A stretch of DNA of 46,704 nt from Verrucomicrobiota bacterium. GTDB lineage: Bacteria; Verrucomicrobiota; Verrucomicrobiia; Chthoniobacterales; JAFAMB01. The stretch covers positions 1-46,704 of the forward strand of contig JAFAIO010000109.1 of NCBI GenBank assembly GCA_019236675.1, given 5' to 3'. The translations under genes and the position numbers were made by a program. Below the pieces are notes generated by a model. The model was not told where the DNA came from. It did not search any database and saw nothing but the letters and a program-made list of their open reading frames with translations. Shown in pieces: positions 1 to 46,704 of this stretch (its first letter is position 1; each line of letters opens with the position of its first letter).

Positions 1-78
1 GTGACTACAACACGTCGATCGCTCATCGCTTACTGAGTAACGGGGTATTTTGCTCTGCGGAATTAGGCAACTGAATTC

Positions 79-1263
79 TTAGGAATTTCGAGATCCCATT
101 CCGACCATTTGCGCCTGCTGAAACAATTTTCCCTCTGTGCGGATGGACGGCGCGATGATGACCTCGGTTTCTTGAAACTCCCTGAGGTTCGCAGCCCCGA
201 CGTTACCCATGCAAGTCGTAATAGCACCCACTAGATTTTGGCTCCCATCGTCAACTTCGGCCGGCCCGAACAGTATTTGCCGTAAAGGACCGGTTGTTCC
301 CACCCGAATGCGTGTGCCTCGGGGTAGGTTAGCGTGAGGTGTAGCCATGCCCCAATGGTAGCCTTTACCCGGGGCTTCGATTGCCTTGGCAAACGCGCTT
401 CCGATCATCACCGCGTCTGCACCGCAAGCCAGGGCTTTGCAGACGTCGCCTCCTTTGCTCATGCCACCGTCGGTTATGATGGGCACGTACCGGCCGCTTC
501 TCTTCAAATAGTAGTCACGGGCCGCCGCGCAATCCACGGTTGCGGTGACCTGGGGAACGCCCAGGCCTAATACACCCCGCGAAGTGCAGGCTGCGCCCGG
601 TCCCACACCAACGAGCACCCCAGCCACCCCGCATTCCATGATTTCAAGGGTGACTTCGAAGCCAACGGTATTTCCGACGATTACCGGACAACGCAGATCT
701 TTGCACAATTTGGCCAAGTCTAGCGACCGATACTCTGTGGAGATGTGTCGTACGGTCGACACCGTACTCTGGACGACAAAAACATCGGCGCCGGCTTCTT
801 GGGCAATTTGCCCGTACCGCTCCGCTTTTTGAGGTATTGAGCTAACCGCCGCCAGCACTCCGCCATCCTTCGTCTGTTTTATCCGCGCGGCGATCAGGTC
901 TTCTTGGACCGGTTCCTGGTAAATCTTTTGCAGCAGCGCGGTCACGTGATCCTTCTCGGCGTCCAATACTTTGAGGAGTACTTCTTCGGGGTTCTTGTAA
1001 CGCGTCTGTACTCCTTCAAGGTTGAGGACCGCTAAGCCTCCCAATTTACCCATCTCGACGGCGAAGCGGACGTCAACGACGCCATCCATGGCGCTAGCCA
1101 GAATAGGAATGCCTAGCTTCAAGGGGTTACCGGTCCGAGTAGGGATTTCGAAAGTGATATCCACCTCATTCGGGTTGATCGTCACTTGTCCCGGCACCAG
1201 CGCAATTTCATCGAAACCGTAGGTGACGCGGGCCTTCCGATTTCGGCCGATGAACATCGACAT
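79..1263 (-). CDS. guaB3: GuaB3-family IMP dehydrogenase-related protein (CBS-less IMPDH paralog)
   Basis: ORF 79..1296. It has the IMPDH barrel motifs GVGPGAACTSRGVLGLGVPQ (catalytic Cys loop) and ITDGGMSKGGDVCKALACGADAVMIGS. The N-terminus IGRNRKARVTYGFDEIALVPG is typical of the GuaB3 branch. I moved the start to ATG 1263: GGAGG lies about 11 nt upstream, and this removes a 29-nt overlap with the upstream ORF. Confidence 0.85.
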   Translation of the reverse strand: MSMFIGRNRKARVTYGFDEIALVPGQVTINPNEVDITFEIPTRTGNPLKLGIPILASAMDGVVDVRFAVEMGKLGGLAVLNLEGVQTRYKNPEEVLLKVLDAEKDHVTALLQKIYQEPVQEDLIAARIKQTKDGGVLAAVSSIPQKAERYGQIAQEAGADVFVVQSTVSTVRHISTEYRSLDLAKLCKDLRCPVIVGNTVGFEVTLEIMECGVAGVLVGVGPGAACTSRGVLGLGVPQVTATVDCAAARDYYLKRSGRYVPIITDGGMSKGGDVCKALACGADAVMIGSAFAKAIEAPGKGYHWGMATPHANLPRGTRIRVGTTGPLRQILFGPAEVDDGSQNLVGAITTCMGNVGAANLREFQETEVIIAPSIRTEGKLFQQAQMVGMGSRNS

Positions 1264-1267
1264 TTGA

Positions 1268-1507
1268 TCAAAGTCCTCCAAAGTTTCTTCTCTCATTCAA
1301 ACTGCCGCATCGTGGACAACGAGGTAGCGGCACGTTGGTCTTATCCTCGAAAATAGAGGCACAAATCGTGCAGCGAACCGCGTAACGCAAGGCTTGTTTT
1401 TTACGTTTTTGACTCCGCCAGCCGTCCAGGAACCAGAGGCCGCCTATCACGATCACAGACAGATAAAGATAGATGAAGATGAGGGAGGGAAGTTCGATAC
1501 GAATCAT
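1268..1507 (-). CDS. small membrane protein with C-terminal four-Cys zinc ribbon
   Basis: 79 aa. One TM helix (LIFIYLYLSVIVIGGLWFL) is followed by CTIC...CPRC. The stop lies 4 nt before the guaB3 ATG, suggesting co-transcription. Confidence 0.5.
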   Translation of the reverse strand: MIRIELPSLIFIYLYLSVIVIGGLWFLDGWRSQKRKKQALRYAVRCTICASIFEDKTNVPLPRCPRCGSLNERRNFGGL

Positions 1508-1605
1508 GGACGGCAGCGACTGATCTTAACATCCTTCCGTGGAGCGGTGAGGGAGTCAACAGATGAGACGATGGTCTCTCTGGTCAGGCGTGCCCCGCCG
1601 TGCTG

Positions 1606-1850
1606 CGGAGGGGCGTTGCATTCGGAGTGCTGTCAGTTTGGCGTTTGCCCGACCAAGAACTGAGCGCAAGGTTTTTCATGTGCCACAGGTGTGACGCCCC
1701 GAGGACTGGGCCACGTCAGTCGAGATTGCGCGTCTCATGGCCTTCCGGGCGGTCGAGGGAGCCGCGGCTGGGATGTGCTTTGGGCGAAAGGCGCCACGCT
1801 ATGGGTAGATTGTCAGCGGTACAGGTATACCAATTGCAACTCCCCTCCCG
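1606..1850 (+). repeat. about 245-nt dispersed intergenic element, copy 1 (family R-B)
   Basis: Aligns block by block with the reverse complement of 31101..31346. Shared blocks are CGGAGGGGCGTTGCATTCGG, GCGTTTGCC, GTTTTT, GACGCCCCGA, GCCACG, TTGCGCGTCTC, AGGGAGCCGCGG, GAAAGGCGCCACGC and TTGCAA..CTCCCCTCC. The two ends are inverted complements: GGAGGGGCGTTGCA and TGCAACTCCCCTCC. Confidence 0.7.
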
Positions 1851-1968
1851 GCTGGGTGTCGGATTGGGAATATCACGATGAATGGTCATCATCCAAGCAT
1901 CGCAACGACAGCATCAGAAATCCTATCGAGGACGAGAACGAGGACGAAGTACGAAGCACGATGGCCTC

Positions 1969-2694
1969 CTACCGCGTCACGGTTCCCCAATGAAATGAGA
2001 CTGTATCCCAGGCCTCGGCCCTGGCCGGCTGAAATGTAAGGCGTTTAACGGCCTCTTCGGCAAGACGATCCAACTGGTCATTTCCCGAACTTCGTAACAA
2101 AAAGAGATATTTTACTTCGCCTTCCTTGCTGATTCCGGCAAAGAGCATGGTCGGCTCCCAAGGGCGCTGGCTCGCCGGCAGCCGCTCCGGGATGGCCGGT
2201 TGCCGCCTCTCTAAGGCTGGTCCGAATTCAAGGTGGCTCACGAAGCTGGTCTTCGGTTCAGCAGGAGCAGGACGGACTTTTGTCGGGAAAAGATTGTCGG
2301 GAGTAAAAAGGGAAGGGGTAGCAGCTTCTTGGGCGGAGGCGCTGGCCTGACTTTTGCGGATGTCGGGGGTTTCGTCGCTGAAAGTCGGGCGATAACCCGG
2401 AACCAATTTTGCCACGAGACTCTCGTCCACCTTGGGAGCACTAATAGCGGACGGATCGTTCAGGTCTACCCACTCTAGCAACCGACGGTCCTGCGGGTTC
2501 TGTGGATTCAATACAGAGACTTGAGCTGTCGGCGGAGGTAGGGAAGTGGTTGACGGGTAAACCACATGGAAAACGTAAAGCCCGGCAAAGTGTAGCCCCA
2601 GCGAAAACACAATTAGCCACAGGAGACGGCCATTCCATCGGGGGCGGTCCCAATCGAAAATGGAATTCTGCAGAGAGCGCGCCGCCGGCTTCAC
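1969..2694 (-). CDS. TonB-like energy-transducer protein
   Basis: 241 aa with an N-terminal TM anchor (LLWLIVFSLGLHFAGLYVF) and a Pro-rich linker. The C-terminal GEVKYLFLLRSSGNDQLDRLAEEAVKRLTFQPA resembles the TonB C-terminal domain. The start overlaps the exbD stop by 4 nt. Confidence 0.6.
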   Translation of the reverse strand: MKPAARSLQNSIFDWDRPRWNGRLLWLIVFSLGLHFAGLYVFHVVYPSTTSLPPPTAQVSVLNPQNPQDRRLLEWVDLNDPSAISAPKVDESLVAKLVPGYRPTFSDETPDIRKSQASASAQEAATPSLFTPDNLFPTKVRPAPAEPKTSFVSHLEFGPALERRQPAIPERLPASQRPWEPTMLFAGISKEGEVKYLFLLRSSGNDQLDRLAEEAVKRLTFQPARAEAWDTVSFHWGTVTR

Positions 2695-3095
2695 GGTGAT
2701 TTTGGTGAAGTTGCCAGTATCACCGAGTAGCCCCGGTCCAGACAGAGATTCATAACTTGAACGACAGAGCCTTGGGGCGCGTCCCGATCCGCCCTTATGA
2801 TGATTGACTTATCGGTTACCGGGTCCTTTTCGAATGCTGACCGCAACTCGTCCAAGGTCACGGCTTGATCCCGGTAGTAAATCCGTGGGAATGGGCCGGC
2901 GGTTACGGTGACGATCACGGAGTGTCCAACGGTTCCTAGAGTGAATTTCGAGAATGGCAGGTTTACGCTGATCCCGGGATGGACCAGAAAGGTCGAGCTA
3001 ACGACAAATAGTAGCAGCAGCAAACAAACGACTTCTACCAGAGGGACGATGAACAGAAGATAAGGATTGAGCCGGACCGCTCTTTCCAACTTCAT
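2691..3095 (-). CDS. exbD: ExbD/TolR-family biopolymer transport protein
   Basis: 134 aa with a single N-terminal TM and a periplasmic domain (ExbD/TolR-like pattern IIIRADRDAPQGSVVQVMNLC). Has 4-nt overlaps with both neighbours. Confidence 0.85.
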   Translation of the reverse strand: MKLERAVRLNPYLLFIVPLVEVVCLLLLLFVVSSTFLVHPGISVNLPFSKFTLGTVGHSVIVTVTAGPFPRIYYRDQAVTLDELRSAFEKDPVTDKSIIIRADRDAPQGSVVQVMNLCLDRGYSVILATSPKSP

Positions 3096-3766
3096 CTCTT
3101 TTCACTGGCTGCTTGAGACGACGGATCGAACTCAATGATGGACGCGGGTGTCTCCCTATCGGTCAGGATATTGACGATCTCGATCCCTGCTCTTTCCATT
3201 TCGTGCATCAGTGCGTTGAGCCTGGAGGAAAGGAAACAGTAGGCCAAGATCGTTGGAATCGCGACCGCTAAGCTGGCTGCCGTCGTGAGGAGGCTCTGGT
3301 AAACCCCGCCGGAAACATCGGCCAAGGTTGCATAGCCGTTGCTGGCCGAGAGCTGAACGAAGGCTTGGATCAAACCGGTGACGGTGCCGAGAAGCCCGAT
3401 TAAAGGGGAGATGTAAGCGATCCCAACGAGAAGATCGAGGTTGCGTTCTAGACGGGGCATTTCGATCTGAGCTGCTTCTTCGACAATCTCGCGTAGTTCA
3501 GAGCGCGACAGATGAGGGCGAGATAACGCGGCGTGGATCACCCGCGTAACGGGGACGGAGGTGGTCTGACATTCAATCCGGGCCTCGGTCAGATTGCGGT
3601 TTCGAACCAGATTTGCCAATCCCTGAAGAAGTTCGCCCAGATTGATATTGGCTCGGTGAAAGTAAAGCAGGCGTTCGATGAAGACCGCCACCGTGACGGC
3701 GCTACACAGAAGGATAAGCCACATCAGTGGCCCACCCTTTTGCATGTAGTCGATCATCTCGGACAT
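3092..3766 (-). CDS. exbB: MotA/TolQ/ExbB-family proton channel
   Basis: ORF 3092..3826 begins at a TTG inside the heptamer repeat. I moved the start to ATG 3766 (MSEMIDYMQKGGPLMW...). It has three TM segments and the conserved ISPLIGLLGTVTGLIQAF motif. Confidence 0.85.
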   Translation of the reverse strand: MSEMIDYMQKGGPLMWLILLCSAVTVAVFIERLLYFHRANINLGELLQGLANLVRNRNLTEARIECQTTSVPVTRVIHAALSRPHLSRSELREIVEEAAQIEMPRLERNLDLLVGIAYISPLIGLLGTVTGLIQAFVQLSASNGYATLADVSGGVYQSLLTTAASLAVAIPTILAYCFLSSRLNALMHEMERAGIEIVNILTDRETPASIIEFDPSSQAASEKR

Positions 3767-3827
3767 ATATCGAAGGGTAGCGGCAAGCGCAACTGCTCGC
3801 GTGACGAGCGGCAGGAGGCGGATCAAA

Positions 3828-3997
3828 GTAATCAGTAATCAGTAATCAGTAATCAGTGGTCGTTGGTCGGGGACAAATTCCCGCCTTGGGATAAAAAGCT
3901 GCGGTGGTCTTGGTCGATCCCGGTGCTGCCTGGCGTCCTCAAGGCCATTACGGCCGGTTTTTTTGATCTGATTACTGACCTACTGATTACTGATTAA
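3828..3997. repeat. intergenic hairpin element E1 with tandem-heptamer arms (GTAATCA)
   Basis: The left arm is GTAATCA x4 (3828..3855). The right arm is the inverse complement TGATTAC units, imperfect (3969..3997). They flank about 110 bp of unique sequence between mglA and exbB. Confidence 0.9.
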
Positions 3998-4030
3998 CCT
4001 GGTCCATCCCAAAACAGCTTGGCATCTCAC

Positions 4031-4675
4031 TCACGCCGTCCCCGCCGTAGCGCGTTCCCTAGGCGGCGCGGGTCGGAGAAGGTGATTTTCCTGGATGAAC
4101 TTGTTCAAGACGCTTTGAGTCACGGCGTCTAATGCAGCGAACACGCTGCGCCCTTTGGTCGCTACCGCTTCGTAGCTTCGTGCGCGCCGCCGCCGGTTGT
4201 TCAGCAAAAATTCCAAATACGACACCGGCGCTGCATCCGGCAAGTCACGTTTATTGTACTGCAGAACATACGGAATCTCGTCCAACGAGAGATGCTGTTT
4301 GCGAAGGTTTTCCTCAAGATTACGAAAACTTTCCACGTCTTCATGGATCTTGTCCCAGTGCGAATCGGCCACAAATACGATGCCGTCTACGCTGCGTAAC
4401 ACTAACTGCCGGGTCGTGTTATAAACTACCTGTCCCGGGACGGTGTAGAGCTGGAACTTGGTTTTGAAGCCTTGCAGGATAACTGCGTCAACCGGCAAGA
4501 AATCAAAAAAGAGAGTGCGGTCAGCTGCGGTGGCTAAGGATACCAAATCCCCTCGAAACGCAGCAGGCAACCTCGAATGGATATAGGCAATGGTAGTGGT
4601 TTTGCCACTCAGCGCCGGTCCGTAATAGACGATCTTGAACTGAATCTCTTTGCTCGCGTAATTTATGATCGGCAT
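4031..4675 (-). CDS. mglA: MglA-type Ras-like small GTPase
   Basis: 214 aa. N-terminus INYASKEIQFKIVYYGPALSGKTTT (P-loop), TVPGQ (switch II) and NKRD (G4). All are characteristic of the gliding/polarity GTPase MglA. Confidence 0.85.
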   Translation of the reverse strand: MPIINYASKEIQFKIVYYGPALSGKTTTIAYIHSRLPAAFRGDLVSLATAADRTLFFDFLPVDAVILQGFKTKFQLYTVPGQVVYNTTRQLVLRSVDGIVFVADSHWDKIHEDVESFRNLEENLRKQHLSLDEIPYVLQYNKRDLPDAAPVSYLEFLLNNRRRRARSYEAVATKGRSVFAALDAVTQSVLNKFIQENHLLRPAPPRERATAGTA

Positions 4676-4698
4676 TCGCCAAACTTCCTTGGTTCTTG

Positions 4699-6363
4699 CT
4701 AACCGCAGATATGGCTGAGAACCAGACAGATCTTCTCACGCACCCCTGGCTTGAAGGGCCTCTTTTCGTGACGCACGACGAAACCGGATTCACCGCGGGC
4801 GAAAACGCTGACCAGTTCTCGCTTCCAACCGAGCGTAACGGTTTCGATCTGGCCAAAGCCCAAATTCTCGACACGCTGCCCAACCTCCTGGGTGAGGCTG
4901 GAAAGCAATTGCACCGATGATTGAGTAAGCCCGAGCTTTTCGGGTTCGCCTTCGAGGCTGCCATCTGCCCCAAAAAAGAGGGCAGAGTTTATCCCCGGAA
5001 GCTCACCGATTTTTTGAACAACCTTGTTCAAATCCAATGCTTCATCCGTTAAAAATAGAGACTGCAGTGCCGAAAAATTAGGCGCAGGTTTCGGTTCAGC
5101 GGTTAGTTTTTGCTCTGAGACTGTTTTTTCCGGAGCTTCTTGCTTTTCCTCGGCGACAGGAGCTTCCTGCGACGCAGGTTGTGGCAATTCGCTCGGTGTT
5201 GTCGGGTGTTCGATCAGCTCCAATTGATGACTGTCGGTGGCCACCTTCTCGGATTCAGCCGCTTCCGGAGCGTGGGCAAGACGCTCGGTATCTTCTTTGG
5301 CTGGACCGGTAAAAGGAGTCGAGATTGCTGGCAAAACTTCTTCCGGTTCTTGATCTGCTCGCGGACGTAGCAGATCCTGCGGATAATCTTGCAAGATTTC
5401 TTTCACCGGAACGGCAACCTCTGCAGCCGTATCGGCTTGCGGAAAATGGCTTCTTACGTCTTCCGGTAAGGACTTTAGCAAAGTCGAAAAAGGGATCGTT
5501 ACTCTTCCGTTTGCCAGCTGAGAATTAATTAACTCCAATGGAAGTTCAATGGCCGCGCCGGGCTTATTGGCCAGGGCATTGGGGTCCGAGGGTTGCAGCT
5601 CAGGTGGAAGACTTTTGATGATTGGTCCGAGTGCCACGCGCACGGTTTTCGGAACTTCAGAGCCGTTTCGGGCCGCTCCGCCCAAAGTCGTTTCATCTGG
5701 CTTCTCGGGGCCGGGACCCGGTTGGGTTTCGCTCACCAATTGTCCTGCCGGTAAGGGCGTCAACCGATCGGGAACGGTACCTGGCTCTCGAGTTTCCGTT
5801 GGAGTAACTGCTGTCGATTCGCCATGTGCTGTCGCGGTTGGGCTCGTCGTCTGTTCACCTGGGTCCGCTAACCGTGACTTTTCCCAAGCCGGGAGATTAA
5901 ACTCTAGAGTGCGTTGATCCAGGGGAGCAATTGGCACCGAGAAGATTTCTGGGCACGACCCAAAAAGGGTAGCGAAAGTAACCTTAGCGGTCTGGTGCGC
6001 TTCATCGATTTCCAGCGATTTCCGAGGAATCTGCACCCGACGTTTTGGGTCAATATCGATATTAGATTTGGTTACTTCCGGCGGTAGTTGCAACAGCAGG
6101 ACTTGCAATGGTACATCCACGGTTGCCCGTACTGGGCGGCGGAACCCTTCTTTGGGTGCAGCGCTAGACTCGGCTGGCGATGTCGATTTCAAGCGACTTC
6201 CAGGGACTGTTTCCCGGAGACGGGGCGGCGGTACGCGCGCAGATTGAAATGGAGGAACTTCGGCGCCACCATGCGCTTCTGGAGATTCATCCGAGCCCTT
6301 CAGCTCCAATTCATCCTGCTCTGATTTATCTGATTTCGACCTGAACCAAGAGAAAAAAGACAT
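4699..6363 (-). CDS. long Pro/Glu-rich protein with C-terminal roadblock/LC7 (MglB-like) domain
   Basis: 554 aa. The last about 115 aa (LDLNKVVQKIGELPGINSALFFGADGSLEG...GFGQIETVTLGWKRELVSVFARGESGFVV) fit the roadblock/LC7 pattern of MglB. The stop lies 23 nt upstream of mglA. Two internal related modules are present (VPLQVLLLQLPPEV... and VALGPIIKSLPPEL...). Confidence 0.55.
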   Translation of the reverse strand: MSFFSWFRSKSDKSEQDELELKGSDESPEAHGGAEVPPFQSARVPPPRLRETVPGSRLKSTSPAESSAAPKEGFRRPVRATVDVPLQVLLLQLPPEVTKSNIDIDPKRRVQIPRKSLEIDEAHQTAKVTFATLFGSCPEIFSVPIAPLDQRTLEFNLPAWEKSRLADPGEQTTSPTATAHGESTAVTPTETREPGTVPDRLTPLPAGQLVSETQPGPGPEKPDETTLGGAARNGSEVPKTVRVALGPIIKSLPPELQPSDPNALANKPGAAIELPLELINSQLANGRVTIPFSTLLKSLPEDVRSHFPQADTAAEVAVPVKEILQDYPQDLLRPRADQEPEEVLPAISTPFTGPAKEDTERLAHAPEAAESEKVATDSHQLELIEHPTTPSELPQPASQEAPVAEEKQEAPEKTVSEQKLTAEPKPAPNFSALQSLFLTDEALDLNKVVQKIGELPGINSALFFGADGSLEGEPEKLGLTQSSVQLLSSLTQEVGQRVENLGFGQIETVTLGWKRELVSVFARGESGFVVRHEKRPFKPGVREKICLVLSHICG

Positions 6364-6583
6364 GATACGATCGCCTTTACAATAACATGCCTGCGGGAGA
6401 TGGCTTTATATTTTTATCTTGCTTTTTCCGATTTTTCTACCTGAAAGAAGCGGTAACCTCAAAACATCGGCATCGGAAACCGCAATAGGTACGTTCTGCT
6501 TCTTCCGCCGATACCAATTACCAACACGACCGATTGGACACCGTTAGGTGCCATCAGTCCCGGGGCTAGCGGCGCTCCCGGCG

Positions 6584-7348
6584 TTACATCAGGGGCGAGA
6601 CATACAACTTCATCGCGGATACCAAACCTCCGTCGTAGTACCAGCTCCGATCGAAATAGAAACTTCGGTCCGATGCCTGATAACGTAAATGCACCACTTT
6701 TTCGGGCTGGTTCACGTCGCAGACAAAGAATAGGAGATCGCCGTTTGCCTGAGTCTCATAACGGTACGCTACTAAGCAATGGTTGATCGGTCGAAACCGC
6801 GTGATATAGACGCCTTCGATATCGCCAGCGTCAAGCCGTTGACGTAACCATTGCGCAAAATGTTCTTGGCCGGACCGCGGAGCAGGGAATACAATCCGCC
6901 AGTTGCCGACTCGCCAATATCCCGGCCACCAGCCCCCGAGGTTTTTTTGCAACATCAGGGTATAGTCTGCGGAGAATCGGTTAAGATTTGGGTATCCGGG
7001 AAAGACGATTTTCTTGGCCGGACCGGCGCTCCACGGCGCATACTTAATTAATTCGTGGACCCGTTGCCGATAGCCTTCTTCGTTCAGTTTCGGAAGCTTA
7101 GGATCGAACTCCGCGAACTGATAGAACTGCAGGATCGAGCGAACCAAAGCAAAGCAGTGTCGCGAATAATCGGGGATGTTACCGGGGTTCCGGCGATGGG
7201 CGGTAATGTGGCCTGATTGATCCGGCCGATAATCGAAATACAGATTATTCGAGAAAGAGAACGTGTCTTGAGGAAAACGAAATGGGCCTTCCTTCGCAAT
7301 TAAAGAGGTGAATGCCCCGAGCCATAGAAAAACGATTAGAATTCGCAC
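6584..7348 (-). CDS. hypothetical secreted protein
   Basis: 254 aa with a signal peptide (MRILIVFLWLGAFTSLIAKEG). I recognise no family motif. The start directly abuts the rpoN stop. Confidence 0.6.
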   Translation of the reverse strand: MRILIVFLWLGAFTSLIAKEGPFRFPQDTFSFSNNLYFDYRPDQSGHITAHRRNPGNIPDYSRHCFALVRSILQFYQFAEFDPKLPKLNEEGYRQRVHELIKYAPWSAGPAKKIVFPGYPNLNRFSADYTLMLQKNLGGWWPGYWRVGNWRIVFPAPRSGQEHFAQWLRQRLDAGDIEGVYITRFRPINHCLVAYRYETQANGDLLFFVCDVNQPEKVVHLRYQASDRSFYFDRSWYYDGGLVSAMKLYVSPLM

Positions 7349-8755
7349 CTAAAACTGTTTTCGCAGATTGCTGGGAAGAATGTTTAGCTCGGCCCTGTAC
7401 TTGGCGACGGTCCGACGCGCTATTGGGATACCCCGTTCTGATAGGATTTCCACAATTTCTTTATCGCTCAGCGGCATGCGATTATCCTCATTGCGGACGA
7501 GATCCGCGATGGTTTCCTTAACGCTGGTATTACTTAAAGCGACGCCGTCATTCGTTTGATAGCCTGGGGTGAAGAAGAACTTCATTTCTACAACCCCTTG
7601 CGGCGTCGCGATGTACTTGCCCGAGATTGCCCGGCTGACTGTGGTCTCGTGTACGCCGACTGCGTCCGCAATTTGCACCATAGTCATCGGTTTCAGAAAC
7701 GCCGTTCCAAAATCCAGAAAATCGCGTTGCCGTTTGACGATCTCAATTGCGATATTGAGTATGGTTTGTTGCCGTTGGTGGATGCTCTTTATCAGGAACT
7801 TTCCGCTCCTGATTTTCTCTCGGATGTAGTCTCTGACCTCGCCTCCGTTACGGCTTTGCGTCATCAGATCCCGATATGTTTTATTGATCCTTAGGTGCGG
7901 GATCTGATCGCCGGTGAGCGAGACCACGTACTCATCGCCGACTTTTTCCACCACCACATCCGGTAGTACGTAGCTATTGGGCTCCGGAGAAAAAATCTGA
8001 CCTGGCTTTGGGTCAAGAGTTGCTATGAAATTGGCGGCTTTTTGTACCTGATCGACCGTTACCCCAAGGCGTCTCGCGATGTCCGGATATCGCTTACGGC
8101 CCAGGTCGTCCAGATACTGGTCGACGATCTGGTATTCGAGGCTCTGCGCTTTACCGAGTCGCCGCAACTGGATGAGCAGGCAATCTTTTAGGTCTCGCGC
8201 GCCAACCCCAACCGGATGGAAGGTTTGCACCAATTCGAGGGCCTCCTGAAGGTCTTCAATCGGCGTACCAGAAAGATTTGCGATCTCGTCCAATGGAGCC
8301 GAGAAGAAACCGATATCATCGATATTTCCGATCAGGAGTTCAGCCGCTCTTCGCTTCTTCGCGCCGATATCGGCGGTGTTCAGCTGCTCCAGGAGGTGTT
8401 GCTGGAGCGTTTCCTGGTTCGCGAGAGAGTCGAGGAAAAACTGGCGTCGCTCTTCGTCCTCCTGGCTTCGCGCAGAATAAGAGACATTCTGAGCCATATA
8501 ATCTCGCCATTCTTCATCCAGTTTTGCCAGCTTCTCGAATTCTTCCTGGAAGTCAGCTTCATCAGATGAACGATCCTCCGTCTCATGAACGCTCGGGTCT
8601 TCTTCCAGGACTGGGTTCGTTTGAAGCTCTTGTTGAACGATATTCTTGAGCTCCAGGGTGGCCGCCTGCAGAATTTGCAGACTTTGCTGTAGCTGCGGAG
8701 CAAGAACTTGCTGCAGTCCTAACCCTTGTATCTGTTGCATTCCTGGGCCGGGCAT
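7349..8755 (-). CDS. rpoN: RNA polymerase sigma-54 factor
   Basis: 468 aa with a Gln/Leu-rich region I (LQQSLQILQ). The C-terminal HTH and RpoN box are present (ARRTVAKYR). Confidence 0.95.
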   Translation of the reverse strand: MPGPGMQQIQGLGLQQVLAPQLQQSLQILQAATLELKNIVQQELQTNPVLEEDPSVHETEDRSSDEADFQEEFEKLAKLDEEWRDYMAQNVSYSARSQEDEERRQFFLDSLANQETLQQHLLEQLNTADIGAKKRRAAELLIGNIDDIGFFSAPLDEIANLSGTPIEDLQEALELVQTFHPVGVGARDLKDCLLIQLRRLGKAQSLEYQIVDQYLDDLGRKRYPDIARRLGVTVDQVQKAANFIATLDPKPGQIFSPEPNSYVLPDVVVEKVGDEYVVSLTGDQIPHLRINKTYRDLMTQSRNGGEVRDYIREKIRSGKFLIKSIHQRQQTILNIAIEIVKRQRDFLDFGTAFLKPMTMVQIADAVGVHETTVSRAISGKYIATPQGVVEMKFFFTPGYQTNDGVALSNTSVKETIADLVRNEDNRMPLSDKEIVEILSERGIPIARRTVAKYRAELNILPSNLRKQF

Positions 8756-8863
8756 AAATTGAGCGTGACTGAATAGTAGGAGAGTGGCACAGAAACTGCA
8801 AGGGATCGCTGGGAGAACTGTAGCGTATTGATTCCCAGGTAGTTAGGGAGTGTGCCGGCTAAT

Positions 8864-9237
8864 GGGCGATACGGCAAATGAGCGAAACGGCGAAAATTGG
8901 TGGGGCGAGGCTCCCGAACGGCATAATAGGTTTCGCTGGAATTTCGCGTGTTATACCCCAGCGTTTGGTTGGGTTGCACGCTGCCGAACCGCGGTTCCAA
9001 CGATAGCCACCGCCAGAGATACCCTAGGATGTGGCATCGTTTTTGGCGCGCCGCTATTGAGGGGGAATTTGGGGCATGTCCCGTCACGGGAGCGGCTCGG
9101 CGGCGTGCATCCTAACCGATCGATGGTCATGCCATACCCTTCCCTCCGGACAGCGCTTTTAGCCGTTCGTGGAGCCTCGCCCCACCAAACTTGTCGCCGC
9201 GTCGCCCCTTCGCCGTTTCGCCAATACGCCCACTCGC
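8864..9237. repeat. MITE-like element E12 with about 60-nt terminal inverted repeats
   Basis: Left arm 8864..8922 reads ..AATGAGCGAAACGGCGAAAATTGGTGGGGCGAGGCTCCCGAACGGC. Right arm 9162..9237 is its imperfect reverse complement (GCCGTTCGTGGAGCCTCGCCCCACCAA...CGCCGTTTCGCC). The inner segment is about 240 bp. The core TTGGTGGGGCGAGGCTCCCG recurs at about 12889..12908. Confidence 0.8.
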
Positions 9238-9238
9238 A

Positions 9239-10123
9239 TCACTTCCCCTCGTCCGCGTTCCCCGGTTCATCGACCCGGTCAGTGGTATCAACGATTTCGT
9301 CCGCGGGACACCCCAGCTTGATTAGTCCGTAGGTCAAAAGCGTTTTGCTATCGACCCAGATGCCGGGTTTATCGGTATGAAGAACTACTGAGATCACTTC
9401 ATGGCCGCCGCGTAAGGCTGAGCTCACTAACACTTGCTGAGCGGGCCGCGTGTAACCGGTTTTCAGTCCGTTACAGCCGGCGAAGTGCCGAAGCAAACGA
9501 TTGTGATTACGCAGCTCTTCAACTTGGCCGTTTGGGGTTCTCCAAGTGTAATAGATAGTCGAAACGATCTGACGGAATAGCGGTTGTTGCATTGCTGCGC
9601 GAGCGATCAATACCAGGTCATGTGCCGTCGTGTAGTGGTTGGGATCGTGTAGTCCATGTGGATTAACGAAATGGCTGGAGGTCGCCCCTAATTCAGCCGC
9701 TCGCAAATTCATCTTTTCTGCGAACGCGGGAACCGAACCGGCGTTGTCTCTTGCCAGGCACATGGCAACGTCGTTGGCGCTTTTTAGCAGCATGCCGAAC
9801 AGGAGTTGGCGCCGCGTGAATTGTTGGCCGGGCTTAAGATCAAGGCTGCTAGGTTCGACCTTAGTATCTTCCAGAGCCACCGTCACCAATTGCTCAAGAT
9901 TACCGGCCTCGATCACGATCAGGGCCGTTAAAATCTTCGTGGAGCTCGCCGGATACTGTTTAGCGTCGGGATTCTTAGTGTACAGAAACTCCCCGGAATA
10001 CGAATCTACCAACGCTGCGCTTTGAGCAGCTAAGGGCAAATCCTGAGATCTCGCGCCTTGCGCCAGGAGGACCAGCAAAGCCGCGACGATTAGGGCACCG
10101 GTTTTCCGTCGACTATCATCCAT
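9239..10123 (-). CDS. D-alanyl-D-alanine carboxypeptidase (S11, PBP5/6-like)
   Basis: 294 aa with a signal peptide. It has the SxxK (SSTK), SxN (SAN) and KTG (KTGYT) motifs. Confidence 0.9.
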   Translation of the reverse strand: MDDSRRKTGALIVAALLVLLAQGARSQDLPLAAQSAALVDSYSGEFLYTKNPDAKQYPASSTKILTALIVIEAGNLEQLVTVALEDTKVEPSSLDLKPGQQFTRRQLLFGMLLKSANDVAMCLARDNAGSVPAFAEKMNLRAAELGATSSHFVNPHGLHDPNHYTTAHDLVLIARAAMQQPLFRQIVSTIYYTWRTPNGQVEELRNHNRLLRHFAGCNGLKTGYTRPAQQVLVSSALRGGHEVISVVLHTDKPGIWVDSKTLLTYGLIKLGCPADEIVDTTDRVDEPGNADEGK

Positions 10124-11310
10124 AATACGTCGTCGCGGTAATTAATGATCTCCTCGTAAATGCTCCGGTAACCGCCGCGAGAAGGAATGCTGATAGCATC
10201 TGCCAAGTATCCGGGCCTTATCTGAGCTAATGAATGCTCTAAACCAATTGCGCGCGCGGGCTTCACCGTAACCATTTCTAGCAGTTCCTTCGGGCTGACG
10301 AAACCATGATTTCGGGCCGCCATTCGCATTTCCGAAAATAAATTCAAAGAATCGTTGCTGGCCAAGCTATCGGTTCCGAGACAAAGGTTGATGCTTCGTT
10401 CTCGCAATGCTTGCATTGGGAACGGCCGGTGATGAAGGAACCGGTTACTCTTGGGGCAATGAACGATCGAAAGAGACCGCCATTCGTCCCGGTCGAGAAT
10501 CTTGAGGTCTGCCTCATCCAGTTCGTTCATATGAACGAGCAAAGCGTCCTTTGGCAAGAGGCCGGACAACGCCAACGATCGGAAAGGGGAGAGCCGGCCG
10601 CAATCGGACATAGGCCGGCCCATTTTGCTCAAGAAATCGAAAAGATCGCCTTTCCCCGCGGCAAACATCTCGTACTCCGAGGCCGATTCTGAGAGGTGAG
10701 TTGTGAACGGCATTTTGAAATTGTGTGCGACTGCCAATGCCGCTGAATAGAGCTGAGCCGATGCAGTGTAAGGTGCATGGGGGCTTAGGCCGAAGCCACC
10801 TAGCCAATCGCTCGGCTCAAAAAATACCCAAGATCCAAAGGCGTTTTCATCGATCCAGGGACGCGGTCTTATGTCGATTAGTTCCAGGAAAAACCATGTT
10901 CGGATGCGAGGCGGTGCCAAGCGCGGCAGAATCTGAGGAGTAGCTACAATATTGAAGACTGAGGTGACTCCGGAGCGTCGCAGCTCGGCGAACCCCAGAT
11001 CCATGGCTTTGAGGTAGTCGTCATCGCTGAGGGACCGTTTCAACGCGTTGATTCGGCTAATCCACTGAGGGAAATTTCGGGACGGTAAAATGCTGCCGCG
11101 AAGCGAGCTGTAATCCAGGTGGCAATGCGCGTTGATCAATCCCGGTAGAACGATGCATTCGCCAAGATTGACAAATTCGCCGGGGTACTTTTCTAGCAGT
11201 TGAGACGCGGGTCCGGCATCGACGAAACGGTTCTTTTCCACCGCGAAAGCCCCGTTCTCAAGCGGCTCACCGTCCATCGTGACGAGCCAGCGGCACCGGT
11301 ATAGCGTCAT
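10090..11310 (-). CDS. amidohydrolase-family protein (chlorohydrolase/deaminase-like)
   Basis: 406 aa. Metal-binding HxH (NAHCHLDYS) near the N-terminus and GTDSLASN near the C-terminus give a typical metallo-dependent hydrolase layout. Confidence 0.8.
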   Translation of the reverse strand: MTLYRCRWLVTMDGEPLENGAFAVEKNRFVDAGPASQLLEKYPGEFVNLGECIVLPGLINAHCHLDYSSLRGSILPSRNFPQWISRINALKRSLSDDDYLKAMDLGFAELRRSGVTSVFNIVATPQILPRLAPPRIRTWFFLELIDIRPRPWIDENAFGSWVFFEPSDWLGGFGLSPHAPYTASAQLYSAALAVAHNFKMPFTTHLSESASEYEMFAAGKGDLFDFLSKMGRPMSDCGRLSPFRSLALSGLLPKDALLVHMNELDEADLKILDRDEWRSLSIVHCPKSNRFLHHRPFPMQALRERSINLCLGTDSLASNDSLNLFSEMRMAARNHGFVSPKELLEMVTVKPARAIGLEHSLAQIRPGYLADAISIPSRGGYRSIYEEIINYRDDVLWMIVDGKPVP

Positions 11311-12020
11311 TTTGAGTGAACCTTGACGATTTTCCGGGCCTCGGCCACAAAGAGATTGCAGGCCTCAACACAAAGAAATGGAACATGGTAGGACTTCGGC
11401 GAGCTCAATCGAGCCGGTGGGTCTTCCTCTCTTCCGTCTTCCGAGTGCTTCTGGTGGCGTTCCGCGACTTGATCCGCTTGCGGGTCAAACTTAGAGCGGG
11501 GCAGATATTTTTCGGGGGCTTTCCCGTCGATTGTCCAAAGGATCGTCCGAAGACAGCCTGAATGAGACTGGCAGAACCGGCCGGCTAATTCTTCAGCTTG
11601 TAACCCGGTCAATCTCTGAGTGACCCGGTACATCCCGGTTTGTCGGGTAAGGGTTTGTCTCAGATCGACCGGGGTAATCTCGCCGCGGTTAAATGCGAGC
11701 CAGGTGGAGAATGCGCCTGGATAGAAATAATCGATCGCTTGCCGGACCTCAGAAACCGACTCGAGGCGTAGTTCCCATCCGGTACTCAAGCTCGGGGCGC
11801 CTTTGAGAGCCCGGTAATTTCCTTGTTCGTCGTACCGGACGATTTCGAGAGCCGCCGTCGCGTCGATTCCAACCGCGAGCTTTCGCTGCGATTCGTCATC
11901 TTTCCAATGCCGGATCAGAAAACGTCCGGGTTCAACCTCCCTAACCACGAGCTCCCCGAGATGGATCGGACCGCTGCGTAAGCGTTCCTGAAGCAGTTGT
12001 TCAATCATGCTGTTTATCAA
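11307..12020 (-). CDS. conserved hypothetical, DR2241-like protein (tentative)
   Basis: 237 aa, translationally coupled between cbiX and the amidohydrolase. It has Cys residues in the C-terminal half (CQSHSGC, CVEAC). The family assignment is from memory of CbiX-linked DR2241-type proteins and is not verified. Confidence 0.4.
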   Translation of the reverse strand: MINSMIEQLLQERLRSGPIHLGELVVREVEPGRFLIRHWKDDESQRKLAVGIDATAALEIVRYDEQGNYRALKGAPSLSTGWELRLESVSEVRQAIDYFYPGAFSTWLAFNRGEITPVDLRQTLTRQTGMYRVTQRLTGLQAEELAGRFCQSHSGCLRTILWTIDGKAPEKYLPRSKFDPQADQVAERHQKHSEDGREEDPPARLSSPKSYHVPFLCVEACNLFVAEARKIVKVHSK

Positions 12021-12810
12021 ACCGATCGACGGTATCCAGAATGATGTCTGCCATCATCGGGTCTGTCCCGATCGCGCCCGCATAATAAAGTTTACGATTG
12101 CGGAGTGCGTAGGGGTTATGCCGAAAAACTTCTTGTTGGCTCGCCGGAGCGGAATTCTCGTTCTGTATTCCAAGCAACACCGGAATATCCTGGTAACTGT
12201 GCAGACCGTCCGAAATGAAGAAGGGGACGACAACTACATGACTCTGAGTGGTTAGATTCGCCCAGTCCGATATCTCGGGTGGCTCTTCCATAAAGGCAGC
12301 AACAACCTCCGGATAGATCCCTCGATCTCGGATCGCTGCGACCTGGCGTTTCGCGGCCACAGCCGAATTTTCGTTCAGGCCTGTGCCGTGAGCGACAATG
12401 ACGAGGCTGGTATCGTGAGGCGGCGCATCACAGGCAACTTCGGCCGCCCGATGGAGCAACAGATCTGTCATTCGGGGATCGTTGCCCACTGGGTCGCAAT
12501 ATTTAAGGGTCCGATGGTTCTTGATAGTGATTGGTCCGTTCAATTCCAATTCTCGTGGGATCACTTTCGCCGTAAAATAACCTTCACTGATGAAGTTGGG
12601 AACTATGTAAACGTCTTGTGCTTCCACCATTCTCAGTACTTCCCGCAGGCTCGGCTCTTCTTTCCAAAAAGCGCAGTGTACCTCAGAGAATATGCGGCGG
12701 GCTCGAATCTCATTCGCGTGAACAAACGTCGGCAAGCTCGAGTCCGGGTTTATGGTTGAACCATGACCAACCAAAACCAAGGCGCTGTTTTCTCTACTGA
12801 GGTAAGACAC
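12001..12810 (-). CDS. cbiX: sirohydrochlorin chelatase, CbiX-type (two-domain)
   Basis: 269 aa with two tandem CbiX halves. Each begins with (L/I)V(G/A)HG(S/T): LVLVGHGST and LVIVAHGTG. Confidence 0.8.
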   Translation of the reverse strand: MSYLSRENSALVLVGHGSTINPDSSLPTFVHANEIRARRIFSEVHCAFWKEEPSLREVLRMVEAQDVYIVPNFISEGYFTAKVIPRELELNGPITIKNHRTLKYCDPVGNDPRMTDLLLHRAAEVACDAPPHDTSLVIVAHGTGLNENSAVAAKRQVAAIRDRGIYPEVVAAFMEEPPEISDWANLTTQSHVVVVPFFISDGLHSYQDIPVLLGIQNENSAPASQQEVFRHNPYALRNRKLYYAGAIGTDPMMADIILDTVDRFDKQHD

Positions 12811-13072
12811 TTTTTAACCGTCTGATGGGCTGGCCGTGGCCTCAACCGAAAAGTTGGTCCGGACGTGGCTGCGGGATGACCCCTAGCTTGGTGGGGCGAG
12901 GCTCCCGTATAACCCAACGATTTCTACGAAGAACAGAGGTGCGGGTGACTAGTGGTTTTGCTAGGCCAAAGCGCGCGCCGAGCGGGGTTACATGTCGATC
13001 TTTGCCCACCGCTTTCGAGGACGAGAACGAGCGGCGTTCTGGAGAGCGGGAGCTATCTGCACTGCACTCTTC

Positions 13073-13822
13073 TCAAAACAAACTCGTTACCTTCGGATCT
13101 GGTAGGCCCCAGGCTTGCCAGTGGGCCAGATATTCGTCTCTTGGCAGGCAGACATAATGAGGCTCGCCGGCTGCGCGCAACCATTTCACGAGTGTCACCA
13201 AATCCGATTCGGCCATGGTCGTGCAACCCGCTGAAGGTCGGGCCGGTCCGCGTCGTATGTGAAAGAAGATCGCGCTTCCAAATCCCGGCACCGGCGGATC
13301 AGAATTGTGTCGGATCTCAATCAGCCAGTGATACGCGAAATCTCCCAATCGCATTTTAGCCTTGTTGTACCAGGGTGGTGGGTTGCGGGGATCAATCACC
13401 ACATGCTGGTTATAGTAAGGGCTATTCAAATCGTCGACCCAGGTGTCTGCAGCTGTCACCGTATGAAATGGATAATCTGCACCTGACGGTAAGGCGTGAT
13501 CGTAGGTATAAATGACCCCAATTTTGAACACCCCGGCCGGGGCGCGATTGTCTCGCTCGACCTTTTCTGGGCCTCCTCCTGAACCGATGATCTCGCCTCG
13601 ACCCCAAGCTAGGCCATTCTTACCAAAGAGAACTCTGATCGGTGGAGTGGTTTGGGTCCAGGTATCGCCATTCTTCTGCAGAAGCTGCATTTCGCCGGTC
13701 ATCGAGTTCCAGTCCGGGGCGATACCAACGATCAGTTGCGAGACTGAAGAATCGAGACGAGTCGCCGCCGATGCCGGTTGCAAGCAGCACACAAAAATTA
13801 CGAGCAAAGCTAGCCTTTTCAC
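13073..13822 (-). CDS. L,D-transpeptidase (YkuD) family protein
   Basis: Active-site-like FFHIRRGPARPSAGCTTM (His...Cys of the YkuD fold). ORF 13073..13918 starts inside hairpin element E2. GTG 13822 gives a clean signal peptide (MKRLALLVIFVCCLQPASA). Confidence 0.7.
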   Translation of the reverse strand: MKRLALLVIFVCCLQPASAATRLDSSVSQLIVGIAPDWNSMTGEMQLLQKNGDTWTQTTPPIRVLFGKNGLAWGRGEIIGSGGGPEKVERDNRAPAGVFKIGVIYTYDHALPSGADYPFHTVTAADTWVDDLNSPYYNQHVVIDPRNPPPWYNKAKMRLGDFAYHWLIEIRHNSDPPVPGFGSAIFFHIRRGPARPSAGCTTMAESDLVTLVKWLRAAGEPHYVCLPRDEYLAHWQAWGLPDPKVTSLF

Positions 13823-13871
13823 GCGCCCGAGATTTTTAGGAGGGATTCGGTCTCGGAGCAAGCGGAAGCTC

Positions 13872-14001
13872 GCCTGAGGCGCGCTTCCGAATAGCAAATA
13901 GCAAATAGCAAATAGCAAATGCGTCGCGAAACCGAGCGACGAAACGCTCGATAATTTGCTATTTGCTATCTGCTATTTGCTATTCGGTGACGCGCCTCAG
14001 G
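13872..14001. repeat. intergenic hairpin element E2 with tandem-heptamer arms (AATAGCA)
   Basis: GCCTGAGGCGCGCTTCCG-(AATAGCA)x4 pairs with (TTTGCTA-type)x4-CGGTGACGCGCCTCAGG. The stem is about 50 bp and the apical hairpin is CGAGCG-ACGAAA-CGCTCG. It lies between the M23 peptidase and L,D-transpeptidase genes, both on the same strand. Confidence 0.9.
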
Positions 14002-14005
14002 TGAG

Positions 14006-15055
14006 TCACCGCTGCAGCCCGCAAACCAGGCTGACGTATTGGTTTCCTTCCTGTGAGAGAACATAATCTGATCCATGGTTCCTGATTACGCCCTTGGTCA
14101 GCAGATGCTGAGGGAAAGGCGAAGAATGGACCCAGGTCAAAGTCGGCTGGGTCACGTGTTCGCTGGAGCCGCGGACCTTAAGCGGCAAGCCTGTCCGGTC
14201 GAAACTGATCTCACTGCTAGGGACATCCGTTTCTCCTTCTAAAAGCCAAGAATATCGATCGGTCAGATCCATTCGCGGAGATACCGGGACCAGGACTTTG
14301 TACCAAGGCTCTCCTTGTTGGACGAAGGCAGCCACGGTCTGGTTTGGATTCTTTTGAAGCTCAAGATAAAACCGGCCGATATCGATACCTGCCAGATTAA
14401 TCCCATTGTAGATACCGTGGCGGTTGATATCCGCAGCATGGTGTCCGGGGAACCATTCAGAAAAATGGGAGTTTAAAAGCAGGTTCAGCTCCAGATGGAC
14501 ATGGGCCCGTTCCCTGTCGATCCCTTCCCCCGTATGACCCATGATCGCGATGGGCGAACCTTGATTTACTGAGTCGCCAATGTTGACAGTGATGCTGTTC
14601 AGATGCGCGTAAAGGCTGTAGTAAGGGAAACCGTCAAGGTGGTGTTCGATGACCACATACCGGCCGTAGTTCGAGCTTCCTGCGACTGGATTGGCGTAAA
14701 CAACGGTTCCGCCGGCAATCGCGTGGATGATATCTTGTGGCTCGCCGGCAGCATCCCTGTGGAGGGGTCGGATATCAATCCCCTCGTGAAATCGGGTGTA
14801 GATGACTTGCGATCCGATGCGTCTGGGGTTTCGGACGAAACCGTACTGGCCGCCTTCCCACGCTTGGCTGATTTGACCCTCGAAGTCACGCTGAACATAT
14901 TGATAGAACCCGGCGAAATTGCCGGTCAAAAGGCCGTCGTTCTCCGTTGGCAATATCAATTTAGGAGGTTCAGCCTTGGCCATGGTACCAGCTAGGACGA
15001 GCCAGATCGTTAAACAGAACAGCCTGGTTCTAAAGTTAAACGGCGTCCAAATCAT
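14006..15055 (-). CDS. M23-family metallopeptidase
   Basis: 349 aa with a signal/anchor sequence. It has the HxxxD (HEGIDI) and HxH (HVHLE) motifs of LytM/M23 peptidases. Confidence 0.85.
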   Translation of the reverse strand: MIWTPFNFRTRLFCLTIWLVLAGTMAKAEPPKLILPTENDGLLTGNFAGFYQYVQRDFEGQISQAWEGGQYGFVRNPRRIGSQVIYTRFHEGIDIRPLHRDAAGEPQDIIHAIAGGTVVYANPVAGSSNYGRYVVIEHHLDGFPYYSLYAHLNSITVNIGDSVNQGSPIAIMGHTGEGIDRERAHVHLELNLLLNSHFSEWFPGHHAADINRHGIYNGINLAGIDIGRFYLELQKNPNQTVAAFVQQGEPWYKVLVPVSPRMDLTDRYSWLLEGETDVPSSEISFDRTGLPLKVRGSSEHVTQPTLTWVHSSPFPQHLLTKGVIRNHGSDYVLSQEGNQYVSLVCGLQR

Positions 15056-15140
15056 ATTCGGTCTCGTGTATTTGGCTTCTTTGGGAGCGACACTGTTATA
15101 GAGGATAGAATTTGCAACCGGGAAGCCCTTTCGCTAAACG

Positions 15141-15692
15141 GTGCAGATGCATTTCCGCCTTAGGACGTTAAGTCTGCTCCTACTCGCCTTCACTGCGTGC
15201 TCTTCCCAGAAGATCTATCGCTGGGTCCCATTTGTAGGGCCGAAGCCTGAGCGCCCGGGGGCGGTTCCGAATGCTGCCAAGGTTGAGAAAGGCAACCCGT
15301 TCGGTCCAATTACGGGGACGGTGGCTTACGGACTAGAAATGCGGGTAATATTGACGCCCGACGCAATCAAACTGCCGGATACCAGATCGTTTGAAGCCCG
15401 CATTGTCCTGATCAACCGAACCAAAAAAGCGGTGACGCTCTCATTCAACGATAGCCGCGAATATGACTTTCTCCTCCGGGATGCGAATGGGAAGAAACTC
15501 GTCCAATGGACGGATGACCAGCCGGTCACGCAAAATCCGGCTTATGTGATCGTGAATCCCGCTGAACGATCGGAGTTTGTCGGCACTATCTCAACCCGGG
15601 ATATGGTCCTTGGGCGCCCGTACGTGCTGGAAGCGTCTGTTGTGGGTTACCCGAAGTTGACGACGACGATCAACCTTACGCCGCAGAAGTGA
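15141..15692 (+). CDS. lipoprotein, BsuPI-like putative proteinase-inhibitor domain (tentative)
   Basis: 183 aa with a lipobox (LLAFTAC). The beta-rich domain has LSFNDSREYDFLLRDANGKKLVQWTDDQ, reminiscent of the BsuPI family. It is divergent from the M23 peptidase gene. Confidence 0.45.
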   Translation: MQMHFRLRTLSLLLLAFTACSSQKIYRWVPFVGPKPERPGAVPNAAKVEKGNPFGPITGTVAYGLEMRVILTPDAIKLPDTRSFEARIVLINRTKKAVTLSFNDSREYDFLLRDANGKKLVQWTDDQPVTQNPAYVIVNPAERSEFVGTISTRDMVLGRPYVLEASVVGYPKLTTTINLTPQK

Positions 15693-15735
15693 GGAGCTGG
15701 AATCTAATAGCTGGTAGCTAGCTCCTAGCTCCTCT
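15692..15735. terminator. short hairpin E3 of the GGAGCTA-repeat type between convergent genes
   Basis: GAGGAGCT (15693..15700) pairs with AGCTCCTC (15728..15735). The sequence GGAGCTGGAATCTAATAGCTGG resembles the arms of E4 and E5. It overlaps both stop codons. Confidence 0.5.
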
Positions 15736-16459
15736 TCCACAGGCTCGCTTGCGCTACGCTCCATTGAAACTTTCGGGCGTGCTCGCGGATCAGGAATGGC
15801 AGATCTTTAGCGGTAACTAGAACCAGATCAGGCTCCAAAATCTCTTGGATCCGGCTCAAGGTGGTGACGCTAGCACCTGCGAGCCAGTTTTCGCTCGGGG
15901 TAAACTCCTCGAGCCAAGTGTAAGGGGAGGCCAGGATGACGTGTCCATTCGATCTCAGCAAACGCTTAATTTCCCCCAACAAATCTACGGGTCGAGACAC
16001 CCGATCGATCAGGTTGGCTGCCAGAATCAGGTCAAAGCTCCCCAATTCCGGCGAAACCCGCAGGGCATCCCCTACGAAGAATCGGCATTTGGAGCGGTCA
16101 ATCTCGGGATCCAGCCGGCGAGTGACAACCGTTGACCGTCGGCCCTCCTCAAGGATCCGAATCTGTACTTTTCCAGCCTCCTGGATGGCTTGAGCTGCCG
16201 CAATGAATTGGCCGGAAAGGTCAATCCCGATGACTTCGTCGGCCCAATGGGTCAGCTCAAAAGTCGATCGGCCGACGGCGCACCCTAGATCGAGAGCGCG
16301 CGTTTTCCGCCCGATGTCCGGCAGAAAGTCGGTTACGCAACGAGATGGATAAAAGAGTGCATCTCGAGGCCCAAACGAATAGGGAACTTGATCTTCCGCT
16401 GTTCCGTAGTGAAAAAGCAGATACTGATTTAGCAGAAGATCTGTTTCGTAAATGTTCAT
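15725..16459 (-). CDS. class I SAM-dependent methyltransferase (OvoA C-terminal / putative 4-mercaptohistidine N1-methyltransferase-like)
   Basis: 244 aa with SAM motif I (LDLGCAVGRSTFEL). The N-terminal YETDLLLNQYLLFHYG signature is what I recall from the ovoA_Cterm family. Confidence 0.65.
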   Translation of the reverse strand: MNIYETDLLLNQYLLFHYGTAEDQVPYSFGPRDALFYPSRCVTDFLPDIGRKTRALDLGCAVGRSTFELTHWADEVIGIDLSGQFIAAAQAIQEAGKVQIRILEEGRRSTVVTRRLDPEIDRSKCRFFVGDALRVSPELGSFDLILAANLIDRVSRPVDLLGEIKRLLRSNGHVILASPYTWLEEFTPSENWLAGASVTTLSRIQEILEPDLVLVTAKDLPFLIREHARKFQWSVAQASLWKRS

Positions 16460-16546
16460 GGCGGAATAGATCCTCCGTGCGGCATCAGCTGCGGCACGGC
16501 TCCCAAACTAGCACCGATGGGACTTATTAGACCTGCCGATAACCCA

Positions 16547-17710
16547 CTAGCTCAGCAGACCCGCCATGTACGGAGCGGGTACGAAGTCCTCAATAAGGAT
16601 CTCGGTTTTTCCGTCACGGCGCATCCGCACCTGCGAGACATTTACTTCGGGCGTCTTGTGCGGCGCGAACAGAATGTCGTCATGCGTGGCGTTTTTGTGA
16701 TTTGTGAATTTATCCGGAGTTAGATGTCCGCCGAGATGATCGCTGCGCCCGGTTGCCACATGCAGGGTTCCGAGAATTTTCTCGTCCTGAATATCGCGCC
16801 CTGAGGTTGGCAGAAGCTGCGTTCCGAACCCAAGCTCCCCGAGTTCGCCAGTTACCGGATCGGAACTCAGTTTTTGATTGTGCTCCTCAATCGTTTTGGC
16901 GTTTCCGCGGATCAATTTGGCATCGACGATACGTCCGTGATCAACGGTCATCAGGCCAAGCGTTCCGTCCTCGTATTTTAGCGGGAACTCGCCTGAGGCG
17001 CCCGTAGGAACGAAATAAATTTCTCCGGCAGGGAGGTTGGCGACGTCTGGCCCCCCACGACAAAGACCATGGCTCTTTTGAGCCTCTTGTTGGCTCAAGT
17101 CCAGGTGCAACGTGGACTTCGATCCTGCAACCACGAAGTCGATTTCTACCCAATCCGCCTTTGTCATTCCTAGTCGCAGCTTTTCGGCATTCTGGCTGAC
17201 TTCGTCATAGTCGACGGCTAGACCGGTTTGCAGAATGATTTGGTTGAGCCCGTGTAAGGTGGCGCCGCGGAACCCGTATTTCTTGGCGAAGGCAGTCAAA
17301 GGCGCGGTCGCAGAATAAGTCGAGATACAAAGGATAATATCGAAGTTCGGGTAGATGTCTCGTTCCGGACTAACTTCTTTTCCTCTGGTCGAAACCGCTA
17401 GGTCAGGAAGATCCAGATTACTGCCACCCGTGATCTTGTAAGCAAAAAGCTCTCCACCGGTTAAGCCGAGTTCGTTCAGAACACAGTTCTTCAAGCCCAG
17501 ATAAAAAACGTCGTAAGCATGCCGCTGGATCGTCAAATCCGGATTCTTCAGGAACACGAAATCTTTGACCTGATAAGGATCATCAAGGTCGATTAAGATC
17601 GCTACTTTTTCGCCGCCTTTAGGATTAAAGACTGTCTTGAGAAGGCGAGCTAAGCTGAACGGAGGAAACGTATCCGGCACCGTGAGAGATGCTGCTGTTA
17701 AGGTGGACAT
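16547..17710 (-). CDS. hypothetical protein, distant M29 (AmpS/PepS) aminopeptidase-like
   Basis: 387 aa. The patterns NLPAGEIYFVP, GELGELGFGTQ and DEKILGTLHVATG resemble conserved M29 blocks. The assignment is not verified. Confidence 0.4.
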   Translation of the reverse strand: MSTLTAASLTVPDTFPPFSLARLLKTVFNPKGGEKVAILIDLDDPYQVKDFVFLKNPDLTIQRHAYDVFYLGLKNCVLNELGLTGGELFAYKITGGSNLDLPDLAVSTRGKEVSPERDIYPNFDIILCISTYSATAPLTAFAKKYGFRGATLHGLNQIILQTGLAVDYDEVSQNAEKLRLGMTKADWVEIDFVVAGSKSTLHLDLSQQEAQKSHGLCRGGPDVANLPAGEIYFVPTGASGEFPLKYEDGTLGLMTVDHGRIVDAKLIRGNAKTIEEHNQKLSSDPVTGELGELGFGTQLLPTSGRDIQDEKILGTLHVATGRSDHLGGHLTPDKFTNHKNATHDDILFAPHKTPEVNVSQVRMRRDGKTEILIEDFVPAPYMAGLLS

Positions 17711-18113
17711 AATGAGAGCGTTTTTGTTTCTGTTTTAGTTACACACGCCGCAAACCCTGCGTAGCGCAAGATGATTCTCGGCATCCAGAATCAACTCCTC
17801 CGGAGGCCTTGTGTCGGCTCTGGCATAGTAGGTTCTTCACTGTCAGCCTTATGTCAGGAGAGTTAGGGGCAGAGATTTATTCCTTCGCGATCGATCCGCT
17901 CAGTCTGCGGGCGCCCAGCCTGCAAAAGGAACGTAGCGGCCGTAATCGTCCTCGTCGTCGTCCTCGACTGTGGGTGTGTAGAGTCTCTTAGCGAGCCCAT
18001 GTCTCCGCTTGGATCGTCGGTTAGGTCAGCGAGTTGATAGGAATGGCGTAGCTTTATCTCCGGTCGTCACGTCCCATTAGTCCCATGAGTCTCATCCGTG
18101 CGCTGGCCACTGA

Positions 18114-19019
18114 CTATCCCTGTCCGCTAATCGCCTTCGGTTTCTGGGGCACAGACAGCTGCGTTCGAGCCTCCTTACGGATCTCTTCAAGAAAAAGGCT
18201 GGGAAGCACAGCCAAAGGTTCTTGCCAAAAAGCTGCGATCTTCACCCGAGGGAAATCGTCGAGATCGATTGCCTGAAGCTTGGGTCCGAATTCAAGGCCC
18301 GGGGCGCGGACCGATAGACCAACCCCGTAGCCGGCAGCCACATAGGTCAGTACCATCTCCAAGGTCGAGAGTTCGATGTTAATTTCCCAAGGCGGACCGT
18401 GTTGCCGCAGACCATCTTGAAATGTCCGATAAAGGGCAGAGTTAGCCGGCACCGATATCAGCGGCTGAGCCCGTTGGGCTAGGATCTCCTTCGCTTTTTT
18501 CGTTTTAGCGTCAACCGCAACGAGGAGAACCAGGGGGAGTTCAGCCAGCACCTCGGTTTGAATGCCGCTGGGCGGTTTGGTGTAAAGTTCGGTCACAGCG
18601 AGGTGAACCTCCTGGGCCAAAACGTAGTCTTCGGCCATGGATTGGTCCGCCTCACGGAGAATTAGCTTTAGCTCCGGGACGTGCTGCTTGACCCGGTCCA
18701 GTAGCCTGGGGCCGTACTCTCGCAGTAAAGCTGTCGAGGCAGCAAGACGGAGCTCTTTGTTTTGGTGACCCCTGAGCTCTCCCGAAACAAGCTCAAGATT
18801 CTCAAAAAATGGTTGGATAAAGCGAAAGAGACGCTCTCCCGCAGGAGTCAAAGAGAAGGGTCTTCGATGGAACAGTTTCTGGCCCAAATATTCTTCGAGC
18901 TGTAGAATCTGGCCACTCACCGCCGGTTGCTGGATGCCATAAGGCATATGCCGAACCGCTGAGCTGATTCCGCCATGCTTGGCAACATAGAAAAAGAGCT
19001 CTAAGTGGTGGACATTCAC
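18114..19019 (-). CDS. LysR-family transcriptional regulator
   Basis: 301 aa with an N-terminal wHTH (HHLELFFYVAKHGGISSAVRHMPYGIQQPAVSGQILQLEEYLG) and a substrate-binding domain. Confidence 0.9.
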   Translation of the reverse strand: MNVHHLELFFYVAKHGGISSAVRHMPYGIQQPAVSGQILQLEEYLGQKLFHRRPFSLTPAGERLFRFIQPFFENLELVSGELRGHQNKELRLAASTALLREYGPRLLDRVKQHVPELKLILREADQSMAEDYVLAQEVHLAVTELYTKPPSGIQTEVLAELPLVLLVAVDAKTKKAKEILAQRAQPLISVPANSALYRTFQDGLRQHGPPWEINIELSTLEMVLTYVAAGYGVGLSVRAPGLEFGPKLQAIDLDDFPRVKIAAFWQEPLAVLPSLFLEEIRKEARTQLSVPQKPKAISGQG

Positions 19020-19090
19020 GTTAGGATTAGCGCGGTATTCGGTGCGACTACTGTTTCTGGCCGGTAACAGCGCGGGGCGCGAGTAAAAAG

Positions 19091-19268
19091 AGGAGCTAGG
19101 AGCTAGAATCTAGGAGCTAGGAGGGGGTTATCCACGTGGTGGTGTCGGCGGAAAGAAGTGGACCTGGTAGACTGAGGGGACGCGCTAAGGTTCACCGGTG
19201 AGCGGCTATTGCCCGCACTGCGGTTCCGCAGACTCCTCCTAGCTCCTGGATTCTAGTTCCTAGCTCCT
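19091..19268. repeat. intergenic hairpin element E4 with GGAGCTA-type arms
   Basis: Left arm AGGAGCTAGGAGCTAGAATCTAGGAGCTAGGAGGGG (19091..19126). Right arm TCCTCCTAGCTCCTGGATTCTAGTTCCTAGCTCCT (19234..19268). The inner 19174..19230 is a fragment of repeat family R-B. Confidence 0.9.
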
Positions 19269-19322
19269 ATATGGACTTGCCCCTGATAAACGCTTATATA
19301 GATCAACAGCCTTCATAGCGAC

Positions 19323-20408
19323 ATGTCTTCTCTTTTTGGTGTTCTATTTCGGGTGATGACCTGGGGTGAGTCCCACGGGGGCGGAGTCGGTGTTGTAATT
19401 GATGGTTGCCCGCCGAGAATCGTCGTCTCGGAACAGGATATTCAAGTGGAATTGGATCGGCGACGACCGGGTCAAAGCGAGATCGTGACTCCGCGAAAGG
19501 AGGCTGACAAATGCGAGATCTTGTCCGGTGTTTTCGAAGGCAAAACGTTGGGCACCCCGATTTCAATCATGGTTCGAAACCAGGATGCGCGGCCGGAAGC
19601 TTATCGCGAGATGGAAGCGGCCTATCGACCGTCTCATGCGGACTTCACTTATCAAGCGAAGTTCGGGATCCGAAACTGGCAAGGTGGCGGTAGGGCTTCT
19701 GCCCGTGAAACCATCGGGCGTGTGGCTTCGGCCGCAGTGGCCCGTAAAGTGTTAGCGCAAACTATCCCCGGATTCGACATAGTGGCTTATGTCCGCCAGA
19801 TCCATACTCTCGAAGCCGAGATCGATTCACGCACGGTGACACTCCAGGAAGTCGAAAGCTCCATCGTCAGGTGTCCGCACGCAGAGACAGCCACAAAGAT
19901 GATCGAATTGATTCAGACGATGCGCAAAGAGGGGAACTCGGTCGGAGGTATCATCGAATGCGTGATCCGCGGTGTTCCGCCCGGCTTGGGTGAACCGGTT
20001 TTTGACAAGCTAGAGGCTGATCTTGGGAAAGCATTGCTGAGTCTGCCAGCTGCGAAAGGAATTGAGTTTGGATCCGGGTTCGCCGGGACACGGATGACGG
20101 GAGCCGAACACAACGACCCTTACGAATTCCAAGGCGGCCGGGTGCGCACGAAGTCTAATTACTCTGGCGGTATACAAGGCGGGATCAGTAACGGTGAAGA
20201 CATTGTTTTGCGGGTGGCCTTTAAACCGACTGCCACGATTTTGCGTCCCCAGACCACCGTGAACGTGGCCGGAGAATCCGTCGAATTGGCTGCCCGCGGC
20301 CGTCATGACCCATGCGTTCTTCCCCGAGCAGTGCCGATCGTTGAAGCGATGGCCATACTGGTCGTCTGTGATCACTGGCTACGGCATCGGGCTCAGAATT
20401 TTCTTTGA
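19323..20408 (+). CDS. aroC: chorismate synthase
   Basis: 361 aa. N-terminal [23 protein letters not shown] and later [13 protein letters not shown] are canonical AroC motifs. Confidence 0.95.
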
Positions 20409-20414
20409 TGCGTC

Positions 20415-21236
20415 ATGACCGGTGAGGCACCCCAGCAATGGCAAGGAGGATTGCTGATTGTTTTTGCCATCTGCGTAGCCTACTCCACGATTCGCGGTAG
20501 TTTCCGCGGGCTCTTGCTTCAGCTTCTGATTCCAGTAGCGGTCGTCGTCTCCGCGTTAATCGTTTATTTCTTGGCAGACCCGTCCCTCAATGTGCTGGGG
20601 ATGAGTTCGAACACGATCTCTCCGGGCGGCCTGATGCTGGCGCGTGTGCTCATGGGCATACTTTGCTTTTATTTAATGATGCTCGCAGGCGGGTTCCTGT
20701 TCCGGAGGACCCGGGACTATGACTTGATACTCTCTCGCTTGATTTCAGGTGTCGGCGGATCGTTCCTGGGATTCATCTACGGTCTAGTTGCAGTTTGGTT
20801 CCTCATGATTCTTATCCATGTGATTGGCCGAGTCGCTGAAGATGAAGTGGCGCTGCAGACTAGTCGGGGGTTATCTCCCGCTCCCGTGATCTCAACGTTT
20901 GCCAGAGCAAAAGCATCCCTTGACTCGGGCTGGTTAGGCGATGTAAGTCGCGCGCTCGATCCGGTCCCAGGTTCGGTTTACGATGCCATCGATCGTTGGA
21001 GCTCCATTCTGTCGCGTCCGGATGCTGTTAAACAGTTGATGGCGGACCCGGTGTTCAGGCCGTTGAGCAACAATCCAAGCTTTCAAGCTCTGGCCAGTGA
21101 TCCGGAGCTCTCGACTTCGATTGAGAAGGGCGATCTCCTTGGCGTGGTGACCAACCCAAAGCTTGTCCAGTTCTTTACTAACGGTGAGGTCAGGCAGGAG
21201 TTGGTCGGTAAACAGTGGAAAGGGGCAGGACGGTAG
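20415..21236 (+). CDS. integral membrane protein (CvpA-like, tentative)
   Basis: 273 aa with four predicted TM helices in the N-terminal 140 aa and a soluble C-terminal region. It starts 6 nt after aroC. Confidence 0.45.
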   Translation: MTGEAPQQWQGGLLIVFAICVAYSTIRGSFRGLLLQLLIPVAVVVSALIVYFLADPSLNVLGMSSNTISPGGLMLARVLMGILCFYLMMLAGGFLFRRTRDYDLILSRLISGVGGSFLGFIYGLVAVWFLMILIHVIGRVAEDEVALQTSRGLSPAPVISTFARAKASLDSGWLGDVSRALDPVPGSVYDAIDRWSSILSRPDAVKQLMADPVFRPLSNNPSFQALASDPELSTSIEKGDLLGVVTNPKLVQFFTNGEVRQELVGKQWKGAGR

Positions 21237-21274
21237 GATGAATGGCAGATGAGCCTGTAGGGCGTCTGAATTTA

Positions 21275-21559
21275 CCGCGAAGCGGCTATACATCATAGCC
21301 CAGGGCTTCAGTCCTGGGTCAGCGTGCGCGTGAGGCGCATTGTTCTCGTCCTCCCGCCTTCGCCTAGCCTACGGCGCGGCAGGCTGTCGTCGTCGTCCTC
21401 GAGAGGGCTGATTGATAGGTATGCGCGCCGGAATCGCTGCTGTGTGCCTTTTCCGAATTGCACCCCGCGTCCGCGGGGTTGGTGCCGCTTTCAGGGCACT
21501 GCCTCGCACTGGCTAACCCAGGGCTGGAGCCTGGGCTATGGTCTATAGCCGCTTCGCGG
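21275..21559. repeat. TIR-flanked intergenic element E13
   Basis: The left arm CCGCGAAGCGGCTATACATCATAGCCCAGGGCTTCAGTCCTGGG (21275..21318) is the imperfect inverse complement of 21517..21559 (CCCAGGGCTGGAGCCTGGGCTATGGTCTATAGCCGCTTCGCGG). It encloses repeat family R-A. Confidence 0.8.
21337..21482 (+). repeat. dispersed repeat family R-A, copy 1
   Basis: GCATTGTTCTCGTCCTCCCGCCTTCGCCTAGCCTACGGCGCGGCAGGCTGTCGTCGTCGTCC and CCGAATTGCACCCCGCGTCCGCGGGGTT both recur in reverse orientation at 39375..39612. Confidence 0.8.
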
Positions 21560-21653
21560 CACAACCTTTCCAATGCGCTTGATTCAGTCCATGTTTCAAC
21601 CTATTTGCTGCGGTTGCTGCCGATGGACCTGATCCCTGTAGACTTATTCCGTT

Positions 21654-23117
21654 ATGAAGAGTGATTATATTGCGACGATTGGACTTGAGGTGCATGTCCA
21701 GCTGAAGACCAAGAGCAAAATGTTCTGTGGTTGCGCGATCGAGTACGGGGCTGAGCCAAACACGCATGTTTGCCCGACCTGCCTTGGGTTGCCCGGCGCA
21801 TTACCCGTGATGAATCTCGAAGCACTCAGAATGACGGCCCTGACCGGATTGATCTTTCAGTGCGACGTCGCTCCCATCTGCAAGTTCGATCGTAAGAACT
21901 ACTACTATCCGGACATGCCGAAAAATTACCAAATATCGCAGTACGATTTGCCAATCTGCCAGAACGGTGAGGTACCTCTGCACGATCTCGCTTATCCAAA
22001 AGACGCGCAAAAGAGCATCAAAAATGCGGATAAACGAGTCCGGCTGATCCGCATTCATTTAGAGGAGGACGTCGCTAAGAATTTCCATTTCGAGACAACG
22101 AGCGGTATCGATTTCAACCGAGCGGGAACCCCGCTGATGGAAATAGTTTCTCAACCGGACATTGAATCACCCGAAGAAGCGTTTGCTTATCTGACATCGC
22201 TGAAACAGGCCTTGATTTATGCGGATGTCAGCGATGCCGATATGGAGAAAGGCCAGTTGCGGTGCGATTGTAACGTCTCGGTCCGGCCGAGTCATCAGAC
22301 CGAGTATGGCGTTAAGATCGAATTAAAGAACCTGAATTCCATTAGCGGGGTGCGTCGCGCTTTGGCATTTGAGATCGATCGCCAAATTTCTGCCTTAGAA
22401 CGCGGAGAGAAATTGTCACAAGAGACCCGCCGCTGGGACGACGACAGAGGCGAAACTTTCCTGATGCGCACTAAGGAGTCGGCCCACGATTACCGGTATT
22501 TCCCGGATCCGGATTTGCTACCTGTAAAAACGGAGGTGTTTATGCCGGCGGTACGTGCACGGTTACCCGAACTGCCTTGGTTCAAGCGCGAACGTTTCGT
22601 CCGTGAATACGGGATTAGCAGCTATGACGCCGGAGTGCTGACGGACGATCTAGAACTCTCCCGCTATTTTGAAGCGGCTGCCAAAGGAGCCAAGAGACCG
22701 AAAGCGGTGGCCAACTACGTGCTAAACGATTTGTTGAGCGCCTTGGCGGCAGCTGGGAAGTCAGTGGAGGAGTGTCCCATCGAACCCCAGCACCTCGCAG
22801 AATTGACCGGATTGATCGAAGACGGGAAGATCAACAGCAAACAGGGAAAAGAAGTGTTTGCCGAGATGTTTGCGTCTGGTGAGGCTCCGGAAGAGATTGT
22901 TGAAGCAAAGGGCCTTAAACAGGAGAGCGATATTGACGCTATCAAGCTGCTTTGCCAGCAAACGATCGAAGCGAACCCGAAGTCGGTCGAAGACTATCGA
23001 GCTGGTAAAGGTGCCGCGATCAACTTTCTAAAAGGGCAGGTGATGAAGGCTTCAAAAGGGAAAGCGAACCCGAATCTTGTCGGAGAAACGCTGGAAAAAT
23101 TGTTGAGCGGAGTCTAG
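21654..23117 (+). CDS. gatB: Asp-tRNA(Asn)/Glu-tRNA(Gln) amidotransferase subunit B
   Basis: 487 aa. Has IGLEVHVQLKTKSKMFCGC, the CPTCLGLPGALP zinc-binding segment and a C-terminal YqeY-like tail. Confidence 0.95.
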   Translation: MKSDYIATIGLEVHVQLKTKSKMFCGCAIEYGAEPNTHVCPTCLGLPGALPVMNLEALRMTALTGLIFQCDVAPICKFDRKNYYYPDMPKNYQISQYDLPICQNGEVPLHDLAYPKDAQKSIKNADKRVRLIRIHLEEDVAKNFHFETTSGIDFNRAGTPLMEIVSQPDIESPEEAFAYLTSLKQALIYADVSDADMEKGQLRCDCNVSVRPSHQTEYGVKIELKNLNSISGVRRALAFEIDRQISALERGEKLSQETRRWDDDRGETFLMRTKESAHDYRYFPDPDLLPVKTEVFMPAVRARLPELPWFKRERFVREYGISSYDAGVLTDDLELSRYFEAAAKGAKRPKAVANYVLNDLLSALAAAGKSVEECPIEPQHLAELTGLIEDGKINSKQGKEVFAEMFASGEAPEEIVEAKGLKQESDIDAIKLLCQQTIEANPKSVEDYRAGKGAAINFLKGQVMKASKGKANPNLVGETLEKLLSGV

Positions 23118-23342
23118 GGGAGGAGTTAGGAGCTAGAATCTAGGAGCTAGGAGGGGTGCGCGAATGAGCGAAACGGCGATCCGAGGCGCGAAGCGCTGAA
23201 AGAGTTTAGCCTAAGCTGAGTCTGCGAGCCCTAGTTACAGGTGCGAAGAAAGTCGCCAGCGCTGAAAGCGCGAAAGAAATCGCCCATCCGTCATATCGCC
23301 CCTTCGTCACACCCCTCCTAGCTCCCAGATTCTATCTCCTAT
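23117..23342. repeat. intergenic hairpin element E5 with GGAGCTA-type arms
   Basis: Left arm 23117..23156 shares 30 identical nt with E4 (TAGGAGCTAGAATCTAGGAGCTAGGAGGGG). Right arm 23312..23342 reads CCCCTCCTAGCTCCCAGATTCTATCTCCT. The inner ends carry AATGAGCGAAACGGCGA and TCGCCCCTTCG, also seen in the E12 arms. It lies between convergent gatB and the M1 homolog. Confidence 0.9.
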
Positions 23343-23345
23343 CCA

Positions 23346-26300
23346 TCACCGCGGCGTTGGTGCGGGCGATGCCTTACCGCCCTTCGGTCTTGGTGTCGCC
23401 CAATAATGAACAGTTGGGGTCGGCGTCGGCTTGGCTGCTTGTTCAGTTGCCTTCCGCAAGTTGTCGAAGATTTGGCCGATGATTGTTTTCGGCTTAGGCG
23501 TTGGCGTCGGAGTCGGCTTCGGTTTTGGTGTACGTTTCACGGCAGCCCGTTTCTGAATGGTAGGAGACGGCTCGGGTGACGCCGCCGGAGGTTGAGATAC
23601 GTTTGAGGAATTCCCTTCGCGCTGTAACGAATCGGGAGCGGATTCTTCTGGCTTTGGTGAATCCATTGGAGCCGCCGCTTCGACCGGACTTGGAGAGGCA
23701 GCCGGGGTTGGGCTCGGCGTAGCCGGTTCAAGAGTCGGGCTAGGCTGCGCAACGACGGTTGGAACCGGTTGAGGCGTGCTCTGAATCATGCTTAACGGCT
23801 GTGGAATTGGCGTTGGTGTCGGCACCGGCACCAGCGGTAGGTGGGGTGTCGAATTTATTAAGACAACTGGGGCCGATGCCACCGGTTCTGGTGTCCCCCT
23901 AGGTTCTTGCGATACAACGATCTTGACCGCCGTTGACTCGGGAGTTGGAGTAGGTGTCGAGTTGTTCACTCCGGGGCTTGAGACGGGGCTCAAAGATGGG
24001 GCCACAGACGTAGTAAAAGTGCTGGTAATCGCCGGAGACTTTGGAACCGCTTCTACCTTCGTGCCGGCCTTTTTTTTAACCCAATCATCAATATCCGGGA
24101 GCAAGCGTTCGCGAAGTTTTGCCCGAGCTTGCAATAAATCGGCAGCCATTTGCGTTCTAACCAGACCGTTATCGATAGGTCGTTTCTTACTCAAGTTGAG
24201 GATTTCTTCGGCACTCTCCCGGTCGTACATCCCCTCCACAATAGCGGGCACCAGAACCGTCCATAACGTCTGAGATCGATCCCTTTCCAACAGGTCTAAC
24301 CGGTCCTTAACGAAGTTCCAGGCGAGGTCAGCGTGCTCCCCTTCAGAAGCGATTTTTGCGAATGCGCTAGCAGATTCTGCGGGTGACAACTCTTCGCTGA
24401 TAGCGAGGTCCAGTGTTTCCTCTGCTAGCTTTGGATCGAGAGCACACTCCATCGCGTGATAATAATCGTCTTTCGCTTCCAGTAAGGTGGCGTCACGCGC
24501 CAGTTGATGAAGCTGAGCGTATACTTTCTCCGAGCAGTATCGGCCGACCACGGCTACCACCACTCCGCGTAAATCCGGGGTGAGGCTGTTCGGGTCTTTG
24601 CGCATTTGCTCGAACCGCTCAAAAGCTTGGTTAATGACGGAACGATCACCAAAAACGCTCAGGGCCTGGATCAATTCGTTACGGAACAACTTGGTGGCGA
24701 GTTCTTCGTCGTTATTCGGATACCAGCCGAGTCGCTCCAGCAGAGGATTGAGCAGGGAGCAAACATATGCTTGATACGCTGCTCGGCCGGGTTGGCCCTG
24801 TTCCAAGCGATCGATTGTAATGAGCGCTTGAAGCAGGTTATGCCAAACACTGTAACTGGTTTCACCCTCTAGACTTTCCAAAAGTGTCAGATAGGTTGCG
24901 ATCGGGGAACGATTCGAAATCACCATAGCCCAGGAGTCTGAGACGACATCGACTCGCTCCTCTTCGCTCAATCGATCCCATTCCCGGAACAGCTTAGTGA
25001 AGAGATCAGGATCGTACCAAACCCGATAGAAACCGAGGTCGTTAGCGTTCACATTGAGAGCGCCCAAACAATCCGGGAAATCGAAGGTCTGCGTGATTTT
25101 ATCGAGTAAAGCGTAAGTCGGGCGATGCGGATTGAATGTCGAAAGGATCCCGACCGGAATATTCCATTGCTGCTCATTGCCCGGGGGCGGCTCTAAAGTG
25201 AACCGGGATTGCTCCAGCGTAACCACTTGTTTCGATTTAACGCACTCCGCGGTTACGCGGATCATCGGGTAGCCCGGTTGGGTCAGCCATGGCGATACGA
25301 TCTGGGAGACGGATCGGCCGCTAGTCTTATCCAACGCCGTCCAAAGGTTGGTGGCGGTCGCGTTCGAAAACTGATTCTGCTTTAGATAAAGCCGAATCCC
25401 ATTCTGGAAACCTTCATCGCCAAGAAAGCCTTCCAGCATGCGGATCACGTACTGCCCCTTCCAGGAAATGATATTCTCAAACCCGTCGTCTGCTTGAGGG
25501 TCGCGTTTGACCGGCGGTTGTATCGGGCGGGTATCACTGCGTTCGTCTTGCGCCATGGCCTGTTCTCGGTCAGCGGTCGCTCGTAACCAGCTTCGCCATT
25601 CGGGATGTAGTTTGTCTTCTGCTTTATGTGCTATCCAGGACGACAAGCTCTCGCTTAGCCAGCGATTATTCCACCAGGCCATCGTAACCAGGTCGCCGAG
25701 CCACTGCTGGGCTATTGCGCGCGACATGGTGGCGAAAATCTGTTCTTGTGCTTGAGAGGCACTGTTTAACGAATCGTATAGTAAAAGATTCTCGTCGTAA
25801 GCGATCGCACCCCAGCTTTCTACCGATCCTCCGAAATTTTGGGGAAGCGCAATCTGATCCAGCTTCGGCATTGGGTAAGGGACCCCAAAGTAGTCGCGAT
25901 AATAAGTTAGCAGCTTGCGTTCATTCTCCAGAGCAAACGCTCCTAATTTCGCCTTCCCCGCAATCGTGAGGACCCGGAGTTTTACGCCATCGACCTGGTC
26001 CTCAATGCTATCCAAACGTCCGCAGATCAAAGAAACGAGATAAGTGGACATCGGAGGCGATCGTCCAAAGACGACGATCTTCTTGTCGCTGCCGACCGGT
26101 TCTTCGGCCACGTCCGGCATGTTTGAAACGGCGGAGGTTTTCTTGTCGACTTTTACTGAGAGCTGAAAGGTGGCCCGAAAAGCGGGTTCATCCCAACACG
26201 GAAACATCTGCCGGGCCTTGTCTGGCCGCATTTGGGTCGCCAGAATCGTTTCCGTCTTTCCGTTTGCTTTATAATGCTGAAGGAAGAGGCCACGCGATTC

Positions 26301-26687
26301 GGTGTTGATCGGTGACCTGAAACAGAAGGAGAGGGTATAAGTGCCAGGGCGAAGATCCTGTGCCGTCTCGAATTTCACCTGCTGTTCATTGAGATCCGGT
26401 TGCGGAACGAGCTTCTCTCGAGCGCCGCTGTGGCTAAGTGTGGCGTTCCAGATCTTCATATCGCCCGCATTCATTACGATTTGACGGGTCGGCTTCAGCA
26501 CTTCGATTTCAACAGCCTCAGCTCCATCGGCCGTCATCTGGTTCTCGTCGGGCTCGAGATGTATAACGTAATGACGGGGCGCGATTGTTTTGGGGAGTTT
26601 CCCCGGCGCCGACTCAAAGCTGAACTCTTCTTCCGCATTCAAGCTGCTCGCCCAGCAACAGAAAACAAAGAAGGCCACGATACGCAT
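23346..26687 (-). CDS. M1 aminopeptidase-N-family homolog with degenerate active site and Pro/Thr-rich C-terminal tail
   Basis: 1113 aa with a signal peptide. It is colinear with M1/ERAP-type peptidases (FPCWDEPAF, WWNNRWLSES, ERAP1-C-like helical domain). However GAMEN reads GSVES (25815..25832) and HEXXH reads SRAIA (25710..25724). The last about 230 aa are PT/PS low complexity. Confidence 0.85.
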   Translation of the reverse strand: MRIVAFFVFCCWASSLNAEEEFSFESAPGKLPKTIAPRHYVIHLEPDENQMTADGAEAVEIEVLKPTRQIVMNAGDMKIWNATLSHSGAREKLVPQPDLNEQQVKFETAQDLRPGTYTLSFCFRSPINTESRGLFLQHYKANGKTETILATQMRPDKARQMFPCWDEPAFRATFQLSVKVDKKTSAVSNMPDVAEEPVGSDKKIVVFGRSPPMSTYLVSLICGRLDSIEDQVDGVKLRVLTIAGKAKLGAFALENERKLLTYYRDYFGVPYPMPKLDQIALPQNFGGSVESWGAIAYDENLLLYDSLNSASQAQEQIFATMSRAIAQQWLGDLVTMAWWNNRWLSESLSSWIAHKAEDKLHPEWRSWLRATADREQAMAQDERSDTRPIQPPVKRDPQADDGFENIISWKGQYVIRMLEGFLGDEGFQNGIRLYLKQNQFSNATATNLWTALDKTSGRSVSQIVSPWLTQPGYPMIRVTAECVKSKQVVTLEQSRFTLEPPPGNEQQWNIPVGILSTFNPHRPTYALLDKITQTFDFPDCLGALNVNANDLGFYRVWYDPDLFTKLFREWDRLSEEERVDVVSDSWAMVISNRSPIATYLTLLESLEGETSYSVWHNLLQALITIDRLEQGQPGRAAYQAYVCSLLNPLLERLGWYPNNDEELATKLFRNELIQALSVFGDRSVINQAFERFEQMRKDPNSLTPDLRGVVVAVVGRYCSEKVYAQLHQLARDATLLEAKDDYYHAMECALDPKLAEETLDLAISEELSPAESASAFAKIASEGEHADLAWNFVKDRLDLLERDRSQTLWTVLVPAIVEGMYDRESAEEILNLSKKRPIDNGLVRTQMAADLLQARAKLRERLLPDIDDWVKKKAGTKVEAVPKSPAITSTFTTSVAPSLSPVSSPGVNNSTPTPTPESTAVKIVVSQEPRGTPEPVASAPVVLINSTPHLPLVPVPTPTPIPQPLSMIQSTPQPVPTVVAQPSPTLEPATPSPTPAASPSPVEAAAPMDSPKPEESAPDSLQREGNSSNVSQPPAASPEPSPTIQKRAAVKRTPKPKPTPTPTPKPKTIIGQIFDNLRKATEQAAKPTPTPTVHYWATPRPKGGKASPAPTPR

Positions 26688-26774
26688 GGAATTCTAAAAA
26701 CAGTTTCGTTGGAGCAGGTCAGGTCAGGTTGACCAGGCGCCTACTCATTTGGCGGCAGCCGAGAGACGAAATCA

Positions 26775-27872
26775 CTAACTGATGCGCTTCAACCAATCCT
26801 GATACACCAATGGCGAAATCTCGGATGGCTTAATCTCCGATCTACCACCCCAAAATACGTTGGTGTAGGTAGTCGGAATTCCGCAGGCTTGCAAATGTCT
26901 GTCGATTGCTTCCTTGTTCTGCAACAGCCAGTTCTTGTCGGTCCCGTGAGCAACCGCCATGATATTGACATTACCGAATTCAGGCCCGGCCTCTCGCCAA
27001 TAACAATGAGTTAAAATCTCGTGCCGGCCAACTTCAGAACCCGCCTTGTGTTCCCATCCAGAAGGAACCGCCCAATGGAATAAGCCGTTGAAACGAGTGA
27101 CCCGAACACCGGATGCGGAAGGTTTTACGTGCTCCAAAAAAGTGGAGAATCGCCCGATGATTTTTTTTTCGTTTAAGGCCTCAGCCACCTCAAAAAAGAC
27201 TTCCAATGGTAAGTCGGCCTCCCGAGCCCGCTCTACCCAGGGGTGAGACCGAATTTCCTCCAAGGCGAACTCCCGTTTCAGGGCCACCAGGACCCGCCAC
27301 TCCAGAGAGCTCAATTCAACGATCTCCGTCTTCAGCATCTCTGCCGGAGCATCTGCTTTGTCACCGCATACTAACGTCTTGCGGCGAACGTGACCGACTC
27401 CTAAGGCAAAAATCCCTTTTGCCGGCATCAACACAACTCTCTCAGCGCCGACCTTATTCTGCAGCACCGCGGCATGCTGTTCCAAGCTAAAGCCTTGAGG
27501 GACTTTAATCGTCGTCCATAATCTGTACTCGCTTCCAGCTGTATTCGAATCGGTGGACCGGATGACGACATGACCGGAAAAAGGGTCCTGGCGGAACATG
27601 AAATCAAAGGCGGCATCAAGACGTTCCGGAGAAACCTTCCATGCGACCAAGGCTCCGTGAGCTAGGCTGGTCGCCAACAAGGTTTGCCGAACACGACGTA
27701 TCGTTCCAGCCGCGAGCATGGAGCGAATTCGTTCGAGCACCAAGTCTTCAGCGAGTCCCGACAGCTCCGCGATGCGAGTAAAAGGCTCTCGGACAAATCC
27801 CTGAATCTTATCTTCGGAGACAGCTAGAATGCGCGCATTGATTACGTCCGTGTGCTCCGTAGTACTGCTCAT
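26775..27872 (-). CDS. tandem AsnC/Lrp-like protein (siroheme decarboxylase AhbA/B-NirDL-like, tentative)
   Basis: Two consecutive HTH plus ligand-domain halves (..GHVVIRS...YRLWTTIKV and ..LTHCYWRE...VNIMAVAHG). I moved the start to ATG 27872 (MSSTTEH), because the longer ORF runs into the 62-bp palindrome. Confidence 0.5.
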   Translation of the reverse strand: MSSTTEHTDVINARILAVSEDKIQGFVREPFTRIAELSGLAEDLVLERIRSMLAAGTIRRVRQTLLATSLAHGALVAWKVSPERLDAAFDFMFRQDPFSGHVVIRSTDSNTAGSEYRLWTTIKVPQGFSLEQHAAVLQNKVGAERVVLMPAKGIFALGVGHVRRKTLVCGDKADAPAEMLKTEIVELSSLEWRVLVALKREFALEEIRSHPWVERAREADLPLEVFFEVAEALNEKKIIGRFSTFLEHVKPSASGVRVTRFNGLFHWAVPSGWEHKAGSEVGRHEILTHCYWREAGPEFGNVNIMAVAHGTDKNWLLQNKEAIDRHLQACGIPTTYTNVFWGGRSEIKPSEISPLVYQDWLKRIS

Positions 27873-27887
27873 GAGGAGCGAAAAATA

Positions 27888-27949
27888 GCACAAAGCCTGA
27901 ACCGCTCAAAAATCGCCGGCGATTTTTAAGCGGTTCAGGCTTTGTGCTG
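27888..27949 (-). terminator. 62-bp near-perfect palindrome, probable terminator of amt-glnK
   Basis: AGCACAAAGCCTGAACCGCTCAAAAATCGCC|GGCGATTTTTAAGCGGTTCAGGCTTTGTGCT gives 31-nt arms with one mismatch. On the minus strand it is followed by ATTTTTCG. Confidence 0.55.
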
Positions 27950-27950
27950 A

Positions 27951-28076
27951 AGGAGTTCAGTAGTTGCCGGAGTTCAGAAGGACAGCGCTCCGTAATTGCA
28001 GCGATTATTGCCGGCGCGGAACGTTTCGGATTCTGAACTCCTGCAACTCCTTGAACTCCTGAACTCCTGAACTCCT
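27951..28076. repeat. intergenic hairpin element E6 with tandem-heptamer arms (GAACTCC)
   Basis: Left arm AGGAGTTCAGTAGTTGCCGGAGTTCAGAAG (27951..27980). Right arm TTCTGAACTCCTGCAACTCCTTGAACTCCTGAACTCCTGAACTCCT (28031..28076). It abuts the glnK stop codon. Confidence 0.9.
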
Positions 28077-29896
<1,820 letters not shown>

Positions 29897-30047
29897 AGAG
29901 TATCTGCTACGGTTAATCTGGTTACAATGTCTGGTAATTCTTGCTAATCAGGCGATTGGGTGCTGCCACGACATCGCAGCCCGCAAATACCATGCTCCTC
30001 TTTGCCAGGCAACCGTAGCGTTTGCCGCCGACCTATTTTGACCGAAG

Positions 30048-30062
30048 CACGACGTGTGCCAT
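30048..30062 (-). promoter_or_regulatory. candidate sigma-54 (-24/-12) promoter for amt-glnK
   Basis: The minus strand reads TGGCACACGTCGTGC, so GG and GC have the canonical spacing (TGGCAC-N5-tTGC). It lies about 150 nt upstream of the amt start. rpoN is present in the window. Confidence 0.35.
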
Positions 30063-30216
30063 TGAGCACGGGAGTACGCGGCGAGAGTCCGTCACTCCAG
30101 ACTCCAGAGCAGATGCCCGAATGACCGGAGTGGGAATTTCTCCGCAGCCTGCTCAAAAGGACGCAGTTCGCGGATTTGGGTTCTGCACGTGTAGATTTCG
30201 GCTGAGTCCTGCAACG

Positions 30217-30312
30217 AATGGGACTTATGGGACTAATGGGACTTATGAGTTAAAGCGTACTCCTACTTAGGAGTGAAATTACATAAGTCCTATGGGTCCC
30301 ATGAGTCTCATC
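30217..30312. repeat. intergenic hairpin element E7 with tandem 9-mer arms (ATGGGACTT)
   Basis: Left arm AATGGGACTTATGGGACTAATGGGACTTATGAG. Right arm ACATAAGTCCTATGGGTCCCATGAGTCTCATC. The central small hairpin is ACTCCTA-CT-TAGGAGT. A solo arm copy (GTCCCATTAGTCCCATGAGTCTCATCCGT) lies at about 18070..18098. Confidence 0.85.
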
Positions 30313-30378
30313 CGTCCGCCTTCCCTTTCACGTTCCTCCTCGGAAAAACGTGCTATTACCCCTGGCTATTCGTCCCCC

Positions 30379-30407
30379 TTGACCGCCCGAGGAAACCGCT
30401 TTAGATA
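30379..30407 (+). promoter_or_regulatory. candidate sigma-70 promoter for tRNA-Val
   Basis: TTGACC (30379..30384), then a 17-nt spacer, then TAGATA (30402..30407). It lies about 27 nt upstream of the tRNA 5' end. Confidence 0.5.
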
Positions 30408-30433
30408 TCGGGTCCTCTGGAAATCTTGAGCGA

Positions 30434-30505
30434 GCACGGTTAGCTTAGCGGTAGAGCGACTGGTTTACACCCAGTAGGTCGGGGGTTCGATTCCCTCACC
30501 GTGCA
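30434..30505 (+). tRNA. tRNA-Val (anticodon UAC)
   Basis: Hand-folded cloverleaf. Acceptor GCACGGT/ACCGTGC, D arm GCTT-AGCGGTA-GAGC, anticodon arm ACTGG-TTTACAC-CCAGT, T arm GGGGG-TTCGATT-CCCTC, discriminator A. No encoded CCA. Confidence 0.9.
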
Positions 30506-30560
30506 GACTCGCGGCGCAGAAGCGCAGCGAAGGTGGACTGGCCGTTCAGGAGGTTTCAGT

Positions 30561-31079
30561 ATGGGAAAGTTGATTTTCTGTTTCTTGTTTGCGGCCGCCG
30601 CTTCTTGGACGCAAGCGCAGACACATCCGGTGATAGTTGTTGCCCCGCACATCGAAGCGCCGGTTGCGATCCATGTTCCGCAGGTGAATCTGCCGCAGGC
30701 TCGATTGTTTGCGAACACACAACAGTTTCGCTCGCTTTACAATCCGCTGGATAATAACCCGCTGGTGAATCAGCCCCTCGAGCAGCCCAAGCCGGCGCCG
30801 CGGCCTCGGGTTCAAACCGTTCCTTCCGAAAAGAGAGTACCTTTGGGCACAACGGTCGAAACAATGGATCGAACTGCCGTCAACGGCTATACCGTTGGCC
30901 AGGTACGCCAAGTCCAAGAGGCGCTGCACCGATTGGGATACTACAACGGCGATGTCGACGGCGATTTCGGACCGAACACCCAAAACGCGCTCCAGCGCTA
31001 TCAACTGAGTGCTGGCGAACCAGTGACGGGTACGCTGACACGTGGTGTGCTCGGCCGGCTTGGAGTGAGCGGCAAATAA
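30561..31079 (+). CDS. secreted protein with C-terminal peptidoglycan-binding (PG_binding_1) domain
   Basis: Start moved to ATG 30561, with AGGAGG 8 nt upstream. It has a signal peptide (MGKLIFCFLFAAAASWTQA). The C-terminus VRQVQEALHRLGYYNGDVDGDFGPNTQNALQRYQ matches the PG-binding repeat. Confidence 0.75.
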   Translation: MGKLIFCFLFAAAASWTQAQTHPVIVVAPHIEAPVAIHVPQVNLPQARLFANTQQFRSLYNPLDNNPLVNQPLEQPKPAPRPRVQTVPSEKRVPLGTTVETMDRTAVNGYTVGQVRQVQEALHRLGYYNGDVDGDFGPNTQNALQRYQLSAGEPVTGTLTRGVLGRLGVSGK

Positions 31080-31100
31080 CGGGCGATCGCGGTGATCACG

Positions 31101-31346
31101 TTCGGAGGGGAGCCGCATTCCGCATTGCAATACTGCAGATTGGTGCGGCACGCGTGGCGCCTTTCGTCCGAACTGTTTGTTAGGCCGCGGCTCCCTGGAA
31201 CGCGGGGCAGGTTAGCGAGACGTGCAACCCCAATTGGCGTGGCGCGTTTTCGGGGCGTCGCGGGTGTAGAACACCAAAAACGTTGCGGCCAACCCTCGGC
31301 CAGGCAAACGCTCACCGGCGGCATACCGAATGCAACGCCCTCCGAT
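31101..31346 (-). repeat. about 245-nt dispersed intergenic element, copy 2 (family R-B)
   Basis: The reverse complement aligns with 1606..1850 over the full length in the same block order, by eye about 60-65% identity. It has its own complementary ends (GGAGGGCGTTGCATTC / GAATGCGGCTCCCCTCC). It lies between a convergent gene pair. Confidence 0.7.
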
Positions 31347-31422
31347 CGGAAATCAAGACAACATGCAGGCGGGCGAAGTCGCTAAATTTTGATTCAGCCC
31401 CGAAATACATCCGGGTAAACGC

Positions 31423-32388
31423 CTAGCGCCGAGCGCGATAAATCTCCCGCGCCACCCCTGCATCGCGCCCGATCTGTTCCTTCAGTTGAGTGAGGCTGTC
31501 GAACTTCTTTTCGGGACGCAGGTACTCTAAAAAACTCACCTCTACCTCGTCCCCATAGATATCCTGGTCGAAATCAAAGAGGTGAATCTCAAGGATCCGC
31601 TCGCCCTTCGTCTGTTCAAGGGTCGGCCGGACGCCGATGTTAACGACGCCGCCGTACTCGCTTCCTTTATGCCAGGCTTTTACTGCGTACACACCGTTCG
31701 GGGGAAACTGCTCATTATGGGCACGAAGATTTGCGGTTGGGAAACCGAGTTGTCTCCCGAGAAGATTCCCTTTAGTAACCGTTCCCAGAACCGTAAACGG
31801 TCGTCCTAAAAATTTCGCGGCCTGCGTCAATTCGCCTCTCTCGATAGACTCCCGAACTCTGGTGCTGCTTACTACGTCACCTTCAAGAATGACTGGTTTT
31901 ACCGTGTCCAAAGTGAAGCCTTCGCTGGCGGAAAGCTCGCGCAATAGATCGACGGAGCCCGAACGATTCGCGCCGAAACTCCAACCTTCACCCACACAAA
32001 TGGTCTGCAGCCGTTTCGCGTGGCGAAGCAGCTGGAGAACAAAATCTCGCGGCGGTGTCCGCGAAAACGCCAGAGAAAATTCCTGAATTAACAGGGCTCC
32101 GACGCCGAGATGTTCAATCAGCAGAGTCTTATGCTGGGTTGAGGTGAGAAGTCGTGGCGCTTTCTCCGGGCGAAGCACTCGAACCGGGTGCGGATGAAAA
32201 GTTAACACCACCGAGGTACCGCCGGCGTCATCGGCCGCGGAAATCGCGCGTTTGATCACGGCCTGATGCCCAAGATGAATGCCATCGAAAACCCCTATAG
32301 CGAGGTGAATCGGCCCAGCGAGGGACGAAAGCTGTTCCACCGATTGCAACAACTTCATGGGTTCAGGCACCGCGCATTCGCGAGACAT
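31423..32388 (-). CDS. ribF: bifunctional riboflavin kinase / FMN adenylyltransferase
   Basis: 321 aa. GVFDGIHLGHQAV (nucleotidyltransferase HxGH), a riboflavin kinase C-terminal half (GFPTANL, a GVRPT segment, EIHLFDF). Confidence 0.9.
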   Translation of the reverse strand: MSRECAVPEPMKLLQSVEQLSSLAGPIHLAIGVFDGIHLGHQAVIKRAISAADDAGGTSVVLTFHPHPVRVLRPEKAPRLLTSTQHKTLLIEHLGVGALLIQEFSLAFSRTPPRDFVLQLLRHAKRLQTICVGEGWSFGANRSGSVDLLRELSASEGFTLDTVKPVILEGDVVSSTRVRESIERGELTQAAKFLGRPFTVLGTVTKGNLLGRQLGFPTANLRAHNEQFPPNGVYAVKAWHKGSEYGGVVNIGVRPTLEQTKGERILEIHLFDFDQDIYGDEVEVSFLEYLRPEKKFDSLTQLKEQIGRDAGVAREIYRARR

Positions 32389-33085
32389 CAGGTAGAGAAA
32401 TGATTCTGGTGGCTAAGCTTTCGCGGCCGAGGTCCCGAATCTCTTGGACCGTGATCGCGTGATCAACCGAAAAGCGTCCAGACTTGGTGCGGCGTAAAGA
32501 CGAAAGATGGCCGCCACATCCTAGCTCAGTGCCAATGTCGTGTGCATACGTTCTGACATAGAAACCCTTGCTGCAGATGACGCGGAAGTCGATTTCCGGC
32601 AATCGGACCGCCTTTAATTCATGAGCGTAGACGTGGACAAAGCGGGGCTCGCGCTCGACCACTTTGCCTTGGCGAGCCAGCTTATAGAGCGGCACGCCGT
32701 CTCGCTTGATCGCCGAAACCATCGGAGGCATCTGATAGAAGTCGCCATGAAACTTCTTAAAGGCTAACTCTATTTTTCCTTGATCGATTTGTTCTACCGG
32801 ACGGGTATCAACCACGTTCCCATCCCGGTCTTGCGAGTCCGTCGTCACGCCCAATGTTAAGGTCCCCACGTACTCCTTATCCTCGCTCATTAAGAGATCC
32901 TGAATCTTAGTGCCCCGGCCGATCACGATCAGCAAAAGCCCGGTCGCAAAAGGATCGAGCGTGCCGCAGTGACCAACCTTTTGTACCCCCAAGCGGTGAC
33001 GGACCGTTGCCACTACATCATGGCTGGTCATTTGCGCTTCTTTGTCGACTAGCAGCAACCCATCAAGGGTACTTAAGGACTTCAT
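32363..33085 (-). CDS. truB: tRNA pseudouridine(55) synthase
   Basis: 240 aa. GLLLVDKEAQMTSHDVV and the catalytic-Asp motif GHCGTLDPFATGLL. Confidence 0.95.
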   Translation of the reverse strand: MKSLSTLDGLLLVDKEAQMTSHDVVATVRHRLGVQKVGHCGTLDPFATGLLLIVIGRGTKIQDLLMSEDKEYVGTLTLGVTTDSQDRDGNVVDTRPVEQIDQGKIELAFKKFHGDFYQMPPMVSAIKRDGVPLYKLARQGKVVEREPRFVHVYAHELKAVRLPEIDFRVICSKGFYVRTYAHDIGTELGCGGHLSSLRRTKSGRFSVDHAITVQEIRDLGRESLATRIISLPDVSRMRGA

Positions 33086-34040
33086 CGCTGACGTAACTGA
33101 TTACCTTCGTACGCACCTGTTCCAGTGTTCCCCGAATTCGCGCTCCGGCAGCCAGCGGATGACCGCCGCCTCCCCAAGTCGAGCAAATCCGATTTGCGTC
33201 TATTCTAAGGTCTTTTGACCGAACGCTGATCCGAACGCGCTGGTCTGCGACTTCTTCGAAGAAGATCGCGACTACCACGGTATCGATGCTCCGGATAACG
33301 TCGATTAACCCGTCGATATCCGCTGGGTCAATCGACAATCTTGCTTTGGTTGCCTCCGTAAGGGTAAAGGTCGCAATGCGATCATGCGCATGGAAGGTCG
33401 CCTCATTCAGTAGTTGACCTAGAAGCAGGATCCGTCGTTTCGGATAGCTCTCGTAGATGCGGTGCGAAATGGTGGCCAGGTCGACACCGGCTTCGACCAA
33501 CTTGCCGGCGACTTCAAAAGTGTGCGCAGTCGTGTTTTGGTAGCGAAACGACCCCGTGTCAGTCGAGATCGCCACGAAAAGCGCTTCTGCGATTTCAGGA
33601 AAAAAGGGGAGTTTTTGGTCCCGCAACAGTTCGTAAATAATCTGTCCTGTGGCCGGAGCCTGAACATCGATGTAATTAAGGTCGCCATAGCCGGGATTGC
33701 TCGCGTGATGGTCGATGTTAACCAGGGTTTTGTAGGTTCGGATCGCCGTGATGCCGGTACCCAGACGATTTCTTGCTGCCGTATCTAGGGCGAGCACGGT
33801 ATCGAACTCCAGCGGTTCATCGGGCGGTTTTGTAATTAGCTCTGAGCCCTTCAAAAAAGCGAAGCTTTCCGGAAGCCCGTCCTCATTCCAGGCTGTCACG
33901 GTTTTACCAAGCTTTTGTAAAGCCAGGACCATCGCCAATTGTGAGCCAATGGCGTCTCCGTCTGGTCGCACGTGGGTCAAGACGGCGACCGTCCCAGCTG
34001 ACCGGAGGACATCTCCGATGGGTGCAAATCCCTGGTTCAT
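33063..34040 (-). CDS. DHH-family phosphoesterase (NrnA-like oligoribonuclease/pAp phosphatase)
   Basis: 325 aa. DHH motifs HVRPDGDAIGS, DTA and IDHH. The DHHA1 domain has GGGGH. Confidence 0.8.
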   Translation of the reverse strand: MNQGFAPIGDVLRSAGTVAVLTHVRPDGDAIGSQLAMVLALQKLGKTVTAWNEDGLPESFAFLKGSELITKPPDEPLEFDTVLALDTAARNRLGTGITAIRTYKTLVNIDHHASNPGYGDLNYIDVQAPATGQIIYELLRDQKLPFFPEIAEALFVAISTDTGSFRYQNTTAHTFEVAGKLVEAGVDLATISHRIYESYPKRRILLLGQLLNEATFHAHDRIATFTLTEATKARLSIDPADIDGLIDVIRSIDTVVVAIFFEEVADQRVRISVRSKDLRIDANRICSTWGGGGHPLAAGARIRGTLEQVRTKVISYVSDEVLKYP

Positions 34041-34390
34041 TCCTCCCGGGGCGGCTCGTCGAGGTCTTGAATGATCTCGAGTACGCGGTTTCCGCGCTCA
34101 ATCGAGTTGTCTAATTTGAAGTGTAGATGAGGGGTATATTTCAGCACCACTCGCTTTGACAATTCCCGCTGAAGGGTAATCCGGTGTTCCTCTAGTTCGG
34201 TCAGCACATCGGACTTTTGATAGCTTGCCCCAATGACGCTCACGTAAACATTACAGTTTTTTAGGTCAGGGCTGATGTCGACAGCCGGAATGGTGACCAG
34301 AACCTCTGGTTGAAAGTTAAGCTCACGCGAAATCAGCTCACTGAGCTCCCGCTTAACCACCTCGTTTACCCGTTCCAAACGATGTTTCAT
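34037..34390 (-). CDS. rbfA: ribosome-binding factor A
   Basis: 117 aa. RVNEVVKRELSELI..., VTIPAVDISPDLKNCNVYVS, TPHLHFKLD. Confidence 0.9.
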   Translation of the reverse strand: MKHRLERVNEVVKRELSELISRELNFQPEVLVTIPAVDISPDLKNCNVYVSVIGASYQKSDVLTELEEHRITLQRELSKRVVLKYTPHLHFKLDNSIERGNRVLEIIQDLDEPPREE

Positions 34391-34397
34391 AGAAATT

Positions 34398-34610
34398 CAC
34401 CACAGAGACACAGAGGACACGAAGTTAGATCGCAAAAAAAATTCAAAGGTAGACAGGGTTCTAGTCCTCGTCCTTCGCGATCTTTGCGACCTTGTTGTGC
34501 CGGTGCGTCTCCGTTTGAGTCTCCCAAGTTCATTTGCACAACGATCGCCAAAGATCACAGGACACAAATCCATCGCTTCTTACTCTCTGTGACCTCTGTG
34601 CCTCCGTGAT
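34398..34610. repeat. intergenic hairpin element E8 with CACAGAG-type arms, inside the infB-rbfA junction
   Basis: Left arm CACCACAGAGACACAGAGGACACGAAG (34398..34424). Right arm TTCTTACTCTCTGTGACCTCTGTGCCTCCGTGAT (34577..34610). A nested inner inverted repeat is GATCTTTGCGACCTTGTTGTGC / GCACAACGATCGCCAAAGATC. Confidence 0.85.
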
Positions 34611-34621
34611 GGAGTGTTGGC

Positions 34622-36916
34622 TTAAAGTTGTTGGGCGATCTTTTCCAGAGTGTAACACTCGATGATATCGCCAACCTCGTATTCATTGAAATCTCCGAGC
34701 TTGCAGCCGCATTCGACGCCGGCCCGGACTTCTTTAACATCGTCTTGGAACCGGCGCAGAGTCGCCATTCCGCCGTCATAAATCGGTTGGCGCTTGCGCA
34801 AAACCCGCGCTCTTCCGGAGCGGATGATTCTGCCATCGGTCACATAACAGCCCGCAACCGTACCCTTTGACAGCTGGAACACCTGACGGACTTCGGCGTG
34901 GCCAGTAACGGCCTCCCGAATTTCCGGATCGAGCATCCCGACCATCGCTTCTTTCACTTGGTCGATCAGTTCGTAAATGATACTGAAAAGCTTGATTTGA
35001 ATACCTTCGCGCTTGGCTGCCGCTGCTGCCTGGTTCTCAGTCTTAACATTGAATCCGACAATGACCGCATTGGAGGCACTGGCCAGCAACACGTCTGATT
35101 CAGTGATTGCGCCCACACCGGAGTGGATGATTTCCAGGTCGATCTTCTTGCTCTCGATTTGCTCGAGAGCTGCCGCGATCGCTTCGCAAGATCCTTGCAC
35201 GTCGCACTTCAAAATCAGCTGCAGCTGTTTCTTTCCGTCGCCTAAGCTATCGAAAAGCGACTCCAAGGTTGCTCTTTGTGGCATTGCCAACTTCTGATTC
35301 CGGAGTTCTAGCAACCGTTCTTCGCTGAGCGTTCGGGCTGAGCGTTCTGAATCCATTACCAGCAACTCATCACCGGCATTGGGTAAGCCGGTGAAACCAA
35401 GAACCTTGACTGGTGTAGAAGGACCAGCCTCTTTCAGATTTTGTCCGGCATCGCCGATCAAAGATTTCACTTTGCCCCAGTAGTTGCCGCAGATGAAGGC
35501 TTGACCCACGGTCAAAGTGCCTACGCGTACCACCACCGTCGCAGTCGGTCCGCGTCCTGGTTCCACCTGCGCTTCGATCACATTACCGCGAGCCGGCACC
35601 GAAGGGCTCGCCTTCAGTTCCATGATTTCCGCCTGGAGCAACATCATCTCCAACAGATGGTCGATGCCTGTGCCTTTCGTCGCCGACACTAGACAACAAA
35701 TCGTATTGCCACCCCAATCTTCAGGAGTAAGCCCTCGTTCCTGCAGCTGGGTTTTCACTCGGTCAGGATTGGCAGATGGTAGATCGATTTTGTTGATTGC
35801 AACGATAATCGGCACTTTTGCCGCCTTGGCGTGGTTAATCGCTTCAATCGTCTGCGGCATAATGCCGTCGTCAGCCGCCACCACCAGCACAACGATATCG
35901 GTAACGTTTGCGCCTCGTGCCCGCATCGCCGTGAAAGCCTCGTGACCCGGCGTATCCAAGAAGGTAATCTTTTGGTCGTTGTGCGTGACCGTGTAAGCGC
36001 CGATATGTTGAGTGATTCCACCAGCTTCGCCTGCCGCCACCCGCGTCTTACGGATCGCATCCATTAAGGAAGTCTTCCCATGGTCCACATGACCCATGAA
36101 AGTGATGATCGGAGGACGTGGCTGCAGTTCTTTCTCGGGAGGTACGACCGGAACCGGCGGCTTTTCCACCACTGGCTCCGGCTTATGAACTCCGCCACCT
36201 TTCTCCCGTTTTTCGACTTCGAAAACGAAACCGTGTTTTTTACAGATTGCGGCCGCAACGTCAGGTTCGATCGCGTGATTGATGGCGGCGAAGATATTCA
36301 TCTCCATCAAATCACTGATCAGTTGAAATGGCTTGATGCCGATGCGCTGAGCAAGCTCGCGGACGATGATGGGGGGTTTGATGTGAACCGTCTTATCGTC
36401 GGATACCGCCGGAGCTTTGTCAGCCCGTGGAGCGGTCTCGCTTGCGGGGCTGACAGGTTCAGCCGGCTCTGTCTTGGCTGGAGTCTCAGGTTCGGGCTCA
36501 ACCGGCTTCGAAATTGTGGGCGGCCTGATCTTTGAGATCGGTGGAAGCACGGACCGCGTTTCGGTGGTAGCAGCCGGTTCGTTCTTCTTAGGGCGTTTCT
36601 CTTCGATGAGCGAAACGGTCTCCGGCTTTGGGGCAGGCTTCGCTTGAGAAGCTGGCGTTTGCGGCGCAGGAGTTTCTTTAGCGCCAGGAGCAGGCTTTGG
36701 CTCCGGTTCGTGAGCGCGCGCCTTGCTGATTGGCGGCACCCCAGTCCGCCTTGCATGTGCCGGCTTATGCTCGGTCGTTCCTCGCGCAGCCGGTTTCTTC
36801 TTTGGAGTTATTAGATCGGTCGGTTCCTTTGGCGCAGCACTCTTCTCAGCGGGAGCGTCAGGCTTCCGTGGGGTCTTCGTGGTGGATTCTTTTCGAGTGC
36901 TTGCTCGTGTAACCAT
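34622..36916 (-). CDS. infB: translation initiation factor IF-2
   Basis: 764 aa with a Lys/Pro/Ala-rich N-terminus. The GTPase domain has GHVDHGKTS, DTPGH and NKID. Confidence 0.97.
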   Translation of the reverse strand: MVTRASTRKESTTKTPRKPDAPAEKSAAPKEPTDLITPKKKPAARGTTEHKPAHARRTGVPPISKARAHEPEPKPAPGAKETPAPQTPASQAKPAPKPETVSLIEEKRPKKNEPAATTETRSVLPPISKIRPPTISKPVEPEPETPAKTEPAEPVSPASETAPRADKAPAVSDDKTVHIKPPIIVRELAQRIGIKPFQLISDLMEMNIFAAINHAIEPDVAAAICKKHGFVFEVEKREKGGGVHKPEPVVEKPPVPVVPPEKELQPRPPIITFMGHVDHGKTSLMDAIRKTRVAAGEAGGITQHIGAYTVTHNDQKITFLDTPGHEAFTAMRARGANVTDIVVLVVAADDGIMPQTIEAINHAKAAKVPIIVAINKIDLPSANPDRVKTQLQERGLTPEDWGGNTICCLVSATKGTGIDHLLEMMLLQAEIMELKASPSVPARGNVIEAQVEPGRGPTATVVVRVGTLTVGQAFICGNYWGKVKSLIGDAGQNLKEAGPSTPVKVLGFTGLPNAGDELLVMDSERSARTLSEERLLELRNQKLAMPQRATLESLFDSLGDGKKQLQLILKCDVQGSCEAIAAALEQIESKKIDLEIIHSGVGAITESDVLLASASNAVIVGFNVKTENQAAAAAKREGIQIKLFSIIYELIDQVKEAMVGMLDPEIREAVTGHAEVRQVFQLSKGTVAGCYVTDGRIIRSGRARVLRKRQPIYDGGMATLRRFQDDVKEVRAGVECGCKLGDFNEYEVGDIIECYTLEKIAQQL

Positions 36917-36957
36917 GAGTGATCTGTTTCTCTAAATCTCGCATTGCCCCACCTCTT

Positions 36958-38220
36958 TCAGATGGAAGCCAATTTACGTTCGTGTTCCTTCTTCGCCGAC
37001 TCCTGGATTTTCTGCGCCTGCTCTAAATCGATTTGTAGCAGTTCCGCGATATCTTTTGGATCCGTCTCTAAAATTCCGTCGACGCTATTCATCCCTGCCC
37101 GAGCCAGCGACCGAGCTGTTTCCTCGTCGATGTTCAGAGTCTTGGCAAGAGTCGTGATGGCTTGGGCCAACTTTTGCTCAAACGCGTGGGTAACGGACTC
37201 GTCCTTAGAAATATTAATTTCCCATCCGGTCAACCGGGAGGTCAACCTGGCATTCTGGCCGCGGCGCCCGATCGCGAGCGACAGTTGATCTTCGTCAACC
37301 GTCACCTGAACCGCTTTTCGTTCCTCATCGATCGTTATCGATTTGATCTTGGCCGGTTTTAAAGCCTCCATCACGAACTCCCGCGGGTCAGCACTCCAGC
37401 GGATGATATCCACCTTTTCCTGGTTCAGCTCCCGAACGATGTTTTTTACTCGCGAGCCACGCATCCCGACACACGCGCCCACAGGATCCACCTTTTCGTC
37501 AGCGGACCAAACCGCGATCTTAGTGCGGTAACCTGCTTCCCGAGAAATTGCCTTGATCTCGACTGTCCGGTCAGCAATCTCGCTGACCTCGACTTCGAAC
37601 AAGCGGCGCACAAAATTGGGATGACTCCTCGAGATGATGATCTCCGGGCCGCGGTTCGTGTTTTCAACCGCAACCACATACGCTCGAATCCGGTCCCCGA
37701 TATTATAATCCTCGGTGGCGACCCGCTCGCGCATCGGCATCACGGCTTCGAATTTGCCGAGATCGACGATCACATCCGACCGATCAAACCGGCGCACGGT
37801 GCCGCTCACGATCTCACCGGCTCGGTCCTTGAATTCATCAAAAATCATTTCCTTTTCGATCTGACGAATCCGCTGGAGGATGGCTTGGCGAGCGGTCTGC
37901 GCAGCGATTCGGCCAAAGCCTTCCGGCGTCACTTCCACTTCGATCACGTCGCCCACAACGGCATCGGGCTTGATCTTCCTGGCGCGCGCCAGAGGGATTT
38001 CGTCGTGAATACTTCGCACTACGTCCGCAACGATCAAACTGGCTAGGGCTGTGATCTCTCCGCTTTTCGGATCAATCGTCACTCGCAGATCGCGGGCGGG
38101 CCCCACGCTCTTTTTTGCGGCTGTGAGCAGAGCGCCCGACAACGCCTCAAGCAGGACTTCCCGCTTAATGCCTTTCTCGCGCTCCATGTAATCGAGCACC
38201 GCAAGTAGATCGCTGTTCAT
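36958..38220 (-). CDS. nusA: transcription termination/antitermination factor NusA
   Basis: 420 aa with an N-terminal domain, S1, KH1/KH2 (GACVGMRGSRV, AIGRRGQNARL) and a C-terminal acidic repeat. Confidence 0.97.
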   Translation of the reverse strand: MNSDLLAVLDYMEREKGIKREVLLEALSGALLTAAKKSVGPARDLRVTIDPKSGEITALASLIVADVVRSIHDEIPLARARKIKPDAVVGDVIEVEVTPEGFGRIAAQTARQAILQRIRQIEKEMIFDEFKDRAGEIVSGTVRRFDRSDVIVDLGKFEAVMPMRERVATEDYNIGDRIRAYVVAVENTNRGPEIIISRSHPNFVRRLFEVEVSEIADRTVEIKAISREAGYRTKIAVWSADEKVDPVGACVGMRGSRVKNIVRELNQEKVDIIRWSADPREFVMEALKPAKIKSITIDEERKAVQVTVDEDQLSLAIGRRGQNARLTSRLTGWEINISKDESVTHAFEQKLAQAITTLAKTLNIDEETARSLARAGMNSVDGILETDPKDIAELLQIDLEQAQKIQESAKKEHERKLASI

Positions 38221-38434
38221 ATAAACAATAAGTGACCGAGCGGCCCTAGCCTGGCTTTACAGCCTGCTCCAGCCATTTCGGTCGAGTCTTTTAATCTATG
38301 ACGAAAAAGTTGACCGTCAACTGGCCTCCGTCGAACGGATGAATAGCGGCTAAAACAGCCAAAAGCCCAAAGGAAAATAGGAGAAGTTGAGTTTCGCTTC
38401 AACCCGCAGAGTCTCTGCCGCAAGAAAAACAGAG

Positions 38435-38653
38435 AATAGCCGCAAAAGAACACAGCGCAAGGAACGCAAAAGAAGCCCTCGGATGGACACAGATTCACGC
38501 AGATTTGAGAGCTTCCAACGAGGCGAAGCGACTGCGAATGCAGATCAACGCAGAACGTTCCCGCGCGTTCCCAGCGTTCCCGCCGTAGGCCTTGCGGATG
38601 CGGATCCACTCGCCGTATTTTTTTTGCGTTCCTTGCGTTCTTTTGCGGCTATT
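38435..38653. repeat. intergenic hairpin element E9 (GCGTTCC/GCAAAAG-type arms)
   Basis: The left arm AATAGCCGCAAAAGAACACAGCGCAAGGAACGCAAAAGAA is the inverse complement of TTTTTTTTGCGTTCCTTGCGTTCTTTTGCGGCTATT (38618..38653). The inner part is rich in the short repeats ACGCAGA and GCGTTCC. It lies between divergent nusA and a HAD hydrolase gene. Confidence 0.85.
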
Positions 38654-38692
38654 ATTTCAACCCCTGTTTTCGGTGGCTACGGGAATTCGCAA

Positions 38693-39364
38693 ATGCTGAA
38701 AGTCATAACGTTTGATGCGGGAAACACGCTGATCCGGCTTTCACGTCCAGTGGGCGTGACCTACGCCGAGGTGGCAAAACAGTTCGGAGCTAACTTGAAC
38801 CCTATCGATCTGGAACATGGTTTCAGGGCGGCCTGGAAGACAGCTCCCCGATTGCCGGACCTACCAGAGCCTCGATCTGACGACGGGCGGACTTGGTGGC
38901 GAGACGTTGTGTTGCAGACCTTAGAGAATGCAAGAGTTGAAGTCGAACCGTTCGACGACTTTTTCGATGCCGTTTATCAGGAGTTTGCTTTGCCGGGCGT
39001 TTGGCGGCTGGAACCCGGCGCACTCGAGCTTTTGGAGGATCTGCGTAGCGCCGAGTTTCGTTTAGGGATTATCTCCAATTTCGATCGCCGCCTTTTCGAG
39101 ATTCTTAGACATGTCGGTATTTCAGACCTGTTCGAGCAGATCGTTGTGTCCAGCCAAGTGGGGGCGGAAAAACCTTCCCCTCGCATCTTTCAAGAAGCTC
39201 TTCGTCGATTCGCGGTCGAGCCGGCGGAACTGCTGCATGTTGGTGACGACGAAAAGGCCGATGGCGCTGGTGCGCGTGCGCTGGGTATTCAGGCTTTCAT
39301 CCTCGGTTTGGCGGGCAGTGGTTTGCGTGGCTTACGTGAACTTGTTGGGCTAGCCGCACCCTAA
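38693..39364 (+). CDS. HAD-superfamily hydrolase (subfamily IA)
   Basis: Start moved to ATG 38693 (MLKVITFDAGNTLI, which is HAD motif I DxG/DxD-like). Motif II is IISNF and motif IV is HVGDDEKADGAGA. The longer ORF 38387.. runs through repeat E9. Confidence 0.8.
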   Translation: MLKVITFDAGNTLIRLSRPVGVTYAEVAKQFGANLNPIDLEHGFRAAWKTAPRLPDLPEPRSDDGRTWWRDVVLQTLENARVEVEPFDDFFDAVYQEFALPGVWRLEPGALELLEDLRSAEFRLGIISNFDRRLFEILRHVGISDLFEQIVVSSQVGAEKPSPRIFQEALRRFAVEPAELLHVGDDEKADGAGARALGIQAFILGLAGSGLRGLRELVGLAAP

Positions 39365-39374
39365 AAGCATCTTC

Positions 39375-39612
39375 AACCTCGCGTCCACGCGGTGCAATTC
39401 GGGAGAATGCGAACACGCCGATACTCCAGTACTCCGCTCGTAAAACTTCGAGAACAGCTCGTCCGCCTTAGCTTTCGCTGTATGCTCAAGTCGGCCTCGC
39501 AAGCGAGGCAGCGCTCCACAATAAACGTGGCGACGACGGAAGGACGACGACAGCCTGCCGCGCCGTAGGCTTGGCGAAGGCGGACGACGAGAACGAAGCG
39601 CTTCGAGAATGC
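39375..39612 (-). repeat. dispersed repeat family R-A, copy 2 (element E10 region)
   Basis: The reverse complement contains CGTTCTCGTCGTCCGCCTTCGCCAAGCCTACGGCGCGGCAGGCTGTCGTCGTCC and CCGAATTGCACCGCGTGGACGCGAGGTT. These match 21337..21482 in the same order with a longer spacer. Confidence 0.8.
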
Positions 39613-39654
39613 ACTGGGCTCAGTGCCGATGCCCGCTACAAAGAATAAAAGGAT

Positions 39655-40101
39655 ATGCGCCGCATAGGACAGTTGAATTCTTTAGCTCCCGCTACAATTG
39701 CCACATTGCTAGTGCTGACTGGCCTCGGGTTTGGCGCTGACAATACCCTTCCGCCGGTTCGCGTTGACGGTGATGCCCCTAAAATGGCTAGCCAATCCTA
39801 CAAGTTTTGTTGGAGTGCGATGCGGCAAGTCAGCGGTATGAGAGAGGATCGTTTTTTTGTCGAACCTGTAATTGAGTCCAAGGGCCATAAGCCGCCGCCG
39901 ACCGATACTAGCCTGATCATTCAAAGCCAGAACGGCCCCATTAACGTTCCCGTTTCGAGGGACGGCGCGGTCGAGAATTTTCCGATTTCAAACGAATTGT
40001 TGGCGGAGAATCCGTTGGTCGTTGCGAATCAACCCAAAGGATCTCTAGATTTGACATTGCAGGTCAGAATCCCAGCCCCGAATCAGAAGAGATTTAGATA
40101 A
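39655..40101 (+). CDS. hypothetical secreted protein (possibly the 5' part of a split gene)
   Basis: 148 aa with ATG preceded by AAAGGA and a signal peptide (ATIATLLVLTGLGFGA). It ends 7 nt before the next ORF, which is in the +1 frame. Confidence 0.5.
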   Translation: MRRIGQLNSLAPATIATLLVLTGLGFGADNTLPPVRVDGDAPKMASQSYKFCWSAMRQVSGMREDRFFVEPVIESKGHKPPPTDTSLIIQSQNGPINVPVSRDGAVENFPISNELLAENPLVVANQPKGSLDLTLQVRIPAPNQKRFR

Positions 40102-40108
40102 CTCGGAA

Positions 40109-40384
40109 TTGGTGGCAGGCCTCAAAGAAGCCAATCATCTTTTCAGAAAAGCGATGGGGGTTCTCGGAATTTTTGCGCCCCAGACCAAAGATCTGACCTT
40201 TGTCTTTGCTCCGGCCTCATCGGTTCGACCGGCCGTTACGGTGCTTTGGAAGGGTTCTCCCCAAACGACGATTGCGGATAATGACGGCATGCTGGTTCTC
40301 CGCATCGATGAATCGACGAAAGAAGATCCCGACGTGTCGGTGACTGAAATCCCGGAGAAAATCTTGGCGCTTCCGCAACGGTGA
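40109..40384 (+). CDS. hypothetical protein (possibly the 3' part of a split gene)
   Basis: 91 aa from a TTG start. Its frame is already open from 40055, overlapping the end of the upstream ORF. Skipping one nt near 40099 fuses the two ORFs. Confidence 0.4.
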   Translation: MVAGLKEANHLFRKAMGVLGIFAPQTKDLTFVFAPASSVRPAVTVLWKGSPQTTIADNDGMLVLRIDESTKEDPDVSVTEIPEKILALPQR

Positions 40385-40579
40385 TTAATCGCGCCAAATC
40401 AAGAATGTTTACCGCGAAAGCCTGCTGGACATTTGCTTCGGATAACTGATAGTGCGGCGCGACATTGGTTGCCCCCCGAGAGCATGGATGCTTACAGAGA
40501 GACCTCGTCTCCGCGCAGAATCCAGGTAACTGGACAATCCGGTCCAGGTCTGGGATAATTGCACTCTTATCTTCGAAAA

Positions 40580-41086
40580 ATGGGTGCCGGACTAAGAACT
40601 GCAGCAATACTGTCGATGGTTGTCTGCTTTCCCATGTTCTCGACACCCATCGCGGCCGATTCAAAGACCGATCTCGACACGATCAATCAGCAAAAGGTTG
40701 CGGGAGCTGGTGATTCTGAAAAAGAGATTTACGATCAGCTAATACGGATGGTCGACGCGTGGAATAAACACGATATCGATGCTTATGTTGATGGTTATTG
40801 GCGATCGGACGATCTCGTCATCGTCGTCGAAGGCGAAAATATTCGGGGTTGGAATTTATTGAATAAGGCTTACCACGTCGGTTACCCGAATCGGGAGGAG
40901 ATGGGAACTTTGATGCTGGACCGAGCGCAGATTCAAATGCTCGCGCCAGACATCGGCTTTGTGTTGACTTGGTTCACAGCAATTTTTCCCAAAAAGAAAC
41001 AGTTCGGTACGGACACGATGGTCTTCAAGAAGCTTCCTGAAGGGTGGCGGGTGGCAGTCTCTCACAGTAGCTTCGTGGAACCCTGA
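40580..41086 (+). CDS. NTF2-fold protein (SnoaL/DUF4440-like), secreted
   Basis: Start moved to ATG 40580, giving a signal peptide (MGAGLRTAAILSMVVCFPMFSTPIAA). VDAWNKHDIDAYVDGYW...KKLPEGWRVAVSHSS is typical of DUF4440/SgcJ-like domains. Confidence 0.7.
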   Translation: MGAGLRTAAILSMVVCFPMFSTPIAADSKTDLDTINQQKVAGAGDSEKEIYDQLIRMVDAWNKHDIDAYVDGYWRSDDLVIVVEGENIRGWNLLNKAYHVGYPNREEMGTLMLDRAQIQMLAPDIGFVLTWFTAIFPKKKQFGTDTMVFKKLPEGWRVAVSHSSFVEP

Positions 41087-41167
41087 CCCAGTCCCTTTTT
41101 CAACTGGGCCAGGATTGTCGCTTCGAAGTACGCTGGTGGCACTTCGAGATGTTGACCGAAACTCTGG

Positions 41168-41626
41168 TCAGGCTAAGCGCATGGACCGCGTGGGTGGATG
41201 TGTCGGCATGGTGATCGCTAGCTGGGTGGGCGGGTGCGTCGGCATGGTGATCGCTAGCTGGGTGGGCGGATGCGTCGGCATGGTGATCGCTAGCTGGGTG
41301 GGCGGATGCGTCGGCATGGTAATCGCTAGCTGGGTGGGTGGATGCGTCGGCATGGTGATCGCTAGCTGGGTGGGCGGATGCGTCGGCATGGTGATCGCTA
41401 GCTGGATACTGTCACCCGCTGGTTGCCAGAGATGCATAGCAAAGCCGCCGTCTGTTTTTTTAGAGCCCGTTGTTTCTGTTGGTCTAAAAGTCCTAACGTC
41501 TTTCGGAACCGATTCATCCTTGCGGATAAATTTGCCGGTTTCGCGACCCAGATCGGGCATCGCATTGGCGGATGCCAGCGAGAGAGCACTAGATAGTAAG
41601 AGAGCAGTCAAGTGAAATACTTTCAT
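41168..41626 (-). CDS. secreted protein with six C-terminal 12-aa tandem repeats (QLAITMPTHPPT)
   Basis: ATG 41626 gives a good signal peptide (MKVFHLTALLLSSALSLASANA). The opposite strand is also open through the repeat but lacks a plausible N-terminus. Confidence 0.5.
   Translation of the reverse strand: MKVFHLTALLLSSALSLASANAMPDLGRETGKFIRKDESVPKDVRTFRPTETTGSKKTDGGFAMHLWQPAGDSIQLAITMPTHPPTQLAITMPTHPPTQLAITMPTHPPTQLAITMPTHPPTQLAITMPTHPPTQLAITMPTHPPTRSMRLA
41188..41403. repeat. 36-bp tandem repeat x6
   Basis: Unit GGGTGGGCGGATGCGTCGGCATGGTGATCGCTAGCT. The six head-to-tail copies have 0-3 substitutions each and no spacers. Confidence 0.95.
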
Positions 41627-41974
41627 AAAATCAGCCAATACGTTCTTTCCATGCAAGCCGCACGGAAAAAGCGCGAGTGCGTTGCCAGTTTTTGGAAACC
41701 GTTTGCAGTCACTATGGCTAGGCTAGTGAGCATGAGGGACCTAAGCCTTAAAACTTGGATTGGGACTGCTTAATTCAAGCGTCTTGGGGGTCCGATTGGG
41801 TAACCGCGAAATACTCCCACGCCGATAACTCCCATCATCCAATCACCGCTCCAATACTCCGTTACTCCATCACTCCGCGCCGCGATTTTGATGACGAGGT
41901 CGATTGCGAGGCGCATGACGCGCTGGTCGCTGCTGTAACCCGGTCGCCGCCCCTACGTTTAAAGCTTTGTAGAT

Positions 41975-42181
41975 ATGAAAAGAATACTTATTGCGCTTTC
42001 GGTGTTGATTGCGGCACTGACGTTTTGCCCGAAACCAGCCGATGCAGGGGTTGTAGTAGTCTTCAGAGGACCTGGATTTTATGGTCCGGGATACTACTGG
42101 GGACCAGGTGGATACGCCTATTACGCACATCCTTACTGGCATCGCCGGTACTGGTGGCACAGCCACTGGTGCTATCGGTAA
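41975..42181 (+). CDS. small secreted Gly/Tyr/Trp/His-rich peptide
   Basis: 68 aa with a signal peptide (MKRILIALSVLIAALTFCPKPADA). The 44-aa mature part is GVVVVFRGPGFYGPGYYWGPGGYAYYAHPYWHRRYWWHSHWCYR. A strong terminator follows. Confidence 0.6.
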   Translation: MKRILIALSVLIAALTFCPKPADAGVVVVFRGPGFYGPGYYWGPGGYAYYAHPYWHRRYWWHSHWCYR

Positions 42182-42260
42182 GGCGCTCTTTCGCGTACCA
42201 GAGCCCCGCAACCTGCGAGCGAAATCTCTACCGTAATTTCATAACAAAATCATAACCACG

Positions 42261-42293
42261 TTGGGCAGGCTTGCGCCTGCCCAATGTTTTTTT
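42261..42293 (+). terminator. rho-independent terminator
   Basis: TTGGGCAGGC-TTGC-GCCTGCCCAA forms a perfect 10-bp stem, followed by TGTTTTTTT. Confidence 0.8.
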
Positions 42294-42480
42294 CGCGAAA
42301 GCGTCTCGAGCGCGAAGGTAAGGAGTGATGGAGCAACGGAGTAATGGAGTAATGGAGTGCACCCCGCTACGCGCCCTTATTTTGGTTAAATAGATTCGTC
42401 TTTGTGGCCTTTGCGTTCTTCCTGTTTAAGTTCCCTCTTTTTCACCATTTGTCCGTTGTTGCGGCAATTTCTAAAAGGCC

Positions 42481-42508
42481 TTGCGACTCTCGAATTCAGG
42501 GATACTGT
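42481..42508 (+). promoter_or_regulatory. candidate sigma-70 promoter upstream of the tRNA-like/tRNA-Lys/GIY-YIG array
   Basis: TTGCGA (42481..42486), then a 16-nt spacer, then TACTGT (42503..42508). It lies about 18 nt upstream of tRNA-like A. Confidence 0.3.
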
Positions 42509-42525
42509 TCCAGTCCGTTTTCCCA

Positions 42526-42592
42526 GGGTTGGTAGCTCAATGGTAGAGCAGCCCCGAAAGCTTTCGGGGTTGGTTCTGGGTTGGGACAAACC
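42526..42592 (+). pseudogene. tRNA-Lys-derived tRNA-like sequence A (hairpin-substituted anticodon arm, degenerate T arm)
   Basis: GGGTTGG-TA-GCTCAATGGTAGAGC-A is identical to the tRNA-Lys 5' half. It is followed by GCCCCGAAAGCTTTCGGGGT in place of the anticodon arm, then TGGTT. The T arm and 3' acceptor are not foldable (CTGGGTTGGGACAAACC). Confidence 0.65.
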
Positions 42593-42615
42593 TGAAGGGG
42601 ACGATCTCAGATTTC

Positions 42616-42687
42616 GGGTTGGTAGCTCAATGGTAGAGCAGCGCCCTTTTAAGGCGTTGGTTGTGGGTTCGAGTCCCACCCAACCCA
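42616..42687 (+). tRNA. tRNA-Lys (anticodon UUU)
   Basis: Hand-folded. Acceptor GGGTTGG/CCAACCC, D arm GCTC-AATGGTA-GAGC, anticodon arm GCGCC-CTTTTAA-GGCGT, variable TGGTT, T arm GTGGG-TTCGAGT-CCCAC, discriminator A. Confidence 0.9.
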
Positions 42688-42699
42688 CTGTTACGCAGG

Positions 42700-42954
42700 A
42701 TGGCGTGGGTCTATATCATTCGTGGGGCTTGTGGCCGGCACTATATCGGGTCCACGGAAGATCTCGATCGGCGTTTTGCCGAACATCAGCGAGGCAAAGT
42801 CCATTCCACCCGCCGCTTCGGTCAGCCGCTGGAACTCATCGCCAACAGAGAAATGCCCGACATCCAGTCGGCCAGAACCCTTGAGCGCGAGCTTAAAGCG
42901 AAGAAGAATCCGCAGGTCGCGATCTATTTGCTAAAGAATGAGTCTGAGCGGTAG
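42700..42954 (+). CDS. small GIY-YIG nuclease-domain protein, copy 1
   Basis: 84 aa. MAWVYIIRGACGRHYIGSTEDLDRRFAEHQRG...ERELK carries the GIY-YIG (here VYI/HYIG), Arg and Glu motifs. The ATG lies 12 nt after the tRNA-Lys 3' end. The TAG stop lies inside the D-arm of tRNA-like B. Confidence 0.85.
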   Translation: MAWVYIIRGACGRHYIGSTEDLDRRFAEHQRGKVHSTRRFGQPLELIANREMPDIQSARTLERELKAKKNPQVAIYLLKNESER

Positions 42955-43020
42955 CTCAATGGTAGAGCAGCCCCGAAAGACTTTCGGGGTTGGTTGTGGG
43001 TTCGAGTCCCACCCAACCCA
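42950..43020 (+). pseudogene. tRNA-Lys-derived tRNA-like sequence B (hairpin-substituted anticodon arm, no 5' acceptor strand)
   Basis: GG-TA-GCTCAATGGTAGAGC-A-GCCCCGAAAGACTTTCGGGGT-TGGTT-GTGGGTTCGAGTCCCAC-CCAACCC-A. The D arm, variable loop, T arm and 3' acceptor are identical to tRNA-Lys. The 5' acceptor strand is replaced by GIY-YIG coding sequence. Confidence 0.7.
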
Positions 43021-43032
43021 CTGTTACGCAGG

Positions 43033-43287
43033 ATGGCGTGGGTCTATATCATTCGTGGGGCTTGTGGCCGGCACTATATCGGGTCCACGGAAAATCTCGA
43101 TCGGCGTTTCGCCGAACACCATCGAGGCAAAGTTCATTCCACCCGCCGCCTCGGTCAGCCGCTAGAACTCATCGCCAACAGAAAAATGCCCGATATCCAG
43201 TCAGCCAGAATCCTTGAGCGCGAACTCAAAGCGAAGAAGAATCCGCAGGTCGCGATCTATTTGCTCAAGGATGAGCCTGAGCGGTAG
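43033..43287 (+). CDS. small GIY-YIG nuclease-domain protein, copy 2
   Basis: 84 aa with 77/84 identity to copy 1. There are 16 nt differences, 9 synonymous and 7 replacement. It has the same 12-nt spacer after tRNA-like B, and its TAG stop lies inside remnant C. Confidence 0.85.
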   Translation: MAWVYIIRGACGRHYIGSTENLDRRFAEHHRGKVHSTRRLGQPLELIANRKMPDIQSARILERELKAKKNPQVAIYLLKDEPER

Positions 43288-43325
43288 CTCGATGCTAGAG
43301 CAGCCCGAAAGCTACGAAAGCCCTG
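43283..43325 (+). pseudogene. tRNA-like remnant C
   Basis: GGTAGCTCGATGCTAGAGCAGCCCGAAAGCTACGAAAGCCC is a decayed D arm plus the start of the hairpin arm. Similarity then ends. Confidence 0.4.
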
Positions 43326-43506
43326 AGTCTCCTTGGATAGCAGCATCTCAGGTTCAATATCACAAGGCGCGATTTTTAAGGGAAGCGCTTTTTCCCGGCC
43401 TTCCCGTTCAATCAGCCGGTATCAGCTAAGCTCGGAAAAGATCAACGCGCCAAAAAAGCACTCGAACAGCCAAGATTAGGCGGATCCTTTGAGCAAAGGG
43501 ATATGG

Positions 43507-43689
43507 CTAGTGACCGACTTCCCGTAGATCCAGTTTCCGGCTCGCGTTATCAATATCGATCCCCGTAAGGTTGCCATCCGCGTCGTAGTCAAGGACCACG
43601 CCCTCGGAAACCTCCTTGCTTTCGGCGCTCGGTTTCGACGACAGATCGATGTAAAGAGAATCGGTCTCTGGGTAGTAATTCAGCTTCAA
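43507..43689 (-). CDS. DUF2283-domain protein (antitoxin-like partner)
   Basis: 60 aa. MKLNYYPETDSLYIDLS...EGVVLDYDADGNLTGIDIDNAS is the classic DUF2283 pattern. Its TTG start overlaps the TGA of the upstream gene (TTGA). Confidence 0.8.
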   Translation of the reverse strand: MKLNYYPETDSLYIDLSSKPSAESKEVSEGVVLDYDADGNLTGIDIDNASRKLDLREVGH

Positions 43690-43927
43690 GGTTTGAACCC
43701 CCGATCTAAAAACGCGTTATGTATGGTAACCTTATCCGAAAGCGGAACAACACGTAGGAATTTGCCCGGTAGCTCTTCGACCCGACCCCAGAATCGGTAT
43801 CGGTTTTGTTCCTGTAATTCCACTGGATGGGGGACTGGACGACGCGTATGCACATGTCTTTTGTGCGATAGGGTCGTTTTCGCATGACCTCATTCTCGAA
43901 ATACGCGGTGAACTGGTAACTGGGCAC
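43686..43927 (-). pseudogene. frameshifted small gene of the type paired with DUF2283 (DUF4258-like, family name tentative)
   Basis: The N-terminal frame MPSYQFTAYFENEVMRKRPYRTKDMCIRVVQSP runs into a C5 run (plus-strand G5, 43829..43833). The conserved-looking C-terminus VELQEQNRYRFWGRVEELPGKFLRVVPLSDKVTIHNAFLDRGFKP continues in another frame to TGA 43686. One extra C restores an 81-aa ORF. Confidence 0.65.
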
Positions 43928-44063
43928 GGCGGGAAGCTATTCATCACTCATCCCGGCGAAAGTCTCCAGGATGCCGCGCAGAATCCCATCCTATCGAGCC
44001 GCACAATTCGGCGCTCGGCGGAGGTCTTAAGAGCTTAGTACTGAGGGGGTTCTGTCTTGATCT

Positions 44064-44453
44064 GTGATGGGCCACTTCGATACAATCAGACTCATGCCAA
44101 AGATGCAAAAAAAGGCTTTGTCGACCCCAGACGAGACACGTTCATTCGATAAAGGGCACTTAGAGCTTGTAACTTTGGGTGGAGTTACTTTCGGGCGAGC
44201 CACATTCGAACCCGGATGGAAATGGTCTGCTTGCGTAAAGCCGATCGCAAAAACCGAAAGCTGTGAGGCGAGTCATCTAGCATACCATGTCTCAGGACGC
44301 CTCAGAGTCCGCATGGATGACGGCAGTGAGGAAGAGTTCGGTCCGGGCGACGTGGCGGTGGTGCCTCCTGGCCATGACGCATGGGTTGTGGGCAATGAAC
44401 CTGTTGTGATCATCGATATCACAGGGATGACGGAATACTCGAAACCGGCCTGA
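44064..44453 (+). CDS. cupin-domain protein
   Basis: 129 aa. The beta-barrel pattern is GRATFEPGWKWS...HLAYHVSGRLRVRMDDGSEEEFGPGDVAVVPPGHDAW. The start is uncertain (ATG 44067, 44094 or 44103 are alternatives). Confidence 0.8.
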   Translation: MMGHFDTIRLMPKMQKKALSTPDETRSFDKGHLELVTLGGVTFGRATFEPGWKWSACVKPIAKTESCEASHLAYHVSGRLRVRMDDGSEEEFGPGDVAVVPPGHDAWVVGNEPVVIIDITGMTEYSKPA

Positions 44454-44467
44454 GGGCTTCTCAGGCC
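44447..44467. terminator. hairpin between convergent cupin and acyltransferase genes
   Basis: GGCCTGAG-GGCTT-CTCAGGCC forms an 8-bp stem overlapping both stop codons. There is no clear U-tract. Confidence 0.35.
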
Positions 44468-45216
44468 TCGCCACGCGAACCGCGCCTTCTTTTTCCTGGA
44501 ATAAAGTTTTCCCTTTTCCGGTGTTGAGGGGTTTGAGGCAGGTCACTTGCATGAAGGCCAAAATGTTGAACCAGTTCGTCTTTTAAAGCGATCAGCGACC
44601 GTTTCACTTCTTCGACGACAATGGCTTGAGCTTGTTCTCGCGGAAGGTCGGTCCGAGGTTTAATCGGTTCTCCAAACCCCATCCATACAGGCACGCGGCG
44701 GAACGGAAGCCAATTCTTAGGCCGATAGAGACGGTCGGTACCAACGATTACACACGGAACGACGGGTTTATCCGAGAGGATACTGAGGCCGGCGAACCCA
44801 ACCCAACTCGGTGCGCCCTCTAGAATCGATCCCGTTCCGGCTCGAATGCCACCCTCGGGGAAAATACCTACGACTCGGCCGATCTTCAGGCGTCCCAGTG
44901 CGGCCCGTAAGGACGCGAAATCGCCTGCGGCCCGTTTTACCGGAAAAGTGCACAGCGAGCGCATGAGCCACGCGCTCCAGCGATTACTATACAGCTCCTC
45001 CATCGCCATCCAGTCTATGTATCGCGGAAACCAGCTTCCAAGCATCGGCGGATCGAAATGGCTGATGTGATTTGCCACAACGATGAACGCTCCGCTGGGA
45101 TACCGTTGAGTCTTTCGGAATCGATGCACGCGACACGACCAAGAAAAGATCAGGCGCACCAGATACCGGGAAAAATAACTGAAGGCGCGGCTCCCGGATT
45201 CTTTCTTGATTGGCAT
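44461..45216 (-). CDS. plsC: 1-acyl-sn-glycerol-3-phosphate acyltransferase (PlsC family)
   Basis: 251 aa. It has the HxxxxD motif (NHISHFDP), FPVKR and IFPEGG blocks. Confidence 0.85.
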   Translation of the reverse strand: MPIKKESGSRAFSYFSRYLVRLIFSWSCRVHRFRKTQRYPSGAFIVVANHISHFDPPMLGSWFPRYIDWMAMEELYSNRWSAWLMRSLCTFPVKRAAGDFASLRAALGRLKIGRVVGIFPEGGIRAGTGSILEGAPSWVGFAGLSILSDKPVVPCVIVGTDRLYRPKNWLPFRRVPVWMGFGEPIKPRTDLPREQAQAIVVEEVKRSLIALKDELVQHFGLHASDLPQTPQHRKRENFIPGKRRRGSRGEA

Positions 45217-45395
45217 TTAACTGGACGCATTTAGCCAACTCCTTGGTCTTGCGCCTAGGCATTTTAAGATCGATAGCTGGAATATTTCGATCATCGAGAT
45301 GCTCATCTCCGACAATCAGATCGAGTCTGGTAGGCGTGATGGAATAACGGTCGGCGTGGTCTGGTACAGTGGATGGAATAGCAAGGAATGTCACC

Positions 45396-46704
45396 ATGTT
45401 AAACGCAGTAGCGATGCCTGCAATTATCCGGTCCGGGGTGCTCGGGATGTTTGCGGGAGCAGTTGCTAGTGTTCCGTTGGTGTTGTGCTCTCGTCATGTG
45501 ACTTCAAGCATCGTAATGGGCACGGTGGTCGGTATTGCCTATTCGATCGGTACCCGTCGCACACCGCACGCCTACGGAGATAATTTAATGGCTGCTGGTG
45601 CGCTCGGAGTGCCTTTATGGGGACTCATCAGCGTGATCGCGTATCCGGCGTTGTCCGGCCAACGTCTCGACTGGAGCCCGGAAGGAGTGCTGGCCCATTT
45701 TCCTGCATTGGTCGGATGGATACTTTACGGTGCCTTGCTGGGTTTATTAATCCAAGCAGCATGCGACCTCACGGAACTTATCTTTGGTCCCGTGCCGAGG
45801 GAGGTTGCACCGGTTTCCACACGACGGCAGCGGATCGTAGTCTTGGGAGGCGGATTCGCCGGGATGAAGACGGCCGAGTGCTTGGAGCAAGAACTGCGCA
45901 CAGATGCATCCGCGTCGATCACACTGATCAGTGAGACCAACGCGCTGTTGTTTACACCGATGCTCGCGGAAGTGGCTGGGAGCACCCTGGAACCTAGCCA
46001 CATCAGCACGCCGTTGCGCAGCAGTCTCCATCGCACGGAATTTATCCGGGGACGGGTTGCAACAATTGATTTGGAGAACCGCAAAGTGGTTCTCGCCTCC
46101 GATGGGTCAGCCGATCCATTGGTGGTTCCATACGATCAGCTGGTACTGGCCCTTGGTTCGGTGTCGAATTATCTCGGAATGGATAATGTGGAGAAGCTGG
46201 CGTTCGACTTCAAAAGCCTGGTCGATGCCATACGCATTCGTAATCGTGTTATTGAGATGTTCGAGCGCGCCGACCGCGAACCAAATGCGGCTGAGCGCGC
46301 GGCGCTCCTCGGTTTTGTGATCGCGGGCGGCGGATTTGCTGGAGTCGAGCTAGCTGGTGCGCTTAACGATTTCGCGCGCGGTATTCTGGCGGACTATCCA
46401 AACCTCAGTCCGAACGAGCTAAGCATTGTTCTGGTTCACTCCCGGGACCGAATTTTGCCTGAACTAAGTGAATCCCTGGCTCGGTATGCTCAAGAAAAGA
46501 TGGAAGGGCGTGGCGTTAAGTTCCGATTAAAGAACCGGCTGCAAGATGTGCGTCCCGGTGTTGTGGTAGCCAGCGATGGAGAGATTTCCGCTCACACACT
46601 GGTTTGGACGGCCGGGACTGCCCCTTGTCCTCTGCTGAAATCTCAACCCTTCGAATGCGATAAGCGGGGCGCAGTAAAGGTCGACTTCACACTGGCCGTG
46701 CCCG
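45396..46704 (+). CDS. ndh: type II NADH dehydrogenase (NDH-2) with N-terminal about 140-aa membrane extension; 3' end outside window
   Basis: This frame is not in the ORF track because it is open to the window edge. My translation from ATG 45396 has no stop. It has four hydrophobic helices, then RIVVLGGGFAGMKTA (first GxGxxG), LISETNALLFTPML and VIAGGGFAGVELAG (second GxGxxG). Confidence 0.85.
   Translation, partial: MLNAVAMPAIIRSGVLGMFAGAVASVPLVLCSRHVTSSIVMGTVVGIAYSIGTRRTPHAYGDNLMAAGALGVPLWGLISVIAYPALSGQRLDWSPEGVLAHFPALVGWILYGALLGLLIQAACDLTELIFGPVPREVAPVSTRRQRIVVLGGGFAGMKTAECLEQELRTDASASITLISETNALLFTPMLAEVAGSTLEPSHISTPLRSSLHRTEFIRGRVATIDLENRKVVLASDGSADPLVVPYDQLVLALGSVSNYLGMDNVEKLAFDFKSLVDAIRIRNRVIEMFERADREPNAAERAALLGFVIAGGGFAGVELAGALNDFARGILADYPNLSPNELSIVLVHSRDRILPELSESLARYAQEKMEGRGVKFRLKNRLQDVRPGVVVASDGEISAHTLVWTAGTAPCPLLKSQPFECDKRGAVKVDFTLAVP

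Follow-up and report, generated by a model that had tools for sequence, protein, structure and literature searches.

The window, by which we mean the whole stretch of 46,704 nucleotides analysed here, derives from a soil lineage of Verrucomicrobiota that is Chthoniobacterales-like. The long hairpins in its intergenic spacers are best explained as foldback-type palindromic repeats, dispersed and for the most part non-coding, that fall into several families specific to the lineage and resemble intervening sequences, a reading to which we assign a probability of roughly 0.6. Their arms recur in families of many copies that are nested in one another, change their centres, lie between genes and near stop codons, and have relatives in which the same arms enclose an ORF. 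We further infer a selfish, mobile nature for the elements.

With an inverted-repeat finder set to arms of at least 16 nt, at least 80% complementary and no more than 700 nt apart, the window gave 16 loci, nearly all of them intergenic, whereas 30 dinucleotide-preserving shuffles averaged 1.8; loci with at least 20 matched bases numbered 7, against 0.03 in the shuffles. Arrays of period 7-9 were found in the arms by Tandem Repeats Finder, and five pairs of inverted tandem arrays with reverse-complementary units (E1, E12, E2, E4, and E8) were recovered automatically. The strongest elements are E2, E4, E5, E7, and E11, and E1, E6, E8, E9, and E12 are weaker yet real; E3 falls below the threshold of the finder. 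All eleven loci named in the sequence-only reading of this DNA are present, with coordinates that were exact or a few bases off (Table 1), and its description of their occurrence in all gene-orientation contexts and of their architecture holds: we find inverted arms, each with 2-5 tandem copies of a 6-9-nt unit, around 0-445 nt. Its statement that most of the longer spacers carry an element was too generous, since of the roughly 22 spacers that reach 80 nt with corrected gene ends some 12, or about half, have one, and its list lacked four features, those starting at 12888, 18071, 21275, and 27887. An assembly artefact is ruled out: the independent contig L200, which belongs to a different assembly, is 99.95% identical over positions 19654-25117, which contain E5 and the 21275-21559 pair, and E5 is reproduced there. 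In a relative whose nucleotide identity is 81-86%, the orthologous site has E2 as well.

Table 1. Inverted-repeat elements and related features of the window.
Feature	Position	Strand	Description
E1	3820-4005		GTAATCA-family foldback, interior about 110 nt
E1 arrays	3827-3857 / 3968-3996		left AGTAATC x4.4, right CTGATTA x4.0
E12	8856-9237		outer arms 8856-8895 / 9194-9237, 8-nt GGCGAAAC-type units
E12 inner element	8897-8914 / 9171-9188		bounded by inverted repeat TTGGTGGGGCGAGGCTCC
Lone left end	12888-12910	+	TTGGTGGGGCGAGGCTCCCG inverted-repeat family, in 12811-13072 spacer
E2	13861-14013		hairpin with 60-nt arms (87%), three layers
E2 layers, outside in	13890-13920 / 13954-13984 (arrays)		unique stem; AATAGCA x4.4 arrays; 33-nt centre
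E3	15691-15734		loopless degenerate 44-nt palindrome, GGAGCTA family
One-sided array	18071-18095		GTCCCATGA x2.8, in 17711-18113 spacer
E4	19076-19283		GGAGCTA-family foldback, divergent spacer, interior 110 nt
E4 arms	19091-19124 / 19235-19268		34 nt, 32/34 paired
Inverted-arm pair	21275-21559		not tandem-unit; 30-nt arms 21275-21304 / 21530-21559 around 225 nt
E5	23121-23341		GGAGCTA-family arms 23127-23158 / 23310-23341, 32 nt, 30 matched
E5 inner arms	about 23160-23182 / 23279-23309		GGCGAAAC type, directly inside GGAGCTA arms
Palindrome	27887-27948		not tandem-unit; 62 nt, near-perfect (31-nt arms, 97%), adjoins E6
E6	27951-28076		foldback, GGAGTTC/GGAGTTGC family
E7	30214-30315		hairpin, ATGGGACTT family (9-nt unit), 34-nt arms at 82%, 34-nt centre
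E8	34398-34610		CACAGAG(R)A arms around about 165 nt
E9	38435-38653		arms about 40 nt (GCAAAAG + GGAACGC units) around about 145 nt
E11	41822-42359		GGAGTRAY (8-nt unit) arms 41849-41877 / 42318-42358 around 445 nt

Several elements adjoin or overlap the ends of genes. The stop codon of the upstream gene (14006-14008) lies within the right arm of E2, E3 fills a 32-nt convergent spacer and provides both stops (TGA at 15690-15692 and a minus-strand TAG at 15725-15727), and the right array of E6 (28033-28076, x5.2) abuts the stop codon of the 28077-28415 gene. E5 lies in a convergent spacer and begins a few bases from the gatB stop, and E8 fills the spacer from infB to the next gene on the same strand. 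The 21275-21559 pair is located immediately upstream of gatB, and both of its arms are small hairpins in their own right, each weakly matching Acido-Lenti-1 of Rfam. The inverted arms of E11 measure 28 nt at 93%; its interior contains a 68-codon ORF (41975-42181) with an N-terminal hydrophobic stretch, and also a hairpin followed by a T-run.

The sequence-only reading had proposed that the unit is specific to each locus and its sequence unconserved, unlike that of repeat families, and this is contradicted by the recurrence of the E4/E5 arm and of other units. E4 and E5 share as their arm a defined terminal inverted repeat of 33 nt, AGGAGCTAGGAGCTAGAATCTAGGAGCTAGGAGG, whose 21-nt core has matches in at least 119 soil-metagenome stretches from many soil samples; the GC content of these stretches is 54.4 +/- 1.0%, as in the window, and at least six exact copies of the core lie on long contigs of one sample. 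The same metagenome loci contain, far above chance, the unit sequences of E1, E2, E7, and E12 as well as the arms of the inner layers in E12 and E5. GTAATCA dimers occur in 14 of the 119, in many cases forming the outermost layer, with GGAGCTA arms within, dimers of the ATGGGACTT unit of E7 in 20, usually as an inner layer, and the AATAGCA unit of E2 in 8; the GGCGAAAC unit was found in 5 of the metagenome loci and the inner inverted repeat of E12 in 23, with about 25 copies of the latter family in the fetched loci (interiors of 150-320 nt). Among 80 other Verrucomicrobiota loci, the window units occur hardly anywhere but in L001 and L045, which are the nearest relatives, and L045 also has the E6 units, at non-orthologous sites. 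Within the window, the unit of the one-sided array 18071-18095 is the reverse complement of the ATGGGAC unit of E7. The 54 GGAGCTA inverted pairs enclose interiors of 13-485 nt that have only short modules in common. E4 and E5 had already been given one and the same unit in the earlier reading; E3 belongs, in degenerate form, to their family. The arms do not reduce to a single known MITE or REP family; there are many families, none of them named.

The families are also layered. Base complementarity runs on past the GGAGCTA arms, immediately outside them in 21% of copies (2.8% in controls) and immediately inside in 30% (2.7% in controls). Five genomes compared at one orthologous locus all have the same GTAATCA and GGAGCTA arms on the outside, and each has a different interior; therefore, DNA appears to enter, or to be replaced, at the centre of the hairpin. 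L118 and L163 have flanks and arms in common and not the interior, and in the L086 orthologue of E2 the arms are kept, with one G:C to T:A double change, and the centre is replaced. Spacer turnover is fast at 81-86% identity and at about 70% identity: the spacer orthologous to that of E3 has GGAGTTC modules in L045, AGTAGAA in L002, and TTGGTGGGG-type modules in L086, the E6-orthologous spacer in L001 has an AATAGCA-type hairpin, and the L086 spacer orthologous to 12811-13072 has a GGAGCTA arm instead of the TTGGTGGGGCGAGGCTCCCG-family end. Insertion at the apex is suggested by the order of nesting, and repeated deletion or replacement of the centre would yield the identical pattern. Arms that stay near the family consensus at an orthologous locus while the interiors change could mean host selection on the arm sequence, not selfish spread.

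In other Chthoniobacterales, the spacer upstream of gatB contains cassettes in which a GxxExxY or four-helix-bundle gene lies between tandem-unit arms, and all 14 genes of these two kinds in the fetched loci (14/14) are tightly bracketed by inverted arms of this type. The four-helix-bundle gene of L175 (125 aa; TIGR02436, E = 4.6e-33), inscribed between perfect GGAGCTA inverted repeats, belongs to the 23S rRNA intervening-sequence protein family. An ORF is present in 1 of about 54 GGAGCTA pairs, and in none of those in the window. The arm families of the cassettes were found around ORF-less copies as well, namely ATGACGA and CGGATAC arms in L033 and L036, and in E8, whose arms are similar to the CACAAAGG arms on either side of GxxExxY genes from related genomes.

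The element loci are intergenic, or at contig ends, in 213 cases and within genes in 9. In co-directional contexts they lie at a median of 28 nt from the upstream stop and 88 nt from the downstream start, and 74 of 104 such loci are closer to the stop (p = 0.0003). This proximity to stops (median 20-28 nt) favours the view that they are structures at transcript 3' ends selected by the host, that is, terminators, insulators separating convergent or tandem genes, mRNA stabilisers or sites of RNase III processing, as REP/BIME in E. coli, and that their repetitiveness is secondary. The same view is supported by the great stability of the stems (E4 folds at -55.9 kcal/mol, z = -7.85 versus shuffles), by a hairpin of some family in orthologous convergent spacers of the window, L045, and L002, by the retention of E2 with its compensatory double change, and by canonical hairpin-plus-T-run terminators not being enriched in the window over shuffles (26 versus 22.3 and 33 versus 24.3). 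However, the mismatches show no excess of G·U-compatible ones on the sense strand (54, versus 77 of A·C type), and the GGAGCTA inverted repeat shows no excess of compensatory changes, both arms deviating at 75 positions where 72.9 are expected; arm deviations are independent, and what is conserved is the arm sequence rather than the pairing. In addition, 24 element loci lie between divergent genes, where there is no 3' end, L001 has no tandem-unit hairpin in its E3 spacer and no spacer whatsoever at the E2 site, and the fixed arms common to more than 100 loci, the nesting and the ORF-bearing copies are left unexplained, such that we consider this account unlikely.

Arms more conserved in sequence than in pairing, made of units in which 1-3 positions vary around a constant core (CAGTRA, TAGCA, ATGGGAC, GGGCG), could also be arrays of sites at which a protein binds DNA or RNA, for instance a nucleoid or global regulator protein, the inversion reflecting a dimeric or bridging binder, and the same architecture has been given this interpretation in Geobacter metallireducens (PMC2700814). 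However, the 10 or more unrelated unit families in one lineage would need as many binders, the families differ among closely related clades, elements lie in places where one would not expect regulator sites, namely after stops and between convergent genes, and no candidate binder was identified; we find this quite improbable. Very little can be said for an origin in place, implicit in the sequence-only reading, by which slippage expands a unit and template switching copies it to the other arm: unit number does vary between arms and between orthologues (E2 versus L086), and E9 and E11 alone among the elements have no second copy in the sampled loci, but identical 33-nt arms at more than 100 loci, with the irregular GAATCTA unit included, an outer unit number that is almost fixed at 1-2, and the same units at non-orthologous sites in related genomes already contradict it for most families. 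Invertible switches (invertons), whose interior would be flipped by a site-specific recombinase, would suit 20-35-nt inverted repeats around 100-500-nt intergenic segments with one arm sequence at many loci, but are hardly credible, as the orthologous pairs compared include no inverted interior, interiors as small as 0-13 nt leave too little to invert, convergent genes flank many of the copies, and no recombinase gene recurs nearby.

In the reading that we prefer, that of dispersed foldback-type families, each family has as its hallmark a terminal inverted repeat, fixed and about 20-35 nt long, built from 2-5 tandem copies of a 6-9-nt motif, and its members pile up between genes, preferentially just past stop codons. 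Older layers would lie outside and younger ones inside, so that the hairpin apex may be the point at which new DNA enters or is replaced, and identical arms would surround unrelated interiors because of this exchange at the centre. A minority of copies have a small gene at the apex, for a four-helix-bundle protein (23S rRNA intervening-sequence family) or a GxxExxY PD-(D/E)XK nuclease, and thus the ORF-less hairpins of the window may be non-autonomous-looking counterparts of cassettes resembling rRNA intervening sequences. To spread, they would depend either on a factor acting in trans or on the host's repair of breaks at the tips of hairpins, and the long stems may serve secondarily as structures at transcript 3' ends. 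We found no transposase or any other gene recurring near the elements in 628 kb, no target-site duplications at the elements, and no clean empty/filled site pair with defined junctions, that is, no direct evidence of movement.

The foldback (FB) elements of Drosophila have long terminal inverted repeats built from short tandem repeats and a middle that is variable, absent or ORF-bearing, in copies of heterogeneous length; they are eukaryotic and generate target-site duplications. The elements described here are like them in their tandem-built inverted arms, in the variety of the middle and in uneven copy length, and differ in the lack of such duplications, in arms that measure just 20-35 nt and hardly vary in unit number, and in the many unrelated families, which coexist and are nested. 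Classical bacterial MITEs (Correia, ERIC, RUP and others) are similar in their terminal inverted repeats, small size, copy number and intergenic, non-coding nature, whereas here we found no conserved internal sequence, target-site duplication or parent insertion sequence. The earlier exclusion of CRISPR, ERIC, and Correia elements stands, and the tandem-unit arms are not GTAG-type REPs either. REP/BIME/REPIN are dispersed intergenic palindromes near 3' ends, with tens to hundreds of copies, hairpin-forming doublets and no target-site duplications (PMC3116915, PMC3733652), and REP hairpin loops are mentioned as insertion targets for IS1397 (cited in PMC3116915). The window elements are also dispersed, intergenic palindromes near 3' ends without such duplications; however, each arm is a tandem array, unlike the self-complementary 20-40-nt REP unit with its GTAG or CGTC tag, the interiors are unconserved, and we saw no RAYT transposase. 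Related loci separately contain GTAG-tagged REP-like hairpins.

Cyanobacterial STRR and the TAACTGA repeats of Beggiatoaceae are tandem 7-nt intergenic units in 2-6 copies at many loci, with 169 direct sets versus one inverted and a fixed orientation upstream of starts (PMC4679880); tandem 7-nt intergenic units are also found here, in inverted pairs near stop codons instead. The earlier view that such hairpins had never been described was too strong, given that inverted pairs of 3-5 tandem 7-9-nt repeats at variable distance were reported in 2009 as putative global-regulator sites of Geobacter metallireducens, where classes 2 and 3 of these paired sites number 8-21 intergenic pairs per genome and were interpreted as IHF/HU-type binding sites (PMC2700814). 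They are like the window elements in variable partner distance and intergenic location, and belong to another phylum with other unit sequences; the nesting, turnover and ORF-bearing copies found here are not described for them (PMC2700814). The intervening sequences of 23S rRNA in Coxiella, Leptospira, and Salmonella have a terminal-inverted-repeat stem (28 bp in Coxiella) at the tip of an existing helix and an optional S23p / four-helix-bundle gene, and are regarded as selfish (PMC4990558). Unlike them, our elements lie between protein-coding genes and not in rRNA, are mostly ORF-less and have arms made of tandem units, and it is between such arms that the same gene family is found in L175, L033, L028, L005, and L018.

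The inverted repeats of the window are far more numerous than expected by chance. A finder set to arms of at least 16 nt, at least 80% complementary and at most 700 nt apart returned 16 loci, against 1.8 in dinucleotide shuffles; for loci with at least 20 paired bases the figures were 7 and 0.03. Every locus listed in the sequence-only reading (E1 to E9, E11 and E12, intergenic hairpins or inverted repeats) was present in the sequence, E3 being merely a degenerate 44-nt palindrome. Its description of the arms as inverted arrays of short tandem units was also confirmed, as Tandem Repeats Finder detected arrays of period 7-9 in the arms and five pairs with reverse-complementary units were recovered automatically. 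The statement that most of the longer spacers carry such an element was too generous: elements are widespread, but in only about half of the spacers of 80 nt or more. The structures are not assembly artefacts, a concern raised in the same reading, because an independent contig, taken from a second assembly, matches window positions 19654-25117 at 99.95% identity, a stretch spanning both E5 and the inverted pair upstream of gatB. This pair and three further features had been overlooked (Table).

The window has a GC content of 54% and encodes sigma-54, GatB, IF-2, an ammonium transporter and a GuaB3-type protein; its GatB is 82, 81 and 79% identical to those of L001, L045 and L002, respectively, MAGs labelled Verrucomicrobiota or Chthoniobacterales. 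A cyanobacterial origin (STRR, HIP1) was ruled out, as the window encodes sigma-54 and the cyanobacterial GCGATCGC palindrome is not enriched (3 copies against 2.3 expected); the source is a verrucomicrobium resembling Chthoniobacterales. CRISPR was ruled out too, since direct repeats regularly interspaced by unique spacers were not found in the window. In an Rfam search of the window, tRNAs alone exceeded the thresholds, and relaxing these added, of interest, just weak matches to Acido-Lenti-1; they fall on the arms of the pair upstream of gatB, which score 26.9 and 26.3 bits against a threshold of 37 (E = 0.04-0.05) and resemble an inverted doublet of REP-type hairpins. A 333-bp unit following tRNA-Lys is present twice at 94% identity, each copy containing the 3' part of a tRNA and an ORF of about 80 codons with a GIY-YIG-like N-terminus and a weak match to a group I intron endonuclease (E = 0.003); in the second tRNA-like copy the anticodon arm is replaced. 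A 36-nt unit is repeated six times at 95% identity within overlapping ORFs, so that one strand encodes the 12-residue repeat VGGCVGMVIASW and the opposite strand AITMPTHPPTQL. E11 encloses an ORF of 68 codons; its product is hydrophobic near the N-terminus and has many Gly, Tyr, Trp and His residues in the C-terminal half, and a hairpin with a T-run lies after the ORF. A family search gave no significant match for this ORF.

Table. Positions of additional features in the window and of REP-like doublets in related genomes; the first four rows were overlooked in the sequence-only reading.
Feature	Sequence	Positions	Remark
Inverted pair, 30-nt arms	Window	21275-21559	Upstream of gatB
Near-perfect 62-nt palindrome	Window	27887-27948	Adjoins E6; downstream of 112-codon gene 28077-28415
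Lone inverted-repeat end	Window	12888-12910	
One-sided array	Window	18071-18095	
Arms matching Acido-Lenti-1	Window	21273-21318; 21517-21561	Below threshold
tRNA-Lys	Window	42616-42688	
Region of tRNA-Lys and two 333-bp units	Window	42616-43311	ORFs 42712-42954 and 43045-43287
Second tRNA-like copy	Window	42950-43014	
36-nt unit, six copies	Window	41190-41405	ORFs 41115-41615 (plus) and 41168-41656 (minus)
E11 interior ORF	Window	41975-42181	
Hairpin and T-run	Window	about 42253-42297	After the E11 interior ORF
GTAG-tagged REP-like doublet	L002	3762-3848	
GTAG-tagged REP-like doublet	L007	3936-3999	
GTAG-tagged REP-like doublets	L033	1386-1987; 12049-12116	
GTAG-tagged REP-like doublet	L034	9083-9833	
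GTAG-tagged REP-like doublets	L057	4128-4196; 11449-11534	

The claim that the repeat unit is specific to each locus had to be abandoned. E3, E4 and E5 have one arm in common, the inner arms of E5 resemble those of E12, and a scan of metagenome contigs matched the 21-nt core of the E4/E5 arm in at least 119 stretches, which come from many soil samples and, among the matches listed, have a GC content of 54.4 ± 1.0%. The consensus arm of this family, named GGAGCTA after its tandem unit, is a fixed 33-nt sequence, AGGAGCTAGGAGCTAGAATCTAGGAGCTAGGAGG, with an irregular third unit and an almost constant number of outer units; when the symmetry between arms was examined, the unit numbers were nearly fixed. 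Most other units recur as well. Among the E4/E5-core matches listed, GTAATCA was found in 14 loci, AATAGCA in 8, ATGGGACTT in 20 and GGCGAAAC in 5, far above chance, and the TTGGTGGGGCGAGGCTCC inverted repeat of the E12 inner arms in 23 loci, with about 25 paired copies; among the fetched loci a second copy was lacking only for E9 and E11. Across 80 loci of other Verrucomicrobiota, the window units occur almost exclusively in L001 (AATAGCA) and L045 (GGAGTTC), the nearest relatives, and other clades have arm families of their own, for example ATGACGA and CACAAAGG. An origin of the elements in place, implicit in the sequence-only reading, is contradicted for most families. The DNA between the GGAGCTA arms measures 13 to 485 nt across 54 inverted pairs among the matches listed, and interiors at non-orthologous loci have in common only modules of 25-100 nt. 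Recombination through the arms as a means of swapping whole interiors among copies was rejected, as no whole interior was common to two non-orthologous loci in what is a sparse sample.

The elements are nested, one arm pair within another. GTAATCA arrays often lie directly outside the GGAGCTA arms, and directly inside them we found GGGCGTAT/GGCGAAAC, CGTAATCG/GACGAG, ATGGGAC, AATAGCA or TTGGTGGGG types. Among the matches listed, complementarity ran on outside the GGAGCTA arms in 21% of copies (2.8% in controls) and inside them in 30% (2.7% in controls). One locus was compared in five related genomes (L094, L096, L097, L101 and L190), whose flanks there are 70-88% identical; each has kept the outer layers of GTAATCA and GGAGCTA, and the interiors, of 58 to about 290 nt, are unrelated and contain different inner modules. 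L118 and L163 have arms and flanks in common (the right flank 100% in alignment) around unrelated interiors of 407 and 105 nt. A third comparison is provided by L086, syntenic with window positions 4030-17884 at 81-86% nucleotide identity: E2 is kept there with the same outer stem and AATAGCA units, one G:C to T:A double change, a replaced centre and different unit numbers, and the spacers of E3, 16460-16546 and 12811-13072 hold different modules although the flanking genes align. At about 70% identity, the convergent spacer orthologous to that of E3 is occupied by a hairpin of the GGAGTTC type in L045 and of the AGTAGAA type in L002; L001 lacks a tandem-unit hairpin there and is without any spacer at the E2 site. 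As judged from these alignments, the hairpin centre is the place of change, and the outer layers would be older and the inner ones younger because the former are kept while centres are replaced at orthologous loci. In the GGAGCTA inverted repeat, the two arms deviate from the consensus independently, with no compensatory excess (both arms deviate at 75 positions against 72.9 expected, among the matches listed). It is the arm sequence, rather than its pairing, that is conserved there.

The position of the elements was analyzed in 222 inverted-repeat loci from the window and the metagenome loci. Among the matches listed, 9 of these loci fall within genes and the other 213 are intergenic or at contig ends; every orientation is represented, with 104 tandem, 35 convergent and 24 divergent contexts. 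Elements in tandem contexts lie a median of 28 nt from the upstream stop and 88 nt from the downstream start, the latter figure biased low by the use of the longest ORFs, and 74 of the 104 are nearer the stop than the start (p = 0.0003); for convergent contexts the median to a stop is 20 nt. The sequence shows E2 and E3 overlapping stop codons, which they themselves provide. A secondary role as transcript 3'-end structures would be plausible from this position; the G·U test gives it no support, since among the matches listed G·U-compatible mismatches on the sense strand number 54, no excess over the 77 of the A·C type, and give no signal of selection on RNA pairing. The window shows no enrichment of canonical terminators; its top terminator-like match on the minus strand is the 62-nt palindrome. 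In window positions 1-40000, sigma-70-like sites are below shuffles in both halves, but clearly only in the first (3 against 10.5 ± 3.4), with 7 against 9.4 ± 3.8 in the second. The promoters and terminators of this lineage may deviate from the E. coli consensus.

We searched for signs of mobility around the elements. Target-site duplications were absent: direct repeats of at least 3 nt at the outer boundary were found at 2.4% of 208 loci among the matches listed and in 2.1% of mismatched controls, a comparison of lower power owing to inexact boundaries. ORF clustering of 120 sequences (628 kb) gave just repeatedly sampled orthologous loci, with no gene recurring beside the elements and no ORF family for a parent insertion sequence beyond those loci, and no RAYT (Y1/HUH) transposase was seen in the fetched loci. 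An inverton was also rejected, given that no interior was inverted in any orthologous pair compared and no recombinase gene recurred beside the elements in the fetched loci.

Some elements carry genes between their arms. In related Chthoniobacterales, the spacer directly upstream of gatB holds one of two kinds of cassette, both with tandem-unit arms: a GxxExxY (PDDEXK_3) cassette with conserved CACAAAGG-type arms (L003, L006, L007, L008, L017, L036 and L043) or a four-helix-bundle cassette of the 23S rRNA intervening-sequence family with other arms (L025, L028 and L033). These GxxExxY genes are 70-77% identical to one another, so the insertion appears to have been inherited within that clade. 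In the window's own lineage, perfect GGAGCTA arms in L175 enclose a four-helix-bundle gene for a 125-aa product that matches TIGR02436 (E = 4.6e-33) and, weakly, Avd of diversity-generating retroelements; this divergent gene was missed by tblastn for both protein kinds and was found by listing the ORFs of the longest interiors. Tandem-unit inverted arms tightly bracket 14 of the 14 GxxExxY or four-helix-bundle genes in the fetched loci. Copies with matching arm families and no ORF were also found (ATGACGA and CGGATAC arms in L033 and L036, CACAAAGG-like arms in E8), and the window is without any gene of either kind, its element copies carrying no such ORF.

These results fit dispersed palindromic repeats of foldback type that fall into several lineage-specific families. 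Such elements would accumulate after stop codons and nest through change at the hairpin centre, and their rare ORF-bearing members would be look-alikes of 23S rRNA intervening sequences placed between genes. For their spread there are two candidates: a trans-acting enzyme might recognise the unit arrays and target hairpin tips, with a precedent in the insertion of IS1397 into REP-unit loops, as cited in PMC3116915, or host repair of breaks at hairpin tips could capture other palindromic fragments. A bolder proposal, which we consider unlikely, would unite the hairpins with the 23S rRNA intervening sequences in one class of bacterial element that spreads by entering the apexes of existing hairpins or palindromes, in intergenic DNA and rRNA helices alike, with arms that are arrays of short recognition units, mobilised by the small four-helix-bundle (weakly Avd-like) and GxxExxY PD-(D/E)XK nuclease proteins borne at the tip of some copies. 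If it were true, two very large protein families would acquire a function.

Chthoniobacterales rank among the most abundant bacteria of soil. The elements fill about half of the longer spacers of the window, and the content of spacers changes much faster than the genes beside them. They bear on MAG assembly, through possible contig breaks, and on gene-end annotation, as with the stop codons of E2 and E3, and transcript 3' ends are probably affected too. The order of nesting would preserve, in readable form, the succession of events at a site, and the link to four-helix-bundle and GxxExxY genes offers a lead on their large paralogous families and on their presence in rRNA intervening sequences.

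Several known systems resemble the elements in part. The TAACTGA heptamer arrays of Beggiatoaceae and cyanobacteria differ from them in being direct and upstream of start codons (PMC4679880). Classical MITEs share with them terminal inverted repeats at both ends, but their target-site duplication and conserved interior are absent here. REP and REPIN units are self-complementary, 20-40 nt long and end in GTAG/CGTC, whereas the tandem-unit arms are not self-complementary and have no GTAG tag (PMC3733652); the only REP-like structure of the window is the pair upstream of gatB. REP-like hairpin doublets with a GTAG tag, such as TTGTAGGGC... and AAAGTAGC..., occur in related genomes as a class separate from the tandem-unit arms. 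In Geobacter metallireducens, 21 pairs with three TCTCCGTS[Y] repeats and 8 pairs with five MTYCTGA repeats, variably spaced, were read as regulator sites (PMC2700814); compared by description, they have in common with our elements 3-5 tandem repeats of 7-9 nt on opposite strands, a variable distance and multiple copies, and differ in their consensus units. The 23S intervening sequence of Coxiella, located at the helix 45 tip, has a 28-bp terminal stem with an S23p ORF inside, and RNase III excises it (PMC4990558). The same plan, a stem of terminal inverted repeats around an optional S23p or four-helix-bundle ORF, is found here in L175 and around 14 of the 14 small ORFs, but between protein-coding genes instead of at a 23S rRNA helix tip, the window being without rRNA. 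The nesting, the turnover of the centre and the association with genes of the intervening-sequence type may be new. The foldback elements of Drosophila have an architecture like that of the elements described here. Neither the target-site duplication nor the dedicated transposase of foldback-type elements was found; their arms of short tandem repeats, their variable or absent middle and their occasional ORF-bearing copies are all present.

What the first reader, a model, noticed from the sequence alone, without database searches (positions are those of the whole stretch)
42481..43330. 333-bp-period array of GIY-YIG nuclease ORFs interleaved with tRNA-Lys and tRNA-Lys-derived tRNA-like sequences
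The layout, seen directly, is as follows. tRNA-like A (42526-42592) is followed after 23 nt by a bona fide tRNA-Lys(UUU) (42616-42687). Twelve nt later comes an 84-aa GIY-YIG ORF (42700-42954), then tRNA-like B (42950-43020). Twelve nt later comes a second 84-aa GIY-YIG ORF (43033-43287), then remnant C. Each nuclease ORF ends with ...E(S/P)ER-TAG, and that stop lies inside the D-arm (cgGTAGCTC) of the next tRNA-like copy. So the coding sequence physically replaces the 5' acceptor strand. The two ORFs differ at 16 positions (9 synonymous, 7 replacement) and both remain open with GIY-YIG, Arg and Glu motifs intact. That argues against a very recent duplication or a dead remnant. There is no integrase, DNA-binding domain or intron context. 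My interpretation is a minimal free-standing GIY-YIG cassette that uses a tRNA-Lys gene as its homing or recombination target and carries tRNA sequence with it. The T4 SegB endonuclease, located in and cutting a tRNA gene cluster, is a partial precedent. Alternatively the tRNA-like unit may act as a 5' processing or stability module for the nuclease mRNA. As far as I know, neither arrangement has been described for these very small, domain-only GIY-YIG proteins.
Basis: partly seen in the sequence, partly recalled or inferred. Interest (0 to 1): 0.8.

Follow-up and report, generated by a model that had tools for sequence, protein, structure and literature searches.

The report
tRNA-anchored mini GIY-YIG nuclease cassette
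A tiny nuclease gene sits directly behind a lysine tRNA gene, bracketed by tRNA copies whose anticodon arm is replaced by one fixed hairpin; the same design recurs in about a hundred soil Verrucomicrobia loci and I found no description of it in the papers I could search.

Summary
The array is not a local accident. Of 106 intact homologous ORFs in related loci, 83 start 4-22 nt (median 9) after a real tRNA-Lys(UUU/CUU) or tRNA(CAU) gene, and 18 start after a tRNA-like copy. Almost every ORF is followed by GAGCAG-CCCCGAA-NNNN-TTCGGGG-TTGGT, a hairpin that replaces the anticodon arm, and then by a copy of the local tRNA's T arm and 3' acceptor strand. More than half of the loci also carry upstream units (tRNA 5' half plus the same hairpin).

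At one orthologous tRNA-Lys locus, filled and empty alleles differ by exactly one unit, bounded by the 3'-half repeat. The protein is an Slx1/UPF0213-like minimal GIY-YIG domain under purifying selection (dN/dS 0.06-0.3), even between old tandem copies.

Best reading: a recombination-driven, homing-type cassette that uses tRNA halves as homology arms. Gain, loss and amplification through the repeats are shown. Nuclease-driven homing is inferred, and I saw no recent horizontal transfer. The main rival is an RNA-level system pairing the nuclease with a tRNA mimic. I found no published description.

The parts
42526..42615 (+). tRNA-Lys positions 1-26 lie at 42526-42551 and are identical to the real tRNA. 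They are followed by the hairpin CCCCGAAAGCTTTCGGGG (42552-42569), TTGGT plus a decayed T arm (42570-42592), and a 23-nt spacer.
   Evidence: The same kind of unit occurs in about 55% of related loci, with 1 to 6-7 copies at a period of about 90 nt.
42616..42687 (+). Functional tRNA-Lys(UUU) gene, with no encoded CCA. Its 3' half (42657-42687) is the left copy of the direct repeat.
   Evidence: ARAGORN; Rfam 77.9 bits; cloverleaf fold.
42688..42699 (+). 12-nt spacer CTGTTACGCAGG between the tRNA 3' end and the ATG.
   Evidence: Across the family, spacers are 4-22 nt (median 9) and 66% A+T, and only 3 of 83 contain a Shine-Dalgarno-like 4-mer.
42700..42954 (+). GIY-YIG nuclease ORF 1: 84 aa, an Slx1/UPF0213-like minimal domain.
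   Evidence: Pfam PF01541 E 1.2e-13; PDB sequence search finds UPF0213 BH0048 at E 8.5e-10; AF2 model pLDDT 89.5 with Foldseek hits to UPF0213, Slx1 and UvrC-N; conserved Y5, Y15, R24/25, H29, E62.
42950..43020 (+). It has a D arm (42950-42970, overlapping the ORF1 stop), the hairpin CCCCGAAAGACTTTCGGGG (42971-42989) in place of the anticodon arm, and the tRNA 3' half (42990-43020), which is identical to 42657-42687. It lacks the acceptor 5' strand.
   Evidence: (Rfam tRNA 37 bits).
43021..43032 (+). Second 12-nt spacer, identical to the first.
43033..43287 (+). GIY-YIG nuclease ORF 2: 84 aa, 92% identical to ORF 1.
   Evidence: dN/dS against ORF1 is 0.22. An almost identical copy occurs in another sample (P0002, locus L201).
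43283..43325 (+). It has a D arm with 2 mismatches and a broken hairpin (CCCGAAAGCTACGAAAGCCC). The tRNA 3' half is missing.
   Evidence: no stable fold. The same remnant is present in L201.

Best explanation
The array is one instance of a family of ~320-335-bp cassettes anchored to the 3' end of tRNA-Lys(UUU/CUU) and tRNA(CAU) genes, found mostly in Verrucomicrobiota and especially Chthoniobacterales.

One cassette consists of:
- a short AU-rich spacer;
- a 79-88-aa Slx1/UPF0213-like GIY-YIG nuclease gene;
- an invariant core, GAGCAG-CCCCGAA-NNNN-TTCGGGG-TTGGT, which is a tRNA core whose anticodon arm has been swapped for a longer hairpin;
- a copy of the local tRNA's T arm and 3' acceptor strand.

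Shown:
- The cassette is gained, lost and tandemly amplified as a unit by recombination between the tRNA 3' half and its repeat.
- The upstream 5'-half units expand in the same way.
- The window holds a two-unit array with a decayed end.

Inferred:
- The gene has no promoter or Shine-Dalgarno sequence of its own. It is transcribed by read-through from the tRNA promoter, and tRNA 3' processing releases it as a short-leader mRNA.
- The nuclease acts on DNA at the tRNA gene or at the hairpin core. The resulting breaks are repaired from a cassette-bearing copy, using the whole tRNA as the left homology arm and the repeated 3' half as the right arm. That is homing in the manner of a free-standing homing endonuclease gene.
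- The hairpin keeps the second tRNA-like copy from being a working tRNA, and probably also from being a cleavage site.
For: - Linkage to tRNA: 83 of 106 intact ORFs follow a real tRNA at 4-22 nt and 18 follow a hairpin pseudo-tRNA.
- Repeat architecture: the tRNA 3' half (positions ~42-73) is repeated after the ORF at 97-100% identity in nearly all loci. The 5' half (positions 1-26) is repeated upstream in about 55% of loci.
- Filled and empty alleles: at one orthologous locus with the same flanks on both sides, L077 has tRNA+ORF+D, L072 has U+tRNA+ORF+D, L097, L117 and L119 have U+tRNA, and L106, L113, L114 and L156 have the tRNA only. The downstream flank starts 9 nt after the last 3' half in every case. 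A census of that locus gave 22 empty, 5 U-only and the cassette in 2 species.
- Copy number differs between close relatives: the window has 2 ORFs, L001 has 1, L202 has an ORF-less unit plus 1, and L016 has 2 against 1 in L030.
- Decayed copies exist, as in a homing-endonuclease life cycle (L180, L151, L042, L177). So do ORF-less mini-units that were still duplicated (L078).
- Several tRNA targets are used, with few switches in the ORF tree.
- Selection for identity to the tRNA: ORF copies in old arrays have diverged to dS 0.6-2.4, yet their 3'-half repeats remain identical or nearly so to the local tRNA. Gene conversion is therefore not homogenising the locus. Identity to the tRNA is itself selected, as expected for a recombination arm.
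- The catalytic residues are intact and the fold is GIY-YIG, close to the structure-specific nuclease Slx1.
- The core is invariant in 133 of 150 sites across all tRNA types, which points to sequence-specific recognition.
Against: - There is no direct evidence of cleavage or of horizontal movement. Every ORF pair at least 88% identical lies in equally similar syntenic flanks. Many loci share flanks. No copies were found in viral contigs.
- An 84-aa domain-only protein has no obvious way to recognise a specific DNA site.
- The real tRNA gene in a filled locus is unchanged, so self-cleavage is not obviously prevented.
- Long-term purifying selection (dN/dS ~0.1), even on both members of old tandem pairs, is more than a purely selfish, fixed homing gene is expected to keep.
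- Presence or absence at the orthologous locus can be explained by repeated loss alone.
- The recurrent ~90-nt period of the upstream units is not explained.
Confidence: 0.5

Rival explanations
1. An RNA-level two-part system. The small GIY-YIG protein acts on tRNA-shaped RNA, as a tRNA-directed nuclease, processing factor or surveillance factor. The anticodon-less tRNA mimics are its RNA partner, serving as a decoy, inhibitor or antitoxin, or as a processing signal. The layout would resemble a type III toxin-antitoxin locus: RNA repeats next to a small nuclease gene. The instability of the locus would be a side effect of the repeats.
For: - The hairpin core and the tRNA halves are conserved far above the neutral rate.
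- The mimics copy the cognate tRNA body exactly but lack the anticodon.
- Some units are nearly full-length pseudo-tRNAs that ARAGORN calls with 4-nt 'anticodons' (L003, L021, L034).
- Upstream units form arrays of up to 6-7 copies (L052).
- Distal stem changes in divergent lineages are compensatory (L063, L078).
- The protein is under strong purifying selection with vertical inheritance.
- Prokaryotic standalone Slx1-like GIY-YIG genes were reported to pair recurrently with a COG4123 methyltransferase gene and to be fused to a TrmH-like tRNA methyltransferase. The authors suggested a role in RNA metabolism (PMC1564403).
Against: - I know of no RNase in the GIY-YIG superfamily (from memory). 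The closest structures are DNA nucleases.
- Most downstream units lack the acceptor 5' strand and most upstream units lack the 3' strand, so neither can fold into an L-shaped tRNA mimic.
- An RNA structure would not need its T stem to be identical to that of the local tRNA.
- About 45% of loci have no upstream unit.
- There is no PADLOC match.
Confidence: 0.25
2. An ordinary host gene, for example a small Slx1-like repair or structure-specific nuclease, that uses the strong tRNA promoter and tRNA processing for expression ('tRNA punctuation'). The tRNA-like pieces are by-products of recombination at a fragile, highly transcribed locus. The downstream hairpin plus T arm only stabilises or terminates the mRNA.
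For: - The fixed 4-22-nt AU-rich spacer has no Shine-Dalgarno sequence, and no promoter-like site lies on the + strand between the upstream terminator (42258-42287) and the ORFs.
- Second ORFs in arrays sit at the same distance after the pseudo-tRNA 3' end.
- Inheritance is syntenic and vertical, with purifying selection.
- The region just 3' of this tRNA-Lys also collects other small insertions.
Against: - The gene is absent from most orthologous loci of close relatives.
- This reading does not explain why the hairpin sequence is invariant across tRNA types.
- It does not explain why the 3' half must match the local tRNA exactly.
- It does not explain why 5'-half+hairpin units recur upstream and are enriched in ORF-bearing loci: 11 of 17 against about 9 of 100.
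Confidence: 0.15
3. A nuclease-only, site-specific mobile element. The palindromic hairpin core acts as a recombination or cleavage site, comparable to an att or attC site or to an IS200-type subterminal hairpin. The GIY-YIG dimer cuts there, and the ~330-bp unit excises as a circle and re-integrates at tRNA genes that share GAGCAG...TTGGT.
For: - The core is an interrupted palindrome with an invariant stem and a variable 4-nt centre.
- All host tRNAs share GAGCAG and TTGGT on either side of the anticodon arm.
- The units are circular permutations of one another. Rare forms exist in which the real anticodon arm sits in a 5'-truncated unit, or the real tRNA follows the ORF (L002, L018, L074, L038).
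Against: - A GIY-YIG domain has no known strand-transfer activity.
- No copies were found away from tRNA genes or on plasmid-like or viral DNA.
- Homologous recombination between the repeats explains all the observed states.
Confidence: 0.08
4. A static local tandem duplication or an assembly artefact with no wider meaning.
For: Tandem repeats can arise by chance slippage. Only two copies are present.
Against: - The same architecture is present in about 100 independent loci from genomes and metagenomes.
- The same array is present in an independent sample.
- Both copies are under purifying selection.
Confidence: 0.02

Closest known systems
Free-standing GIY-YIG homing endonuclease genes of T4-like phages (Seg family; SegB lies in the T4 tRNA gene cluster and cuts there, PMC2330249)
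   Same: A GIY-YIG nuclease gene that is not inside an intron and sits among or next to tRNA genes. Spread is proposed to occur by break repair that copies the gene together with flanking sequence.
   Different: - Seg proteins are much larger and carry a DNA-binding region (from memory). This protein is an 84-aa catalytic domain only.
- The host is a bacterial chromosome, not a phage.
- The cassette is bounded by a duplicated tRNA 3' half and carries an invariant hairpin in place of an anticodon arm.
- Cleavage and transfer are not demonstrated here.
- By sequence and structure the nearest relatives are UPF0213 and Slx1, not I-TevI or Seg. The NCBIfam group I intron endonuclease model scores 20 bits against a cut-off of 56.
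Prokaryotic standalone Slx1-like / UPF0213 proteins (BH0048 1zg2, EF2693 1ywl; E. coli YhbQ and B. subtilis YazA from memory)
   Same: The same minimal GIY-YIG domain of 80-100 aa. These are the best sequence and structure matches, and their function is unknown. The literature hints at a tRNA connection through gene pairing with a COG4123 methyltransferase and fusion to a TrmH-like tRNA methyltransferase (PMC1564403).
   Different: No physical linkage to tRNA genes, tRNA-derived repeats or hairpin core has been described for them, as far as I could find. The present clade is a distinct subfamily (N-terminus MAWVYILRG) at only about 35% identity to BH0048.
tRNA-gene-targeting integrative elements (prophages and genomic islands with tyrosine integrases)
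   Same: The insert lies at the 3' end of a tRNA gene. The tRNA stays intact, and the displaced tRNA 3' part forms a direct repeat at the far end of the insert. Tandem arrays and precise loss occur through the repeats.
   Different: - There is no integrase or other recombinase.
- The insert is only ~300 bp and encodes just a nuclease.
- The repeat covers the whole T arm and acceptor strand and is preceded by an anticodon-arm substitute.
- Additional 5'-half units lie upstream.
Type III toxin-antitoxin loci (ToxIN-like): tandem RNA repeats next to a small endoribonuclease gene
   Same: Tandem arrays of short structured repeats sit directly upstream of a small nuclease gene, which carries no other domains.
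   Different: - The repeats here are tRNA-derived and are absent from about 45% of loci.
- A real tRNA lies between the repeats and the gene.
- The nuclease fold is that of a DNA nuclease.
- There is no PADLOC hit.
tRNA punctuation of mRNAs (animal mitochondria) and tRNA-like 3' end processing elements (mascRNA)
   Same: An ORF is flanked by a tRNA and a tRNA-like element, with a near-leaderless start a few nucleotides after the tRNA 3' end and a stop codon overlapping the next tRNA-like element.
   Different: This is a bacterial chromosome. Most downstream tRNA-like units lack an acceptor stem, so RNase P or RNase Z recognition is doubtful. Processing has not been tested.

Membership tests
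GIY-YIG nuclease superfamily (PF01541) | A significant match to the domain profile over its full length. | tested here: met
   PF01541 at E 1.2e-13 and 7.4e-13, profile positions 1-74 of 78, above the gathering score.
GIY-YIG nuclease superfamily (PF01541) | Catalytic motif residues: the Tyr of 'GIY', the Tyr of 'YIG', a conserved Arg, a His/Tyr, and a Glu about 35-45 residues later. | tested here: met
   Y5, Y15, H29 and E62 are invariant, and R24/R25 nearly invariant, in 32 diverse members. Assigning them to catalytic roles rests on my recollection of I-TevI and UvrC.
GIY-YIG nuclease superfamily (PF01541) | The beta-beta-alpha-alpha-beta-alpha fold. | tested here: met
   The AF2 model has pLDDT 89.5 with elements E2-8, E14-19, H22-31, H35-38, E45-52, H55-67. 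The top Foldseek hits are UPF0213, Slx1 and UvrC-N.
Standalone Slx1-like / UPF0213 subfamily | A single-domain protein of about 80-100 aa, closest to UPF0213 and Slx1 rather than to homing endonucleases or UvrC. | tested here: met
   PDB profile search: BH0048 at E 8.5e-10, EF2693 at 1e-5, UvrC at 4e-4, Slx1 at 0.02. Foldseek ranks them in the same order. No NCBIfam equivalog matches.
Free-standing homing endonuclease gene | Site-specific cleavage of the allele that lacks the gene. | not testable with these tools
   This needs purified protein tested on tRNA-Lys gene DNA.
Free-standing homing endonuclease gene | Presence/absence polymorphism at a homologous site with clean boundaries. | tested here: met
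   Orthologous filled loci (L072, L077) and empty loci (L106, L113, L114, L156) differ by exactly one unit.
Free-standing homing endonuclease gene | A DNA-binding or specificity module attached to the catalytic domain. | tested here: not met
   The 84 aa are fully covered by the catalytic domain, and the C-terminal 6-8 residues are not conserved.
Free-standing homing endonuclease gene | Horizontal spread: the gene tree disagrees with the host or flanks. | tested here: inconclusive
   Correlation between flank and ORF identity is weak (r 0.35) but confounded by paralogous array copies. All near-identical ORF pairs are syntenic. No viral copies were found.
Free-standing homing endonuclease gene | A cycle of invasion, decay and loss, visible as degenerate copies. 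| tested here: met
   L180, L151, L042 and L177 are pseudogenes or truncations. U-only loci and ORF-less mini-units also exist.
tRNA-integrating genomic island / prophage | An element-encoded integrase or recombinase. | tested here: not met
   The unit contains no other ORF, and the neighbours are housekeeping genes.
tRNA-integrating genomic island / prophage | A direct repeat of the tRNA 3' part at the far end of the insert, with an intact tRNA. | tested here: met
   A repeat of about 31-35 nt at 97-100% identity is present in nearly all loci.
Type III toxin-antitoxin | A tandem RNA repeat array immediately upstream of the toxin gene, present in all members. | tested here: not met
   Upstream units are absent from about 45% of loci, and a tRNA gene intervenes.
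Type III toxin-antitoxin | The toxin is an endoribonuclease that is inhibited by, and processes, the repeat RNA. | not testable with these tools
   No RNA data or biochemistry is available. There is no PADLOC match.
tRNA (Rfam RF00005) for the tRNA-like units | A complete cloverleaf with an anticodon arm and an acceptor stem. | tested here: not met
   B scores 37 bits over model positions 6-65 only, with an 11-nt insert in the anticodon loop position. A and C do not reach the tRNA model. ARAGORN finds only the real tRNA.

The most novel reading that the evidence does not exclude
The invariant anticodon-less tRNA core (GAGCAG-hairpin-TTGGT) and the UPF0213/Slx1-like nuclease may form a specific two-part system in which a bare 84-aa GIY-YIG domain recognises tRNA-shaped nucleic acid. 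Two forms are possible:
(a) a nuclease-only, hairpin-guided cut-and-copy element, with neither a recombinase nor a DNA-binding domain, that lives on tRNA genes;
(b) a tRNA-directed nuclease held in check by tRNA mimics.
Either form would give the first functional handle on the widespread and uncharacterised UPF0213 (YhbQ/YazA) family.
Probability: 0.25. Interest if true: 0.9.

Novelty: new variant of a known kind. Interest (0 to 1): 0.72.

Why it matters
- Minimal standalone GIY-YIG proteins (UPF0213, Slx1-like) occur in many bacteria, and two structures have been solved, but I know of no assigned function. Here one clade is welded to specific tRNA genes and to an invariant tRNA-derived hairpin element. 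That yields concrete, cheap experiments: test the protein on tRNA gene DNA, on the hairpin, and on tRNA.
- If the homing reading holds, this would be, to my knowledge, the smallest self-propagating nuclease cassette described (~330 bp). It would show how a domain-only nuclease obtains target specificity by borrowing the host tRNA gene as its homology arms.
- It would also explain tRNA-like pseudogenes with odd 4-nt 'anticodons' and assembly breaks near tRNA-Lys and tRNA(CAU) genes in abundant soil Verrucomicrobia.
- If the RNA reading holds, it would add a new kind of tRNA-mimic-based regulation.

Tried and rejected
- Group I intron or other known RNA family: the Rfam E-value scan of 42300-43500 found only tRNA. 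The weak YrlA, mascRNA and plastid hits come from the tRNA-like sequence.
- Promoter inside the array: no promoter-like site lies on the + strand. A strong terminator at 42258-42287 ends the upstream gene.
- An acceptor stem for unit B formed with the ORF's 3' end: no complementarity. The MFE fold shows only the hairpin, the T arm and a small GAGC/GCTC hairpin.
- Phage or viral carriers: a protein-pattern scan and a hairpin-core scan of viral contigs both came back empty. There were no PHROGs or PADLOC matches.
- Recent horizontal transfer: every ORF pair at least 88% identical lies in syntenic flanks. The flank-versus-ORF identity comparison is confounded by paralogous array copies.
- Gene conversion as the reason the 3'-half copies stay identical: rejected, because the much longer ORF repeats in the same arrays have diverged to dS 0.6-2.4.
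- Hairpin elsewhere in the window: none besides A and B. The window's tRNA-Val lacks GAGCAG...TTGGT and has no cassette.
- Literature: six searches found no description. They covered GIY-YIG with tRNA gene, tRNA-like, Verrucomicrobia, YhbQ/UPF0213/COG2827, free-standing and direct repeat, anticodon or tRNase, and the hairpin sequence itself. The Tn7/Tsy paper's GIY-YIG is unrelated.
- Not attempted: whole-genome censuses (only ±3 kb was held per locus) and context of remote UPF0213 homologues (look-ups were restricted).
Full report
OBSERVATION

- ARAGORN and Rfam find one tRNA-Lys(UUU) at 42616-42687 (77.9 bits).
- Twelve nt later an 84-aa ORF starts (42700-42954). A second one (43033-43287) starts 12 nt after a tRNA-type 3' end at 43020.
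- Both ORFs match Pfam GIY-YIG (E 1e-13).
- Tandem Repeats Finder reports a 333-bp period over 42656-43311 with 2.0 copies, 94% matches and score 1177.
- Unit B (42950-43020) passes Rfam's tRNA threshold on its own (37 bits), but only over model positions 6-65 and with an enlarged 'anticodon' insert.
- Unit A (42526-42592) and remnant C (43283-~43325) are as described.
- Both TAG stops lie in GGTAGCTC.
- The two ORFs differ by 9 synonymous and 7 replacement changes, giving dN/dS 0.22.
- The surroundings are ordinary chromosome: NusA, a HAD hydrolase, a cupin, an acyltransferase and DUF2283, with no integrase.

In A and B the anticodon arm is replaced by the same palindromic hairpin, CCCCGAAAG(A)CTTTCGGGG. 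This turns out to be the signature of the whole family.

THE FAMILY

The closest proteins are annotated as Chthoniobacterales or Verrucomicrobia GIY-YIG proteins. A scan of one genome per species found 246 stretches that encode relatives. Of the best 80 loci, 74 carry Verrucomicrobiota titles or titles of its members such as Chthoniobacterales, Spartobacteria and Pedosphaera. A few are labelled Acidobacteriota or Alphaproteobacteria. Adding the loci later fetched from metagenomes, 106 intact ORFs were counted:
- 83 start 4-22 nt (median 9) after a real tRNA on the same strand. The tRNA is Lys(UUU) in 47, a CAU tRNA in 34 and Lys(CUU) in 2.
- 18 start at the same distance after a hairpin pseudo-tRNA, so they are array members.
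- The remaining 5 follow a 5'-truncated tRNA or an ORF-less mini-unit, or lie at a contig end.
- Spacers are 66% A+T, not conserved, and almost never contain a Shine-Dalgarno-like motif.

ARAGORN calls the CAU tRNAs 'Met'. One type closely resembles E. coli tRNA-Ile2 as I recall it, so their identity is left open.

ARCHITECTURE

BLAST of each locus's tRNA against its own locus shows two things. The 3' half (positions ~42-73) is repeated about 20-25 nt after the ORF's stop, at 97-100% identity, in nearly all loci. The 5' half (positions 1-26) is repeated about 90 nt upstream of the tRNA in about 55% of loci, in 1 to 6-7 tandem copies (L052).

Both kinds of unit contain GAGCAG-CCCCGAA-NNNN-TTCGGGG-TTGGT.
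- The stem is exact in 133 of 150 sites, GAGCAG in 133 and TTGGT in 136. The 4-nt centre varies (AGCT 40%, AGCA, AGCC and others).
- The sequence is the same beside Lys(UUU), Lys(CUU) and both CAU tRNA types.
- All of these tRNAs themselves have GAGCAG and TTGGT on either side of the anticodon arm. The window's tRNA-Val does not, and it has no cassette.
- Divergent lineages show symmetric, pairing-preserving changes in the distal stem (CCCCGAC/GTCGGGG, CCCCGC/GCGGGG).

The locus grammar is therefore:

[5' half - hairpin - decayed rest]0-7 - real tRNA - [spacer - ORF - (D-arm remnant) GAGCAG - hairpin - 3' half]1-3

The ORF's non-conserved last 6-8 codons are simply the decayed 5' part of the downstream pseudo-tRNA, read until a stop appears. 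In L003 that pseudo-tRNA is still almost full length.

IT IS A DISCRETE, UNSTABLE CASSETTE

I scanned metagenomes with the real tRNA-Lys 3' sequence, a query that is blind to the ORF. This gave 120 loci. Seventeen carried an ORF that my N-terminal pattern recognised. A few more carried a variant or degenerate ORF: L110 starts MACVY and appears otherwise intact, L177 has lost its ATG, and L180 and L151 are pseudogenes. About 100 had no ORF.

At one orthologous locus, with the same upstream and downstream flanks, all four states exist:
- tRNA only (L106, L113, L114, L156);
- U+tRNA (L097, L117, L119);
- tRNA+ORF+D (L077);
- U+tRNA+ORF+D (L072).

In every case the downstream flank begins 9 nt after the last copy of the 3' half. 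The difference is therefore exactly one unit bounded by the 3'-half repeat. A census at that locus gave 22 empty, 5 U-only, and the cassette in two species.

Copy number also differs between close relatives at the window's own locus. The window and L201 (another sample, same array, both ORFs open) have 2 ORFs. L001 has 1. L202 has an ORF-less unit plus 1. Likewise L016 has 2 where L030 has 1.

Other derived forms:
- decayed copies;
- ORF-less ~97-nt mini-units that were still duplicated (L078);
- rare permutations in which the real anticodon arm sits in a 5'-truncated unit, or the real tRNA follows the ORF (L002, L018, L074, L038).

Upstream units are enriched in ORF-bearing loci: 11 of 17 against about 9 of 100. 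Their 'junk' portion is a diverged copy of the tRNA's ~45-nt upstream flank (L117, L052).

SELECTION

dN/dS is 0.06-0.32 in all comparisons, including tandem copies that have diverged to dS 0.6-2.4 (L005, L016, L026, L052). In those same arrays the 31-35-nt 3'-half copies remain identical, or differ by one base, from the local tRNA. The hairpin is invariant.

The far longer ORF repeats have not been homogenised, so gene conversion cannot be what keeps the short repeats identical. Identity to the local tRNA, and the hairpin sequence itself, are under direct selection. An RNA hairpin would not need its T stem to copy that of the neighbouring tRNA. A recombination arm would.

THE PROTEIN

- Y5, Y15, H29 and E62 are invariant and R24/R25 nearly so.
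- The closest solved structures by sequence are the UPF0213 proteins BH0048 and EF2693, followed by the UvrC N-terminal domain and Slx1.
- An AlphaFold model (pLDDT 89.5) gives the same neighbours by fold.
- It is a bare catalytic domain with no specificity module.
- Dunin-Horkawicz et al. (PMC1564403) noted that such standalone Slx1-like prokaryotic proteins pair with a COG4123 methyltransferase gene and are once fused to a TrmH-like tRNA methyltransferase. They suggested an RNA role.

MECHANISM

Shown: the unit is gained, lost and amplified through the tRNA-derived direct repeats. The window's array is a two-unit expansion whose last unit has lost its 3' half.

Inferred, expression: transcription is by read-through from the tRNA promoter. 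No promoter-like site lies on the + strand between the upstream terminator at 42258-42287 and the ORFs. tRNA 3' processing would then release a short-leader mRNA.

Inferred, propagation: this would be homing by break repair.
- A break in or next to the anticodon-arm region of a cassette-free tRNA gene leaves a left end homologous to the donor's tRNA and a right end homologous to the donor's repeated 3' half.
- Copying between the two ends installs spacer-ORF-hairpin-3' half, which is exactly the filled structure.
- The hairpin makes the second tRNA-like copy non-decodable and presumably non-cleavable. Its invariance suggests that it is also the protein's binding site.
- Misaligned repair or unequal exchange gives the arrays, and exchange between repeats gives precise loss.

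I put this reading at about 0.5. The weaknesses are:
- no evidence of recent horizontal movement and no viral carriers;
- no specificity domain;
- no obvious immunity of the resident tRNA gene;
- stronger long-term purifying selection than a fixed selfish gene should keep;
- an unexplained ~90-nt regularity of the upstream units.

RIVALS

- RNA-level nuclease plus tRNA-mimic system (0.25). It is favoured by the conservation of the mimics and by the old tRNA-methyltransferase link. It is disfavoured because most units cannot fold into a tRNA shape and because I know of no RNase in this fold family (from memory).
- Ordinary host nuclease using tRNA punctuation for expression (0.15). It does not explain the invariant hairpin or the patchy presence.
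- Hairpin-specific nuclease-only transposition (0.08).
- Chance duplication or artefact (0.02), refuted by the ~100 independent loci.

COMPARISON AND NOVELTY

The cassette resembles free-standing GIY-YIG homing genes (T4 SegB in a tRNA cluster, PMC2330249) and tRNA-targeting islands (3'-part direct repeats). However, it lacks the DNA-binding module of the former and the integrase of the latter, and it adds an anticodon-arm-replacing hairpin core that neither has.

Six literature searches, one of them for the hairpin sequence itself, found no description. Rfam, PADLOC and PHROGs have nothing for it.

I rate it a new variant of a known kind, with interest about 0.7. The design is striking and widespread in abundant soil bacteria, and it offers a direct experimental entry into the uncharacterised UPF0213 family. 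Its activity remains to be shown.

Noticed in passing
window 41190-41405: A 36-bp tandem repeat (6.0 copies, 95% matches) lies inside overlapping long ORFs on both strands (41115-41615 + and 41168-41656 -). It would encode either a GGCVGMVIASWV or an AITMPTHPPTQL peptide repeat. It is unclear which frame, if any, is real.
   Followed up: no
window 3827-3857, 13890-13920, 13954-13984, 19091-19123, 28033-28076, 30218-30247, 42318-42358: Short 7-9-nt microsatellite-like tandem repeats (4-5 copies each) are scattered through the window. One (GTAATGGA x5) lies about 170 nt upstream of the first tRNA-like unit. Two (AATAGCA and ATTTGCT, which look nearly reverse-complementary) lie about 35 nt apart.
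   Followed up: no
window 43507-43853 (- strand): A DUF2283 gene (60 aa) overlaps a 55-aa ORF with no family match, in a layout like a toxin-antitoxin pair, directly downstream of the array. The DUF2283 gene holds the same position in relatives L202 and L204.
   Followed up: partly
L002 ~2930-3000, L018 ~1390-1457, L074 ~2640-2704: In these loci the ORF is preceded by a 5'-truncated tRNA that keeps the real anticodon arm and 3' half. The left breakpoint is at about tRNA position 26/27, the same boundary at which the hairpin replaces the anticodon arm elsewhere.
   Followed up: partly
L078 1263-1460; L038 3275-3438: These loci carry ORF-less mini-units of ~97 nt (3' half + ~42 nt + GAGCAG + hairpin), duplicated in tandem like non-autonomous derivatives. 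In L038 the real tRNA lies after the ORF, and a decayed pseudo-tRNA lies before it.
   Followed up: partly
L001 3273-3311; L202 ~2884-2924; also L019, L026, L051 just before TAGAGCAG: The hairpin loop is enlarged by a nested, diverged, hairpin-like copy (CTCGCGAAGAATTTCGGAG). The palindrome seems able to grow by self-insertion or duplication. In L019 and L051, which have longer (88-aa) ORFs, the same motif is part of the coding 3' end.
   Followed up: no
CAU-tRNA loci, e.g. L011, L053, L059, L062, L065, L066, L075, L079 versus L010, L012, L019, L023: The whole tRNA-ORF module is inverted relative to the same two sets of flanking genes in different genomes. Flank identity reaches 88% while ORF identity is about 70%.
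   Followed up: partly
L093, L095, L125, L126, L153, L160, L162 (60-180 nt after tRNA-Lys); L089, L183: In cassette-free loci the first ~100 nt after this tRNA-Lys hold other small palindromic insertions (for example TGTAGCCGCGTCTCTGTGAGACGCG...GGCCGCGGCTACAG). The tRNA 3' flank is a general hot spot for small elements in these genomes.
   Followed up: no
L027, L033 (Candidatus Acidoferrum), L008 (Terriglobales), L025 (Alphaproteobacteria), L018 (Akkermansia MAG): A few cassette loci come from bins labelled outside Chthoniobacterales or outside Verrucomicrobiota. These may reflect real cross-phylum presence or mis-binning. Their ORFs form deep branches, not recent transfers.
   Followed up: no
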